Shown here one piece after another: positions 1 to 64,000 of a stretch of DNA of 64,000 nt. How positions within the stretch are numbered: position 1 is the stretch's first letter; every line of letters starts with the position of its first letter. Source of the DNA: Amphiscolops sp. MND2022. Its lineage: Eukaryota. The position numbers were made by a program, and so were the translations under genes. Location: NCBI GenBank assembly GCA_964187785.1, contig OZ076409.1, positions 70,372,001 to 70,436,000 on the forward strand. Reading direction: 5' to 3'. The notes beneath the pieces are model-generated. The model worked only from the letters and a program-made list of their open reading frames with translations, was not told the DNA's origin and made no database searches.

Positions 1-2335
1 AAGCACCTTTCCTGTCACATCATAATTTTCATAGATTGATGCAGTTTCACGTAAAAATATCTCCCCTAGTAAAAACTACACATACAACAGAAAATCAATC
101 GCCTCCCTACAAGAAAGTGATGGTAACTTTGCATAAAAAACTGAAATTTCGAGCAATTGACTGGGTTCTCTGTGGAGTGGACTTGGGACTAACGATTTCA
201 AAAAGATTTGCAGTTTTTATTTCAGTTTTTGCACATGCAAATTTGAGTCGATGAACTCAGAAATCGGTCCCTCTGGGGCTCATTAATTCTTTATGCGACA
301 GCAAAAACTTACGAACAGAAACTTTGAAACTTTTGTTCAATTGAAAACCAACAATTTGTGAAAAATTTAATCATTCACTATTTGCTCCAAAATTTCTGCT
401 TCAATCGTGAGAAGTTTCACAAAAAATCAATGCTGCTGCAATTGGCATCAAGCATTTTGATATTGTGGCAATACTGAAAGATCGTCTTGTCAACTTCTAG
501 GACTTCTTGCCAATTATAGTACCTCCAAAACCTCATTAATAACAAAATTTCGTAAGTTATTCTTTTGCAAGATTTGGGCAGAAAAGAAAAGTCTACCGTG
601 TTAATTTGAAAATTATTCACAATTTCTACCCGCAAAAATGCAAAAACCAAAACTTTTAGGGTAGATTCAGAGGTACAGGTAGAGTACCCAAGATTGCTTT
701 CTTTGCTTGTCACCACGGACTAAGAAAAAGGTGCTGGGGTGGTTTAGAGTTTCCCGATAAATAATGTCTCCCGAACGTTGACTTGTTGATGCCGCGTCGT
801 TCATCGACAGGTTTTTATTTCTCAGTCTAAATTTCCAAGAGTTTTCGAGCTGATCATGGACAAAATATGATTGTTTTTCATATCATTCCCTGTACCAGGG
901 AGGTAGCGTAATAAGCAGACCGGTCTAAAAGCAGACGAGACTTTGAGCAGATATATACTAGTTTAAATTAAAATTAGAACATGTTTTTCACGCTGCTGAT
1001 AAGTATTAAAACCTCCATATATGTTCCGCACGCCACGCAGGCGGCATTTAGGTCTTCGCTACGCTCGGGGATACTTACCTGGCGCAGGCAATCACATTTA
1101 AAATTTATACTCATTACGCTATTTTACTTTCAGTTGTGCTTCAATACCAATGGATTGAAATTTTCAGAGAAGACAATTTCGACCAATCAGGCCATTTGAG
1201 TTTTCTTATAATATTTTTTGTTATTCGGCTGGTATCCGCCCAATTTACGAACTCCATGTACCGGCTTTGATTCTTCTCGGACTAAAGAAAATACAACTAA
1301 TAAGTTTGTATTCGTATGATTACCACTCGTTCGCTTCATCTCAATGAAAGCGCCGTTTCACTGCTTTTAAAAGTGGGCTAACAAAACGGGTCGACATATA
1401 GGTCTGGAAAAAATCACATTTACCGCTTCTATAACATTTCAGCTGACGCAAAAATATTTTCAAATGTGAAACAGTCTTCTGCACATGTTTGTCGATAAAA
1501 AAGAGACCAAATACTTCTGTACAAGCTTCGACGGATGTGTTGGGCAGCGTATGATTTACGATAGATGATTTCTTCTTGAATTCTGAAAAGTTTGGATTCA
1601 CTCGGGTAGCTAATATCGCACAAGCAGGCGTGAGAGTGTACGGCACTAATATTAAAATCTTAACTAGCCCTTTTTCTATGGCTGGGATAGTTCAGATTGA
1701 AGTCACCCATAGGAATAATAAAAACGTTTCCGTAATAGCACTATCAAAACTGCAAGCAAACTCTTAGATGAAAGAAATTCAAGGTTTCTCAATGGACAAT
1801 AAGTGATAATTACAAGCAGCCTTTTCAAATGGGTCTATTTGAATTTTAATCGGAGCATCGCACTTTCCTCCGAACTGGTCCAAAACGAGATTTTTACAAC
1901 TTCACTGAATCTACCAGGAATAAAAATTAAGATCCAAAAGTGCCAAAAAATATCAGAAGGGATACGCTTAAAGGATAAACAACAAAAACCCATTTTTTGA
2001 AAAATTCGGATTTTTCTCTTTCGGAAAAAGTCGCATAGTGCTCAAAACCCTAAGGAGTCCTTTATGCTCGCAAAATTTTCGTTTCCAGTAAAAATCGAGT
2101 GGGAGCTTAGAGGAAAAGAAATGAGAAAAGTCGCATAGTACCAAAAAAACGCCAGTTTCGAAAAATTAGGATATAGCGCAATATTTTCGATATAGTGCAA
2201 CCTCCGCCTCCTCCTTAGTAGAACGCAATTTACTTCGGATATAACGCCAAAAGTTTGGATATAGCGTGCTGGGCCGCTGAGAATAATTTGTTGTAAAATA
2301 TCAAAAAAATGAAGGGACCCTTTGGAGACATTTAA

Positions 2336-4400
2336 CCCTCTTCTGCACACACATTGATCTTATTGTGGTAGAAACAAAATTTATGATTTCACAAGCCAAA
2401 ATTGCCCACTTTGTCAGAAAATGAACTTCCTTGGAGAACAAAACTTTCAGCTTTCATGATCTTGTTTCGTTACAAAAATGTATCACTGAGCATAAACACG
2501 TAAAAATTATGTTTGCAACTTTCAATTGGAAATTTGTAGTAAAACAATGAAACTTCGAAATTGACAAATTTGGAAGCTAGTTTTCATGAAATTGTTTGAA
2601 ACAATTCTTGGTAGACGTGAAACATAGGTGGACATCGCATTTTTCACACCCAACGAAAGTATTGCCCTCCGATCCTGTGATTTTGCCACAAAGTGGATTT
2701 TTGCAACGTCCTCTTTTCTCATAAAACTTTGGCCAATGAGAAACATTGTCGGTCCTCCGTTCTTTAGATGGTAGTGGTTTTGCTGGTCCTCTAATTTTTT
2801 TCATCAAATGCTCGTGTTCAATCTCTGAATAACGTGGTCGTCCTACTTTCCGTTTCCGATCAAGGCCATATTTTGCACCTGCGCACAGACCGAAAGCAAC
2901 AGCGGCTTTGAAATCCCATAGATCCATTGTTTTGGGGAATCCCATATCGTCCGAATCTCGTCGATATAAAAGCCAAGAGTTGATGATTGCCAAATCGGCG
3001 AAGTGATAGAAAATTTTCAGATAAAACCTTTTTCTTGAATCGATTTTGATTCTGTAGAGCGAAAGTAAGCGACCGATGTTGTCGATTTGTCCCATGAACG
3101 AATTGTACTCGGGGATTAGATTTGGACAGGATACTTCAATTTCTTTCTGATCTTCGGAAGACCACCGTTTCACTATGGTAGGCGGTATTGCATTCATATA
3201 GTTGGATGCCACATAAACTGGGCGGTTGTCATACCATTTCACTGCCGAAATTTTGGTATTCTGCCAAATTGCTTGTTTTTCAATGAACGTGCCTCTGCCA
3301 CTTTTTTTCATGTCTCTGTCTTCCGGATAAGACAAGTCTTTGAATCTTGACAATTGAAATGTCGAGATACAGAAAATCTTCCTCTCATGAAGTTTGGAGA
3401 ATAGATCGGGGGATGAAAACCAGTTATCGAATGCAATTTTGTAGTTTTTTCCTTCAGGAAGAACTTTTGCGAGATCCCATACTACCTTGCTGGACTTCAA
3501 GAGCTCGGTGTTATTCTCTGTTGACGCTTTTCCACCATAAAGTTCGGTTTTCAAAATGATTCCATATTTTTCGGTGCAGATCATGTAAAGTTTACAGCCC
3601 CATTTTTTAGGTTTTTTTTTGGGTTATATTGCCTGAGTTTACTTTTTCGACCTTTGTAGGGTATAGTGTTTTCATCCACACTGCATTTTTCTTCTGTTTC
3701 AATTTTTGACGCAACTCTGTTGAACTGATCTATGATCGGACGAAACTTGAAAAATTTATCGCTTCCGGGGTTATCTTCGTTGCGGACGAAATGCAAGTTC
3801 CGCCGGATTTTTTCGAAAGTGTGTATCACAAATCTTTGACATGAACTGTTCATCAAAGTAGTCCCTGAAATAATCAGATGGCTCTCGAACTTTTTGAGCA
3901 GTTTGTCGTTCGTTCAGGAATGTATATGTTGGGAACTCTTCTGTCCTGGATCGCCATCTTGGCTCATTGGTGGTGGATCGCACGGATTGGGCAATTTTCG
4001 TGAGAGGCTCTTCATCTTCAGAAGATAGAAATTCTGAATCATCCGAGTTGGATTGGCTATTAGAGTCTTCATCACTGCTCTCTTTTTCTGAAGAGTCACC
4101 TTTCTCCTCTACTATACATTGGAGGTGTTTCTTTGGGTTGAATTTCTGCTTCTCTTCGGGCATTGCGAGAATTTCTCCATGCCAGCTACTATCTGCAGCC
4201 CATTGTAGTTTGACACCTGTAAATTCATTGCGGTTAACCCAAGAAAGATCGGAGATTTCCGTGATACTTTTGTCACCACTTTTCCGAGTAATTTCAACCG
4301 TAGTTTTATTGATAATTTTTGTTATTCTGGCCGTTTCTTCATGTAACATACCGTTCCTGGTTACATTTTCCTGGTTATAACCTAGCTGATCATGTTCCTG
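2336..4400 (-). mobile_element. piggyBac DNA transposon, disrupted transposase, one end visible
   Basis: Three overlapping ORFs (3771-4349, 3581-3856, 2577-3584) with motifs SVDE, FDNWFSS, YNSFMGQID and a C-terminal Cys-rich domain (CKNPLC..CEKCDVHLC..CF). TTAA at 2332-2335 is followed by CCCTCT. The second TIR was not found. Confidence 0.9.
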
Positions 4401-4429
4401 TACACATTAGCTTATGTAGCTGTCAAGGC

Positions 4430-4800
4430 TGCAGGAGTACGTGACATACGAAAACTTTGTGCGCTTTTCAGCTCTTTCACTTCAAATGCAGAACCCAGCG
4501 TAAGGGTTTCGTGATGAGCGTACCCGGGTCCTTCTCGTGGTAGTTCGATTGCAGAGGAGTATTGTCAAACATCAGCTTTTTCATTTCCATATTTGAAGTG
4601 GAGCTGACGACACTTATCAAAATTAATAACCATCAAATTTTCTAGGTTCCAATGGAAATCATTTTTCATTTCTTCGTGTAGCTGTGAAGTGGTCAGGTTC
4701 AGACTCAAGAATTTTGCATCATTCACAAGAAGAAATGGCCAAGTGAAATGGCATATTTGGGACAGATCATGTTGCAGTGACGATGATAAAGTGTCCTCTT
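4430..4800 (-). pseudogene. Decayed CR1/L2-type reverse transcriptase fragment
   Basis: Hand translation: LLVNDAKFL...HWNLENLMVINFDKCRQLHF, and EKDPGTLITKPLRW in a shifted frame. These resemble FADD..W..N.M.FN..KC and EKDLG motifs. Confidence 0.55.
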
Positions 4801-5159
4801 GTGGTATTTCATTGGTTGCAACAAACGTTCTGATGCCACGTCTTTCAGTTTCACTTACAGGTACATGGATTAAAGGAATGTCTCATTTGACCGCGGGAGT
4901 TTTCCTCTTACCCCGGTTCTGAATCATTTCTGCAAAAAAGGCCGCGGACGAACGCTTTCTCAAAGTAGGGGACCGATCAATTGGTGTTTTTCCACTATGG
5001 CTCCATGAACCTCGTCTAAATAAGCCAATATATTAAAAGAACTTGAGCGTCCCTTTCTGAAACCGAATAGGAAGTTGTGCAGCAAATCTTTGAAGTGCTC
5101 AAATAGCGTCTTGAAGGGACAGACAGCATTAGGTAATTTTCGAAACGGTACACAGAAAA

Positions 5160-5290
5160 GGGGGCTAAAATCCATCCTCACCTCCTCGTGGTAGTCCCTG
5201 GGGAGGCAGTTCAGGCTCGGAGGCACCAGAGAGTTCATTCTCTCGGAGCAGCCGTAGTCGTATTGAACTGCTGAGCTAACGAGGCCATGG
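5160..5290 (+). ncRNA. HDV-like self-cleaving ribozyme at the RTE 5' end
   Basis: P1 GGGGGCT/AGTCCCT (G1.U wobble); P2 CCAT-CCTC/GAGG-ATGG; P3 ACC/GGT; L3 TCCTCGT; P1.1 CC/GG; P4 GGCAGTTCAG/TTGAACTGCT; J4/2 GAGCTAAC with candidate catalytic C5276. Confidence 0.88.
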
Positions 5291-5341
5291 TATGCAAGAA
5301 AGCAATGGCAAACTACTTGCATTATTCTGCCAAGAAAATCC

Positions 5342-5707
5342 ATGAAAGTCACTAAAAAGACTCGGAAAAACAGCGTGAATGGAAATAGAAGACATGAATC
5401 CTCTATGGCCTCGCTCGGTCAGACTTCTGTTTCATCCGAGGACAACTCTGACCGTCATCAAGCTACTCGGATCGTTATGTGCTGCACTTGTAGACAAGCA
5501 ATACACGACGATAGACAAAAAAGCGTCTGGTGCCACCGCGGTGGATGGCAACATCTTGCGTGTTCTACACTTAAATCGATTAAAAACTGGACAAGGAAGT
5601 ATGAATGTAAGAAGTGTAGATGGTGTGTGGCACCCATAACAGAAAGAGATCAAATTCAAACTCTCAAAACAACAGAACTAAAAGAAGTAAAGCCAGAAAA
5701 AAGATGA
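5342..5707 (+). CDS. PHD-finger-like upstream ORF of the RTE element
   Basis: CCTC-x13-WCHRGGWQHLAC-x13-YECKKC pattern. Its stop overlaps the ORF2 ATG (ATGA at 5704-5707). Confidence 0.7.
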   Translation: MKVTKKTRKNSVNGNRRHESSMASLGQTSVSSEDNSDRHQATRIVMCCTCRQAIHDDRQKSVWCHRGGWQHLACSTLKSIKNWTRKYECKKCRWCVAPITERDQIQTLKTTELKEVKPEKR

Positions 5708-8700
5708 ATCTTAAGAGAAAACTAACAGTCGCGTCATGGAACGTCAGAACCATGTATCAAAAAGGGAAACTGGACAATGTTCTTCATGAAATGAAGAGAC
5801 TGAAAATACAGGTTCTAGGCATTTCTGAGATGCGGTGGTTGTCAAGCGGAAGTTTCACAAAGGAAGAATTCTTTGTATGCTGGTCAGGAGAAAAACATGA
5901 GCGGGGCGTTGGATTGATTCTCCAAAAAGACATATATCAATCATACAAAGGTCTCTGCCCCATATCAGACCGGGTTCTTCTGAAACTCCAAGGTGAGAGA
6001 ATGGTACTGAATATTATACAAGTTTACGCACCAACAACAGAAAGTACGGATGAAGACCTCGATGAGTTCTATAATGATGTCCAAAAAGCCATCAGTTTAT
6101 GTAAATCAAAGGGGCCAAAGATACTGATGGGAGACCTAAATGCCAAGGTTGGTAACGGGAGGGTTGGAAACACTGTGGGGCCCTTCGGCCTTGGGATCAA
6201 GAACGAAAGAGGTGAAAGATTCGTAGAGTTTTGCCAAGAGAACGATCTAGTCATTGCAAACACGTGGTTCAAGCAGCATCCAAGACGTCTTTGGACATGG
6301 GAGATGCCCGGTGAGCGTGCAAAGAACCAGATCGATTACATATGCATCTCACAGAGATATAGGAATGGCTTGTTAAGCGCGAAAACATATCCTGGTGCAG
6401 ATTGCGGAACTGACCATGTTCCTGTTGTAGCAACACTCCGAATCAAACTTAAAAAATTGAAGAAACCTCAAGGCAAGGAAAGTTTTGATAGAGGTTTATT
6501 GTGTAGCAAGAATGAGTTCACTGAGAAATACCAAGAAATTGTTGGGCAGGACAGTGAAAGAATTCTGACAATCGAAGAACCTCTCTCCTTGTATAAAGAC
6601 TTCAGTTGCACAATTACTAAAGCCTTAAAAGAATATATACCGGAGAAACAAAGCAAGAAGGAACAACAAGACGAGAACGTCTAAAGTCGGCGCCGTATCT
6701 AAGGCTCAAAAAGCGTAAAACACTTTTTTTGAAAAAAAATTGAAATTTTTGAAAAAAAATTCTTTCAAAAGAAGTCGCATAGTGCCGAAAAATGTAAAAG
6801 GGGGGACCCTTCTGGATTTATTAACAAACATTCCGTTGCAAAATATTAAAAAACTCAAAGGGGGACCCTTTGGGGACATTAAAAAATTTTCGAAAAAAAG
6901 TCGCACAGTTCCGAAAAAAATCCAAAGGGGGGACCCTTTGGGCACGTCCGGTTTTGTACGTTTCCTTGAAAAAGTAAAAAATGAAAGGGGGACCCTTTGG
7001 AGTAAAGTTTGCCTTGGGCGGACTTGGCCAGGTGCTCTGCGCAGAATTGTAAAAAGTGGACCGATCAGTGTGAGGATTGTAGTCTGAAGAAAGAAAAAAA
7101 AGTCACTACTGTAGTCGGGCATTTTTCCTTAAAAGGAAAACGCGCCGACTAAAAAACATGGATAACTGAAGATATAAAAGAATTGTTTGATAAACGCAGA
7201 AAAGCAAAAGGAACAAATGAATACCCTTTAATAGATAAACTGGTCAAAAAGAAGTGCAATGAGGAATACACGAAGTTTCTGGAAGAAAAATGCGAAGAAA
7301 TCGAAGAAAGACTTCTTGTAAACCCAGCTGAAGCACACAAACGAATCAAGGAACTCTCAGGAAAACAACGCAACTCCCGCAGAACGAACATGATTAAAGA
7401 TGAGAACGGGTTATTGCTCTTGGAAAGCAGTGAAGTCAAGGATAGATGGCAGCAATATACCAAAAATTTGTATGACGATCCAAATAGAAGTGAATCAATG
7501 CCCTTCGTTTTCGAAGAGCCGTTAACAGGACCACCCATACTTAAGGATGAAGTTCGGTGGGCTATGAAAATTGCTAAAGAAAATAAAGCAATGGGGCCTG
7601 ATGGTATTCCGATAGAAGCGCTGAAAGCACTAGAAGAGATGGGAGTAGACTTAGTTCATCACCTGATTAGCCGCATTTATGAAACAGGCGTTGTTCCTGA
7701 TGAAATGCTCAAGTCTGTTTTTGTCACTTTGCCCAAAAATCCTAGTGCTACAGAGTGTGTAAATTTTAGGACAATTTCTCTCATGAGCCATGTTTTAAAG
7801 TTGCTGCTGAGAATTATGGTACAGAGAATTGAAAAGAAAGACCACTTTTTAATCAGCAAAGAACAATTCGGATTCATGCCAGACAGAGGCACTCGAAATG
7901 CCATTTTATGTCTAAGAGTTATTGCAGAGAGATTGTTGAACCACCAACAAAAACTTTTCGTCTGTTTCATTGATTTTGTGAAGGCCTTCGATAAGGTTAG
8001 GCACAACGAAGTTTTAGAAGCCCTTGATGAAGCCGGCATCGATGACAAAGACCTTCGCCTTTTACAAAATATCTACTGGAAACAAAAAGCAACGGTGAGA
8101 GTTGGTGACGAGGAAACTGGTGTCTTTGACATCAAGATTGGTGTCCGACAAGGCTGTGTAGCATCCCCAATCCTGTATAATACCTTCAGTGAAAAAATAA
8201 TGAAGTCAATAGAAGAAATGAAAGGTGTCAGCATTGGCGGGATGAACATTAACAATCTTCGATTTGCAGATGACACAGCAGTGATCGCGGATTCAGAGGG
8301 CAAACTGCAGTTGTTAATGACATCCTTGAAGGATGCATGTGAAAAGCATGGAATGGAAATTAACACCAAGAAAAACAAAACCGAAGTAATGGTAATCTCC
8401 AAAGAACCAGAAAAGTGCTCAATATATTTGAATGAAGAAAAGATTAATCAAACAGAAACCTTCACTTATCTTGGGACGCTCATAACAGAAGATGGAAAAT
8501 GTACAAAAGAAATAAAATGTAGAATAGCCCAGTCAAAAACTGCATTCACCAATTTGAAAAAGATCCTGACAAACAAAAAAGTTCCCTTCAAAACCAGATT
8601 TAGAGTTTTACGTTGCTACGTTTGGCCGGTACTTTTGTATGCGTGTGAAACCTGGACACTCAATCTTGAGTCGAAGAAACTCCTTGAAAGTGTTGAAATG

Positions 8701-9039
8701 TGGTATCTCAGGAAAATGGAGCGCATATCATACACAGCACACAAAACCAATGAATTTGTTTTAAGTAAAACCCAGAAAAGCCGGATGATACTTAGAGATA
8801 TTGAAACGAGACAATTTAAATTCTTTGGACATGTGATCAGAAAATGCGATTTGGAAGAAACAATTCTTTCCGGTTACATCAACGGCAACAGATCCAGAGG
8901 AAGAAGTAGAAAGACATATCTTGATGATATCTCGGAAAAATTAAAAAGAAGTCGGGCCGAGTGCATAAGAATCGCAAAGAAGAGAGAAGAATGGAGACTT
9001 TTATGGAAAGCCTATGTCTGTGACCAGACACGGCACTAA
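5704..9039 (+). CDS. RTE ORF2 (APE endonuclease + reverse transcriptase), interrupted by insertion 6666-7154
   Basis: SWNVRT, MGDLNAKVG, QIDYI, TDH; QFGF, DFVKAFD, GVRQGC, LRFADD, YLG, YACETW. Both halves are in the same frame and rejoin as KKEQTWITE once 489 bp are removed. Confidence 0.93.
6666..7154 (-). mobile_element. Non-autonomous Helentron-like (HINE/DINE-1-type) element, complete copy
   Basis: Subterminal IR AGTCGGCGC/GCGCCGACT, hairpin at one end, GACG-N4-CGTC stem-loop plus TTGT at the other; inserted between two T's with no TSD. Confidence 0.8.
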
Positions 9040-9357
9040 AAGAAGAAGACACAGAAAAGAAACAGGACAATGAAGCGAAAGATTACTTTTGTTTCATTTT
9101 TCTTGGATTGGACTCACTACTGTATCCTTCGATTTAAAAAATTCTAAACTCTGCAGTAACCAGCTCTAAGCTTTAAGCACAGTAACTAAGTCTATTCAAA
9201 GGTTAAGTTAATTTCGCAACCATATGGATGCAGAAAGAGCCCGTCCATGGGTCTTCTGACAAAAACAAATTCGCACGGTTTGGGCCTTTCCTCGCTTATT
9301 ATTCAATACTCTTCAAAGGCAAGAAACTAAATGTAAACATGAAATAACAAATGTTGA

Positions 9358-11044
9358 ACAAGACGGGAGCGTCTCAAGTCGGCGCTATACCTAAGGCTTA
9401 AAACGCGCAAAAGTTTTTAAAATATGCTCAAGACGTTTTCATGAAAGTGTCGAAGCACTCAAAACGCTTCAGAAGTTCAGATGTAGCGTGCTGAGACAAA
9501 TACGAGCGTTTTTTTCAATTCTACGCCTCCTCCTCGGGAAATCGGATATAACGTGCTGGGACAAATGGGAACTTCCGCCTCCTCCTTAGTAAAACGTAAT
9601 ATAGTTCGAATATAACGTCAAAAATTCGAATATATCGCAATATTTTCGAACCTTACCTCCAAAAATCAGATAGTATTGAAAAAAAAATTGGTGGATGAAT
9701 ATTGAGAATGATATCAGACAAAAAATGACAATTTTGAAGTCTCACAATGCCAAAAAATGTGAAAGGGGTCATTTGAGCTTTTAACATCCAATTTGTTGCA
9801 AAATATCAAAAGCAAATTGAAGAGGGGACCTTTTGGAGACATTAAAAATTTACAAAACGTCTAACAGTGCCGAAATAATCAAAAGGGGGACACTTTAGTC
9901 ACGTTCGGTTTTGTTGTATGTTACGTTAAAAAGAAAAAATAAGAGGGGAGCCTTTGCACTACCTTAGATGCGTTTTCGCTGGCCAGAATTGGCCAGTACA
10001 GTAGTTTCTGTAAAAAGTGTCCACTACAGTAAAATGCCAAGTTTCGAAACACCCAAAGGGTGCCTTTTGTGCTCGGAAAACGCTTTAGAAGTTCGGATAT
10101 AGGGTGTTGGGAGAAATGGGAGCGCTTGTTTTTGAACCTCCGCCTCCTCCTTGGTAAAACGCAATACAAATAGGATTGAACGTCAAAAATTCGGATACAG
10201 CACTTTACTTCGGAGAGTATTGAAAATTTTTTTGGTGGATGGATATATATTGAGAAAACCTGATGTCAGACGAAAAATAAGACTTTCGAAGTCTCATAAA
10301 GCCGAAAAAGGAAAGGGGGAATCTCATAGGGCCGAAAACGTAGGAAGGGTGACCCTTATGCTTTGGAATGGTTTTGTTCGTTAGAGGCTTTGGATGCTCA
10401 TCAAGTACTAAGTACTTATGGTAAAAGTGCTCAGTGCACAAAAAGTGGACCATTCAGAGTGAGACTGACAAAAAACTAGTCACTGTAATAGGTGGACCTC
10501 TTTAGTCGGCGATTTTCTAGTGAAAAGTGCCCGACTCTTACAGTGGCTAGTTTTTTATTTTTTTTCGTCAGACCACAGACCTCATCGCGTATGTACCACT
10601 TTTTACAGAAACTGATAAAACTACTCAGGCCAAGTCCGGCCAATGCAAACTTAGTGCAAAGGGTCCCCTTCCATTTTTAACCTTTTTTACGTAACCTACA
10701 AAACCAGAAGAGACTAAAGGGTCCCCCTTTCATTTTAAACCTTTTTTACGTAACCTACATAACCAGAAGAGACTAAAGGGTCCCCCCTTTCACTTTTTTC
10801 GGCACTGTGCGACTTTTTTTGAAAATTTTTTTAACGTCTCAAAAGAGTCCCCCTTTTGAGTTTTTTGATATTTTGCAACAGAATATATGTTAATAAAGCC
10901 CAAAGGGACCCCCTTTTACATTTTTCGGCACTATGCGACATTTTCTGAAAGAAAAATCGAAAATTTCAAGTTTTTTTTTAAAAAGTCTTTTGCACTTTTT
11001 GAGCCTTAAATAGCGCCGACTTTCCTTAAAAGCGCAGACTAAAA
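9358..11044 (-). mobile_element. HINE-like copy with a second, inverted copy (10501-11023) nested in its terminal hairpin
   Basis: ACAAGACGGGAGCGTC..AGTCGGCGC at the start, AGCGCAGACTAAAA at the end; the inner copy starts TTTAGTCGGCG and ends GCGCCGACTTT. Confidence 0.72.
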
Positions 11045-11279
11045 ACACGAAGATTCTACTCATGAGAGTTTTTCGAAATAGAAGGCATTGCCTCCACTTC
11101 GTAACTCATTTTCTTTTGGTTTGCATATTTTTAAAGTTAAGATATACAATGAGCTACCTCGAACACGGCCGAAATTTTCTGTTAAATTGGGTTCATCTCA
11201 AGTATCCTGAAGAATGCGTCCACGTTTTTCTAAACACAGGTTGGCATATAACGCGAAATGAGAGAAGTGAGCAATTTTA

Positions 11280-11780
11280 ACAAGACGGCAACGTCCCAAG
11301 TCGGCGCCATATCTAAGGCTCAAAAATATTCAAGGAACAACTATTGGAAAGATTTGGAAAAAAATTTTTTTCAAGAAAAGTATTTTTAAAAAAGTCGCAC
11401 AATGCCGAAAAACTCAAAAAGAGGCCCTTTAGGCTCATTAAACGTTTTTACAAACCGAAAACTTCAAAAAAAATGCAAGGGGGTACCCTTTGATAGAATT
11501 CGAAAATTTTCGAAAAAAAAAGTCGCATAGTGCCGAAAAAAAAACCCAAAGGGGGACCCTTTGGTCTCGCCTCTACTTTTGGAAGCATAAAAAAATTTGT
11601 GGTTTAGTGCGAGAATCGAACCCAAGATCTCATGCTTATCAGAAAATTAGTTGAACAAATGAACAAAAAATTGTTTAAAAAGTGGACCATTCAGAGTGAG
11701 ATTGTCAGCTGAAAAAAATTTTTAACTACCCACTTTAATAGTCGGGCTTTTTTCCTTAAGGGAAAAGGCGGTGACTAAAA
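11280..11780 (-). mobile_element. HINE-like copy
   Basis: Both family termini and internal GGGGACCCTTT repeats. Confidence 0.8.
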
Positions 11781-11932
11781 ACGGTACTTGAATATTCCAA
11801 TCTCACTTTCTACCAAAAATAGTTTTCCAGGTTTTTCATTCATACAAAACAATCAATACAAAAATTCAACAACTGATAATATTTGAACATAAAGTTTTGC
11901 ACGGTCAACTAAGCAGTGTTCTTTCGGGGTCG

Positions 11933-12209
11933 TCAGAAGAAGGGTAAATGTCGATTTTTGCAGTTTCCTTCTTGGGAACATTCGATCTGCTCTAGAAAGT
12001 AGAACAATGTCACCAGGAAAGCGAGGGTCATTCCCATGAGGATGGCGGCGATGAAGGTCAACACTATAAGGTCCCGACATGATACTGGAAATGCACCGGA
12101 ATAATCCAGAATTACCTTCGTGACAAATGAAGGCCATCAATGGTTTTTAATTTAAATAATAATACCTTAGAACTCTTTGCACAGGGAATGGGCCAAATTC
12201 TTGGAAATT
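11933..12209 (-). CDS. Two candidate terminal exons (12166-12209, 11933-12115) encoding a single transmembrane helix
   Basis: 44-nt exon, 50-nt GT-AG intron and 183-nt exon give FPRIWPIPCAKSSK|VILDYSGAFPVSCRDLIVLTFIAAILMGMTLAFLVTLFYFLEQIECSQEGNCKNRHLPFF*. This frame is not in the ORF track. Confidence 0.5.
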
Positions 12210-12570
12210 CTACATTGCCAAAAGTTCAAATGTTGTCAAAGTAGTAAAAAATGACAACTTAAGCATCTCACACCGAGAGGCCGGTTCTAAAAATACTTCA
12301 AGCATCATTTCAATCAAAATTTTTGACAAAATTGAAACTTCCGTATGTTATATTTCAAAAAGATGCATGAGTAAATCAATCAAAAATTACAGTAACCAGT
12401 GGTTAATAGGTATCCCGATGAATTTGTGTTCATGCGATTCTATATTTCAGAGACTCCTATGTTGACAATAAATGTAGTGTCATCTGAATAATTTGCAGAT
12501 CTTTTTATGTATCTATTCGTAAATTTTGTTACATTATTGGGTGTCTAAATACAAATATTATCCGGTAATT

Positions 12571-12829
12571 TTAGATAATGCCTGGTCGTCCGCCTGTGGA
12601 GGTGTGGCCGACAACCTCAATCTCGTTTGGCCTGGCACCCATTTTGCCAAAGTGGATCTTGTCTTCACATGGGGAGGCGGGGTTGGAGCAAAGAGGGTGG
12701 TACTCGTAAGCAGCAGGTATCGTAGACACGCTGTTTGAAGAAGGCGTGAAAAAACTGTAGTAACTGTCACTGGGCATCACAGAGCTGTATCTCGATGGAA
12801 AAACAATGGAAGTAGGTAACGCTTTCACC
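12571..12829 (-). CDS. Coding exon, terminal (TAA at 12571) or internally spliced
   Basis: CTCAG acceptor (phase 2) matches the upstream donor; VKALPTSIVFPSRY...GRPGII*. The 3' boundary is uncertain. Confidence 0.6.
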
Positions 12830-13060
12830 CTGAGTAGCCTCAGCCAGCGATTTAACGTTCGAAAAGAAAAAGCTGCGAATTAGTGAAGTTAAATATTAGG
12901 AAAGGACGAAATCAAAAGTTTGTACACTGTTTTGACTTCGGTTTTGAAATTCAACTTCACTCTCAGACGAAGGCTTTCAAAAAATGATGCTTTTAGAACT
13001 GAAAAAGGGTCTTAATTTCTGCCTTCACTATAGATATAAATGGAGTGAGTAAAGCGTTAC

Positions 13061-13637
13061 CTATTATTGTGGCAAAAAATATCAGGCAAATTATGATTGT
13101 TTCCTATGGGCTGGTTGCGGTGGAATGGAATAACTGATGACGAGTTTCTTTTGAAGTTGTTATTGAATAAGTGACTACTCCCTGCAGTGCCGGCGACCGG
13201 TGTAGTGGGCGATGCTGTCGACGTAGGCTGCGAAGTATTGTTATTACTAGTGTTAACTGAGTTATAATTGAAGCTGTAATTTGAGAAAGAGGAAGGAAGA
13301 TGAGAGGAGCGTCTAGCAGCGACACCGCTGCCCCCAATCGTGTGCCACCGGTCTAAAGTTGCAGTGAGGTTGGAAATGGAATCGGCTGATTTGGAGGATG
13401 TCATGTAGGGCGACACCGCACACTGATTGGTGCCGGCACCCGCAGCAGGGAGCAGCGGTGGCTTTTTCAGGATCGAGGTCTGCAGCTTTCCATTGGGCAT
13501 CAAAGCTTTGTTTTGCGGTTGTTGCGTAAATGCATGGTGAGATTGTAGGATGGTCGATTGTGTTGGTTGCTGTTGTTGATGCGATGATGCTACACGAACT
13601 TGATGGGGTGTCTGAACTGTGTTATTGGCGCTGCCGC
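13061..13637 (-). CDS. Low-complexity coding exon (Q/S/N/T-rich)
   Basis: TATTAG acceptor (phase 1), 577 nt open (GSANNTVQTPHQ...DIFCHNN), AG|GTAACG donor (phase 2). Confidence 0.75.
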
Positions 13638-14125
13638 CTAATACGGATGCGAAAGATAGTAGTCACCAATGCGCACTAGTTATATACTTTTATCAACGTG
13701 TTATAAAAGCTTAGCTCTATAAAAATTTGAGTATAAAATAACATTTGAGAAGAGTGACACTTTGATATACAAAGACCAAGCGGATGGTAATGTAATTCTT
13801 ATCACAAATGCAAAATTATCGCTCCAGCGGCATGAAAATCATCGCTAGAAATACACTTTAAATGCCCGAAAATTATTGTCAAAATAATTGCTAGAGCTAC
13901 ACTTTAAATGCCTGAAAAATAGTGTCATAGATCAACAGTTCATCACAAAACATTGGAAGTACATTTCGGAAAATTTGAAAATCCAAAACGAAGACACTAG
14001 GCTTCAAATCAAGAGTTTTGGCGTTCTTGTTTTCCTCTTAATTCTCACATGGAAGCAAAAATCAGGTTGGTAGAAATTGAGAAGCAAGGACAAAGCGCAT
14101 TGATATGCAGGTTGCTATGATTGAC

Positions 14126-14735
14126 CGGTGTTGATATTGGAGGAGATGGGAGGCTGTTGATGCAGAACATGAGCTTCATTGTCGTGATACAAAGTACTGG
14201 AGAGAGATTTCAAAGTATAGTGTGCTGCAGCAGCGGCAGCCGTTGCAACGTCTGTTGATAATGTTGTGGTTCTTGTCACGTTCGATTGATTACCATCAAC
14301 TGCAGCTTGATGAGGAAAGGTGTTGCAAGACGCTGAAGACGTCCCAGTCCCTGTACAGGATGTGGCTGATGATGCATTACAACCTTTACCACTCACTATG
14401 TCTTGTGGGTGATACAAGGGCACTGGAGCCCCCACTGATTGTGTTGATACTCCTCCCGGTGGTCTTGTACCATCTCCTATCTCCGAAATTGCTCTGTTGT
14501 CCATGGTCGAGGTTCCACTGTTACCAACTGACGAAGAGTTGTTACACTGGGGGTCATCACATTGCGGTTGAAGATGCTGTGAAGTCTGCATATCGATTTG
14601 ACAAGAAAGTCTTTTGTTAGTGAACTCCGCCGACATACATGAAGTATCTTGCAGCATGTTAGAGCAAACCGCATCGCCGTTGTCACCAGGATGATACCCC
14701 AGTTCAATAGAAGCGCATCCGTCCCCACATTCCAT
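14126..14735 (-). CDS. Candidate alternative first coding exon (S/T/Q/G-rich), or first exon of a nested same-strand gene
   Basis: 206-codon ORF starting TCCATGG with an in-frame stop 5 codons upstream. Its phase-1 donor (G|GTCAAT, weak) fits the 13637 acceptor. Confidence 0.55.
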
Positions 14736-17295
14736 GGATGGTGATTTTTAATGTTCTTAAATCGAAAGTTCTAATTTGGGTGCTAACAATAAATTGCAAC
14801 TCCAGGATATTGGCAACAAGAAACAGCGAAGGAACACAAATATTTGGCAGATAACATAATTAACCAAGTTGCTTTTCATTGGTCTTTAGGGTATAACAGA
14901 TAAAGCAGGATAGATAGTATAAAGGCCAAACAAAATGGTAATTAATGGAATTGATAGTCAATCTCACAATCACAGGAGGTACAATAGTTATCAAAGATAG
15001 TAAAGAGCTTTGTTGAAAAATAACGTCTGTAACCTTTCGTTTTTCAATCTAATTAATGCTCAACAGCCACTTAAATTGATTTCTAGATGCATTTCCTGTC
15101 TAAAATCGGTAGAAAAATCGATGTTTCCACTGGAACCTAGAAAGAGCTTAACAAGAAAACATGATAAATAGCGCACTACAGAAAAAAACTAGGAAATGAG
15201 GCTTCCGTTATAAAACAAACGCGCGTCAATCGAAAAGAGGCTAGAATTAACAAGAAAGAGCGTGAAATTACCAGTTCGAATTTTGGTGGCCAGGAACTGA
15301 GTGGCCATTTGCAACATTGGAGAAGTGTAACATGTAAACGATCGTGTGGGATAATCACCAACTGGAGAGCGATGTGCAAAATGCATTTCATCGTTGTGAC
15401 ATGGGAAGCTTCAATTCAATGAGCACTTTTGCCACAGTTGTTCGGTGCTGGTCGGCTGACATTGTAGATAGACTGTCTATCTTACGGATACATGGAGCGT
15501 ATACAGTCCTTTTCAAAACAATGCATCGAAAAAATGGAGAAATGTGATACTTTTCAACGTCTATTGCCGATTTAAGCTCAAGTACCCAATAATAACGAGA
15601 TATTGAAAAGTTCATGTACGCAAAGTTGCATATTCGTAGTTTTTGAACAATGGCGAAGAAAATTTTCGAACATTTCCAAGACAAAACCACAGGGGCTCTC
15701 ACTTGGATTTTAGAATGTATCCGAGGAAAAAATTTCATCATTTTGAGACGAAGACTAAATTAAGTCTTTTTTGACGCCGCAGAATTTTTCAATTGTTTTC
15801 ATTCAATGCAATGTTTATACTTTTCACCCTTCAGTATAATCAAATGCCTGGTCAATTTCAAACATTAAAGGGGTTTCCCTTCATGTAATTTAGGGGCTTC
15901 CAGTCGGCGCCAAAACGGAGCGATTCTTGGTTTTCTTGGGACTGAGTTGTCCGTTTATTAGCCTCATGTGCTAAGATTCCGGTGATTTATAAAAGATAAA
16001 CATTCTTATTTTGGAGAAAATGATAAATTGATTCAATATTTTGACATACAGTGACTCTTGAAAACAACATCAACCAATAAACCAAAGTATAAGCTTAATT
16101 TTGTGTAAAGACGAACATAAAATAGTAGTACTACTTTCATAATTGTCTGGGGCACAGTAAAAAGATTGTCACTTTTCCCTAAATTGAGGCGGATTTTGGG
16201 CCAATATTGGAAGCTAATATAAACGGGCACAATCGACATTATTCAGTCAAAATACGTGTTGCGTAATGAAATTAGGCGATGGCAGATAATAAACATGAAT
16301 TGTAACGAAGTAATATTAGTACCAGAAATATCAATAAACTTGCAGTGTCCAGTGTCAGCGCAATTAAAACGAACCCATATGACAGTCGAGGCTTCTAAAC
16401 AAGGCAACAAGATTTGTGTCCGTGTTTTTCACTACTCGGTGGGAAACTATGCGTCCGTCTTACAAGTTGAGTGATCAAAAATTCGTGTTGTTGACATTGT
16501 TTACTAAAGCAGATAAGCAACAGAAGAAACGCAATTCGATCAAACCCCTGAGGTACCTGCACTACCTAACACGACCACCGCTTCATAAGTAACAAGAATC
16601 CAACATAAAGAAATGCAGAAAAGAGCAAAACAAAGCAGTCTGAGGTAAGCACGTTTGAGTTGTACAAAATCAACTGTCGCAGAAAAATTGAGAGCTTTAC
16701 AAGTTGGGCTAGTCTAGACAAGGTCATTCAGAAGTGAAAAGTTGCGACAATTTAAGCGCCACCTAATTGCGTAACAACAGCGGGATGAAAGTGAGAAAAC
16801 AAAATATCTTAGCGAAATAGTATCCGGCCGGACCGAATTGAAACCATGGTTGTTATTTTCAGAAACACCTCCGTCCGCTATACATAGCTTCTCAAAGCAG
16901 CAACAAGAAAAAGAGGTACAACGTCATACAGTTTCGCTGAATATACTAGGTTATTATAATGAGCTGCTAGGGCGAAGCATTTCTTTACTCAAACAGGCTG
17001 CCGGTTTGAAAACAACAGGAATAACTTCATAATAAACCGAGTTTCGCTGGCAGAAGAAACTTAATAAATCAATGTGAACTTGTGAGTGAATTAGGATCAG
17101 ATAAATTTGATTGAACCCACAGTCAAATTTACTCGCTTCTAAGTAGGAACAGCTAAAGCAAGACAATTAACAAAAAGTACACATGGTGATATTTGCCAAC
17201 ACAAGAACTGGTTTTCACAAGAAAAGGCAAAGGCAGAAGATCAGATGTGTCAAACCATTTCGCGACACCAGAGCTTGAAATTTCGTCATACCAAA

Positions 17296-17624
17296 ACAAG
17301 ACGGGAACGTTTAAAGGCGGCGCCCGCTTAAGACTGAAAAAGCACAATCTTGCTAAAAGGTTTTATAAAAATTTCGAGAAAAAATTCCACAGTTCCGAAA
17401 AACAAATTATTTTCTTTTCTTAACTGAAAATGTCTACAACCAAAGGAAGGACCTTTTTGGTGAACTGGGAAAAACTTCAGTGCCAAAAATACAAAGGGAA
17501 TCCTTTGGTTTCATACAGCTCTATAGTTTTGGCTTTTTGGGCACCCTTTCGATCTCAGGCTAACATTGTAAAAAGTGTATTGTTCAGATATATCCAGTGG
17601 TCTTACAAAGAGAGCCGACAAAAA
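17296..17624 (-). mobile_element. Degenerate HINE-like copy
   Basis: ACAAGACGGGAACGTT..GGCGGCGCC start, GCCGACAAAA end. Confidence 0.6.
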
Positions 17625-18805
17625 TTATGAACACCAGAAAAGCAAAAAAGGCCTGGAAAATGAACAACGAGACTTTTAAAGCTATAGTATGGAAGATGGT
17701 CTAAATACCAGTTTGCTGAATTGGTTGTCGAAATCGAAATCAAAATTTTCTCAGACAGCCGTAATACAGGTTGGTGAGGCAATACACAGAGGAATATAGC
17801 GGCAAATTTCGATCAACACGTAAAACACGTCAACTTTTGTGATCGAATTTCAAACTTCAACAAACACTTTAACACTTTAAGGAAACCATTACAGCCGCAA
17901 CATCGCTACCATTACGCCACAGCTGTTGGAGTACCAAGGAACTAATATATCGAGTCTCGGATGAGCAATTGAAAAATAAAATGAAGCTGCATGTTTCAGA
18001 TGTTCTAATCGACAAAGCTTCAGTGGAACACGATTGAACATTCAACTTTTCAGCATATTGAAACAAGCAGGGAACGGCCCAAGTCCGCGATCGCAAAAGG
18101 TTCAAAAGTGCGAATTTGATTAGGAATTGTGCCGGAGAAAAAAGCGACTTTGCCAAATATATAGCAAAGGGGCTTCGGGCTTTTTTGGTTTCCACGCGGT
18201 ATTCAGAGAGGAACCTAGTTGAGACATCGAACAGTTTTTGCAAAACACTCAAGACTGAAAAGGTTCTTTTCGAGTTCATTTTAAAAAAACTACAACACTC
18301 AAATGACCAAACGGAGGACCCTGTGGATGCTTTCTAGCAAATATACTACATGAATTGCGAATAAGTCTGTGAGAAACACGGAAAAAATATGAAACTATAA
18401 AAGGATTACTTTACACTATCACAAAATAAAAAAATACATCTCATTTTGAAAAGAACAAAACTTCAGGTTCTATCACATTCAAAAGCCTACCTTCTGCCTA
18501 GCAAAACGTAGAAAAATGGGGAAATGCGCGATATCCTAATTGCGTTTTTTATACGTTATAAACGGAATATTACAAGATGTATTAGAGCAGGTCAACTCGA
18601 GATTTTTAAAATTGGCTTGGTTAAGACTCGAACATAGTTTCAGAATATATAATTTCAGAACAACCTAGTTTCCAAAGAGTTAACGTTCTGTGGCGAGAAA
18701 AACCAAAACTAATCACTGTAAGCTATCGAAATATACAAGGCATTGCACGGTATTTTTTGGTGATTGTGAGTCCGCATAGTATCTTCAACCGATCACAATA
18801 GAAAA

Positions 18806-19448
18806 GGAGGACGGGAACGTCCAAAGTCGGCGCTATACCTAAGGCTCAAAAATCACCACGTTTTTAAAATATGCCCAGGAAGTTTTCATGGAAATGTCGA
18901 AGCACTCAAAACCCTTCAGAAGTTCAGATGTAGCGTGTTGAGACATGCGAGCAATTTTTTTTTGATCCTACGCCTCCTCCACGGTAAATCGCAAATTACT
19001 TTAGACATAACGTCTAAAGTTCCGATATAGCGTGCTGGGACAGATGGGAACCTCAACCTCCTCCTTAGTAGAACGCAATATAGTTCGAATATAACGTCGA
19101 AAATTCGGATATATCACAATATTTTCGAATCCCCCACCTGCAAAATTCGGATAGTATTGAAAGAAATTATTGGTGGATATAAATTGAGAAAACCTAGTAT
19201 CATGCAAAAAATGACAATTTTGAACAGTTTCTCAATGCCGAAAAATGAGAAAGGGGACCATTCGGCTTTGCATGTTACGTTTTAAAAAATGAGTGGGGAA
19301 GCCTTTGCACTATCTTAGATGTGTTTTCGCTGACCAGACTTGATCGGTACGAGTAGTTTAGTAGTTTCTGTAAAAAGGTATCTGACGAAAAAAACTAGTC
19401 ACTGCAATAGTAGGGCTTTTTTCTCAAGGGAAAATGCGCCGACTAAAA
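18806..19448 (-). mobile_element. HINE-like copy (same internal subfamily as the 9358 copy)
   Basis: GACGGGAACGTCCAAAGTCGGCGC start, GCGCCGACTAAAA end; interior shared with 9400-9900. Confidence 0.8.
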
Positions 19449-19523
19449 GAACGCGCCATTGTATTAGTTGCTCTCATTTTCTACCGAAATGCGACGACTA
19501 AAAACAAAACGCAAAATCATAAC

Positions 19524-19966
19524 CAGAGTTGGAACCGCGTCATGATTTTTTACCCGAAGCCCGGCCCGTGCCCGTTTAAAAAATCCTGACACGGCCCGAT
19601 ATTTTGGACACGAAATTGCCCTAAAACGAATTTGGTAAGTAAATTGTAAATGATAATCAGGTATAAGCATCATGAAAATTCAAAAATCCCAGTTTTTACA
19701 CCATTAGTCAAAAATTCAGATCAGACAGTTTTTGGCAGACATCTGGGCTCAACGAGCTGTGCGAATGAAACCCGCTTGACTAAAATTTCGTTCACTTTGA
19801 GCAAATAAAAAGAATTGTGAAAATTATTAGCCCAGTTTAGTGTATAAATTTTCGATTTATTTTGTGAATTGTTATACCCGGCCCGAAAAAATTCAAGCTC
19901 GAAAAAGCCTGGCTATAAGACCGCCCGGTCCGGCAACATTTAATCACGTGCTTGGTTCCAACTCTG
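19524..19966. mobile_element. hAT-type MITE
   Basis: TIR CAGAGTTGGAACC/GGTTCCAACTCTG, perfect 8-bp TSD ATCATAAC (19516-23, 19967-74), GCCCG subterminal repeats. Confidence 0.88.
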
Positions 19967-22900
19967 ATCATAACCTAGGGATAAAATCGCGGACTAAAAC
20001 ATGAGAAACCCCTGTTGTCAGCTTTAAGGATATGCAAAATGTAGTTGAATAACTCGGAAAAATAAGACAGACTGATGAGCAAATTAATCTACTAAAACGA
20101 AATTGAGATGGAAGAAAATGGAGTGAGATAAGTTTAATTGAAGGGTAGGTAGGTAGATGGTAGATCAGAGAATCATTTGAAGAGGGAACTTCGACTATTC
20201 TAACAGACGTACATGATACAAAATAGGATGTCAAAACAAGAAAGTAAGCTGATAAACTTGACGGATGGCTTGCAATAGGATTAGATGGTCTTCTTTTTGA
20301 ATTATGGTCTGAATTTTTATTAAAAACAAGTCTTGGTATTTACTATAAGACATAAGCGTAAAATTAAGAGGAGAAACAAAATCAAACAGCAAGTAGACTG
20401 ACTGAGAAAAAATTTAAAGTTGAATTGTGGTCCACTGAAGCGAATAGACACAGACAGCCCCGCACAATTTAATATCGCTTTGTTTAATTCGATTCAACTC
20501 ATAAAGAGAATAACAGATTTTAGCCGGAGACGTTACCATTCTAATGGAGTGGAAACACCAGATCATAATAATATGATATTGTCAATTCTAGGCAAATGAA
20601 CGGCGGCGATGAATTGAACAGAATTGTTGCTAAATTCATGATGAATTGCAATGTCATAATCTTCTTAATCTATGCAACCCGTTTTCACTTGCCTATCTTA
20701 GGAAAGCTAGCAACGGAGAACAATTACAGCAAAGCCAGGGCAATAACAATGAAAAGAGCCAGCAGAGCCTCTGGATCGTTGAAAAAGAGGGGAAAGTAGA
20801 AAGAGGAGCTTCAACTGGTGGTAGCTGTTAAAGTAATTGATGACTATGACACATTTGTTTCATTTCTTGGTGCAGATACCACCACGTGTTGCTATCTGAT
20901 GAATAGCAGCTCTATACTTTGCCTTGCACGCGTAGGTGGTGTGCCCTAGTGTCTTGTCTTATCTTCACTGCCTTACCTCCCACTAGCACTTCAACTTGGC
21001 CGACTACTGGGCATGTAAGCTCTGGGGGTAGTGGCGGGTGTGTAGCGAGCGGGCGGGTCCTTGGACACAGACACAGGCGATAGAGACCCTCCCCAGAGAG
21101 TGAGCGATAAAATATTGCATTGACTTACATCACACACACAAAACGTGCGGATGGAATGAGAAAGACAGCAGTTAATGCAATCAATGCCAATTGAGTGAAA
21201 TCAGTGGGGAAATCAGCGTCAGCCATTAGTATTGCAACCCCAACTACCCCTGTTCAGGATCAGCACTCTGCTTGTGACGTCTAACCTGACCCACTGTAGG
21301 TTTAAATGCCATTTAATGAAAACAGGGCCAATGTAGTAGCAAGGAAAAAGCAGGCGGGATCAAGCGGGCATTTCAAGAGTGCCCCAGAGGCAGACTTCTT
21401 CAGGCTAATGAGAACATTGCTAAGAACAATAGTCGATGAAGGCACCACTTTTACTTCATTTCCGATACCATACACCACCGGCTTAGTAAGAACAGAACTT
21501 CTTTCTCTCGGTTAAACTAAGACACTTGAGCGATCAAAGACTCATTAATTCACAAAAGGTAACATCGTTTAACTTGAAAAAAAGGAAGATAAATGAACAT
21601 CGGCAATTCGATTCGTTCAGAAGCACTCACTGGAATCTAAGATGCACAAAAGGCTCTCATTACGTAGAGTGAATAGAACTTCAAAACCGATCTAATTTTT
21701 TGCTCTCAAGGGCCGAAGATTCTAAGAGAAACAAGCAGTGATCATGGATGAAAGAACAAAACAATCATCTGCATTGGGCATATTCCAACGATTTCATGGT
21801 TAACAAACTGCTACTGCAAGAAATCAAAACCACTTAATACGGTTAGCGAATGAACATTTTAAACGTTTCGTCACCGGAAAGTCTTTCGAATTACAACCGA
21901 ATTGAGGACAAATGTTGCGGGAAAGTGAATTCGAAACTCATTTTCATGACCCATTTTAATGAGGATTTACATCCTAGGGAATACAAATTTATTATAAAAG
22001 AATTAGGAAATACGATAGTTGAAGAAGTAAAGCGTAGCAAAGAGCAATTCGATTGAATTGTTTTCACAAAAATACAGACAGAACAGCGAAAATTATTGCA
22101 TCAGCAAACACTTTCATTCGGAAAATATTTCAAGATAACTATATCAGTAAAACGAAGAATCTACAAAAATTGCATTGGAAGATTTCATCACAAAAATGAG
22201 CCAAAATGGAGTGATTATTTTAAGAGGCCAAACGAGTTTTGAACTCTATGAAAAACCCGTACTATGCGAAAATAAACGAAACATGGATTGTGCTCTCTGC
22301 ACGCTTAAGATCTTACAAACAGTCCAAAAATACACTTTGGCACAATGATCAAACGACCTTCTGAACGCCAAAACCCAAAGCGTAACCCGATATGCTAGAT
22401 AATAGATTGACAAAAACAATACTCTTCGACATCCAAAGTTTGAAAATGTTAACCAAAATCAATATAAACGAATGCCGTTAACGGCATAAGTCGGCGCCCC
22501 GTTTAAGGCTCAAAAATAGCAATATGACGCTACGGTACCCGAAAAACCCACATTTAAGAGGACCGAACTGGCGCGCTAAAAGGGGATCCATTGGGATTTT
22601 TAAACATCCATTCTGTTGCAAAATATCGAAGGGGGGATGGTGAATCCTCGCATAGCATTGCCCTTGTTGACCAGCTGGACTTTATCAAAATACTCAAGAT
22701 GATGGTTTTGCTAGTTCATGGAAAGCCCTAAGCAGCTTCTAACTTTTGCTGTTCAATTTAGCAATGCACTGTTGGGTTAAAAGTGTCAAAATAGGGGCAT
22801 ACGCTGACTTGATTGACTTCACTTCCATGTTTAGAAATTTTGTGACGTGAGAAATATGGGGTGAGAAAAACTTGAAGAAAACGATAGTTCGCACAAATAA

Positions 22901-24149
22901 AACACTTAATTGGCTTTTTGTGAAAGCAAAATTAATACACTAAAAGTTTACGAAAAATTGAACGGAACCAATCAAGTGTAATTTTCTGCTCCAGTGGTGT
23001 CAACGGAGTTACCATTTCAAAAAACAAAAACGTCCCACCAATGGGACCAAAATGATAACCTAGAGCGCAATAACCTAGAAAACTTTTTTCACCCATCCCA
23101 AAACTTTATCCAGACATTATAAATTTAATTAGTCGATGTAAGGAAGAAAAAGCCGGGAATAGCCCAAAATAGTTCCAAAAAACGTGAGCCTTCGAAACCA
23201 TCTTCAAATATAAAAGATGTGATGGCTATACAATAGGCACCGAGGCACCATTCATGTAGAACACCAGAGTTGATAAAATTTCGTTTCCACGCTTAATTAA
23301 AAAAGCTAGTGTTGTGGTCTACCAATTTTCACGAAGTAAAAAAGCTGACTTTAAGTATGCCAATTAGTAACAATTGTCAAGAGGAAATATGAAAAATATG
23401 AAAGTTAGGAAACCGAACAGACGACATTCAGAGTAATAGAAACAATTGTTATTGTATATCAACTACACTTGATCAAACGACCCAATGGGGCCAAATTAAT
23501 CTCTACTAAGTCACAACACTAAAACTCAATAAACAAAAAACCAAGCAAAGAAAATAGCCAAAATAATGAAGTTTCAGCCATTTCTAACCTAAATTAGAAT
23601 CCCAGATTCACCCTTCATTTTACGAGTTATTCAAACACCGATATTAATGCATGAATGATTTAGACTTTCTTTGGCTGTCAGATCGGGAGTTTGTCTCGTG
23701 CGTCCAAATGGGACTTGAAAGGGACTTTCAAAATAAGCCAATTTTATTGACATATTTTACGCAGTCAACGATTACCATTATAAAATTTTTTCTCATAACC
23801 AGACCTATCTGGCAATTGCGTTATTTTAAATTGAGCTATTTAGGTTTATATCACCAGTGAGGTAATTGGTCCCACCTTTATATTGGTTGCCAAAAACATA
23901 TTCGCTTAAATAGATATGAACTTCAAATCGATGAAAAGGAATTTACTGATCACAGACCAGATAACCCTTTTGTTAACAGCAACATATATCGGCAAAAATT
24001 AAAACCCAAAATTTTATCCAGTTATCATAAAACCTATTCTCTGAAACTCGGAACATAAAAGTTTGAGTTTAGGCAGATGTACAAGATATGACGAAAGTAC
24101 TTATTATAGCCGAACAACAGTGAAAATATCAATAAATGGTTGTACATAC

Positions 24150-24311
24150 CTGACAGTCTGTTTGACTCAGAGGTAGTCTTGGTCTCATCCCTGTGCGAGA
24201 ATTGTTTGTGCAGAGGTAAATGTGCTTTGCTAGCCTCGTTCTCGCTTGTCGTGCTTTCAACCGACGCCGACTTGAACTCCACCTTGGGCAGATCGTGAGC
24301 CAGGGAGGAGG
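24150..24311 (-). CDS. ERG-like gene, N-terminal linker exon
   Basis: TTCCAG acceptor, SSLAHDLPKVEFKSAS...SNRLS, AG|GTATGT donor, phase 1-1. Confidence 0.75.
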
Positions 24312-24336
24312 CTGGAACGATCATATGATACAGTTA

Positions 24337-25238
24337 ACAAGCCGAGAACGGCCAAAGTCGGCGCCATATCTAAGGCTCAAAATTTGAAAGGGGGACCCTT
24401 CGGGCTTTGTGAAACTCCAGCTGGTTGCAAAAAATTTGAAAAAAAATTGAAGGGGGCCCTTTGGAGACATGAAAAAATTTCCCAAAAAAATTTTTTAATG
24501 AGATTTTTGAACAGTGTCACAGTGCCGAAAAATGTAAAAGGGGGGACCCTTTGCGATTTTTTGACATCCATTGTGTTGCAAAATATCGAAACAAATGAAG
24601 GGGGGACCCTCTGGTGCAATCCAAAAAACTTCAAAAAAAGTGCTGAAAAAAAGTGGGGCTAAGGTGTGTTTTCGAGGTTGTGGACGTCTGTTTTGTTTTT
24701 TCTTTTCGTTTTGGACGCGCTTCTGAGGTTGGAGTTGTTGAGGTTTGAAGTTGTTGAAGTTTGAGGTTGTTGAACAAATGAACAAAAAAGTGGACCTTTC
24801 GTGTCTAAAAAAAACTACCCTTTGTAATAGTCGGACACATTTTCTACTAAAATGCGCCGACTAAAAACCAGGCACAAAATGAACAAGCCGGGTAATAAAT
24901 CCAAGGCTCAAAAATAGCAAAAGGACTTCAAAGTGTCAAGGTATTCTCTTCTACAGTACCCGAAAAACCTAAAAGTTGGACCGAGTTGGCGCAAAATTTT
25001 TATCGGAAAGTTTCAATGCCGAAAAAACTGAAAGGTGAACCCTTTAGTCTCGCTGGGTGTTGCATGTTACGCGGAAAAAAGTAAAAAACCTTTTTGGTTC
25101 AGTTCCTTGGGCCAACAGGTACAATTTGGCACCTTAAAATTTTGTAGAACTTTTGGTAGAACTATTTTGGTCACTTCAGGTGTATGAAAATGAAACACTG
25201 ACGAAAAAGTGTCTTCTTGAGAAAAGCGCCGACTAAAA
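24337..25238 (-). mobile_element. Two adjacent HINE-like copies (24337-24866, 24883-25238)
   Basis: Each starts ACAAGCCG and ends GCGCCGACTAAAA. The first is closely similar to 49651-50187. Confidence 0.8.
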
Positions 25239-25422
25239 ATGCTAGGAGTATAATACAAATATTCACATGGAAAAGAAACTAGTTTGTATCAATATAATGT
25301 TCCACTGTTGACAACGAAAATTTCCACCAGCCAAGCTTCAGACTTCGATAACTCAAAGCTTATTGAAAGTTTCCAGAACTTCATCTAAGTTTGTGTATAT
25401 ATTATGAAAATGAGAGATTCAC

Positions 25423-25649
25423 CAAAAGGAGATTTTGATGCATTGAATCGTGCTTTTTTGCTCGGTGAAGATTGCCGAGTGCTGTCTCCTGTGCCTGTCT
25501 CGGGAGACGCTTTGCTATCCTGAGGACTGCTGGCTCTGTCGCCCCGATTACTAGACTGAATGTTGGGGTATACTGATTGAGAATCGTCATCCGGAATTAC
25601 TCTACTCGTGATCGAAGGAAAGACTTCCTCCTTCTCTTCAGCGGGCTTC
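25423..25649 (-). CDS. ERG-like gene, N-terminal linker exon
   Basis: CTTTCAG acceptor (phase 2), KPAEEKEEVFPSITSRVIPDDDSQ...ASKSPF, GTGAAT donor (phase 1). The frame differs from the listed 25402..25590 ORF. Confidence 0.75.
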
Positions 25650-25955
25650 CTGAAAGCGAAACATGTTCATTCAGTGACTGAAACGTGGAAAGACGTATAC
25701 CTAAAGAAGACGCTCAGTTGTAATGATGAGAAATACTTCTGTTGCTTTGATGCAACGAACGTGGATGAAGTACGTTATAAAATAATCGCAACCGTGATTA
25801 GAAATCTGCAACTAAAAATTTTCCGGAAAAAAGTATAATTAACCTTCATTCTCCTTCAATTAGAGAGAGAATTCTCAAAACTGAGCGTTGCAAAAAAATT
25901 CAAACGTAATAATTTAAACAAAGCATTCAATTTTTGGACGGGGAACGTCATACAG

Positions 25956-26239
25956 AGACATAATGTAATACACATCTAATATTCAAACAGCAGAATATTT
26001 GTTTACGTTGCAATCTGATAGGCTGAAATTTAATTGAATTCACGAAGTTGAAAACGCGTGTCTGATTTTCTCGGAAAAATTATTATAACGTAGTCAGCTA
26101 TGTTCTCATACCCCTAGTGCCCTAAATGCAGGAGCGAAGCGAAGCGACGTGCCATATGGCCATGCCTCAATGTTGCTACTTGGCGAAGGGAGCGAAGCGA
26201 CCGAGCCACCAGAAATTAGATGTTTATTACATTATGTCT
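25956..26239. mobile_element. Small TIR element carrying core-A
   Basis: IR AGACATAATGTAATACACATCTA / TAGATGTTTATTACATTATGTCT around the GAGCGAAGCGA-containing core. Confidence 0.65.
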
Positions 26240-26523
26240 GTAGTAGTTGACTCTTTTGGACTATAGACTTTTTATTGAATAAACTAGAGAAACCTCATAC
26301 AATTGAATGAAAAAATACGAATAATTAATTTTTAGTCAGCGCATTTTAGCAGAAAACACGCACGACTATTACACTGGCAAGTTTTTCTTTTTGTCAGATC
26401 ACACTCTCACACTGAATTGTGAGTACTGCTTTGAGTAATCAACTGACGATAGCTAAACCCTTTTGCTACTGAAAAAAGTCGATTTCCTAAATATATTTGA
26501 GGGATCCATTACCAATAGATATA

Positions 26524-27197
26524 GATTACCAGAAATTTCGTCGTGAGAAATTTCGTCGTCGGAAATTTCGTCGTCGGTGATTACGTTCTATAAAACGTCG
26601 CATTTTCTTTAATCTATTAGGAATTGTCTTATTGTTGATTCTTAAAATTTATCGATAATTGTGCAATAATTACTATCATTGACTACTTTTTGTCATGGTT
26701 TTTGGAGAGAAAAAGACCTTATAACTCTCCATATACACCTTGTTTCTTATCCCCCCAAAACGAAGTTGTTTCGACACTTAAATCAAAAATTTCCATTACC
26801 AAAGGATTTTTTTATTAATTATCTGACCAAAAAGCAAAAACTCCCCCTGGAGCAAGCTTGAATTGTATTGTAAAGCCCCGGTAAGTAGTTCCACCGGTAG
26901 GACTGAAAATATACCATTGCTTAATAAGCGTCTTGATGAGTTGATTGAATCCAATTAACTTTTTGACTCAATTTTGGTGTCAAAATGAAACCTGTTCTTA
27001 AGATCTCATTTTAATAATTAGGTAATTGTATAATTCAAATGATATCTTTTGATGAACGCTGTTATTCTAATCAATACGACGAAATTTCCGACGACGAATT
27101 TTCTGACGACGAAATTTCTGGATTTGCTAATACGACGAAATTTCTTACGACGAAACTTCTGACGACGAAATTTCTGGCGACGAAATTTCCGCCTCCC
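26524..27197. mobile_element. MITE with GAAATTTCGTCGT subterminal arrays
   Basis: Inverted arrays of a 15-bp-period motif at both ends; TAGATATA duplicated at 26516-23 and 27198-205. Confidence 0.7.
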
Positions 27198-27361
27198 TAG
27201 ATATAAACTGCAGGGTATGATTATCACCAAGACCAACTGAAAGCACCAAAAAATTTCCGTTTACTTTCAGAAATAGGCGGGATAGTGATATTTGTTTTAC
27301 ATACAAGGTTTGTAACAAAACATGCCGTTTCACATACATGTAACATCAATGTTCAATACTA

Positions 27362-27613
27362 ACAAGACGGGAACGTCTAAAGTCGTCTAAAATCTATGGC
27401 TCAAAAAAGTTTTGAAAGTATGCTCAGGACCTTTTTTATTCTTTGGTGGAAAGGGGAACCCTTCTGCTTCGGATGCGTTCATAACCAAGTACTTATGATA
27501 AAAGTGCACAGTCCACAAAAAGTGGTACGTGCAGGGTGAGCTCTGTGGTCTGACGAAAAAAACTAGCAACAGTAATAGTCGGGCACTTTTCTCAAGAAAA
27601 GCGCCGACTGAAA
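27362..27613 (-). mobile_element. Short HINE-like copy
   Basis: ACAAGACGGGAACGTC start, AGTCGGGCAC..GCGCCGACT hairpin end. Confidence 0.75.
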
Positions 27614-29395
27614 AAAAATCTGATATAACTATACACTTTTATTAATGTACCGCACAATTATTCAGTGTACCAGTTCACACCGCCTTTCACTCTTTTCGGT
27701 CTAAAAAAATACAAACACTGAGCGTATCTGACGTTTCGCATTCGTATTCAAATACAAGGCAAGGCACTCGGCGTACGAATGGTTAACACTCATTTGCTTA
27801 ATCTCAATGAAAGCGCTGTATCGCCGCAACGAGGATTAAATAAACTAGCTAAAAACTTGGAGCAGCACTGTCTCACTGCTACTGAATTGGCTAACAAATC
27901 GCGTCGGCAAAAAGGCCTAGAAAAAGATCACTTTCGGCTTACGCAGAAATATTATTACAGAAACAAGCCGGGAATGGCAATTATTTGAAAAATATATTCG
28001 ATAAGAGGACCCTGTTAGGCTTGAAAAATGGAAAAGTTTCTAAATCTGATGCATTCTTTGTCACCAAAAAAGTTATTGTGTTATGGTGTCTTGAAATGAA
28101 CACTCAGTCGCAGGTGCATATCCCGAATACTTTCAAATTCCTTATCAATCCCGAAAATAATAGTTATCAATGACGAATTGAACTACAAAAAATCCTTTGC
28201 AGAGTCAACCCGATTCGAGACGTTTAATGATTTCGTTCAACCATAATCGAATTGTTCAACCATATGGTTAAAAAGACGAATGGTTGAAAGATATTCAACA
28301 ATAACCATGGTGGTTAAACTTATCAAACTTCAAACATGTATTCACTGGAAAACATTAGCCAAAAAGTACATAGTTGAAAAAAATACGGCAACGCGCAGAC
28401 GAAAAATGGTATTGTGTAATACAGGAATTCCAAAATAATTGATAACAACAGTTCAGTGGTTAAAACGTTTCAACAATCTAACACAGCATGTGAAATGTGG
28501 TGACTTTCCAAAAACTTGGTATCGAAGCCATCATGTCGTTTGTAAACTAATGAGCAAACTGTATACTTCGAATTGGGCACGAGTTACACTGTTGGAAACC
28601 CGTGGAAAACAATGTGAAAATGATTATCGATTAATCGAAAAATTATTGCACAAAAGTCGCGTCGTGCAACTAGAATCGAAGCTCAAATTTTTCAGAAGTG
28701 CCAAATAGTCAGAAAAGGCTGAACCCTTTGGTGAAATGGAAGGAATCTCAATAAACGCACAGTATTGTAAGAAACTCAAAGGAACCCTTTGCTCTGTTGT
28801 AGTTTCGTAGGCTTGCAAAAATGTGAAAAATTGAGATCGAGGTACATTTTAGATATTAGGCTAGAAGCTTGTGTAAAGTCCTTTAAGTGGAATTGTCAAA
28901 CAGTGAGTTCGAAAAAAAAACTTTTTAATCCAAAGGGATTTTTGACACTGAGATTTTTCAAAAACTTCATAAAACAGCTTTTTAGAGTTTTTGCAAAACG
29001 TCGAGCTTTTTGAGCCTCAAGCGGGGCGCCGAGTTTAGACGTTCCCGTCTTGTTTTGCTTGATTTAGCTCCTGTATGATAATGTTATTCAAAGCTTTCAT
29101 TTTACTGGAATTATGTCCATATTTAATTCGTAGTTTATTTATTGTTTTGAACTAGCTTAATTTTAGTTTTACACCGCCAGAAATTTGATGTCAAGTAAGT
29201 AACCCCTAGACACGACTACCACCAGTATAGCGGGCAGAAGATAACAGGTGGACGAGCCAAAGATACCGCTCCAACCAATCCTAATTAGCTATAGATTCAT
29301 TATTAACTTCCTGAGTTAAAGGAAACTAGTTATCAAATGATGCATAGCATCTACGTTAAAGAGTGACCCAAGGTAGAAGGTCGAACTGGACCTAC

Positions 29396-29591
29396 AGGTG
29401 TGAATCAGCTTTGAAGGTAAGCCCCCCTGCGCTGTCGCCTCCCCCACTGCCGGTTGAGCCAAGAGACACCCTGGGACTCGACTGGGTTGCGGGCGCCGTC
29501 TCGTTGATTGTAGCCACATTGGTGGATGATTCATTCTGGGCTTTCTTCAGCTGCGTAGCGAGAGGCTTGAAGAATTTCAACTGTGATCCAA
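29396..29591 (-). CDS. ERG-like gene, N-terminal linker exon
   Basis: TTTTAG acceptor (phase 1), GSQLKFFKPLATQLKK...ADSH, GTAGGT donor (phase 2) matching the next exon; GC-richer than flanks. Confidence 0.75.
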
Positions 29592-30859
29592 CTAAAATAT
29601 TGCAGAGTGGTAAACATTAAAAACCCAAAATAACTAAAATGAATTTTAAAAAACGAGCATTCATAAAATGATAAACGGGTAACCGATTGCACCAAGTACA
29701 ACATTCACGTGAGTGGGGGATCGCTGACACCTGTGTACCAGCGATGTCATCTCAAGACTCCGCTAATTTTCCAAGAATATGATTTTAGCATGTTAATGAC
29801 AAACATTTTGTAGCAAAGACATTGTCAAAAAGGGGAAATTTAATGTAAATGATGGGGAAAGCATCCATTCAATTTTGATAGCAATAGCGCAGGCAAATGG
29901 GATCACAAAAACTTCCATTCACAAGTTGTCATCAAATTCTTATTTCAAACTGTATTTCTTTCATGCTTGAGTGAAACATTGGTTATTTGAAAAATTTCCT
30001 CCTGCTTGCATTGATGCATGTCCTAAAACATTGGAAAAGCTTTTCACGAAGTATTCTATAGGAGCACTCAGTTGCAGCAAATTAGAACTTATTTAAAAAC
30101 TGTATCAAAGGAAAGCAATAACTTTGAAGAACTTCTTGAATGGTATTAGAAACGATTTTCATGGCTTACGCTTCACTATAATTATGGTGAAAACATACAT
30201 GAAAGGAAAATGAAGTTGAAACAAACCAAATGGAAATTGATCGAATTGGAACCGTTTAAAGTTGTCCCGAGCAGAGTGCCTTTCAAGAATGTTACCGTGA
30301 AAAACGTTATCGATCCATGAACGAAAAGTAAAGAAAGATCGTCCTGTTCTCATCATTGAATTAAACATCGGAACATAGCTAACAATAATTTTCATGCATA
30401 AAATTTAACCGAAGCCTTTTTTTCCATTTTCTATGCTACTCAAGTTAATCTATACGCTTTATCTGTCGATGCAGTTTTTCCATCAAGAAGATATGTCTAA
30501 ATATAGGAATTCGTAGACGTCGAACCCAATTCGATGGGAAAATTGCACCAACAAAGTAAGCAAACTGAAGTTTCAAAAATTTGCTAACTCAATTTTCGAG
30601 CAAACAATTACATACCTATTCATGGCATGCTTTTTCACAACTTTCCAAATATTGATGACACCGATGCTCCTGAGTTGACAACGATGAAATGCGAAAAGAG
30701 ACACTAATCCTCCATCACCGTTGAGGTTTCACTTTTTCAACACAGAGGCGAAGCCGTGCTTCGCAAACACTTGCGCAGGTTGCGAACTTTAGAAGAGAAC
30801 CAAATAAGCAAAATCATACGGAGAACCAAGTGTAAAAAGACATTGTTAAAATTTAATCA

Positions 30860-31700
30860 ATTTTACAGCGCCAAAAAATACCCGAAGGGATACGCATAAA
30901 TCAAATTTCGAAAACCATTTTCCCCAACTGGAAACAGCAAAAACCTATCTTTCTCAACCGGAAACATTAAAAAAAAACAGAAAAATAAGGAAAAAATTCG
31001 AAATTTTTCGAAAAATTTTTTAAAGAAGGTCTCCGGTAAGTCGCATAGTGCCGAAAACCTTGAGCAGTCCTTTATCCTCGCAAAACGTTTCATTTTAAGT
31101 AAAAATTGAGGGAGTCTTTAAAAACTAAATTCGGATATAGCGTGCAGAAAACCTCAGAAAACCAAATTTTAAGACAAAAACTATTCATTTTGAAATTTCT
31201 CACAATGCCGAAAACTGTAAAAGGGGGCCCTTTGAGATTATTTAACAACCATTCTGTTGCAAAATTTCAAAAATAAATTGAGTCTTTGAAAAATTTTTGA
31301 AAAAAAAACAAAAAACGAGAATTTTTGACAGTCGCATAGTGCCGAAAAATCTGAAAGACGGGACCCTTTGGGATTTTTTAACATTCGTTCTGTTGCAAAA
31401 TATCAAAACAAATTGAAGGGAGGACCCTTTGGGGACAATTTTCGAAAAAAAAGTCTCAAAGCCGAAAAAAGGGAGGAGTCTCATATTGCCGAAAAAGTAA
31501 GAACCTTCTGCTTCGGAATACTTGTAAAAAAAATTAGCGCATACTCACGGGTTCGAACACACGATGAAAAGCAAGCATCTTACCACTAGACCACGAACGT
31601 CTAAACTATGCGACTTGCGGGCTGAAACGAGTTGTCGCGCGGAAAAAAAAACACCCGCACTTTCCCATAACACTTGCTTATCGCAAGTGTAACAAGTGAC
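30860..31700. repeat. HINE-family internal sequence including a tRNA-derived segment (31538-31596, minus)
   Basis: GTCGCATAGTGCCGAAAA and GGGACCCTTT modules. The minus strand has an A-box (TGGTCTAGTGG) and B-box (GTTCGAACC). Confidence 0.55.
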
Positions 31701-32190
31701 AAACTATGAAAAAGAGGAATAAAAAAGAAGAAACTAAATTACGGTGGCCTTGACGACAGACCTGTAATCAAAGAATGGAACTTGTATTTAGTGTTATTGT
31801 TTGAAACGCTATTTTTCCCTAACTCTTCAAAACTAATGATTACCATGAGAAAAAGAAAGCTTTAAGTTTGTGAAACTCAATCGACTTTGCATTCATTCAA
31901 ATTTATTTAAAACTTCTACGGAAAATAATGCCAAAATTAGCGAATAACACCTGTCTATGCATTAAGACTCAGATTTGGTTTCCGATCTTTTAGAAGACTT
32001 CAGAAACAAATTCAATAGATTTTTTGAAACTTCCAATTCATCAGTCTACTGATTGCTGTCACATGAAGACCTTTTTACAAGTCCTGTTCGAAGAAATCTA
32101 CATTCTCCATTTAAAATGAATTCGGTATTTTTTAGGGATTGAGGATAGAGCTTAGTCTCGAGGAAAACTGATTTTGTTTTTAATGGTAAA

Positions 32191-32674
32191 TTTGATCACG
32201 TGTCCCTCTTGTTCAGGGACCTATATGGGGCAAACTGTTCGACACTTACATGTACGCGTTAAGGAACATGGACGAAAAGGTACCCCCGTTGCAGATCACT
32301 TTGTTAAATGTGGCGTCGGGGTTAAATGTTAAATTTATAATGTAGAGATCCTGGACAGTGCCTACAACTTGAAATTGTTACTCACATTGGAAGCATTATA
32401 CATTCGGCAACGGCGACCTGGACTGAACACTCGAGATGAATTCAGAAGTCGCGCTCTCTCCTACGTATTTTAGCCCCCCCCATCTGACCTCGCCATTGAT
32501 GCTTTCTGACAACTTGCTGTCGATGTTTATTTATCTATTTGTTCCAGTTTAATTTGATATCTTGTATGACTGTTTATCCATCGAAGTCATTTCAGACAAG
32601 TAATGTAACTGATGATGATCTGTTTAAGGATCGAAAAGCTTTTTAAATATACATTGACATTGCTTTTCCCGAAA
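32191..32674 (+). mobile_element. 5'-truncated Penelope-like element (GIY-YIG C-terminus + 3' UTR)
   Basis: ITCPSCSGTYMGQTVRHLHVRVKEH...EILDSA..LLTLEALYIRQRRPGLN; flanking 11-bp direct repeat TTAATGGTAAA (32180-90, 32675-85). Confidence 0.85.
32602..32655 (+). ncRNA. Minimal type-I hammerhead ribozyme variant
   Basis: Stem I AATGTA/TACATT, CTGATGA core, stem II GATCT/GGATC, GAAA, palindromic AAAAGCTTTT in place of stem III. Confidence 0.7.
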
Positions 32675-33539
32675 TTAATGGTAAACATTAGGGAATTTCG
32701 ATTGTAATTAGTGGATGATGGATATCTTAAACACGTTGAAAGGCGAATAATGCAACTGCATTTCATGAGACTTTAAACCAGACTATTAGAAGATTCCAAG
32801 AAAAATTGAAATTCGAAGACTCATACTGTTGGTGAAACTTTTGAGAAAGAGAGGAAAGCAAACTAGGCTAAAACCCGGGAAACTTTTGTTTCTATCACTT
32901 TTAGGAACAATTTATAACAGCTTTCGAAGATCTGATTGATTAGACGGTCCAAGCTAAATCTGACAGGATCAATTCTTTCATCACACGACTAGAAAGCGTT
33001 TTCCACGTTGCAACCTTGTTGAAAACTTTATTCAATTTGAACCACGCACATGGGCCAATGGTCGTGAGAACAAGAAGGCAATCAGAATCTGCTTCAGAAC
33101 AAGTAGAAAAGGTTCATCAAACATCAGGGGGATCAGTTTGAAACTAGCAAAAAATCTCAGACTTGAAAAAAACATCACTCATCAAAAAATACCCAAACAA
33201 TATCGGTACAGGGACATTTGGCTGCACGCGTATTTAATATGAATATGAGTTGGGATATGAACAACGTTTAAAACGAACTTTCCAGTGTAATTGATGTCTG
33301 TGGTCTGGTTAAAAACAAGACGCCTGATGACGGAAAAAAGATTTTCCGTCCAAACGGTTCTAGCAACGACATATTTTTGAGACTCAAGAGTAGCCATTGC
33401 ACTATGAAAACGCATAGATGATGAAAAAAGGTTGGAAAATTTTTGAATATTTTCTTCCCATTTCAGAGGGAAACACTTCAAGAACACACCAAACACCTAT
33501 TTTTTGTCGGCTTGTGTGTTTACTAAACCTAACCAATTT

Positions 33540-35720
33540 TTTTTATCATTTTGCGCGAAGTCGCCAAAAATGTCAAAATTTGTAAAATATTGTTTTCGAC
33601 AACATTGCGGTCATTCGAAAAACTTTTCGAAGGAACTGTAGATGTCTTTTTAAAAACGCCTATCGGATAACGGGTCAAATCGTTCTTGAATTACAAAATT
33701 GCTCGAAAGGTTTACAAAAAAGTAAATCAACATTTTAAAAACAAAAAGGATTCTTCACTTATTTCAAGTCGTTCTGACAAACTTTTTACATACAAAAATG
33801 TAAATATCATTTTTTGAACATTCTGCCAGCCTGTTTAAAAAAATTAGACTTTTTGAAAACTACGAAATTTTGATAACTTTCAATAAAAATTATCTAATTT
33901 GACAAACAAATTATCGGGGTCGTTTTGAGGCTCTAATCTATCGTGAAACCGCAATTGACCTTCAAAAAGCCTACTGAATAACGCATTCGTTCGCTGTTGA
34001 ACTCAAAATTCAATGTTTAAAACTTCAAAACTTCGAAAAAAAACAGGATTAAAAACGCCGAAAAATTTGAAAACTTTGAATTTTTGGTTATTTTAGGGTC
34101 ATTTTGAGGCTCTTCCCGAACATGAAACTGCAATTGATTTTCAAAAAGTCAACTCTACTTCGGGTTTGTTTGCTGTTGAATATTTTCACTTTTTAATAAA
34201 CGAAATTTACGAAATTTCCAATAAAAATTGATTCTCCGAAAAAGTTTCGGATTTTCGACTCATTTGGGTCCTTCTGAGATAATGTTCAACCTAGTAAACT
34301 ACAAAGTTTTCCTTCAAAAGGCGTACTGCATAGCTTGATAAACCGTCGGGAGCTTCAGGACCATCTAGTTTCACAATCACTAAAATTGTCAAAAAAATGA
34401 AACCGGATATTTTATAGTTTTCGGTTCAGATTGAGACATTTTCCAAACACAAATCAGCAAATACTTCCCACAAAATCCAACTGGATATCAACTTCACTTG
34501 CTGTTGTACCATTTTATTTTTTTAACCATCGAAACGTTTCGAAAATTCACAGACATTGCACAAAAACGTTTGAAATGTCAATTCTACCTTCCGACTCACT
34601 GGTGGTTTTGAAGTAGTTCTGATGTAAAACACTGTAACTTCCTCATCAAAAAAAGAAACTACATACCTGATTCTTTCGCCTTTGACTGCTTTCAACCTTC
34701 TAACTAACAAAAATTCTTAAACATTGCACTCAAATAACATGAAGAAGCTACATAAACTGCAAATGTTTGGATTTTCGACCAATTTTGGGTCAAATTAAAT
34801 CTGTTTTATCAGAAACCGGCACTTATCCCTTCAAACAGCCGTCTGGACAACGCATTCATTAGCTGTTGAACAGTTTTAGAATTTTAATCTAAGAGAACGT
34901 TGAAAATTTTTACAAAAAATGCATTGGAAATTCGAAAATTTTTTTAATAGGTATTTTTTGACTATTTTGGGATCATTGTCGCAATTTTTTTTTACAAAAC
35001 TGCATTAATCTCATCACAAAACCTATTGAACAACGGATTCATTCGTTGTTGAACGTTTTCAACGTTCTGATTAATTTAATCTGAAAATTGGACAAAAGTT
35101 GCATAAAAACGATAAAAATTGGTACATTTTGGAGTTTTTGTCATTCTTGGTCGCATTTTGAGACTTTTTCATTAAAAACTGCGTCTATTTCTTCACAAAA
35201 GCCTCCCAGACATCGAACTGGTTCCTTGTTGAACGTCTTTAAAATTCTAAGCCAGCAGGTCTTTCGAAAAATAGACGAAACTTGCATGAAATTTTTAAAA
35301 ATCTGGGAATTTTAAAAAATATTTTGGGATTTTTGTCAAGTTCGGGCTAAATTTGAGGCATTTTTTCAAAACAAGTTGCATTTATCTCTTCGAAAAAAAC
35401 CTCTTGAACAACGAAGTCTTTCCTTGTTAAACCTTTTTAACTTTCTAAGCAAGCAAGTGAATCAAACATTTGACAAACAAAAATTGCATAAAAAGTTAAA
35501 AATCTGAACTTTTTGGAATTTTTTTCAATTTCGGTCTCAATTTGAGGTTGTTTTTCCATTGAAAATTGCATTTTTTCCTTCTAAAAAGCCTCTTGGATAA
35601 CGAAATATTTTCCCCTTTTGAACGTTTTCAACAATGTAAGCCACGAAATCTATCGAAAATTTGACAAAAATTGCATAGAAACGTCGAAAATCGGAAAACG
35701 TAAATAATATCCTTTTCAAT
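33540..35720. repeat. Highly diverged tandem array, period about 180 bp
   Basis: Recurring GGGTCATTTTGAGGC..AAACTGCA..TTCAAAAAGCC..GTTGAA module near 33917, 34097, 34265, 34787, 34968, 35148, 35344, 35532. Confidence 0.7.
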
Positions 35721-36902
35721 ATGAAATATGGACGGAAAATAATAATGAGACGCTGCAACAATCGGGCAATCTTTCTCCGCCGACCAAAGAATTAAAAGCA
35801 GAATACTATTTGGAATTGAGCTATGATCAAAAAGCATATACAACATCATGATTTTAAGTCATAGAATTAACATGCAGTATGAGTGTTTCATTCTTGGGGC
35901 TCTCCGATCAAAGCTTTTCCTGTTTTGTCATTTACAACCTGAAGCATGGTCAAATCACTTCAACCAGCTTCAATGCGCGAACCATTTGCTCCTTTGGTGT
36001 GCATGAAATCGCTTAACAGTAGCAGCATCATAGGAAATAGCATCACATTGATTCAAAAAATCTTTTAAAGAATTCAATTCTACAATGTGTAACCATATTC
36101 CAACGGTTGTGATTTGCATGAATTAAACATTAGATGACTCAATTCTCAGTCTGAGAGTAGCCAGGGGTTGCTAAGATAAGAATGCATTAAGCTAAGATAG
36201 GTCAGGGTAAGTAAGCACCATATGCATGTCTGTCAATTTGGAGTATGAAGTGAAATTGAAAAATGAAAGGGAGGCATCAGTTGACAGATCCCATGCAAAC
36301 GAAGCAATGTCCACGGTGGCAGATATCTAAGAGGTATCCTGTTGTATTCCTTAATTCCTTCCTTCTCTAGCTCCTTGCTTTTACATTCCTACTCGCTCTG
36401 TTTTGTACCTACAATAGGTTAAGCAAACAAGAGCGTTGAATTGGATGCACCATTCCGTGTAATTTGATGCCAACTTTGAACAAACATATATCATCTCATC
36501 GTGGAATTCGATGCGCGGGGAATTCCGTCCTAGTTCACCGATTGACAAGGGAGTTCTTCATAGTCAAAGGGCTCTTGGTAAAAAGGAGGACCGAGAATGC
36601 TAATTTCACATTCTGGTCACGAAGCAATAAAAAGAGAAAAGACATAGCAACCGACCACCCATTCAGGATGATCCTTCAAAATTAATGGCCCATGGGACAC
36701 AAATTGTGAACGAAATTCCTGGTTAAGAGTACATATTTCACGTAATATTTTCCCTTCAAAAAGTTCTTGCGAGTCAGAATTGAACAATTTATAAACTAGT
36801 CAACTTGATAATATTTTCGAATGTATTTACGTAAGACCGTTGCTGAAACTGCAAGGAGCATCTGTATATTGCAGCACATTCAAGATCAACTAATAATATT
36901 AC

Positions 36903-37010
36903 AACGAACGCGCCCCAGCTTCTTTGATGGGCGAAAACATTTCCGTTTTCTGGCTTTGAATGCACGCGGTCTTTTTATTTTGCTCAGAATTGAACCAGTA
37001 ACCGCTTCAC
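36903..37010 (-). CDS. ERG-like gene, candidate 108-nt basic exon
   Basis: T-run plus CATGCGCTTCCAG acceptor, GTAATA donor, phase 1-1, open frame GEAVTGSILSKIKRPRAFKARKRKCFRPSKKLGRVR. Confidence 0.55.
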
Positions 37011-38481
37011 CTGGAAGCGCATGAAAAAAAAAACAAAATTATGAATATCTACGAAGTTAACGGAGCATATTGATTGGCTAATTTGCATTGTTTCCAGAGC
37101 AAAAAGTTTCAGAAGCAAGACCATTTCAAAGCTTAAACCTTGAAGTTACAAAAAAGTTGTTGACACCGATTGAACGTGCTGTACATTCTAAAGCGAAACC
37201 AATGCAAGATTAGAGCATGTTTCTTTTCTCTCAAAAAACGCTGAATAAAATCAAAATAGTAAAATATGTAGTGCGCAGGGGGAGGTAAGAAAATATAGCT
37301 GTGTCAGGACAAGTGGGAAGAAATTTGGAAAATTGATGAACACTCATGATGGGAAAACTTACAATGAGAATTTTCATTATACTCTTCTTCTAACACAACA
37401 TGAACGTCGTTATGAATATATTAGTCCTTCAAATAAAATATTTCATTCATAAGCGAGGTTGATGAGGAAAGATTTCCCAACTCGATTATTCCATCCAAAG
37501 ACTATGCGCTTGGCACTTTCAAAATACGTCTATACCAACCATTTGTAAAAAAATCAAGAAATAATGAGAAACTCATCCTAAAATTTTGATTTCAATTCCA
37601 AAATCTTGGAAATTTCCGTTCGGCTGAATCCATTTTGAAACGTTACTTTTTTCTATTGACCAGTCTATTGTAGTACTTTCATGTCAGGTACTCAAGGTAT
37701 ACAAGAATTACAAGAGAAAGACGCCGACGAAAAAACTACCATCTCCATTTGACATCACTTTTAATTTTTGAAACATTAGACAACATGTGAGTGTCTTCGG
37801 TAGCATTCATAATGAAATGCACTTGCATTGAATTCCCATCTTTAGACATATCATACAAGCTACGGAGGAAGCAGTTTTACAGTCATTTCCGTAACCACCA
37901 ATGCCTCGAGGATGTGACGGAACTAACTCTTTTCAAGACAATAATACATAATAATTCACAGGATGACTAGACACAAGATGTGCTCACAAATTTGTCCGAA
38001 AGCACATCTTACACAGGTAAAATTTATTTTATAAAGATCTGGTCTATTAACAATAAGACTAGGAGTGATACTTGGTCAAGAACATTATATCATCCCCACT
38101 AATGACAATCAGCAAGAGCATTGATTTCCGATGATTTTTATTCGAATTTTCATCACTGGTAACCATTGAGCAGTTCAAATTTATGGCCATGGCAATTTTC
38201 TAAAAAAAAACTTGTCAAAAATTATCATGGTGGACAGCATCTATCTCACATAAAATGTTTAGTTGATATCACAAACACCCAAGCCATACATACATTGATT
38301 CAATTGTTTGCAGTTCCAAAGTTTTTCATCAGCTCTAACATAAAATTGAGATTTCCACTCAAAGGGTAAATTCTACAGGAAGTATTAACAGTCATCTGAG
38401 TTTCATCTACATGGGACGATCATACAAACTATATATACATGCACTCAGCGCAGATACATTCAGCCGCACGTTTTAGCTTAC

Positions 38482-38508
38482 CCTGAACAGTGCTTCGCAA
38501 AAGTCGCC
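38482..38508 (-). CDS. ERG-like gene, 27-nt micro-exon
   Basis: TTTTCTTTTCAG acceptor and GTAAGC donor flank 27 nt; phase 1-1, open frame (WRLLRSTVQ). Confidence 0.7.
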
Positions 38509-38843
38509 CTGAAAAGAAAAAATTAGGTTGAGAACTCGAAGAATAAACTTTTCCGTTTGCTATTGATAAAAAATTCAAGGTGACTCCGTTAACAATTTTA
38601 ACTGTTCATTCAACTCATGTACCTCAATTATTCAAAAATAGCCTTTCAGCGATTTTGGTGCAGAATTGACTGTCCAAAATGCTTTTGTTCAGAGAATGTT
38701 GGCTTAGAAAGAGCCAACATGTGCAGGTAAAATGCTAGTTTTAGACTTTTTCGAATTTATTCGTTCTTTTCCAAAAGAAGGTCGATTGTCATTTTTTCAG
38801 AATAACGTTTCCCTGGACAAGTAGCAGGTAAGTTGCGGTGAAG

Positions 38844-38995
38844 GGCCAGTTGGTCTAGAGGTTAGAGGAGTATGATTCTGAGTAGGTAGAGGAGTTGCCG
38901 GTTCAATTCTGGCCAAAGTCGCAATTTTTCATAGGATGGCGTAGTGGTTAACAGCAAGGTTTCTAGGCAGAGGGAGCCTTTCCCGGCTCGTTCTA
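38844..38995 (+). pseudogene. tRNA-derived sequence (tRNA-Pro-like unit plus a second degenerate tRNA-like unit)
   Basis: GGCCAGTTGGTCTAGAGG..GTATGATTCT..CCGGTTCAATTCTGG, T-run, then GGATGGCGTAGTGGTTAA. The cloverleaf is broken. Confidence 0.55.
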
Positions 38996-40637
38996 TTTAT
39001 TAAAATGGACATCACGACATGCGATAGAACAAGACATGACACAGAGGAAAAGAAAACACTAAGAATTCACGTCCGTATTCGGCATTACGAGATTCCAATG
39101 TTATGGATATAGACTTCCAGCTCGAAACAAAGATTATAGGACTGATTACACGTCGAACAAGAAGTCTTGAACAAAACTCATCAAACTGAAAAATTGAAGA
39201 ATGTATTCGATAGGTTCAATCCGAATTCTCTTCAACCAAATCATGTTCGAAGGAAATGTTGTTTCCACGAATGGAGAAATTTTGATGGAAAGTAGGCAAA
39301 TGTTAGAGCGATATTTCCAAACTGAAGATTATCCATGTTTATAAAACATCTTGCAATTCGGAGCTTTCTGAACCTTGTCAGATATTCACAATATGCCTTT
39401 GATAAGCAGCACGTGTATTGAAGTGGGCTGAAGAGGACATGAAAACAGAAAAGACGATCCTCTAAATAGAGACAACATATCCAGTATACCTTATGTACAC
39501 TAATTTACAGCTTGAGAACATGATTAAATAACAGTTTTAAGAGATAACAACGACAAAAGGACCTTAGCGGGAACTTCAAACATCCGGCGGCGACCAGGGG
39601 CCATAGAACCGAATACGTTTAGGCTGTGAGAATAATCAGTTGTCATCAACAAAAAGCTTCCATAGAGACTCTCTCGAACATGCGGGGTTCAAGGCGTAAT
39701 TAATCATATGATGACGTCATTGCGCATATTGTGACATTTTAAGCATGACAACACGTTAGGTAACTTTTCTGTAAAGGAGTCGACAATGAAACAGTTGACA
39801 GTTGTTCTGTTCCGACAAATACAATTTGGACAGAACAATTTTAGAGCTTTGGAAAAGGCGTTGAACCGTGACAGATCAATTATTCATGATTCAAGGGACG
39901 AAGCAAGAACATTTCAGCTAAATACTGCTGAAGCAGACTGGACGATGTCTGCTGCTATTTCCAGGTTCTACTCAGAAATCAAATTAAAAACTGTTTCAGT
40001 AAGAACACAGAGGTAACTCAACGTACATGTGCCGTCTAGAACTATGCAGTCAATCATTTCCCCATAACAATACAATTTGTTGGTTCCAACGCCAGACAAA
40101 AACTATGGTATTTCACCACGTTTCAGGAACAAAACTAGATCTTGGACCCAAAATGGATATAATTGACAGTGAAATTTAATTTATTTTCTCTTTTACACGG
40201 AAGCGCTTCCCATAGCATCACTTGAATCACTGAAGCGTTCCGCTTACAGGAAACGTTTGAAGGGAAAGCATCAGAAAAGAATCACTGCTAATCAGAAGAC
40301 CTAAACTGACGAGCACAAATTTAAGCTACAAAAAGAAATACCTAACTTATCAAACACCAGTCAATTCTTCAAGATTCTATGTTACTACCAAATATTAAAT
40401 AAAACACTTATCGAAATTTCTGAGGCTCAATTTATCGAATTTTAGGATCAATGGAGGTCATAATACGTACGAAAATTTCAAACTGAAGTCTCCTCCCAAT
40501 CAAAGAACGGCCTTTTATGGCAAAACAGACACCTATCTCGTCTGTCATAGCCTAGTCAGATTGATTTTCAGAGAAAGGTTGCCGATGCAGATCTACATGC
40601 ACAAACATCACAACAAAAGATAAGCTAAGCTGTTTAC

Positions 40638-40763
40638 ACTTTTGAGATCCGGATCTTCCAGTCTGGGTGTTGGTGATGTCTTCGAAGTTGAGAATGAACA
40701 ACACAATCTCATCCTGGTCGTTTTTCACCGGCAGCACCACTACTTGACACAAGAAGCCAGAGT
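40638..40763 (-). CDS. KCNH2: ERG-like gene exon 3 (PAC motif)
   Basis: SGFLCQVVVLPVKNDQDEIVLFILNFEDIT matches the ERG/EAG PAC motif. TTTCAG acceptor, GTAAAC donor, phase 1-1. Confidence 0.92.
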
Positions 40764-42392
40764 CTGAAACATAGCTCTGCATATTAATCACAATTTCAGA
40801 GTTGAAACTGTATTAACGAGGCGAATACAACATTAAAACTAGACAGGGTTATTCAACAAAAATACCTGATGCTTGTTCAATGAATATCTGATAGTTGTCT
40901 GGAGACTTGTTAAACCAAATTTTGTTGATGTTGAAAATTAAATGCAAACTGACACTGCAGAAACTGATTAGTTGAAAAGTTATCACGATATCTAGTCTTT
41001 AGTTTTTGCTACTTTTCCAAGCTGACATTGTGAACAGATTCCGTGATCATTTGAATCTTACATTAAAAATCTGCATCAATTCCATGAGATACATACAAAA
41101 TTATACAGAAAAATGAATGAAAGCACAATTCACGAAACAATTTCACTGGTACAAAAAGATTATTAGATGACCCCGCCCGCGTGAATTCATTAAATAAAAA
41201 ACCACAAGACAATGGTACAATAATCATTAATATTAACTTGAATGCGATTAATATTCATAACAAGGTGGCCAGGCGAACATCTTTTTTGGACACAACTCTC
41301 TAACCATTATTAGCTATCACTTCAACGACGTACGTACTGCTCCTTGCCTGGCAACTTTGAACGTGATCTTAATGAAGCATTCATAGTTTGAAAAATAAGT
41401 GATATTGCAATGTTGTTTTCGATTCTCAGCGAAGGTAGCGAGCAACAGCAATCTGCGAAAATGTCAGACAATATGTGCATTATTCATGATCCCGTTTCAA
41501 GATACAAACGACAAATAGAAAGATGAACAACAGAAGGCTGGGTCAATCATGAAGTTATAGACATCATCTGACAAATACATTTTCAATCAATTACCGCAAT
41601 TCTAAATTGTAAGCTGTCAATCACTAATCACACAGAACACCGCGACCTTGCCCTTTTACGAATATACAATGACAACAATTGGCAGATTAAGTTCGTCGGA
41701 AAACTTACACATGGATCGAAGAAACATTCAAAACCTAAAATGAAGGAGAAACAAAAACTTGAAAAGAAGAAAATTAACTGATATCATAACTTTCCAATGA
41801 GTCGTGATTTTCGTTCACAAAAATTCAACGATGCGGGGCAGAATTTTTGATAAACCTACGAAAAACCATGAAAATAACAATCAGTGAAAAAATAATCTTG
41901 AATAATCAGTGAAAAAAAATTAAACGTTTGGATGCCTTCTGTCAAATTTCGTCGAAGACGTTCAATTTAATAGAACAAGGAAGCGTTTTAATTTTTACTG
42001 GAATGCCGAGAAACAAACTTTATCTTTTCAATCGAAAATGATTTTAAAATGAAGGCTTCTTGTCTAGCAACTTCGTCTTTTAATGTTATCTCAAAATCTA
42101 TTATAAACTTTCAAAGATCTGATTCAACTAAGTCAGGAAAAATAGACGCAACAGTCTAAAGCATGGATCTAAAAACAGCGGCGACCACTTTGAGGAAGGA
42201 AAATCGAGTGCAATTCAAACCAGCTCAAAGTTACTCAAACAAAACTGCTGAATGTTTAATTTTCTAATCAATTAGTTTCACAGTTTCCATTGAAATTGAA
42301 AGAGCTCGAGAAACTGACAAATTTGAAAGCAAAAAAGAAAACCAAGAAAATTTTGACAGCATCATGAATTTGTTGTATTGACTTCAACTAAC

Positions 42393-42623
42393 CGTCTTTC
42401 TTTTTCAGAAGAAGTTCCAGACTTGTTTCTGTTCTACACAGAATGCTGTCCACCAATTGCTTGATGGCCTGAGGATTGGTTTTGTCGCCGTACAAAAAGT
42501 CCACTTTACACGACTTCTGCATGATCTCAGCCCGAGAGTAGCCAGTGAGATCACAAAACCCGTCATTGCAGTAGATTATACCACAGTGGTCTGTTTTTGC
42601 ATTAGCTATCAGGAAATTTCTGT
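42393..42623 (-). CDS. KCNH2: ERG-like gene exon 2 (PAS domain)
   Basis: RNFLIANAKTDHCGIIYCNDGFCDLTGYSRAEIMQKSCKVDFLYG...KKKD. TTTTAG acceptor, GTTAGT donor, 231 nt, phase 1-1. Confidence 0.95.
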
Positions 42624-42665
42624 CTAAAACACATATCAAATGAAGAAAAAATCCCAAAAGAATCA

Positions 42666-43236
42666 TTTTAGTCGGCGTTTTTTTGTCAATTCAATGCGAT
42701 CGGTCCATTTTGTGCACTGCGCACTTTTACCGTAAGCACTTAGTACTTCATTTTTAACGCATCCAAAGCCTGTAAAGTGAAATACAAAACCATTCCAAAG
42801 CAGAAGGGTCCCCTTTCCACTTTTACGGCACTATAAGACTTCCCCCTTTTTTCGGATTCATGACACTTTTTTTTCAAAAATTTTCAATGTCTCTAATGGG
42901 TACTCCCTTTAATTTTTTGATATCAACAAAAGGAATGTTAAAAAATCCCAAAGGGTCCCCCTTTTCACATTTTCGGCAGTATGAGACTGCTCACAATTCT
43001 CATTTTTCGTCTGATATTGGGTTTTCTCAATATATATCCACCACTGTTTTCAATACTATCCGAAATTTTTTCAAGACAGGCGTTTTTCCAATATTATGCG
43101 ACTTTTTTAAAATTTGTTTTCATCGAAGTCCTTTCTGGATTTTCGTTAGAAACCAAAAGTTTTGCGAGCATAGAAGACTCCTTAGGGTTTTAGACATTTT
43201 ATGACTTACTGGAGACATTTTTTGTTCCCGGCTTAT
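42666..43236 (+). mobile_element. HINE-like copy
   Basis: TTTTAGTCGGCG start, GTTCCCGGCTTAT end, family interior. Confidence 0.72.
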
Positions 43237-43569
43237 TTTCTTAATCATATATATCAATACGCTGCCAGCTGCAGAGCCTCCTCAAGGGAGCCTTTATTAA
43301 CAAGTACAGCTTACAGCTAAATAGCACCCCTGGTCATGAGGAATAGCCACGAAGTTTGTTGAACAACCCCAACTGAAACATCCTATGCAATAAAGTGAAT
43401 TTCGTTCTTCAAACTAAGCCTTCATGGGATTCGATACCCGCGACGGATCGGTATATTTCAATATGGCGATTATTTTTGATTTTTTTTGAGGAAAATTACA
43501 GCTACTTCAAAAAAACAAAAGCTCGAAAGAATGTGCAGGCAATCCAAGAATTTGCCAAATGATTTCTGG

Positions 43570-44730
43570 TAGAGGTGCACTGGACAGAAAAATTCCCATC
43601 CCGCCGGACTGATTGAAGCCGGATGCCGGTCGGACTGATTGAAGCCGGATGCCGGCCGGACTGATTGAAGCGGGATACAGGCCGGACCGAACATTATCCT
43701 TGATTATAAGCGATGAAAGACTGTTTTCAGAATCGGGCAATGACTATAACGAAACATAGTGGAAATATGTTTTTCAACATCAAAATGCTGAATTAAAAAA
43801 AAAACTTTGGCCGTTTCAAAATTTTCATCAGAGATATGCGATCATTCGCTAAGATATTTGTATACCAAGATATACCAAGAAACCAGCTTATGGTACAAGA
43901 TATTATCGAAATCTTCAAATACAAAATACAAACACGAGCTCACCAAAATGGAATACATATGTAGTCAATTTCCAATCGATCTTGAGATTCAATTATCACA
44001 AGCTAAATTTGCCCATAAAAACGGTTTTGACTCTGACCAGTGTTCAAGAGCCTTATCAGACTCCGATAGCAAAGTATCGAGGTCACTACAATCCAGCCTC
44101 CGAGGTTTTGCAAGATTTTCAGGTATCGCACCGGGTGAAAAATACTCAAAACGAATCTGTGAACACTATAGAATCGAATTATGGAATCGCCGATTGAGAA
44201 ATATATTGCCAGAATTCCCTCAAATAGAATCGACAGAACCTTTGATACCAAGATCTTTCAGCAAACATGCTACCAAATTGATAATTGAGATGCTCACAAA
44301 CCAATGCAATCTACGAGACTTTCAATACCAATTATCAAGAACATCGTCACCACTCTGTATCTGCAACCACGAGGAGACGTCTACGCATTTTATCTTTTAC
44401 TGCAGTTTTTACAATAACTTGAGAAAGGAGCACATAAAATTTGGGTCATTTGAATAACTAATAAGAAAAAGAAGCCATAGTGATATGATTAACCTGTTGG
44501 ACTTTATCAAAAAATCGTCCCGTTTCTGTAATTTGTGAGAACTAAAACTCACCTGATGCAAAGAAATCATGATCATTTGTAAATTTCATATATTTGTATA
44601 ATCATGGCTTGCAAATAGAGGCATTCTTTCCTAGAATTTATATATATATATAAGATATTTGTCCGGCTCGACGATTCCGTCAAAAGTCCGACCGGATACT
44701 GGAGCGAACTTGATGTCCGGTGCACTTCTA
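43570..44730. mobile_element. hAT-like MITE interrupted by a LINE 3' fragment (~43700-44652, plus)
   Basis: TIR TAGAGGTGCAC/GTGCACTTCTA and imperfect 8-bp TSD (ATTTCTGG/ATTTATAG), with CCGGACTGATTGAAG repeats. The inner ORF 43807-44457 ends in a LINE CCHC motif (SPLCICNHEETSTHFIFYC) followed by (TA)n. Confidence 0.7.
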
Positions 44731-45241
44731 ATTTATAGCCTTTGTAACTCAACTGGTTCAACTTTCACTTACGACATTTCTAATAAGTTCTTCGATCAAG
44801 AAACATCAGAACGATTTTATTACGAAAATACTAAAATTATCAATGATTCTTCCACATTATCTACAACTTGATCCATTCAAGCCAAATGATTTTCAGTAAA
44901 TTAAAGTAGTAAAACAATCATAGAACAAAATTAGTGAAAAAAATTATTGACAATCACAGTACAATTCAGCATCAACTTAAAAATGAAAAACTAATTGTGG
45001 TTCATCATAAGACAGCGAGCACTTCCAACAAAATATTGACTTATAATTTGTAAAAACGTTCGATAGTCTGATACTCAAGTTTGTTTAAATTCGAATGAAA
45101 AATGATTGAAAGTGAGCAAAATTGCAGTTATGAGTATTCAATATGGGAGTTGTATTGACAAGTATACCATTTATCGTAGAAAGAATCAATGAGTCGAATA
45201 ATTACTTTTCACGCGCTAAAAGTGTAAGCAAAGACACTTAC

Positions 45242-45317
45242 TTTGTCCTTCAAATTTTCTGATGATAGTATCAATAAATGTGTTTTGTGAAGCGACGTGG
45301 CCCCTTCGGACAGGCAT
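45242..45317 (-). CDS. KCNH2: ERG/KCNH2-like K+ channel gene, coding exon 1 (PAS-cap)
   Basis: Translates as [25 protein letters not shown] (human [28 protein letters not shown]). 76 nt, phase-1 GTAAGT donor. Too short for the ORF track. Symbol denotes the ERG subfamily, not 1:1 orthology. Confidence 0.95.
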
Positions 45318-45728
45318 CCTATCACTCCTGTATCACTCCATAGACTATCTGAAACATGAAAACACACGGAATGAGGAAAGATTCATGCCTGACAGGAGAA
45401 AAAATCATCCTAATCAACAGTTTCACGAATTTCGACCGCATAAAACTATCCGAAAAATCATTATACGTTTAATTGGGGTATTATATAATGGAATTAAAGC
45501 GTTTCAAATGTTGATAGTAAATATCCAAGACTGAGCAACTCATGATTTAATTTTAATCCACTGTTTTTTATAAAGTATACGGGTAAGAAAGTATTGATAT
45601 AACGTCAAATATGCTTGCATCCCTTGAAAATGAACTATATGTTTCTGAAGTAAGAGAGAGAGAGACGCTTAGTTACTATACCTTAAAAAAAGAAAACTCA
45701 TTTGGTACAGTACAATACAATAATTCAA

Positions 45729-46088
45729 TATAGTCAACTCCGGTTAATTCGTATCCGGATAATTCGGATCTTCGTCTAATTCGTATAAATTTGAGACCCC
45801 TATTTAGTGACGATCAAAGTATAGTCAACTCCGGTTAATTCGTATCCGGATAATTCGGATCTTCGTCTAATTCGTATAAATTTGAGACCCCTATTTAGTG
45901 ACGATCAAAGTATAGTCAACTCCGGTTAATTCGTATCCGGATAATTCGGATCTTCGTTTAATTCGTATGTATCTGAGACCCCCATTTCGCGAGGACCAAA
46001 GTAATATCATCCGGTTAATCCGTATTTCTCACTATTCGTACTATTTTATTCGGTCCCCAGTGATACGAATTAGGCGGATTCTACTGTA
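45729..46088. mobile_element. Tc1/pogo-like MITE with triplicated 91-bp left end
   Basis: TA-flanked TIR TATAGTCAACTCCGGTTAATTCG / CGAATTAGGCGGATTCTACTGTA; units start at 45729, 45820, 45911. Confidence 0.8.
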
Positions 46089-47579
46089 ACAAACAATATT
46101 CAGATGTAGCTCATTGTCTTGCGTCTTGACTATCGGACAGGTCGGAACCCACCGAAGCTACCGATACGTTTTTAGGCAACATAAGGCTGACATCTTTTTG
46201 TGACATCATGAATAATTTGTAATTTCCTAATTATCTAGAATAAAACTTTAAAAAAAACAGGATTCATTCCGTTTTCAAGTGTGCTGAGACAACTGGGAAC
46301 TCTGACTAAATCATTTTTTCTGACTTCCGGTAAGATTCTCATTCAGACAATTCTATAGCACTTCTCCAACGTGACCAATTAGGGCAACTGAGATCGAAAT
46401 CTCTCCAATGACAAGTTTTTACAACAATTTTCCGGGAAAACTGACAACCTGTGCCATGGCAAGTCACTTTACAACCATAATTTTCAATTCCAGGTTTGTG
46501 ACATGCCAGCATCGTAATAACTTCGGAAGTATGCCAAGAAAAACCGCAGCAACCTCGATTTCAATCCAACATCGTCGAAGAACTTGGCGCGTCACGTTCT
46601 CGTGAAAAATACCAAGAGCTTCAGAAAATTTGATTGCGTAACCACGTGTCATCAGTTGTACTTGTCTCGTGTTACGGCGCCCCTGCTACTTTATGCCGCG
46701 AACACAAGTTCTGATGCTAACGTCCAATATCGTCTACGTATATAAAACAGAGAAACAGGATGTCAGTGCCTACGTTGTTATTTTTCTTCAACGGAGTAGT
46801 AAACGTTTAATCCGATTCTCAATTTTTTTCAAGTCAGGTTTGATAGCACGAAATTTTTTCATGGTTTTCGTCACGGAAAAAAAGTTCAAGATTTTGAGAA
46901 TATTTGGTCAGTTTGAAGCTCTAGTCTAAGTTCAGCGGACGAAAGTAGGTAAAATACTTAGTTTCAATTACGAAATTATTAAACATAGAAAACAGAGTAT
47001 GATTGATTGCAAACAAGAAGATGTTTCTGGCCGCCATTCTGATCTGAAGAGCCATTGAGATCCGCTGCTTCAACAAGCTGCCACATCGTTGATCGTCGCG
47101 CGAACGACGAGCATTTTACAGAGACGCGTAAAAGACGCATAAAATATAGAAGACATTGACTCATTGAATCTAGACCCTGAAGACTGCAATACTATTGTCG
47201 ACTAGATCTCACATACAACGAAGTTAAAAGGAATCGTATAGCTCTCATCATTAAATCCTAACCTAACTTTATCCAACTCTCAATGCTCTTTTTGTACTAT
47301 TTATACGTTGAACAACCTCCCGCAAATTGAGGATATTAGAAAATATTTATATAAAGAGACGCGTGAAGAAAATTTCACTTCTCTCGTCTAAAGAACCCTG
47401 TACTTCATTGCAACCGGTTGGTAATTTAATTGACTTTAATTCGCGATACTTCTAAATCTTACGCGCTTCAGCCTCGCTAGCGGTGGTTCATGGGAGCTGG
47501 ACTTTGCGACAGTGAGGGCGAGCGTGCATACACAGAATATGCCCCACATTATGATAGTCAATCGACTTCAGGCAAACAA

Positions 47580-49001
47580 AGAACGTTTTCGACCCGTTCG
47601 ATCAAATTCGACCGATCAAAGAAGGCTTCGATCAATTTCGCCCGCATTCCTTTCGATCCCTGCAGTTTGATCAAAAGGGTCAGGGACATTTCGTCACCAG
47701 CCATTTGGGCGACAATATGGCGTCGGTCACATGGACGACAAAAGTGTCGACCAAATGGGTTGATGAATTGATCAATTAACTGATATATTTGAAGAGGTTA
47801 GCATATTTGTTGTATGGCTCGGTCGTTTCGCTCCCTTCACCAAGTAGAACATTGAGGCATGGTCATATGGCACGTCGCTCCGGTTCGCTTCGCTCCCGCT
47901 TTTAGGGCGGTGGGCGGAAGTAGGTCGAAGGAACGGGATCGAAAATCAGAGTTAGTCCTCAGGTCGACATACCAAATTTTTTGAATGGGATCGAAACAAC
48001 TCGGATCGAAATTTTTATAACGTAGTCAGATATGTTCACATACCCCTAGTGCCCTGAATGCAGGAGCGAAGCGAAGCGGAGCGACGTGCCATATTGCCAT
48101 GCCTCAATGTTGCTACTTGGCGAAGGGAGCGAAGCGACCGAGCCATACAACAAATACGATAAAATTCGACCGCATTCCATTCGATCCCTGTAATTCGATC
48201 AAAAGGTTCGACCTCAGTCCTTTCGACCAGAAAAATTCGACCTATTTACAGCCACCCCTTTTAGGGCACTAGAGGTATGTGAACATATTTCGCTATTTAG
48301 TTTACGGGACATTTGGGCGACATTATTGTCGCCGAAACGGGCTGAAATTTTTGTCGCCCAAATGGCTGGTCACGAAACGTCCCTGCCCCGATCAAAAGGA
48401 TGCAGGTCATTTCGCCTAATGCCATTTCGCCTAAAAATTTAGTTGAGTCATTTCGCCTAAGAAAATTAGGCGAAATGACCAAACGGGAATAACGTCTAAG
48501 TAATCATGTTTCGAAAAAGGCTTTCTGAAAGCGAAAATATCAAAATGTGGGGCATATGCGGTGTATGCACACTCGCCCTCACCGTCGCAAAGACCAGCTC
48601 CCACTACGATCGCTTCGCGATCTCCGTTCCCGCTAGGTCTTTGCTCCTGTTCGACCTCGCTTAGCAAGATGGAACATAAGCGGCCCCAAGGGGCCGCGGG
48701 GCACTAGAAGGAATGGGACATATCCGAGGCACGTTTTCTATTTTATATCACTTTTCAGTTTTAGATCTTAAACGATTTATTTGTTTTCCAATTTCATGTG
48801 TTTTTCACGTTTCTGAAAAAAAATTAGGCGAAGTGACCAAAGTAAAAGACGTTTCGCCTAAAAAAATTAGGCGAAGTGACCAAACACGTTAGGCGAAATG
48901 ACTTTAGGCGAAATGGCATTAGGCGAAATGACCATTTCCCGATCAAAAGGTTCGACCTCTGTCCTTTCGATCAGAAAAATTCGACCTATTTACAGCCACC
49001 C
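47580..49001. mobile_element. Nest of four Mutator-like MITEs
   Basis: The outer TTCGACC-family element is split at GATCAAAA by elements 47677-48389 and 48398-48940. A further TTCGACC copy, 47909-48257, has TSD CTTTTAGGGC. Confidence 0.8.
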
Positions 49002-49438
49002 GTGCACGGGTTGCATAAGGAGTCTTGATTCAGGCGACTTGGTACAAGAGCATCCACTACCGTGATATCTCACACCAGATGTTTAGAATTAGGTCCAGCT
49101 TGAAGACTACCAGTTTGAAGAATTCTACGAACTGGTCCTAGACAGTCCAGTTTGTAGAAATTTTTTCAACAAACTGGATTATTAAGTTCTACAAACTGGA
49201 TATCCTTCACACAAGATCCAAAGAGGGGTGTATTTCAAATGTTTTCTCGGGCATGATACGTCGATTTAACGAATTGAAAGTGATTCAAAGTCAATTTTCA
49301 AGATTGTGTTTTCTTTGGGCTGAGGGTATTCTATCAGACAACAGAACACATGTGAGGCCAACTCAACGCCCCTTTTACTGCCTACGCCTACTTGCCGAGA
49401 CCGTATCTTGCTCGACGTGATTCAAAGACCAGGTATTC

Positions 49439-52400
49439 TGTGGGATTCGATATATAGAAACGTTTTGTATAGTCAAGAAAATGTTTGTTTCAGAAAGTTG
49501 AAATAAAGTTTTAACCCCTATCGTTTTAATCACGACTATTTTCAACTATCTATTTTATCAGTTTCCCGAGTGTCATGTCAAACTTTTTGCTGCAGTTCAG
49601 TAGATATTTGAGCGTTGCAAAGGTAGAAGAAGCCAACAAACTAGACCTGTTTTTGGTCGGCGCATTTTAGTAGAAAATGTGCCCGACAATTACAGTGGGT
49701 AGTTTTTTTTAGACACGAAAGGTCCACTTTTTGTTCATTTGTTCAACAACCTCCACAACTTCAAACCTCAACAACTCCAACCTCAGAAGCGTCCAAAACG
49801 AAAAGAAAAAACAAAACAGACGTCCACAACCTCGAAATCACACTAAGAATCCCCATTTTTTTCGGAACTATGCGACTTTTTGAAACTTTCTGGATTGAAA
49901 TTTTTCCCCAAAGGGTCCCCCCTTCAATTTTTTTGATGTCTTGCAATACAATGGATGTCAAAAAAATTGCAAAGGGTCCCCCTTTTACATTTTTCGGCAC
50001 TGTGACACCGTTCAAAAATCTCATTAAAAAAATTTTTCGGAAGTTTTTTTCATGTCTCCAAAGGGTCCCCCCTTCATTTTTTTAAAATTTTTTTTGCAAA
50101 CAGCTGGAGTTTCACAAAGCCCGAAGGGTCCCCCTTTTAAATTTTGAGCCTTAGATATGGCGCCGACTTTGGCCGTTCCCGGCTTGTTACTTTGTTGCGG
50201 CGAAAAGATATAAGCTTATTACAACGAATTAACATGGGAGCCCTTAACACAAGCAGAAAAAGACGCGGGAGAAACAGATTTCAAACGAGCAGTTACCTTT
50301 GCCAAAACCAAGCTCTCCGGCGGGAAGAATGTCTTAGCTGAACGAGTAAAATTATACTTACACAAACAAAAGAATAACCAGTCAATCAACCATTTTGTTA
50401 GTGAACTGCGTTCAATAGCCAAGTTTTGTGAGTTTCCAACAGCTTTTTCAGACCAAGCAATCAGAGATGCATTTTGTCAAAGTTTGAAATCTGAAAGCGT
50501 CAGGAAAGGAGTATATCGAGCGTTTGCGACTAATCAGAAAAGTAAGAAAGAATTATCTCTCTCTGATGCTATATCAGCTGCTGAAATCGAAGAATCAACA
50601 ATAGAGACCATGTCTTCAATCGACAGCGCAGGATCAGAGCACACACCCATCACTGAATGAAGTAAACACTTCAACAATTACTAGCACTGAGTTAGTCCCC
50701 GCAAGTACACTCACCAAAAACATTGGGAAAGGAATATGTTACCGGTGTGGCTCAACAACCATTCATGGAAGAAGTGAGTGTCCCGCAAGTGGAAAAACAT
50801 GCCTTAACTGCGGAATCGATGGACATTTCAGATCAGTTTGCCAGAGAAAAAACAAAAAGTGTCCAGTTTGCGAAACCCTGTAATTGCCGCTGCTAGCACT
50901 TGTGGCAATAGGAAATGCGTAGACTTGAAAATAAATGGAAAAATTGTATCGTGGTTAATCGATTCGGGTAGTGACTTATCAATAATAGATTTATCACTGG
51001 CCAAGTCTCTAGGCGCCAAGCCTTACAACATCACAACACAGAAACCTAGCGCAATCAACAATTCCATTTTTGAGTTAAACAAAAAATGCTATTTGACTTT
51101 GCAACTGAGTTCTGGGGAGCTCCATATTTCTGTAAAAATTTATCCGACCAAGCGTTGCTGGGAACAAATGATTTATCTAATTTCAAATCAGTAGAAATAA
51201 CGTACGATGGATCACTTCCAACACTCAATGTTTCATCATCGGCATCTCAAATCGTCAACGAGTTTCCAGATGTGTTCGATCAAAGAACACAGATGGAAAT
51301 TACACCGATTCCAATCATAGCAGTTTCGCCTGATGCAGCACCTATTCGCACAAAACCAAGACCAAGGACATTAGCTGACAAACAATTTATTCGCGAAGAA
51401 GTCAGGAAACTGCTTAATAATGGTGTCATTGTCGAAAGCCAATCACCCTGGCGGTCACAAGTTGTAGCAGATGCCTTGAGCCGCATAAGCTCACTTACAT
51501 CCAATACGGTCGAGCAAGACACGAAAGATATGGCTCTAAAATTACATCGAGAGATGGGTCACCCTGACGCCCACAGACTTTCCAAATTCTTAGCGCCACG
51601 CGTGAACAGTCAAGAAAACCTTCAAAAAATTCCATAAAAAGTCATTAGCGAATGCGAAATATGTGCACAATTAAATCCGCGGTTCGTTAGAGTACCAACA
51701 ATACCATTAATTCAATCAGCAAAACCATGGAGTCGAGTTTCAATCAATTTTGTTGGACCTAAAGCAGTTAGTCACCGGGGATGCAGGAGGATTTTCACAG
51801 TAGTGGACGAATATTCAAGTTACCCGTTTGCGTTTGCTTTGCCTTAGATAACTACAGAAGCTGCTGTTCAGTGCTTGACAAATCTTTTTTTTTGCTGTTT
51901 GGTCCCCCAAGTTACGTTCACAGCGATCGAGGTTCGCAATTTGACAGCAATAAGTTTAGGGCCTTTCTAGACAGTTGGAATATTGGCAAATCGAGGACAA
52001 CGCCTTACCATCCGTCTGGCATTGGGTAAGTAGAACGTTATAACAGCATCATATGGAGGACTGTTTCACTCCGATTAGCTGAAAAAAACTTACCGGCAAA
52101 ATTCTGGGAAGACGAATTGGCATTCGCGTTATCAAACATCCGAGCTCTCCCGTCTCGAGCTATCAACAATTCGACACCACATGCCCTATTTCTTTCATTC
52201 GCTCGAAGGTCCACAATCGACGAGGAACAACAATTAGTATCCACTAAGGTTGAACAATTTAAATTGCCAAACTGGTTGAAAGAAAGAAACCATGCTTATA
52301 TCAAAAACCATCGGAGAACGCATAAAGCTGATCCTTTAGTATATAAAGTTTTAATAAGGAAAATTTTATCATCACACCATGCTGAAGTTTTACTCATAAA

Positions 52401-52996
52401 CAGTTGACGATTATAAACAGTTTCAACAAGGCATTTATCACGAGCTCACACTGAAATCACAGTCAAGCCAGAAGAGACTTTTAAAGCAGTTGACCATGCA
52501 CCACCGCATTCAGCCAGCAAAATTCCTGCAGCAGAACCAACAATTGAAATAAAAGATGAACCAGAAGATCCTGTCTTAGAAACCAAAATAGAAAACATAA
52601 TTATCGAAAACACTTCTCTTGGAGCAATCAACGACGACACACTATCTGTGCTCAATAATTGCGACGAACCGATTCACAACACTTCTCTGCAAGCAAATGA
52701 AAGCGGAGACAATCTGACACTAAATAATTATAATCAGGATGAAATAACACCAGAAAACCAGCAGGAAATCAATGAAACATCCCTCAGTACAAGGCCAACG
52801 CGCAAGAAGGAAAAACCAAACATGTTCGGAGATTGGGTGTACGGGTAGTTAGCGGTCAAGCTGTTGGGTTATCTTTAAATTTATTATGCTGGGTGAATGT
52901 GGGAATCGATATATAGACACGTTTTGTATAATCAAGAATATGTTTGTTTCAGATAGTTGAAATAAAGTTTTAACCCCTATCGTTTTATTCACAACA
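49439..52996 (+). mobile_element. Gypsy/Ty3 LTR retrotransposon, defective (RT-RNaseH deleted)
   Basis: 99-bp LTRs at 49439-49537 and 52898-52996 (8 mismatches by eye), TSD TATTC/TATCC, gag with Zn knuckles (CLNCGIDGHFRSVC), protease LIDSGS, integrase (HSDRGSQF, TTPYHP). Confidence 0.9.
49651..50187 (+). mobile_element. Complete HINE-like copy inserted in Gypsy gag
   Basis: Removing it restores gag KLDLLLCCGEK (CTG T|TA CTT); no TSD. Confidence 0.82.
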
Positions 52997-53251
52997 TATC
53001 CGGAACAATTTGCGGACAGCTTGCAAAAAGTATTGCCTACGGCGATAGAACGAAATTCTCCATCGGGCTTTTTTAGCGTAAGTGGTTTCGCACCAAAGAA
53101 GTACGTTCAAAGTTCGGAAGATTCTTTTCCTTCGAGAATCACATTCTCAAGATTTGTTAGGGCTCTGAGAAAATTCGGTCCTGTTTGCCGGACTCCATGG
53201 CGGTGAAACCTTTCAAAATTCGGGAAAAAATGCCTTCCAAACCTGCATTAG

Positions 53252-53806
53252 GGTTACCAGTCACTTGGCTTAATACCATTTGGCTTAATTTTTTCGTCGA
53301 GTCATTTGGCTTAATAATTTTAAGCCAAGTCACCACAAAATTAAGCCAACTCCTTTCCAACTCAAGGGATAAATATGTCAACTCCCGGAAAAGTCAAAAT
53401 GTGGGGCATTTGCGGTGTATGCACGCTCGCCCTCACCGTCGCAAAGACCAGCTCCCACTACGATCGCTTCGCGATCTTCGTTCCCGCTAGGTCTTTGCTC
53501 CTGTTCGACCTCGCTTAGCAAGATGGGAATATAAACGGCCCCAAGATGCCGCAGGGCACTAGAGGAAATGGGGACATATCCGAGGGGTACTTGATATGAC
53601 GTTATAATAATACGCTGACTACGTTATAGAGATACATTCGACAAAATCTGCCACGTGTTTTCAACTAAGAGGTTTTAAGTCAAATGACTTTAGGCCAAGT
53701 GACCAATACCCGAGACACATAGGTTAAAAAAATTAAGCCAAGTGACCAATTTTATTAAGCCAAAAGACTTTAAGCCAAATGGCATTAAGCCAAGTGACCA
53801 TTTACT
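53252..53806. mobile_element. MITE with TTAAGCCAA arrays carrying core-B
   Basis: TIR ..GTCACTTGGCTTAAT / ATTAAGCCAAGTGAC.., TSD TGCATTAG (53244-51, 53807-14). Confidence 0.8.
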
Positions 53807-55249
53807 TGCATTAGAGCCGTTGGGGAACGACATTAGAGCCTTCTGAACGAAAAACTCCGAGGTTGAAAAACAATAGAGATATGTGGGGTCCGGAATAAAG
53901 CAAAGTTCCCACAGCGGATACTTCAGCTTGAGGGCCGTGTTGTTGTCAACCATGCAATCGGCTATCTTGCCGTCGCCTACTGCAGTTCTGTTTCCGGCTT
54001 CAACATTACCTTTGCCTAATTTAGTGCAAATGGATTGCAGACGTCGATCTAATTCGCTTTTTCGTTGCAATTTTTTGTCATTACACGGTTTTTTCACAAT
54101 GACACGATCCCGAGTACGCTTGTTGGTAATGGCACTAAGTGATGAACTCTCACATTTACCTACTCCAGGTGATTTTTCCAAAAAACACCTTGGAGAGGAA
54201 AGCAGTAAGCACTGCAAAGCAAAAGTTGACGCCGTTTCACAAATATTATCAATTTTAGGTATCAAGATTTCTGCTAGGGTGATCCGTGAAGTTTTAGTAA
54301 TTCTTTTCAAGTGTACAACGCCTGATTAAAAGAGGGTGTCTTGTCTAAAGGTAACATCATGACACTGACGGATAGCGTTCACTAAAAGACACCTACAGCA
54401 TTTAAACTCGGCAAGGCACAGGGCCTTTGTTCTTGATAAATTGGCGCATTTTATTTGAACCCATCAGTTGCAAAGCCTACAATTTACCCAGTCTATCAAC
54501 CCCGAGGGCTTTATACACTTCGGAGCATTGCTGGTTTTGTTGTTTTTCATCAAACTCAACCTCGAAACCTAACTAATAGCAGGAATACTACTTTTGGGTG
54601 CGTAACAATCTCCCCAGAAAACAACCACCATTGTGAATCAATCAGTATAGGAAACAAAACCTTGAATTGATGAAACGAAATATAAGTGGACTTATCTCAC
54701 CGGGTTGTGATAGTTTGTATTTTTTTCAGCGTCAGAGATGTTGTCCAGTTGTCTCAAATTCGAATCATTATCAACTTTATTCAATGAGTTGAGTTTATCA
54801 CAACAATTAGACTACCAAATGTAGAGCATTTACAAAAAACGTTCACACTATCCTTCATAATTTAAATATCAATGTAATGCAACTTTGCAATATTAGCGCG
54901 ACGAATGGCACAAGAAATGTTTTAGAAAGGAAGGTCTGATTTTATATGAAGAGATTAGCGTACTTGTCGTGTGTATGACTCGGTCGCTTCGATCCTTTCG
55001 CCAAGTAGCAACATTGAGGCATGGCCATTAACACGTCGCTCCGCTTCGCTTCTGCAATTAGGACACTAGGGGTATGTGAATATAGCTAATAACGTTATGC
55101 TAACTCCAACAAACTCCGCCACGCGTTTTCAACGTGGTGATTTTCAGTCAAATGGTATCAAGCCAAGTGAACAGTTACCCAACACGTTTGGCTTTACAAA
55201 ACTTGCCGAAGTGACCAAATGCACTCCTCATATTTGAAGATGTGAATGG

Positions 55250-58200
55250 AATGATCTCTCAAGGAATAAACTGTTCTAGTTTTGAAATTAAAAGTCAACT
55301 TGTTTCCATGATCAGTGTTTGGAGATAATGAAACCAAAGTCATCCATTTCATCAACGAAAAGAGAGAGTTTGCTGCAAAGCTTCAACTGGTCGGGTTTAT
55401 GCAAGCGGCTAAAATCGAAACTTTACATTTTGAGGGGTTAAAGTCAAAATTGTTCGATTCGCTCCATTCAGAAAGATGTTTATGTACGCTTGAGCTGATT
55501 CTGGATTGAAATTTTGGAAGTCGGTAGTGCCAATGCCGAGGGGTAAAACGCTTTTTATAGGAAGGTTCTATTTGATAAGCATTCATCTGATGCATGCATA
55601 AAACAATTAGGATAACATAAATAACACAAGGACATTATATACCAGTAATAGTGACAACATAAGATAAAACATTCATAACAGGCAACAGGAAAGATTCGGA
55701 ATTGGCTATCTTCTCTCCTGCACCAATATCATTCAAGAAACAAAAATAGCAACGGACTAAACGTGCTTCCCTGGACACATCAGATGCAACAGGTATGGGA
55801 GACGAGATAAATTGATTCATGCGAACCTTCTGGTACCAGCCAAACCGTTCGATGTTTCTAGAAAGTTACGATCGAGGTGAAATGTTTTTGGTTTTGACAA
55901 CAACGAACGATATGTTATCAGAGTCGAAACCTTTTGTGACATCATGTAGACAGGAACGGCATAGCACTCAAAAGAAGAATAAACACTATCAAAGAAACTA
56001 ATCATTTGAGAACAGGCATTTCATTTTCGTTTATAAACGGTATTGGCATTGACCAAAATGGTATTGGTATTGGGATTGAGTATTGAGTCACTACCAGGCT
56101 CATGTATTGGTACTGGTGCTGACCAAACATAGGCCAAATGTTGTCGATTTTCGAGAAGAGGTACTGGGAAAATTTCACACTCAAAACAATGAACATTTGT
56201 GCATTATCGATTGTAATTCTTTTGTACATGTCAATTTCCAGAAACGCACCAAAATTCAAGTCAATTTCAGGAAGATTTTATGTAGCACCATTTTTGGAGC
56301 TATGGGTCTTCACTAAATATTACATTCAAATGGGAAGTATTGGTATTGAGACCCTCGGTATTGGCTATGAGATAAACACTGTTGGTATTGATATTGGTAT
56401 TGAAAAACTTCCGAGGTATTGGTTCTGGTATTGGTTTCGATCCCCTAAGTACTGAAATTGTGGTATTGGTAATAGTATTGGTATTACAATCCCTGTTTGA
56501 CAAAACGTGCTTCTAGACTTATTGAAATCATTATGTTCATGCCTAATCAATTGACTTATTCTCGGGTAGTAAAATTTATTAAAGAATATTCTTTAAGTAC
56601 AAGCGACAGTTTGGGCAAGAAACTAATTGGTCTGTAGTTCGTAAAGTCCGAATGATTTCCAAATCTATTCAGAGGGCATATAAGAGAAATTTTCCACTAG
56701 AGGGCGGAGTAAGTTTTGATTAATCCAAAAAACATCAAAAGCAAGAGGGGCAGTGATGTCAGAAGAGTTATCACGAACAATTGATGGTTTATTGTCAGCA
56801 CTACATGCACTAGAATTGGGGCCTTTTCTCATCAGATAATCAACATCGGAAAGAGACCTTCGAAAGTCATCTATAATATTTGAAGTGTTATCCATTGTCT
56901 AAGGAAACTGATAATCGCATTTCTCATTGAACATATACGCAACAAGAAATGTTGAACTTTGATGTTTGTTCATCATGACCGCTGTTGAGAGCTTTTATGA
57001 TGTGAAACGCTACTGGGGATCTTTTTTTCGAACTCTAAGCGGCGTAAAAAAATGAAACATTAGCCAAAAGATGAAACATCAAACATATTACCGAGCAATT
57101 GTTTGTCCAGTCCAAGAGAACTTGAAAAAACTTTTATATTTTCTTTGAGTTTCAATGCCTGCAGGAAAGTTTTGCACTTCGATAATATACAAAGAACTGT
57201 ATCTCTGATGCACAATAGTTGAACAGTGTGAGAAGAAACGTATAACGGCAGTCAAAGTCGGCAATGGAGTTGTGTGGCAATGTTTAGTGGCAATGGAGTT
57301 GTTTAGAGATGAAGATAAAGTCAGACACCGATATTCAGGTGAATAGCTCGTTGAGATTATGACGAAACTAGTTACAGTAAACAAAGGTTTTAAAAACCCG
57401 TTGAATGAGGTTTCAATCAATGGTGATCCAAAAACCATTCTTAATTGAAGACACAGAAAATGTGAATTCAAAGCCAATTGTATATTAATAAGAGAGTTAA
57501 ACAGTGCTAATCAGCAAGATGAACAACGACTCTAACAGTAAACAACGTCAAGAATGCTTCAATTTGTATGGGTAGACTGGAGATTCATCTGAGACAACTA
57601 TCTTTGAAGAATAAAATCAAAAAACAACGTTCCATTGAAGAAGTGGAAGAATAGATTTCCACTCCACGCTGGGGAAGGTGAAATCAACAAGAATGTATAC
57701 ATTTTGGGTACCTGTGTAACCGATTTGTAGTTGGATATCAAAGAACTTCTTTTCGTTAGCTTCCAAACACCGAACTTTTCCGAAAAGGTCCACAGAGTAT
57801 TTAGAAGAGTAGTAGGGATGATTGTATTCCAATATAAAAATGAAGGAACATCGTTGAGAAATACAAAAGCGATGGTAAAATGCATGCCACAATGGTAACA
57901 TCAATTACAGGAAATGGATTTGTTGTTGAGTAGGCAAAAATTAAGCTACAGTGTTCACCTTGACACCTATAAGAGCGCGCAATGGTACGATAAGATGAAA
58001 CAAAAACGTCTTTTTTAGCCATGTTTCCGTGAGAAAAACTGAGTTAGAATTGCACAGATTGGTTAAACACATACGTTTTCCTTATGGAGTTATTGATTGA
58101 CAGCTCACTAGCATACCTAGCAAAGAGTCTACTCAAATAGATTCAACTTCCTTTTCTATGTTTTGAACAGAGAGATTTAGATTCCGAATACGAAAAATTT

Positions 58201-58500
58201 CTTGTCTATGTTTTTTGCCGGTATCACATGATACCTATCAAATAGAATGTTCTTTTCACGTTGGCGATAATCAGAAGATGAACGTTTTTTGATGTAGACA
58301 CGAAATTAGAATATTTGGTGATGGTGTCTGCGAGCAAAACAATGGTTCATGAGAAGAGGACTTGATGGAGTGACAAGAATTGGACGAGTCACTTCAATTT
58401 CAAAATCCCTTGCTATAGAAATTATTCTTGTCGGCAAATAGCATTTATATTGCTTTCAGTTGCACCGATGAGCTGAATAATATCATCAACAGTTTTTGTG
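55250..58500 (-). pseudogene. Decayed CR1/L2-type LINE ORF2
   Basis: Fragments: ILVDFTFPSVEW (APE), VASDVSREA..FLNDI (degenerate GVPQG..INDI), WSESNNFDFNPSKCKV; many stops and frameshifts. Confidence 0.65.
56013..56495. mobile_element. hAT-type MITE with GGTATT arrays
   Basis: CAGG../..CCTG ends, 8-bp TSD TTTGAGAA/TTTGACAA. Confidence 0.7.
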
Positions 58501-61470
58501 TCTTTTTCAACTTGTTTCAGGTATTATCTACTTTTTCATGTGTTCCAGTAATGACAGAGGAAGGTTTTTTGGCATTCAAAACAACATCTCGAGAAGAAGG
58601 AAGAAAGCTCGTAACAGTTATGTGAGGCATTTTTAATCAAGTCAGGTACAATTTCAGTTCCATAATTTTCAAAAGCTGCTTGAAAATAGAATAAAGTTGA
58701 AATCACCTCTTCTTCATCGTTATCTTCTTCATTGGCAGTGGAATGTCTATCGTGACAGTTCAATTGGATGTTGGGCTGGCTTCCCGGCCAGAAAATTCAT
58801 CAAGGTTTAGCCCAGCACAGGAACAATGAACCTGGATTTCAGACATAGGGAACACCCAATACAATCCATGTCGTTATCTTTAACCAACTTTAACCAACTG
58901 CAGCGTTTGCTTGTTGATTTAGAACCATACATTGGTCTGAACTTGGGGGTCAATACTTTAAATGTCAAACAAACTATTTAATACCCACTATTTCATACTT
59001 ACTTTCCCCAAGCCTACACTGATCAAGGAAAGAAGACCAGCGACACTTTATCCTTACGAATTCGTGGACCGCAAAATCGGTCAAAGACAGTACTTGAAAA
59101 GGGACATGAAGACTTGCAAATGGTTTAAACTCTGTCGAGTCTCTGATCCGAGCCACCAGCAACGAATTTCAAAAGCTTCGGAAGAATGACAATGAGAAAG
59201 CAAATTAAACTAAAATTTTAATTGGCTTATTCTTGCGACTTGCAATTCAGTGTGATAAACACAGAAATCCTTCTTGTGTCGAAGCTTAATAGAAGAAACG
59301 ACAGTTTGCCAATATCGGACGAATTGTCTCAGGGTTTTCGCACGGTGATCAGCTTTTTGAAGCAACGTATTTAAAATGCTCTACAAATCGGTAATGAATA
59401 ATTTTCTTACATACTCATCTTACTGTTTGTTGGGTTTCGTTTTTCAAATCGACGATCAGCGTGTGTTGTATTTTGTTTTGTTGTTTTGTTCCTGTCTGTC
59501 TACTGGGATAGTGCTGGCACTAGTAGCAGTAGTGCTTTGTCGTTTATTTCATTTCTCTTTGTTTGCAGGCCCCTTGTTGTATGTCATCTCCCACGTACAT
59601 GATAACCTACACGGCACTAGATTAATGACGAAGGTTTTTTTGGTCATCTGAAAAAAGACAAAAAAGGAAAGAGAAAAAAATTGTTGGCTGCAGTTGAAGC
59701 GAGAGCAGAGAAAAAACTTGAAGAACGCCACTGACTGATATCTGGAGAGGGTGTACCCAGGAATTGTCAGAGAAATTTCGAAACTACAGCGGAATAGTAT
59801 TGAGAATGACAGATTTTTCATGTCTGGAGAATTGATTCGCTGATTGATGATGAACCTTTTTTTGAAAAAATGTATGAAAAAAATCAGCTTGAAGGTCCAT
59901 TTATTAACGTCCTTTTTACATTATCTTGCAGTAACTGATTATCATGAATCAAAAACATCAATCGCCTCATCCAAAATTGACCAAGAGATGGTTGATTCGT
60001 CTTTTAGACTCCATAAAACTCTAAACGAAATGACCTAGGAAAAGGTGTACCGAAAAATCGAAGCTTGTTTTTGGGTTTAGGGACCTGGTGGACTTGATCA
60101 GAACATCGGTAGAGCTTGTGCCAGCTGAGCTACTGTCATACTCAGTTCTATCTTGTTGGCACATGTCCAAGCCTAATGTGAGAGCATGCACGGACAATCT
60201 GGATTTTTTCTTGGTTGTCAATATTAGAAATACGTGGTTAGATCCACAGAATACAATTTCACTGTATGAGCTGTGCTGCGCTGTGCTTCTTAGAATGCAT
60301 TGCTCCAACAGAAACGAAAAAACTTGCTTCACAATATTTTTCACAGGTGAACGTAGTCACTGTTACAGTAAAAAACTTGATTCCGAAAGCATTTTGTCGT
60401 AGATATAAGAGAGTCGATAAAATTTGGAACGCCAAATTCTCCCGGGACTTCAGCAGCGAAAAAATCGTATCCTTCACAATTCTGATAGTGCGAGCAGCCA
60501 TGTTTTTAAAGACAAACTGAATTTCGAGTCATAAAAGAGCGACAGTGTTGGCAGAATAATTTCTTCTGCTGAGATGACTTATTAGATAGGAGATCAAAAA
60601 CTGCAAACTTTCACTTCCTCTCACATAAACTATTTTTTTGTCATTTTTTTCATCATCTCATTTTTGATAACGACATGAACGTTTTGTTTGCATTGGCGAG
60701 TTTAAAGTTTTTCAAAATGGGCGTGTTATGGAGAAATTCCCTAACCGTCCAAGTTTTTGAAAACGTTTTCAGCACAGTCCCAGCTATGCTACTTTCTGAG
60801 ACGGTTTTGTCAAACCTTCGAGTACTGGATATGACGGGCTCGAGAACAATTAAAGCTATTTATTTGGAAACTGAAAATTTCTCGTTTAGCAGGAAAATTT
60901 ATTCAATTCATCAGGAAAAACAAATTTCTTTTCCATATTAACGTTGTGCAGACACAAGTTTGAAAATAAGGTGAGACTTTTTCCAATTTCTAGACAAACT
61001 GCGTAATTGTTGTTAGATTTTACGAAACTACTTTCGAAGTCAAATATTTTAGTATGCCTTTGATGATATTTTCGAGTGTCCCGCTGCATCGGATGCAAAA
61101 TCATGAACAATACTTGTAACAATAGAGACTTCAGAAAGGTCAAATGTTAGAAACGTTCCATAGACTCTGGAGATGAAAAAGATCCCATGTAAGTGAGAAA
61201 ACACAGTAACTTGGCCTGGTCTTTTTTCGAAAAAATCTCCGAACGGCTTGGCAAATTTTATCGTATCTGCCGCTGTCTAATAGCTATTTTCTGAACAACA
61301 GGAGTTCATCATTTTCCTACGTCAGTTCGTGCTCTTGGTTTGGAAATCAAAGCTTCGGTATCAAAAAATGGATACCGAAACCATTCAGTTCGTTTTGAAC
61401 GAAGAACTTGACTTTTCTTTAAAACGCTTCACTGTCAACGTCACAAGGACGTCCAACGGGTAAAGTGAAA

Positions 61471-61930
61471 ACAAGCCGGGAACGGCATAAGTCGGCGCCA
61501 TATGTAAGGCTAAAAACAGCAAAAAGACTTCAAAGTGTCAAGTATTCTTTTGAGTACCTGAAAAAACCTAAAAGTTGGAGCGAATTGGCGCGATAAAAAG
61601 GGTGGCTCTTTCAGATTTTTTACCACCCATTGTTGCAAAACATCAAAAAACAGAAGGGGCGACCCATTGGGGAAAATTATTTTTTCAAAAGAAGGTCTCA
61701 CAATGCCGGAAAAAAACTGAAAAGTGGACACTTTCGTCTCGTCCGGTAGTTTACTTTAGGCGGAAAAACTTGAAAAACCTTTTTGATTCAGTTCGCTAGG
61801 CCAAATGGTTCAATTTGAGACCATAAAATTTCGTAGAATTTTTGTAGAATTCTTTTGGTCAGTTCGCGTGGATTGAAAAAAAAGAGTCACTATAATACTC
61901 GCGTATCACTTCATGAACCGCCGACTGACA
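61471..61930 (-). mobile_element. HINE-like copy
   Basis: ACAAGCCGGGAACGGC..AGTCGGCGCC start, CGCCGACT end. Confidence 0.75.
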
Positions 61931-63096
61931 ATGAGACAACTAGCTTTGCCCAACCATCTCTAAGTTGCTTTTAAAACGTTTTTGACTTGAAGACTTAAAA
62001 AGAACTAGAAAAAACGGTTGAATGTGACAAGAACTGGAAACTGTTAAACATGGGTGAAGCGTAAAACAGTTGAATCTTTAGTTGTCAGCGAGTAACCGAA
62101 CGAAATTATGTGACATTTCATCTGGGAACAAAGCAGCTTCAAATTTCACGAAACAAATAAGCGTTATTGTTATGTGCTTTGTCACACTCCTCCTCAAAAT
62201 TCGAACAATGGGGGGAAGTCCATCTCCCGAACTGCATCTAACATTGCGGTTACAGGCGTTTTCGGATTTCGTTCCCGATCTCTCGAAAGGCACTATCCGT
62301 TCCAAGGTACTAAGCGAAGCCAACAACTGAAGCAAAACTTGCTCATTTATGCCTCAATGGGTCTTTGAATGTGTCTAACAACACCTTCATTTCTTGCGTT
62401 ATCCGTCGATATATCGCTCCTGACAAATGTTTTAAGTTGTTGTCTGAACTGATTTCACAAGCTAATTACCCGTTTTCAGCAATTCTTCTAATCTCATTTT
62501 GTCTAGAGTTTGAAATACTGTTCAAGTTGTGAATAATTAGGGATTAGAAATTAGAGCTTTATGGTTTTCTAGTAGAATCACCATATTCACTGTTTTCCCG
62601 CTCATAATGATCTCTACCGATCATCACGTTGATATTTTCGAGGTCAGAAATCATATTTGCCTCTCTTGATCTTCTACCATTATTCTTCTGCTTTCTTGTG
62701 GTAGGCATCAAAATCAACCGATTTGCAATTTTTAAACTAAATCGGAAGGTGATGATTGTAGATGGTTTGAACTCAACAAAAGTTTTACAATCGTGTGTGC
62801 CTCAGGAAGTGTTTCCAGTATATATACTTCTTTTAGCATGACCCTGCAAGTTCCTTTAGCAAGTTTTATTTACTATTTTACTGAAAAATGAACATACCAA
62901 TAACATTACCGCTAAAAGTAACACCTGAATACAAATACCAGTTTGACTTCAATGCGTCGGTAGTTTTCAAAATATTTGAGAAATACATCTACTGCACTTA
63001 GGCACGTGTTTACACGTGTTCGTTACAGCGATGCATAAAATGGGGTTGCATAAATTTTATGTTAAACAGGTGAGCATCCAACTGGCCTAAGCCGGG

Positions 63097-63365
63097 TACC
63101 TTACCAATGGTCAGTAACGAATATTCAGCCGGAACAAAGTTATTGTTTTGAACAAACAATTAAAAGGCATCTTCTTTACCAACAACGATCCACTTCAGAA
63201 CCTGTGAAAGGTGTCGAAAGACTCATTAACTTACCTTACCAATGGTCAGTAACGAATATTCAGCCGGAACAAAGTTATTGTTTTGAACAAACAATTGAAA
63301 GGCATCTTCTTTACCAACAACGATCCACTTCAGAATCTATGAAAGGTGTCTAAAGACTCATTAAC
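63097..63365. repeat. 135-bp tandem duplication
   Basis: Near-identical units starting at 63097 and 63232. Confidence 0.9.
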
Positions 63366-64000
63366 CACAGAAGCAACATTATTATGTCACTAATGCTCAT
63401 TGGATGAAAGGCAGCAAATATAGCTGGAACCGGCTACTTGCCTAACATATTACTTATCCATTGCTCCTCGCTTCAATTAGCCTTAACCGGCATATTGAAG
63501 AAATACGAAATACAGTCATTTGGTACAAGGAACAGTGTAATATGACTGGTTGAATAATAGGCACAAGCTACGTTGCCGTGAATGTACTTTTAAGCAATCG
63601 AACTGGTTTCCCTACAACTGCATAGTTTGTTTCAATTCACTTCACAGCCTTTTTATTCTTTTTACAACAACGCCAAAAATTCATCGAAAATGTTAAAAGA
63701 CTAGTACACGTTTGAAACGGTGGAATTACATGATACCAAATCATATGTACAAAATCAACCCCTATTAAGCAAACCAAAAACCAATTTCAATAAATGGGTA
63801 ATAATCCAGGGATAGAGACTTGGTTCCCGGCGCAAGTCGGGTACTTCGTGCCATCACAGGTGGAAACCTGCGACAATTAAAAATTATAGTCGTTGAGCCG
63901 TATAATCTTAGAAGAAACCTCATGCGAAACTAGACACAGAAAAATTGATGTAACAACAAGCAGTAACCGTCGGTAAGTAGCTACAAATAGTTGGGGAACC

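Follow-up and report, generated by a model that had tools for sequence, protein, structure and literature searches.

An HDV-like ribozyme fold at the first nucleotide of a young RTE LINE in Amphiscolops sp., and a conserved pseudoknot ahead of its start codon

Self-cleaving ribozymes have been described at the 5' end of several non-LTR retrotransposons. Closest to the present case are the HDV-like ribozymes of RTE elements (Ruminski 2011, as reported in the available sections of PMC6765202, PMC5786205 and PMC13725137), in which a 5'-terminal nested double pseudoknot has a variable upstream flank and a conserved downstream sequence, and for which release from co-transcripts and a role in translation have been proposed. 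The HDV-like ribozymes of R2 and L1Tc, in the accessible parts of PMC3774820 and PMC3185411, possess five helices and a 5' junction defined by cleavage, together with junctions that show microhomology or additional bases, and upstream bases that are able to extend P1; the G of L3 is presented as an important residue of HDV-like ribozymes in the same part of PMC3774820. The RTE element Perere-3 of Schistosoma mansoni (excerpts of PMC8501958) combines a self-cleaving ribozyme beside the target-site duplication (TSD) with a single APE-RT ORF.

Here we describe an RTE LINE of Amphiscolops sp. MND2022 that resembles these systems in the features listed. It lies in a stretch of 64,000 nucleotides of contig OZ076409.1, which was analysed as a whole and is called the window below. 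Unlike the RTE ribozymes in the published sections, the window family has no Rfam match at E<=1, a 48-nt insert in P4 and a bulged P2. Unlike R2 and L1Tc as portrayed in those sources, the element is of the APE type, with dispersed targets and TSDs of 10-12 bp, and its ribozyme has a J1/2 of 5 nt where R2 carries long insertions. Whereas the excerpts on Perere-3 describe twister variants in which the TSD supplies part of P1, the fold in the window is wholly element-encoded.

The ribozyme fold and the element behind it

The insertion headed by the ribozyme measures 3.9 kb (5160-9048) and encodes an APE endonuclease domain and a reverse transcriptase domain. The underlying element is a 3.4-kb RTE LINE of a young, low-copy family. 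Its features, with those of the ribozyme, are as follows.

5150..5159, + strand: 5' copy of the TSD, 10 bp; the next G is common to target and element
5160..5290, + strand: HDV-like ribozyme fold, from pair lists, descriptor and sister-family comparison; predicted cleavage 5' of G5160
5160-5166/5193-5199, + strand: P1, 7 bp, opening with the wobble G5160.U5199 at the predicted cleavage site
5172-5179/5281-5290, + strand: P2, halves 5176-5179/5281-5284 and 5172-5175/5287-5290, 4+4 bp with a 2-nt bulge
5180-5182/5190-5192, + strand: P3
5183-5189, + strand: L3, 7 nt; contains the U and G of the reverse wobble and the two C that pair in P1.1
5184-5185/5200-5201, + strand: P1.1
5205-5214/5263-5272, + strand: P4, 10 bp, closing a 48-nt structured insert (hairpin, 5215-5262); domain 5205..5272
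5273-5280, + strand: J4/2, holding the predicted catalytic C5276; identical in family 2
5342..5344, + strand: AUG of the ORF, 9 nt after stem 2 of the pseudoknot; in copy L018 a frame of 1092 aa begins at the corresponding AUG
5480..5617, + strand: PHD-finger-like Cys/His motif at the ORF N-terminus, fourth Cys absent (a lead only)
5731..6417, + strand: APE endonuclease domain (Pfam PF03372/PF14529); in the window copy a 1-nt loss near 5699 lies between it and the ORF start
6667..7150, + strand: nested repeat element of about 490 bp that interrupts the ORF
7732..8478, + strand: reverse transcriptase domain (Pfam PF00078, E 2.6e-36)
9037..9048, + strand: stop codon and (AAG)n tail
9049..9058, + strand: 3' copy of the TSD, 10 bp

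The first-pass annotation of this DNA had proposed a complete HDV-like nested double pseudoknot at 5160-5290, and scripted pair lists bear this out: the five helices P1, P1.1, P2, P3 and P4 all pair. Both C5276 as the predicted catalytic C and the conserved A of J4/2 are present, C5276 being invariant in seven other copies and in family 2 (a second RTE family of the same genome, see below), and the P4 domain with its insert reaches -33.4 kcal/mol when folded alone. The 131 bases form an HDV-like ribozyme fold, a class known at RTE 5' ends, for which Mg-dependent self-cleavage is predicted.

A lenient HDV descriptor, built from the consensus of the class after the site had been seen, gave a single match over both strands of the window and matched in 2 of 300 dinucleotide-preserving shuffles. 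A search of window positions 4000-10000 against Rfam gave no match at E<=1, and the sister loci reached sub-threshold scores only (20-22 bits) with HDV-type models. Rfam models are family-specific; what a missing match restricts is membership in a curated family rather than in the class of folds. Nested-only folding of the ribozyme was unremarkable (z -1.68, 12 of 200 shuffles equally stable), as is expected of a double pseudoknot; the method cannot score pseudoknots. Genome-wide, the HDV core pattern was met 21 times against 13 times in a reversed control; ten of the 21 matches belong to the window family and family 2, seven form a separate group on small contigs and four are without the fold. 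The small-contig group (L040-L043 and L045-L047, on G000 contigs C169, C378, C692, C791, C1281, C1282 and C1607) consists of separate, diverse HDV-like folds with P4 inserts of about 120 nt, common flanking motifs and a contig G+C content of 48%; an RTE ORF does not lie downstream in the three contigs checked, and the group possibly stems from another organism in the assembly.

Several observations bear on the activity of the fold. With pseudoknot energies not included, nested-only folding yields competing structures of -52.0 kcal/mol whereas the nested halves of the ribozyme reach -44.6 and -43.9 kcal/mol; the competitors are thus 7-8 kcal/mol better than either half, so that the rate of cleavage could be low. 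One competitor is a 7-bp helix in which L3/P3 pairs with the 3' P2 strand and which family 2 cannot form. Moreover, in five of the six full-length copies a C or U stands at -1, from where it could lengthen P1 to the detriment of P1.1, the window copy having an A; such extension of P1 by upstream bases is reported to lower L1Tc cleavage in the accessible part of PMC3185411. From the fold as analysed, cleavage by the ribozyme at 5160-5290 is predicted as likely.

As a gene the window copy is dead, by the frameshifting 1-nt loss near 5699 and the nested repeat of about 490 bp at 6667-7150; copy L018 has a single intact ORF of 1092 aa in which Pfam finds APE and then RVT_1. The family has mostly TSDs of 10-12 bp and a microsatellite 3' tail, (AAG)n, and RTE TSDs typically measure 7-15 bp according to the available text of PMC6007223. 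The single ORF, the tail, the TSD length and a BovB-type 5' segment place the element among the RTE LINEs. The BovB-type segment, a conserved 5'-UTR stretch, precedes the AUG and was matched by eye to BovB 769-824. In the leader of 182 nt there are three out-of-frame AUGs, at 5287, 5292 and 5305, inside P2 and the pseudoknot. The upstream frame from AUG 5292 runs for 17 codons, its stop overlaps the main AUG, and it is not conserved in family 2.

The PHD-like region at the ORF N-terminus follows a Cys4-His-Cys3 pattern without the fourth Cys and has an Atlas feature score of 0.89 to PHD clusters, which we treat as a lead. It has no Pfam match, and a homolog search over lengths 616-1960 gave 14 candidates, none at E<=0.1. 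The motif is also found in L159 (G000:C4:84007076), an older, decayed relative, and is absent from family 2. PHD fingers open the single ORFs of L2 and CR1 in the available portion of PMC4120745, where an RTE case is not seen.

The nested repeats of the window (6667-7150) and of copy L019 (G000:C4, about 54.688 Mb) sit at the identical ORF nucleotide. Both belong to one abundant repeat family and have the same ends and diverged interiors, which makes them different members; the two RTE copies have no derived variant in common, and about 1430 compared bases show 7 substitutions between them. Judged from these sequences, either an independent same-site insertion or a conversion may have placed the repeats. 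The repeat has subterminal inverted repeats and is located at A runs, and it may resemble the Helentron-type HINE/DINE-1 elements.

Copy junctions and a sister family

The window's own 1.07-Gb genome holds at least 37 matches to the 3' end of the element; identity is 95% or higher in at least 29, and all 29 copies at this level were inspected for their 5' junctions. Six, including the window copy, begin at nucleotide 1, in six unrelated flanks and with distinct TSDs, in agreement with the expectation that other full-length copies start at the same G. The remaining 23 comprise one copy that starts at nucleotide 2, one that is unreadable owing to an assembly gap and 21 that are 5'-truncated, with 20 different start positions ranging from 328 to 3320. 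Hence six of the seven readable copies that reach the 5' end start at nucleotide 1 and the seventh at nucleotide 2. No copy extends upstream, and no upstream sequence is common to the copies. The copy that starts at nucleotide 2 (L020, G000:C10:45304877) is bipartite, its first 315 bases being joined to the last 900, and ends in a long (AAG)n tail.

The predicted cleavage site had been equated with the TSD boundary. It does coincide with the end of the TSD at 5150-5159; judged from the window copy by itself, the boundary could lie one base further on, since the target also continues with a G. This G1 belongs to the element, because two full-length copies that have an A as the next target base still begin with G1. 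The next target base is a G in the other four of the six full-length copies, which amounts to a one-base microhomology (one of the TSDs has a mismatch, by eye), and many truncated junctions show microhomologies or extra bases as well, as is also described for R2 in the available text of PMC3774820. Among the copies the leader is nearly invariant and the ribozyme core is untouched. The copy junctions, together with the covariation in the sister family, uphold the claim that G1 of the HDV-like ribozyme is the first nucleotide of the RTE LINE, and the common start at G1 is what a template ending at the cleavage site would give.

The sister family, family 2, has the same ribozyme core at 43% identity in the endonuclease N-terminus. 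Three P1 pairs differ between the families: in two, both bases have changed, and in the third a single base, while the G1.U wobble is kept; P2 and P1.1 are invariant, and L3 and J4/2 are kept. The first P3 pair of family 2 is mismatched, and its P4 is a shorter, unrelated hairpin that also folds. The P1 covariation, coming from two families only, is modest, and 29 of 500 shuffles score as high. Two of the three core-bearing copies of family 2 begin at G1, the third lacking four bases. In L172 (G000:C2:44640263), a reversed family-2 3' end is joined directly to a short forward leader piece with the pseudoknot.

Other 5' modules were met among the related loci. A distant APE-RT element with an open frame of 1078 aa (L163/L164, G000:C2:100805939 onward, L195 and L196) is headed by what we take to be a twister-like core instead of an HDV fold; this head of L163 has no Rfam match at the gathering score, and L195 shows a short duplication at its 5' junction. 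Twister ribozymes were also suspected in the nearest metagenomic relatives L049, L060 and L079, and Rfam did not support them: a search of 20 related loci at E<=10 brought up neither a twister nor a pseudoknot family. The leaders of L049, L053, L056, L060 and L079 carry other conserved, structured-looking 5' modules that neither the descriptor nor Rfam recognises, possibly variant ribozymes. Sub-threshold SECIS-like Rfam matches of 31 and 26.5 bits lie just before the endonuclease in L052 (1356-1418) and L059 (691-755), where they sit in coding sequence and are probably due to chance.

A pseudoknot in the BovB-type leader segment

Between the ribozyme and the AUG, the leader can form a second structure.

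5292..5332, + strand: H-type pseudoknot, 41 nt, with interleaved stems, starting one base after P2
5292-5298/5316-5322, + strand: stem 1
5299-5305, + strand: loop 1, 7 nt
5306-5310/5328-5332, + strand: stem 2, followed by 9 nt and then the AUG

A profile search over 80 related metagenomic loci found the segment in 18 of them (12 distinct sequences, one without the anchor motif). Over 14 RTE sequences, 84% of the stem cells are paired, and 31 cells are changed on both sides against 11.8 after shuffling; the covariation score is 0.48 versus 0.17 in shuffled data (0/500), and sliding the partners gives at most 0.17. The MAFFT alignment used here shifts the stem-1 strand of the window by one column, which lowers the 14-sequence score. 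In a fixed register, stem 1 of 12 distinct sequences forms 66 of 72 pairs, compared to 45.5 after strand swapping (0/100000). The sequences were chosen by the loop motif and not by pairing, and 10 of the 14 had served for working out the structure by eye; of the four added afterwards three fit (6, 6 and 5 of 6 pairs) and one misfits (L053, 2 of 6). As a control, 12 chance matches to the loop motif in viral contigs yielded only stem-1 runs of 1-5. The identical layout was found in 5 of 15 further loci by a looser descriptor with obligatory pairing. In a quick tree of the endonuclease domain, from which six loci with too short matches were left out, the pseudoknot-bearing families are separated by long branches.

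The next AUG follows stem 2 at a distance of 8-14 nt in 12 of 13 distinct RTE rows, the exception being L105 with 22 nt. Seven of 12 relatives have this AUG in frame with their endonuclease match, and the rest look decayed. Of the 80 loci, two match the canonical HDV descriptor and both are without the pseudoknot, a count in which variant folds may be missed and many contigs are short upstream. In IRESs of the HCV/pestivirus type a pseudoknot likewise lies at a short, fixed distance 5' of the AUG. Unlike these, the 41-nt element of the window is without the domain II/III architecture and is known by its position and conservation; we speak of a resemblance, not of membership.

The pseudoknot corresponds to a segment already familiar as sequence. 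In the available text of PMC5786205 it is the BovB 769-824 segment, the Bov-A 5' unit and, in several SINEs, the 'RTE 5' part', and window positions 5297-5344 match, by eye, this conserved BovB 5'-UTR segment. In the sequences given there, both stems pair by eye in RTE_BOV_B_AC_1, BovB_VA and RTE-3_MD, in BovB_Plat with a compensatory change in stem 2, and in the non-coding SINEs SINE-1_Pmo, SINE2-2_ACar and EbuSINE2; these seven fully pairing elements differ in their stem-1 sequence, and BovB_Es and BovB_Ta have one stem-1 mismatch each. As far as its accessible text goes, PMC5786205 handles the segment as a sequence similarity only, with zero occurrences of the word pseudoknot. An assignment of the segment to the Ceph-derived domain (3' half) was rejected, that domain being a different segment in the portion of the PMC5786205 supplement at hand. 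A literature search, with most subscription papers outside its reach, found no described fold or function for BovB 769-824, and we provisionally regard its fold as undescribed.

Release, translation and competing readings

We propose that transcription would enter the element from upstream host DNA and promoters, and that the ribozyme would then fold and cut 5' of G5160, in a Mg-dependent reaction with C5276 as general acid, to release the element RNA. The cleaved, uncapped RNA could serve both as mRNA and as template; reverse transcribed to its end, it would give full-length cDNA ending at G1, which would be joined to the target, often via the one-base G microhomology. With the copy junctions and the fold as its basis, we hold with considerable confidence that host-DNA transcription, a cut 5' of G5160 and reverse transcription to the RNA end would account for the insertions starting at G1. 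Release from host read-through transcripts, as suggested in the first pass, is plausible, and RTE elements without promoters that are released by HDV-like ribozymes are described in the available parts of PMC6765202 and PMC5786205 (section 23), with the twister-headed Perere-3 (excerpts of PMC8501958) as a further precedent.

An internal promoter starting at G5160 would set a common 5' end just as well, the fold then being a slow or vestigial ribozyme or a promoter too. L1Tc Pr77 indeed is promoter and ribozyme in one (accessible text of PMC3383444), and the competing folds predicted for the ribozyme region fit such a state; this reading would not explain, however, the coincidence of start and G1 to the base in two families, and the compensatory P1 changes, the kept L3, P1.1 and J4/2 and the replaced P4 argue for selection on the geometry of RNA catalysis, which makes a promoter improbable in our judgement. 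Even less can be said for chance pairings in a G+C-richer patch: the negative Rfam result, a folding z of only -1.68 and a core pattern found 13 times in the reversed control against 21 real matches are set against a minimal descriptor satisfied in only 2 of 300 shuffles, the exact coincidence with the element end and the covariation, by which this explanation is already effectively refuted.

What the pseudoknot does is judged more cautiously. We put forward tentatively, at less than an even chance, that the BovB-group segment, from which Bov-A and the middles of several SINEs derive, is a compact 41-nt pseudoknot on which ribosomes land 8-14 nt ahead of the AUG, that the 5' ribozyme is an exchangeable cutter, HDV-like here and of other types in relatives, and that translation activity credited earlier to the ribozyme may be that of the knot. 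The idea, raised in the first pass, that the ribozyme fold or the cleavage event drives cap-independent translation, with the pseudoknot being secondary, draws on reports for non-LTR HDV-like ribozymes (Ruminski 2011, per the available sections of PMC6765202 and PMC13725137) and for the twister variants of the RTE Perere-3 (excerpts of PMC8501958), but 51 nt, including a second structure, lie between the end of the ribozyme and the AUG, and relatives keep the pseudoknot without a detectable canonical HDV fold (descriptor 2 of 80 loci). We therefore consider it rather unlikely, and favour the pseudoknot over the ribozyme for translation, as it is more widely conserved and keeps a fixed distance from the AUG. 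That non-coding SINEs retain it is an equally strong argument for protein binding: in that case the ribozyme would cut and the pseudoknot would be bound by the RTE protein (for RNP assembly, template selection or 5' joining) and would have no role in translation. Both stems pair by eye in the SINEs that keep the segment (PMC5786205, available text), and the R2 protein binds a 5' pseudoknot of R2 RNA according to the accessible part of PMC6765202. Conversely, the spacing of 8-14 nt to the ORF AUG is fixed across deep divergences, and 21 of the 29 copies were integrated without the pseudoknot in the product, though their templates had it. Protein binding is to us a possible explanation, in which our confidence stays short of one half.

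If the pseudoknot is a ribosome-landing element, it would likely position translation at the AUG 9 bases on. We propose more weakly that the 182-nt leader may be a two-module device, with a swappable cleavage module and a conserved pseudoknot, and that the latter may deliver the ribosome past the three buried out-of-frame AUGs.

The ribozyme adds a clean, young example to a published class, with six independent insertions at G1 and a covarying sister family. The pseudoknot opens to test a standing question, the translation of an uncapped RTE RNA whose leader is fully structured and contains three decoy AUGs; it also bears on why SINEs retain a piece of the RTE 5' UTR. RTE UTRs are under engineering for gene writing (PMC13708176, available text), a use in which design would profit from a defined structural element.

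Follow-up and report, generated by a model that had tools for sequence, protein, structure and literature searches.

Conserved interiors in non-autonomous DNA transposons

MITEs are usually seen as ends plus filler, and it is still to be explained why they amplify more than their autonomous partners do. Their mobility is described as modulated by internal sequences (PMC9921582). The closest precedent of a swapped core is provided by the CMITEs of Acropora corals, which share a core within one superfamily, piggyBac (Wang et al. 2010, PMC2872659). In that description CMITEs are about 100 bp, all of piggyBac type and with TTAA TSDs, whereas the elements of the present locus, compared by description, are MULE-type (8-9 bp TSDs) or TA-flanked. 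The first-pass annotation of this DNA knew no named system for its arrangement; CMITEs do display the pattern, but as published theirs occurs only within piggyBac MITEs. Here too the interior is conserved above the TIRs across families, while the TTAA TSD and CC(C/T)T ends of piggyBac elements are lacking from the wrappers. In addition there are two alternative cores with a strand-polar G.A-zipper fold, which is not among the features given in the CMITE description (PMC2872659).

Other described systems share single aspects. In maize Mu, ends and interiors are reshuffled by nesting and recombination, and the heteromorph/homomorph cycling reported by Hunter et al. (2023, PMC10401008), in which TIRs and interior come apart through nesting, recombination and gene conversion, resembles what is seen here; however, that account concerns one family with mudra/mudrb genes, and presents no conserved non-coding core and no crossing of superfamilies. 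The MULE-type wrappers are like the Muta1/Aedes aegypti type-2 foldback MULEs in their 8-9-bp TSDs, long TIRs and 9-15-bp subterminal repeats with a period of about 15 bp, and at its left end the TTAAGCCA element is similar to the Muta1 terminal motif, but Muta1 derivatives are described with heterogeneous interiors, whereas here one interior is common to several families (PMC5225508, PMC5499845). The cores recall the non-autonomous Helentrons (HINE/DINE-1) in having hairpins and no TSD, DINE-1 also being described with a conserved core; unlike these (Thomas et al. 2014, PMC4067079), they lack 12-15-bp subTIRs and fixed T-flanked ends, and no free-standing copy occurs in the window.

Core copies and the elements that carry them

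Core A is represented in the window (the whole 64-kb stretch of DNA analysed) by four copies with 86-97% identity, and core B by three. Self-BLAST, with E-values of 1e-18 to 1e-78 between copies, bore out the four and three sites previously proposed:

26040-26208 including the upstream block (body 26099-26208), plus strand: core A1, zipper hairpin at 26181-26208
26047-26091, plus strand: upstream two-motif block of A1 (GTTGAAAACGCGTG, 23-nt spacer, TATAACGT), of promoter-like geometry
47803-48295 (parts 47803-47907 and 48267-48288), minus strand: core A2, a single core split by a nested MITE
about 48016-48158, plus strand: core A3, zipper at 48118-48145
54965-55135 (body 54976-55084), minus strand: core A4, in a decayed fragment
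about 48541-48730 (48543-48724), minus (MITE) strand: core B1, zipper at 48596-48634
53396-53670 (core 53398-53581), minus (MITE) strand: core B2, zipper at 53450-53488, upstream block at 53608-53665
about 47474-47556, plus strand: core B3, of which only the distal part is left, directly joined to a TTCGACC-type arm

Cores A and B are two versions of one module, with a common proximal block and a weakly common distal block. The end motif attributed to both was found as the block GGGCACTAG..CATAT in 6/7 copies, the B3 fragment being without that end, while CCACGCGTTTTCAAC-type words and CTGACTACGTTATA each occur in three of the seven (up to 3 mismatches allowed). Profile searches gave no further copy in the window. 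It had been considered beforehand that most cores might lie outside MITEs, but in the 64 kb this was true of none of the seven, all being within a MITE or MITE fragment, as follows:

25953-26240, plus strand: AGACATAATG MITE with short TIRs (CAG...CTG), TA on both sides, carrying A1; arms unlike all others
47677-48389, minus strand: GGGCGACA MITE with a perfect 8-bp TSD, GATCAAAA, carrying the split A2
47908-48257, plus strand: inner TTCGACC MITE with a perfect 9-bp TSD, CTTTTAGGG, carrying A3 and inserted inside A2
48398-48940, minus strand: TTCGCCTA MITE with symmetric ends and 8-bp TSD GATCAAAA (9 bp also readable), carrying B1
53252-53806, minus strand: TTAAGCCA MITE with a perfect 8-bp TSD, TGCATTAG, carrying B2 and the upstream block
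47586-49001 (47586-47676 and 48949-49001), plus strand: right arm of an outer TTCGACC element, into which two MITEs have inserted in tandem at a single GATCAAAA site
54935-55218, minus strand: decayed fragment with A4, upstream block and the inner part of a TTAAGCCA/TTCGCCTA-lineage arm, without termini
26524-27197, no strand assigned: coreless control, a AAATTTCGTCG foldback MITE of MULE-like build with 8-bp TSD TAGATATA and 15-bp repeats

The last of these had escaped the first-pass annotation. The cores were said to be central in their MITEs, which is correct for 4/5 complete elements; in the AGACATAATG element the body is flanked by 146 vs 32 nt. The copies at 47474 and 54965 are fragments with one arm each.

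Three core-bearing elements are nested in other core-bearing elements with their TSDs intact. The GGGCGACA and TTCGCCTA MITEs stand in tandem within the outer TTCGACC arm, and A2 is interrupted by the inner TTCGACC MITE. Of seven insertions, three fall within core-bearing elements (rough p 0.002; 0.03 when the tandem pair counts as one event). The outer TTCGACC arm is ~91% identical to that of the inner element and has the same end, CAGCCACCC; no left arm or TSD partner of the outer TTCGACC/B3 element was found upstream.

Relationships between wrappers

The description of the wrappers as at least five unrelated types was overstated. The TTCGCCTA and TTAAGCCA elements are alignable over 426 nt at 76% identity, their corresponding arms score z 19-36 against shuffles, and the arm fragment at 55.1 kb groups with them (z 5-17). 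Judged by their arms, these three are one lineage, and to that extent the wrappers are homologous; this does not extend to the rest. The GGGCGACA arms are only weakly like this lineage (z 1-6), and the TTCGACC arms reach z <=4 against it in what is a low-power test, since their own left and right arms give only z 3-5. The arms of the AGACATAATG element do not exceed z 2 with any other wrapper, and on this comparison the TA-flanked element is the sole one clearly foreign to the others. It is a single copy with 25-nt arms that are 96% complementary and 2 extra bases at its left end, and from its ends it may be Tc1/mariner-like.

By their ends and 8-9-bp TSDs, four wrappers look like Muta1-type foldback MULEs. 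The duplications are within the 8-9(10)-bp range of MULEs, with a perfect 8 bp in GGGCGACA, TTAAGCCA and (symmetric ends) TTCGCCTA, and 9 bp in TTCGACC. Long TIRs with 9-15-bp subterminal repeats are also present, showing a 15-bp period in the TTCGCCTA and TTAAGCCA arms and less regular in the GGGCGACA and TTCGACC arms. As no MULE transposase with matching ends was detected in the 92/98 window ORFs (at least 85 aa) that were scanned, the assignment rests on ends and TSDs, and an 8-bp TSD also fits hAT, P and Merlin. A piggyBac ORF is present in the window.

Probable exchange of cores between wrappers

Core A is identical at 107/110 positions between the TTCGACC element and the one TA-flanked copy on which the cross-superfamily claim rests, and the arms of the two score z <=1. 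For core B, B1 and B2 agree at 172/182 positions, far above their arm-side segments (91/120 and 94/137) and 5' spacer (46/90, where random pairs average 56%). All four combinations of arm and core occur, TTCGACC with A3 and B3 and the TTAAGCCA lineage with A4 and B1/B2, an argument that leans on the one-armed fragments B3 and A4; all of these counts derive from seven copies in one window. With near-identical cores across unlike arms, and two arm lineages each having both A and B, simple vertical descent of core with wrapper fails on the sequence comparison, and the modular swapping of a core between transposon families that had been suggested as one possibility is supported.

Private substitutions number 6 in A2 and 10 in A4, several of them breaking the zipper, and none of the 58 predicted pairs in B1/B2 shows a compensatory change, so the high core identity could mean recent capture and not selection. 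The coreless MULE-type MITE at 26524-27197 indicates that the core is not required.

Predicted folding of the cores

Each core has one strand, and not the other, that is predicted to form GNA-triloop hairpins with sheared G.A pairs, a type of structure typical of single-stranded DNA. Twelve of the 21 GCGNAGC words of the window lie inside cores, where their strand with respect to the end block is always the same, and the remaining 9 compare with 9.35 expected by chance. By a zipper rule drawn up after the sequence had been seen, A1 and A3 score 13, A2 scores 8, and B1 and B2 score 16 (0/1000 shuffles reach each), vs 0-3 on the opposite strand; A4 scores 3 (p 0.14). A B1/B2 difference inside the zipper, GGA to GAA, preserves G-N-A. 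Core A has no unusual stability (z +0.25 to +2.3) under standard energy models, outside of which sheared pairs fall. As RNA, core B gives a good predicted fold (z -3.6 and -2.0), and the G.T wobbles and tandem G.A pairs of the cores are compatible with RNA too.

GCGNAGC mini-hairpins are described as stable in DNA and less so in RNA, as poorly bound by SSB, and as occurring at phage priming sites and the N4 promoter, and C(GAA)G triloops as a DNA speciality (PMC13037366). The cores resemble the mini-hairpins of the phage G4 origin, ssiA and the N4 promoter in having the same triloop words, clustered and strand-specific, but the latter serve for priming or as promoters in prokaryotes, with known proteins (PMC13037366), while for the cores no protein that reads them is known.

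Possible origins and role of the core

The data suggest an interchangeable helper module, of putative function, and not a separate parasite. As a whole explanation, that non-autonomous DNA transposons carry the cores in their interior as a conserved cis module, one not mobile alone, is in our estimation an even bet; its component of a selected module swapped by recombination is slightly favoured, while a single-stranded-DNA hairpin mechanism in particular, drawn from the predicted folds, is plausible but rather doubtful. The module is carried in MITEs with different ends, and such MITEs insert into one another (both observed). The core would pass from wrapper to wrapper, leaving staggered borders, when nested copies, or copies under repair, recombine or switch template. 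Being common to MULE-type and TA-flanked ends, the core is probably not a binding site for one transposase, and would act via host machinery or its own structure. In the likeliest of the mechanisms considered, where its strand becomes single-stranded, as lagging-strand template or as repair strand after excision, the GNA-triloop/G.A-zipper hairpins could fold, withstand nucleases and single-strand binding proteins, and cause synthesis to pause or be primed anew. This would favour transposition beside replication and full copying back into the donor gap, with a net copy gain for any wrapper, and would promote template switches and the spread of the core.

Three of the alternatives concern where the core came from. 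The first-pass annotation had proposed a second-order mobile cassette that targets MITE centres, which could be a Helentron/HINE-, Replitron- or Crypton-like element with a HUH or tyrosine recombinase. HUH enzymes read single-strand hairpins, and an ATATG-like word is present at both ends of the core body in several copies, which would suit such an element. Nevertheless it appears quite improbable, since the core ends are not fixed: homology stops at a different point for every pair of copies, no consistent direct repeat borders the core, and the best sub-terminal inverted repeat is 7-8 nt with one mismatch, a chance-level match, vs the 12-15-bp subTIRs of HINEs. The proposed coding partner, a HUH or tyrosine-recombinase gene, was absent from the 92 window ORFs scanned, as was any free-standing core from the window, and core-specific words were absent from viral contigs. 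The missing duplications alone do not exclude an element of this kind, as rolling-circle elements are described as leaving no TSD (PMC4067079). A neutral hitch-hiker would have come from an abundant repeat, or from an old replication origin of rolling-circle or viral type, of which a piece was captured on a single occasion (Pack-MULE-like transduplication); nesting and deletion would have spread it in recent times from wrapper to wrapper, without benefit, and its hairpins would be donor relics. Such a history would agree with the star-like private decay of core A, the lack of covariation, the substrate provided by the nest and the heterogeneous captured interiors described for Aedes non-autonomous MULEs (PMC5225508). 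We consider it improbable, because the A and B bodies differ yet keep polarity and fold type between shared blocks, no core lies outside a MITE or fragment, and spacers beside the core are at chance identity while the core is not. One old MITE family with diverged arms and a vertically inherited core has in its favour the single lineage of three wrappers and the MULE-type build of four, but it is very hard to reconcile with the different TSD class of the TA-flanked element, 97% core identity across dissimilar arms, and the occurrence of A and B with the same arms.

A further alternative is that the cassette is a host-transcribed unit, in which an external promoter (GTTGAAAACRCGTG plus a TATA-like word) yields a structured ncRNA, A or B, or open chromatin, so that any wrapper would escape silencing and MULE insertions would be attracted. 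The upstream block with its TATA may resemble type-3 polymerase III promoters. Its motifs are 20-23 nt apart in 3/3 copies keeping both, with spacer sequence free, and TATAACGT lies 30 nt from CTAGTG in the 3/3 A copies retaining it; a T4 run ends B1 and B2, and the RNA fold of core B and the nesting excess point the same way. On the other hand, A2 and B1 retain the body although their block is missing or degenerate, the TATA-to-CTAGTG distance in B2 is 44 or 66 and not 30, core A has no terminal T4 run, no Rfam family at gathering score (chance-level matches only, around the nest) and no tRNA (ARAGORN) was found in the window, and C(GAA)G triloops favour DNA (PMC13037366). Transcription of this kind is judged unlikely. 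Identity with a known structured RNA or SINE was discarded on the same Rfam and tRNA results, and a Fanzor omega-RNA was ruled out by the position of the core, which lies internally between arms that differ, and by the lack of anything TnpB-like among the 92 window ORFs scanned.

Returning to the helper module, a near-unchanged core across unrelated ends, with a one-strand fold, is a concrete candidate for a host-level enhancer. In its widest form this reading would make the strand-polar G.A-zipper DNA a transposase-independent booster through which any cut-and-paste MITE gains more copies via host replication or gap repair, traded between transposon superfamilies in animals and corresponding, in eukaryotes, to the folded cores noted in bacterial IS630-type MITEs; this we put forward tentatively, as less probable than its negation. 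If true, it would be a cross-domain cis-acting principle for why some MITEs amplify well. An enhancer role of the core, if it holds, would link the unexplained CMITE interior with those bacterial cores, and non-viral transposon vectors could profit from it.

The hairpin in other genomes

New in the current study are the one-strand GNA-triloop, sheared-G.A hairpins in both cores and the recurrence of a 19-base hairpin from them in many prokaryotic repeats; a G.A-zipper or triloop core in eukaryotic MITEs was not found reported in the publications searched (mostly open papers, main texts). Against 139 hairpin loci the core B profile had no match and that of core A matched only the short hairpin used as bait, so extended homology to prokaryotic repeats is not shown. 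Core B had no match in plasmids, core A gave only 26-base matches in phages (E about 0.1), and metagenome contigs lacked core-specific words. A 22-base core-B match in a bacterial MAG was set aside as motif reuse or chance, there being nothing beyond about 24 bases. Strong flanking inverted repeats accompany 10/96 outside hairpin loci vs 5/198 controls; the hairpin thus has no specificity for MITE centres. Among 102 non-redundant metagenome loci with the 19-base hairpin, 62 continue the zipper into the left flank, which is unconstrained, compared with a 4-mer background of 0.8%.

Two cores in several wrappers

The statements on cores A and B are based on seven copies, all within one 64-kb window:
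26040-26208 (+), core A (A1)
47803-48295 (-), core A (A2)
48017-48158 (+), core A (A3)
54965-55135 (-), core A (A4), in a decayed fragment at 55.1 kb
48541-48730, core B (B1)
53396-53670, core B (B2)
about 47474-47556, core B fragment (B3), in the outer TTCGACC element

The four A and three B copies were found where the first-pass annotation had placed them, a profile search of the window recovered no others, and the core observation is real. Core-A bodies (110-115 bases) are 86-97% identical in pairs, and the complete B cores, B1 and B2, agree at 172 of 182 positions. Read on what is here called the GAA strand, A and B have a proximal block in common (ATATGT..CAT..CTAGTGCCC). Their distal similarity is weaker, with p values of 0.004-0.03 in the four comparisons with B3 and 0.01-0.12 in the eight with B1 and B2; in these eight the top-scoring match was often at another place.

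Five core-bearing elements are complete with clean ends; the last line is a sixth, core-less MITE (wrapper denotes MITE arms and ends):
25953-26240, MITE with A1, a TA dinucleotide on each side
47677-48389 and 48398-48940, MITEs with A2 and B1, in tandem in a single site, an 8-bp GATCAAAA duplication each
47908-48257, inner TTCGACC MITE with A3, perfect 9-bp duplication
53252-53806, MITE with B2, perfect 8-bp duplication
26524-27197, core-less foldback MITE of MULE-like build, AAATTTCGTCG repeats, 8-bp TSD TAGATATA

The claim of at least five unrelated wrappers was not borne out: homology between the TTCGCCTA and TTAAGCCA elements runs along their whole length (426 nt aligned at 76%; arm z 19-36), and by arm z the 55.1-kb fragment falls into one group with them (5-17). 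The GGGCGACA arms show weak similarity (z 1-6), the TTCGACC arms hardly any (z ≤4, at low power, their own arms scoring just 3-5), and those of the TA-flanked element are unlike all other wrappers (z ≤2). The wrappers comprise three or four lineages, in probably two superfamilies. No core was found by profile search in the sixth MITE, whose arms are weakly similar to those of GGGCGACA and TTCGCCTA (z 2-10). The 8-9 bp TSDs and 15-bp-repeat arms of Aedes MULEs such as Muta1, as described in PMC5225508 and PMC5499845, match wrappers found here.

Evidence for exchange of cores

The closest A pair (A1 and A3, 107/110) lies in the TA-flanked and TTCGACC elements, whose arms share nothing. Between TTCGACC arms, which are about 91% alike, the core is A in the inner element and B in the outer fragment; with arms of the TTAAGCCA lineage, B is present in two copies and A in one. 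These combinations include B3 and A4, both one-armed fragments. B1 and B2 are 95% identical in the core; for the arm-side segments the figure is 69-76%, and for the 5' spacer 51% (random pairs, 56%). Descent within a single family could not yield the arm-core combinations and this identity contrast, which call for exchange. Core swapping between wrappers, one of two readings offered at first pass, is supported by the same arms with A and B and by near-identical A under unrelated arms.

Within the nest at 47.5-49.0 kb, a core-A element is inserted in another core A, and two further elements within a core-B element's arm. Core-bearing elements received three of seven insertions, more than would be predicted from their 4% share (rough p 0.002, or 0.03 if the tandem pair is one event, in a window picked for this feature). 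The nest illustrates a possible route of core exchange; nesting and recombination have been proposed to shuffle ends versus interiors in maize Mu (PMC10401008). At 47669-48948, two MITE families, in tandem, occupy one and the same GATCAAAA site within a third MITE, in its arm, which suggests target preference or landing beside an existing end.

The other reading, a second-order cassette aimed at MITE centres, was not supported and is unlikely, given staggered borders, no sub-terminal repeats and no consistent duplication. Local alignment ends differ for each core pair on both sides: an upstream block common to A1, A4 and B2 is half left in A3 and gone in A2 and B1, and A2 and A4 share about 35 extra downstream bases. 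Direct repeats were compared at 18 candidate border pairs: the longest are 2-7 nt, mostly of different words; two pairs have repeats of at least 6 nt (5% at random), and the 7-nt repeat comes from an internal ATATG word and not from the host. The core ends match each other in inverted orientation no better than by chance, and they differ in this from HINEs, for which PMC4067079 describes 12-15-bp subTIRs. Of 98 window ORFs of at least 85 aa, 92 were domain-scanned (the other six overlap these), and no HUH or recombinase domain above noise, the proposed coding partner, was found among them; a sub-cut-off Rep_N match (E 0.006) lies at 63066, inside a tandem repeat.

A predicted fold on one strand

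Twelve of the window's 21 GCGNAGC words lie in cores, every one on the GAA strand; the remaining nine are at chance level (9.35 expected). Under a rule devised after the sequence had been seen, which permits G-N-A triloops as well as short internal loops of the G...A kind, zippers (G-N-A triloop hairpins with sheared G.A pairs) of 28 bases are predicted in A1 and A3 and of 39 bases in B1 and B2. The scores of A1 (13), A3 (13), B1 (16), B2 (16) and A2 (8) were each reached by 0 of 1000 shuffles; A4 scores 3 (p 0.14) and the opposite strands 0-3. Six of the nine window-wide matches of at least 6, including the five highest, are in cores. Standard energy models give core A no more stability than its shuffles. 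Such mini-hairpins are, according to PMC13037366, far stabler in DNA than in RNA, nuclease-resistant and poorly bound by SSB, and the GCGNAGC type occurs in priming sites of phages and in the N4 promoter.

Function and alternatives

We give about an even chance to the cores being a selected module that is swapped between wrappers. Since the core serves unrelated ends, it would not be a site for one transposase, which points to host machinery or structure. Of the possible roles we favour one as single-stranded DNA at a fork or in gap repair, which would raise net copy gain and would also promote template switching. The main rival, to which we attach a small but real probability, is a cassette of promoter and RNA unit: upstream motifs are spaced 20-23 nt apart, with CTAGTG 30 nt downstream of them in A copies; the distance is different in B2, however, and A2 and B1 are without the block. 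Neutral recent capture of the core, which we think improbable, is favoured by the lack of covariation, which also counts against the fold: none of 58 predicted pairs has a compensatory change between B1 and B2, and all differences among the A copies are private substitutions (1, 6, 2 and 10 in A1 to A4). The sole B1/B2 change inside the zipper preserves G-N-A.

Interiors conserved above TIRs are a known but unexplained pattern, seen likewise in coral CMITEs (PMC2872659), and internal sequences that modulate MITE mobility are already known (PMC9921582). Crossing from MULE-type to TA wrappers (across superfamilies), two interchangeable cores and a strand-polar G.A zipper did not turn up in the part of the literature that was covered.

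Hairpin matches elsewhere

Short matches excepted, no core-specific words were found in viral contigs, metagenome contigs or (core B) plasmids. The generic 19-base hairpin occurs at 14 viral loci and in at least 126 metagenome stretches. Among the matches listed are 102 non-redundant metagenome loci; in 62 of them the zipper continues into the unconstrained flank (background 0.8%). A crude attC-like pattern fits 12 of the 102:
L024, L027, L032, L051, L062, L070, top strand, attC-like stem-loops with the same G.A-zipper hairpin as core A at the apex
L074, L076, L115, L117, L119, L124, top strand, further such stem-loops

Strong flanking inverted repeats accompany 10 of 96 loci versus 5 of 198 controls (among the matches listed), so for the majority a place at a MITE centre is not evident. 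Four AT-rich loci (L095, L103, L116, L118), presumably animal MITEs, share the hairpin and some 20-50 more bases in at least two flank types. On AT-rich bacterial contigs, L030/L031 and L046/L047 are each two inverted hairpin-bearing repeat copies 4-6 kb apart with short cargo genes between, possibly a composite mobile unit.

Setting of the window

G+C content is about 38% and repeats are abundant throughout. The ORF scan gave a broken piggyBac-type transposase, an endonuclease with reverse transcriptase of LINE type, the remnant of an LTR retrotransposon and PAS-domain exons:
2577-4406 (-), piggyBac-type transposase, frameshifted
5620-9039 (+), LINE-type endonuclease/reverse transcriptase, interrupted at about 6665-7156 by an inserted repeat
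42391-42690 (-) and 40555-40812 (-), PAS-domain exons, the MITE nest on their 5' side
49439-52995, remnant of an LTR retrotransposon with broken frames, fragments of protease and integrase, terminal matches of 98 bp at 93% identity
6665-7156, 9354-10020, 10077-11023, 11272-11781, 18810-19517, 24334-24868, 27354-27615, 31022-31519, 42679-43223, 49649-50189, 61470-61879, very abundant repeat family
33917-35696, 45729-46025, 63097-63365, tandem arrays, units of about 185, 91 and 135 bp

We take the PAS exon to resemble an EAG/ERG potassium channel, which makes an animal the most likely source of the DNA. The abundant family, in look presumably a HINE-type non-autonomous Helentron, starts with a TTAACAAG-like sequence, has tandem units inside and carries a hairpin close to its end; two copies (24335-24868 and 49649-50189) are 87% identical, and a copy interrupts the LTR-retrotransposon remnant.
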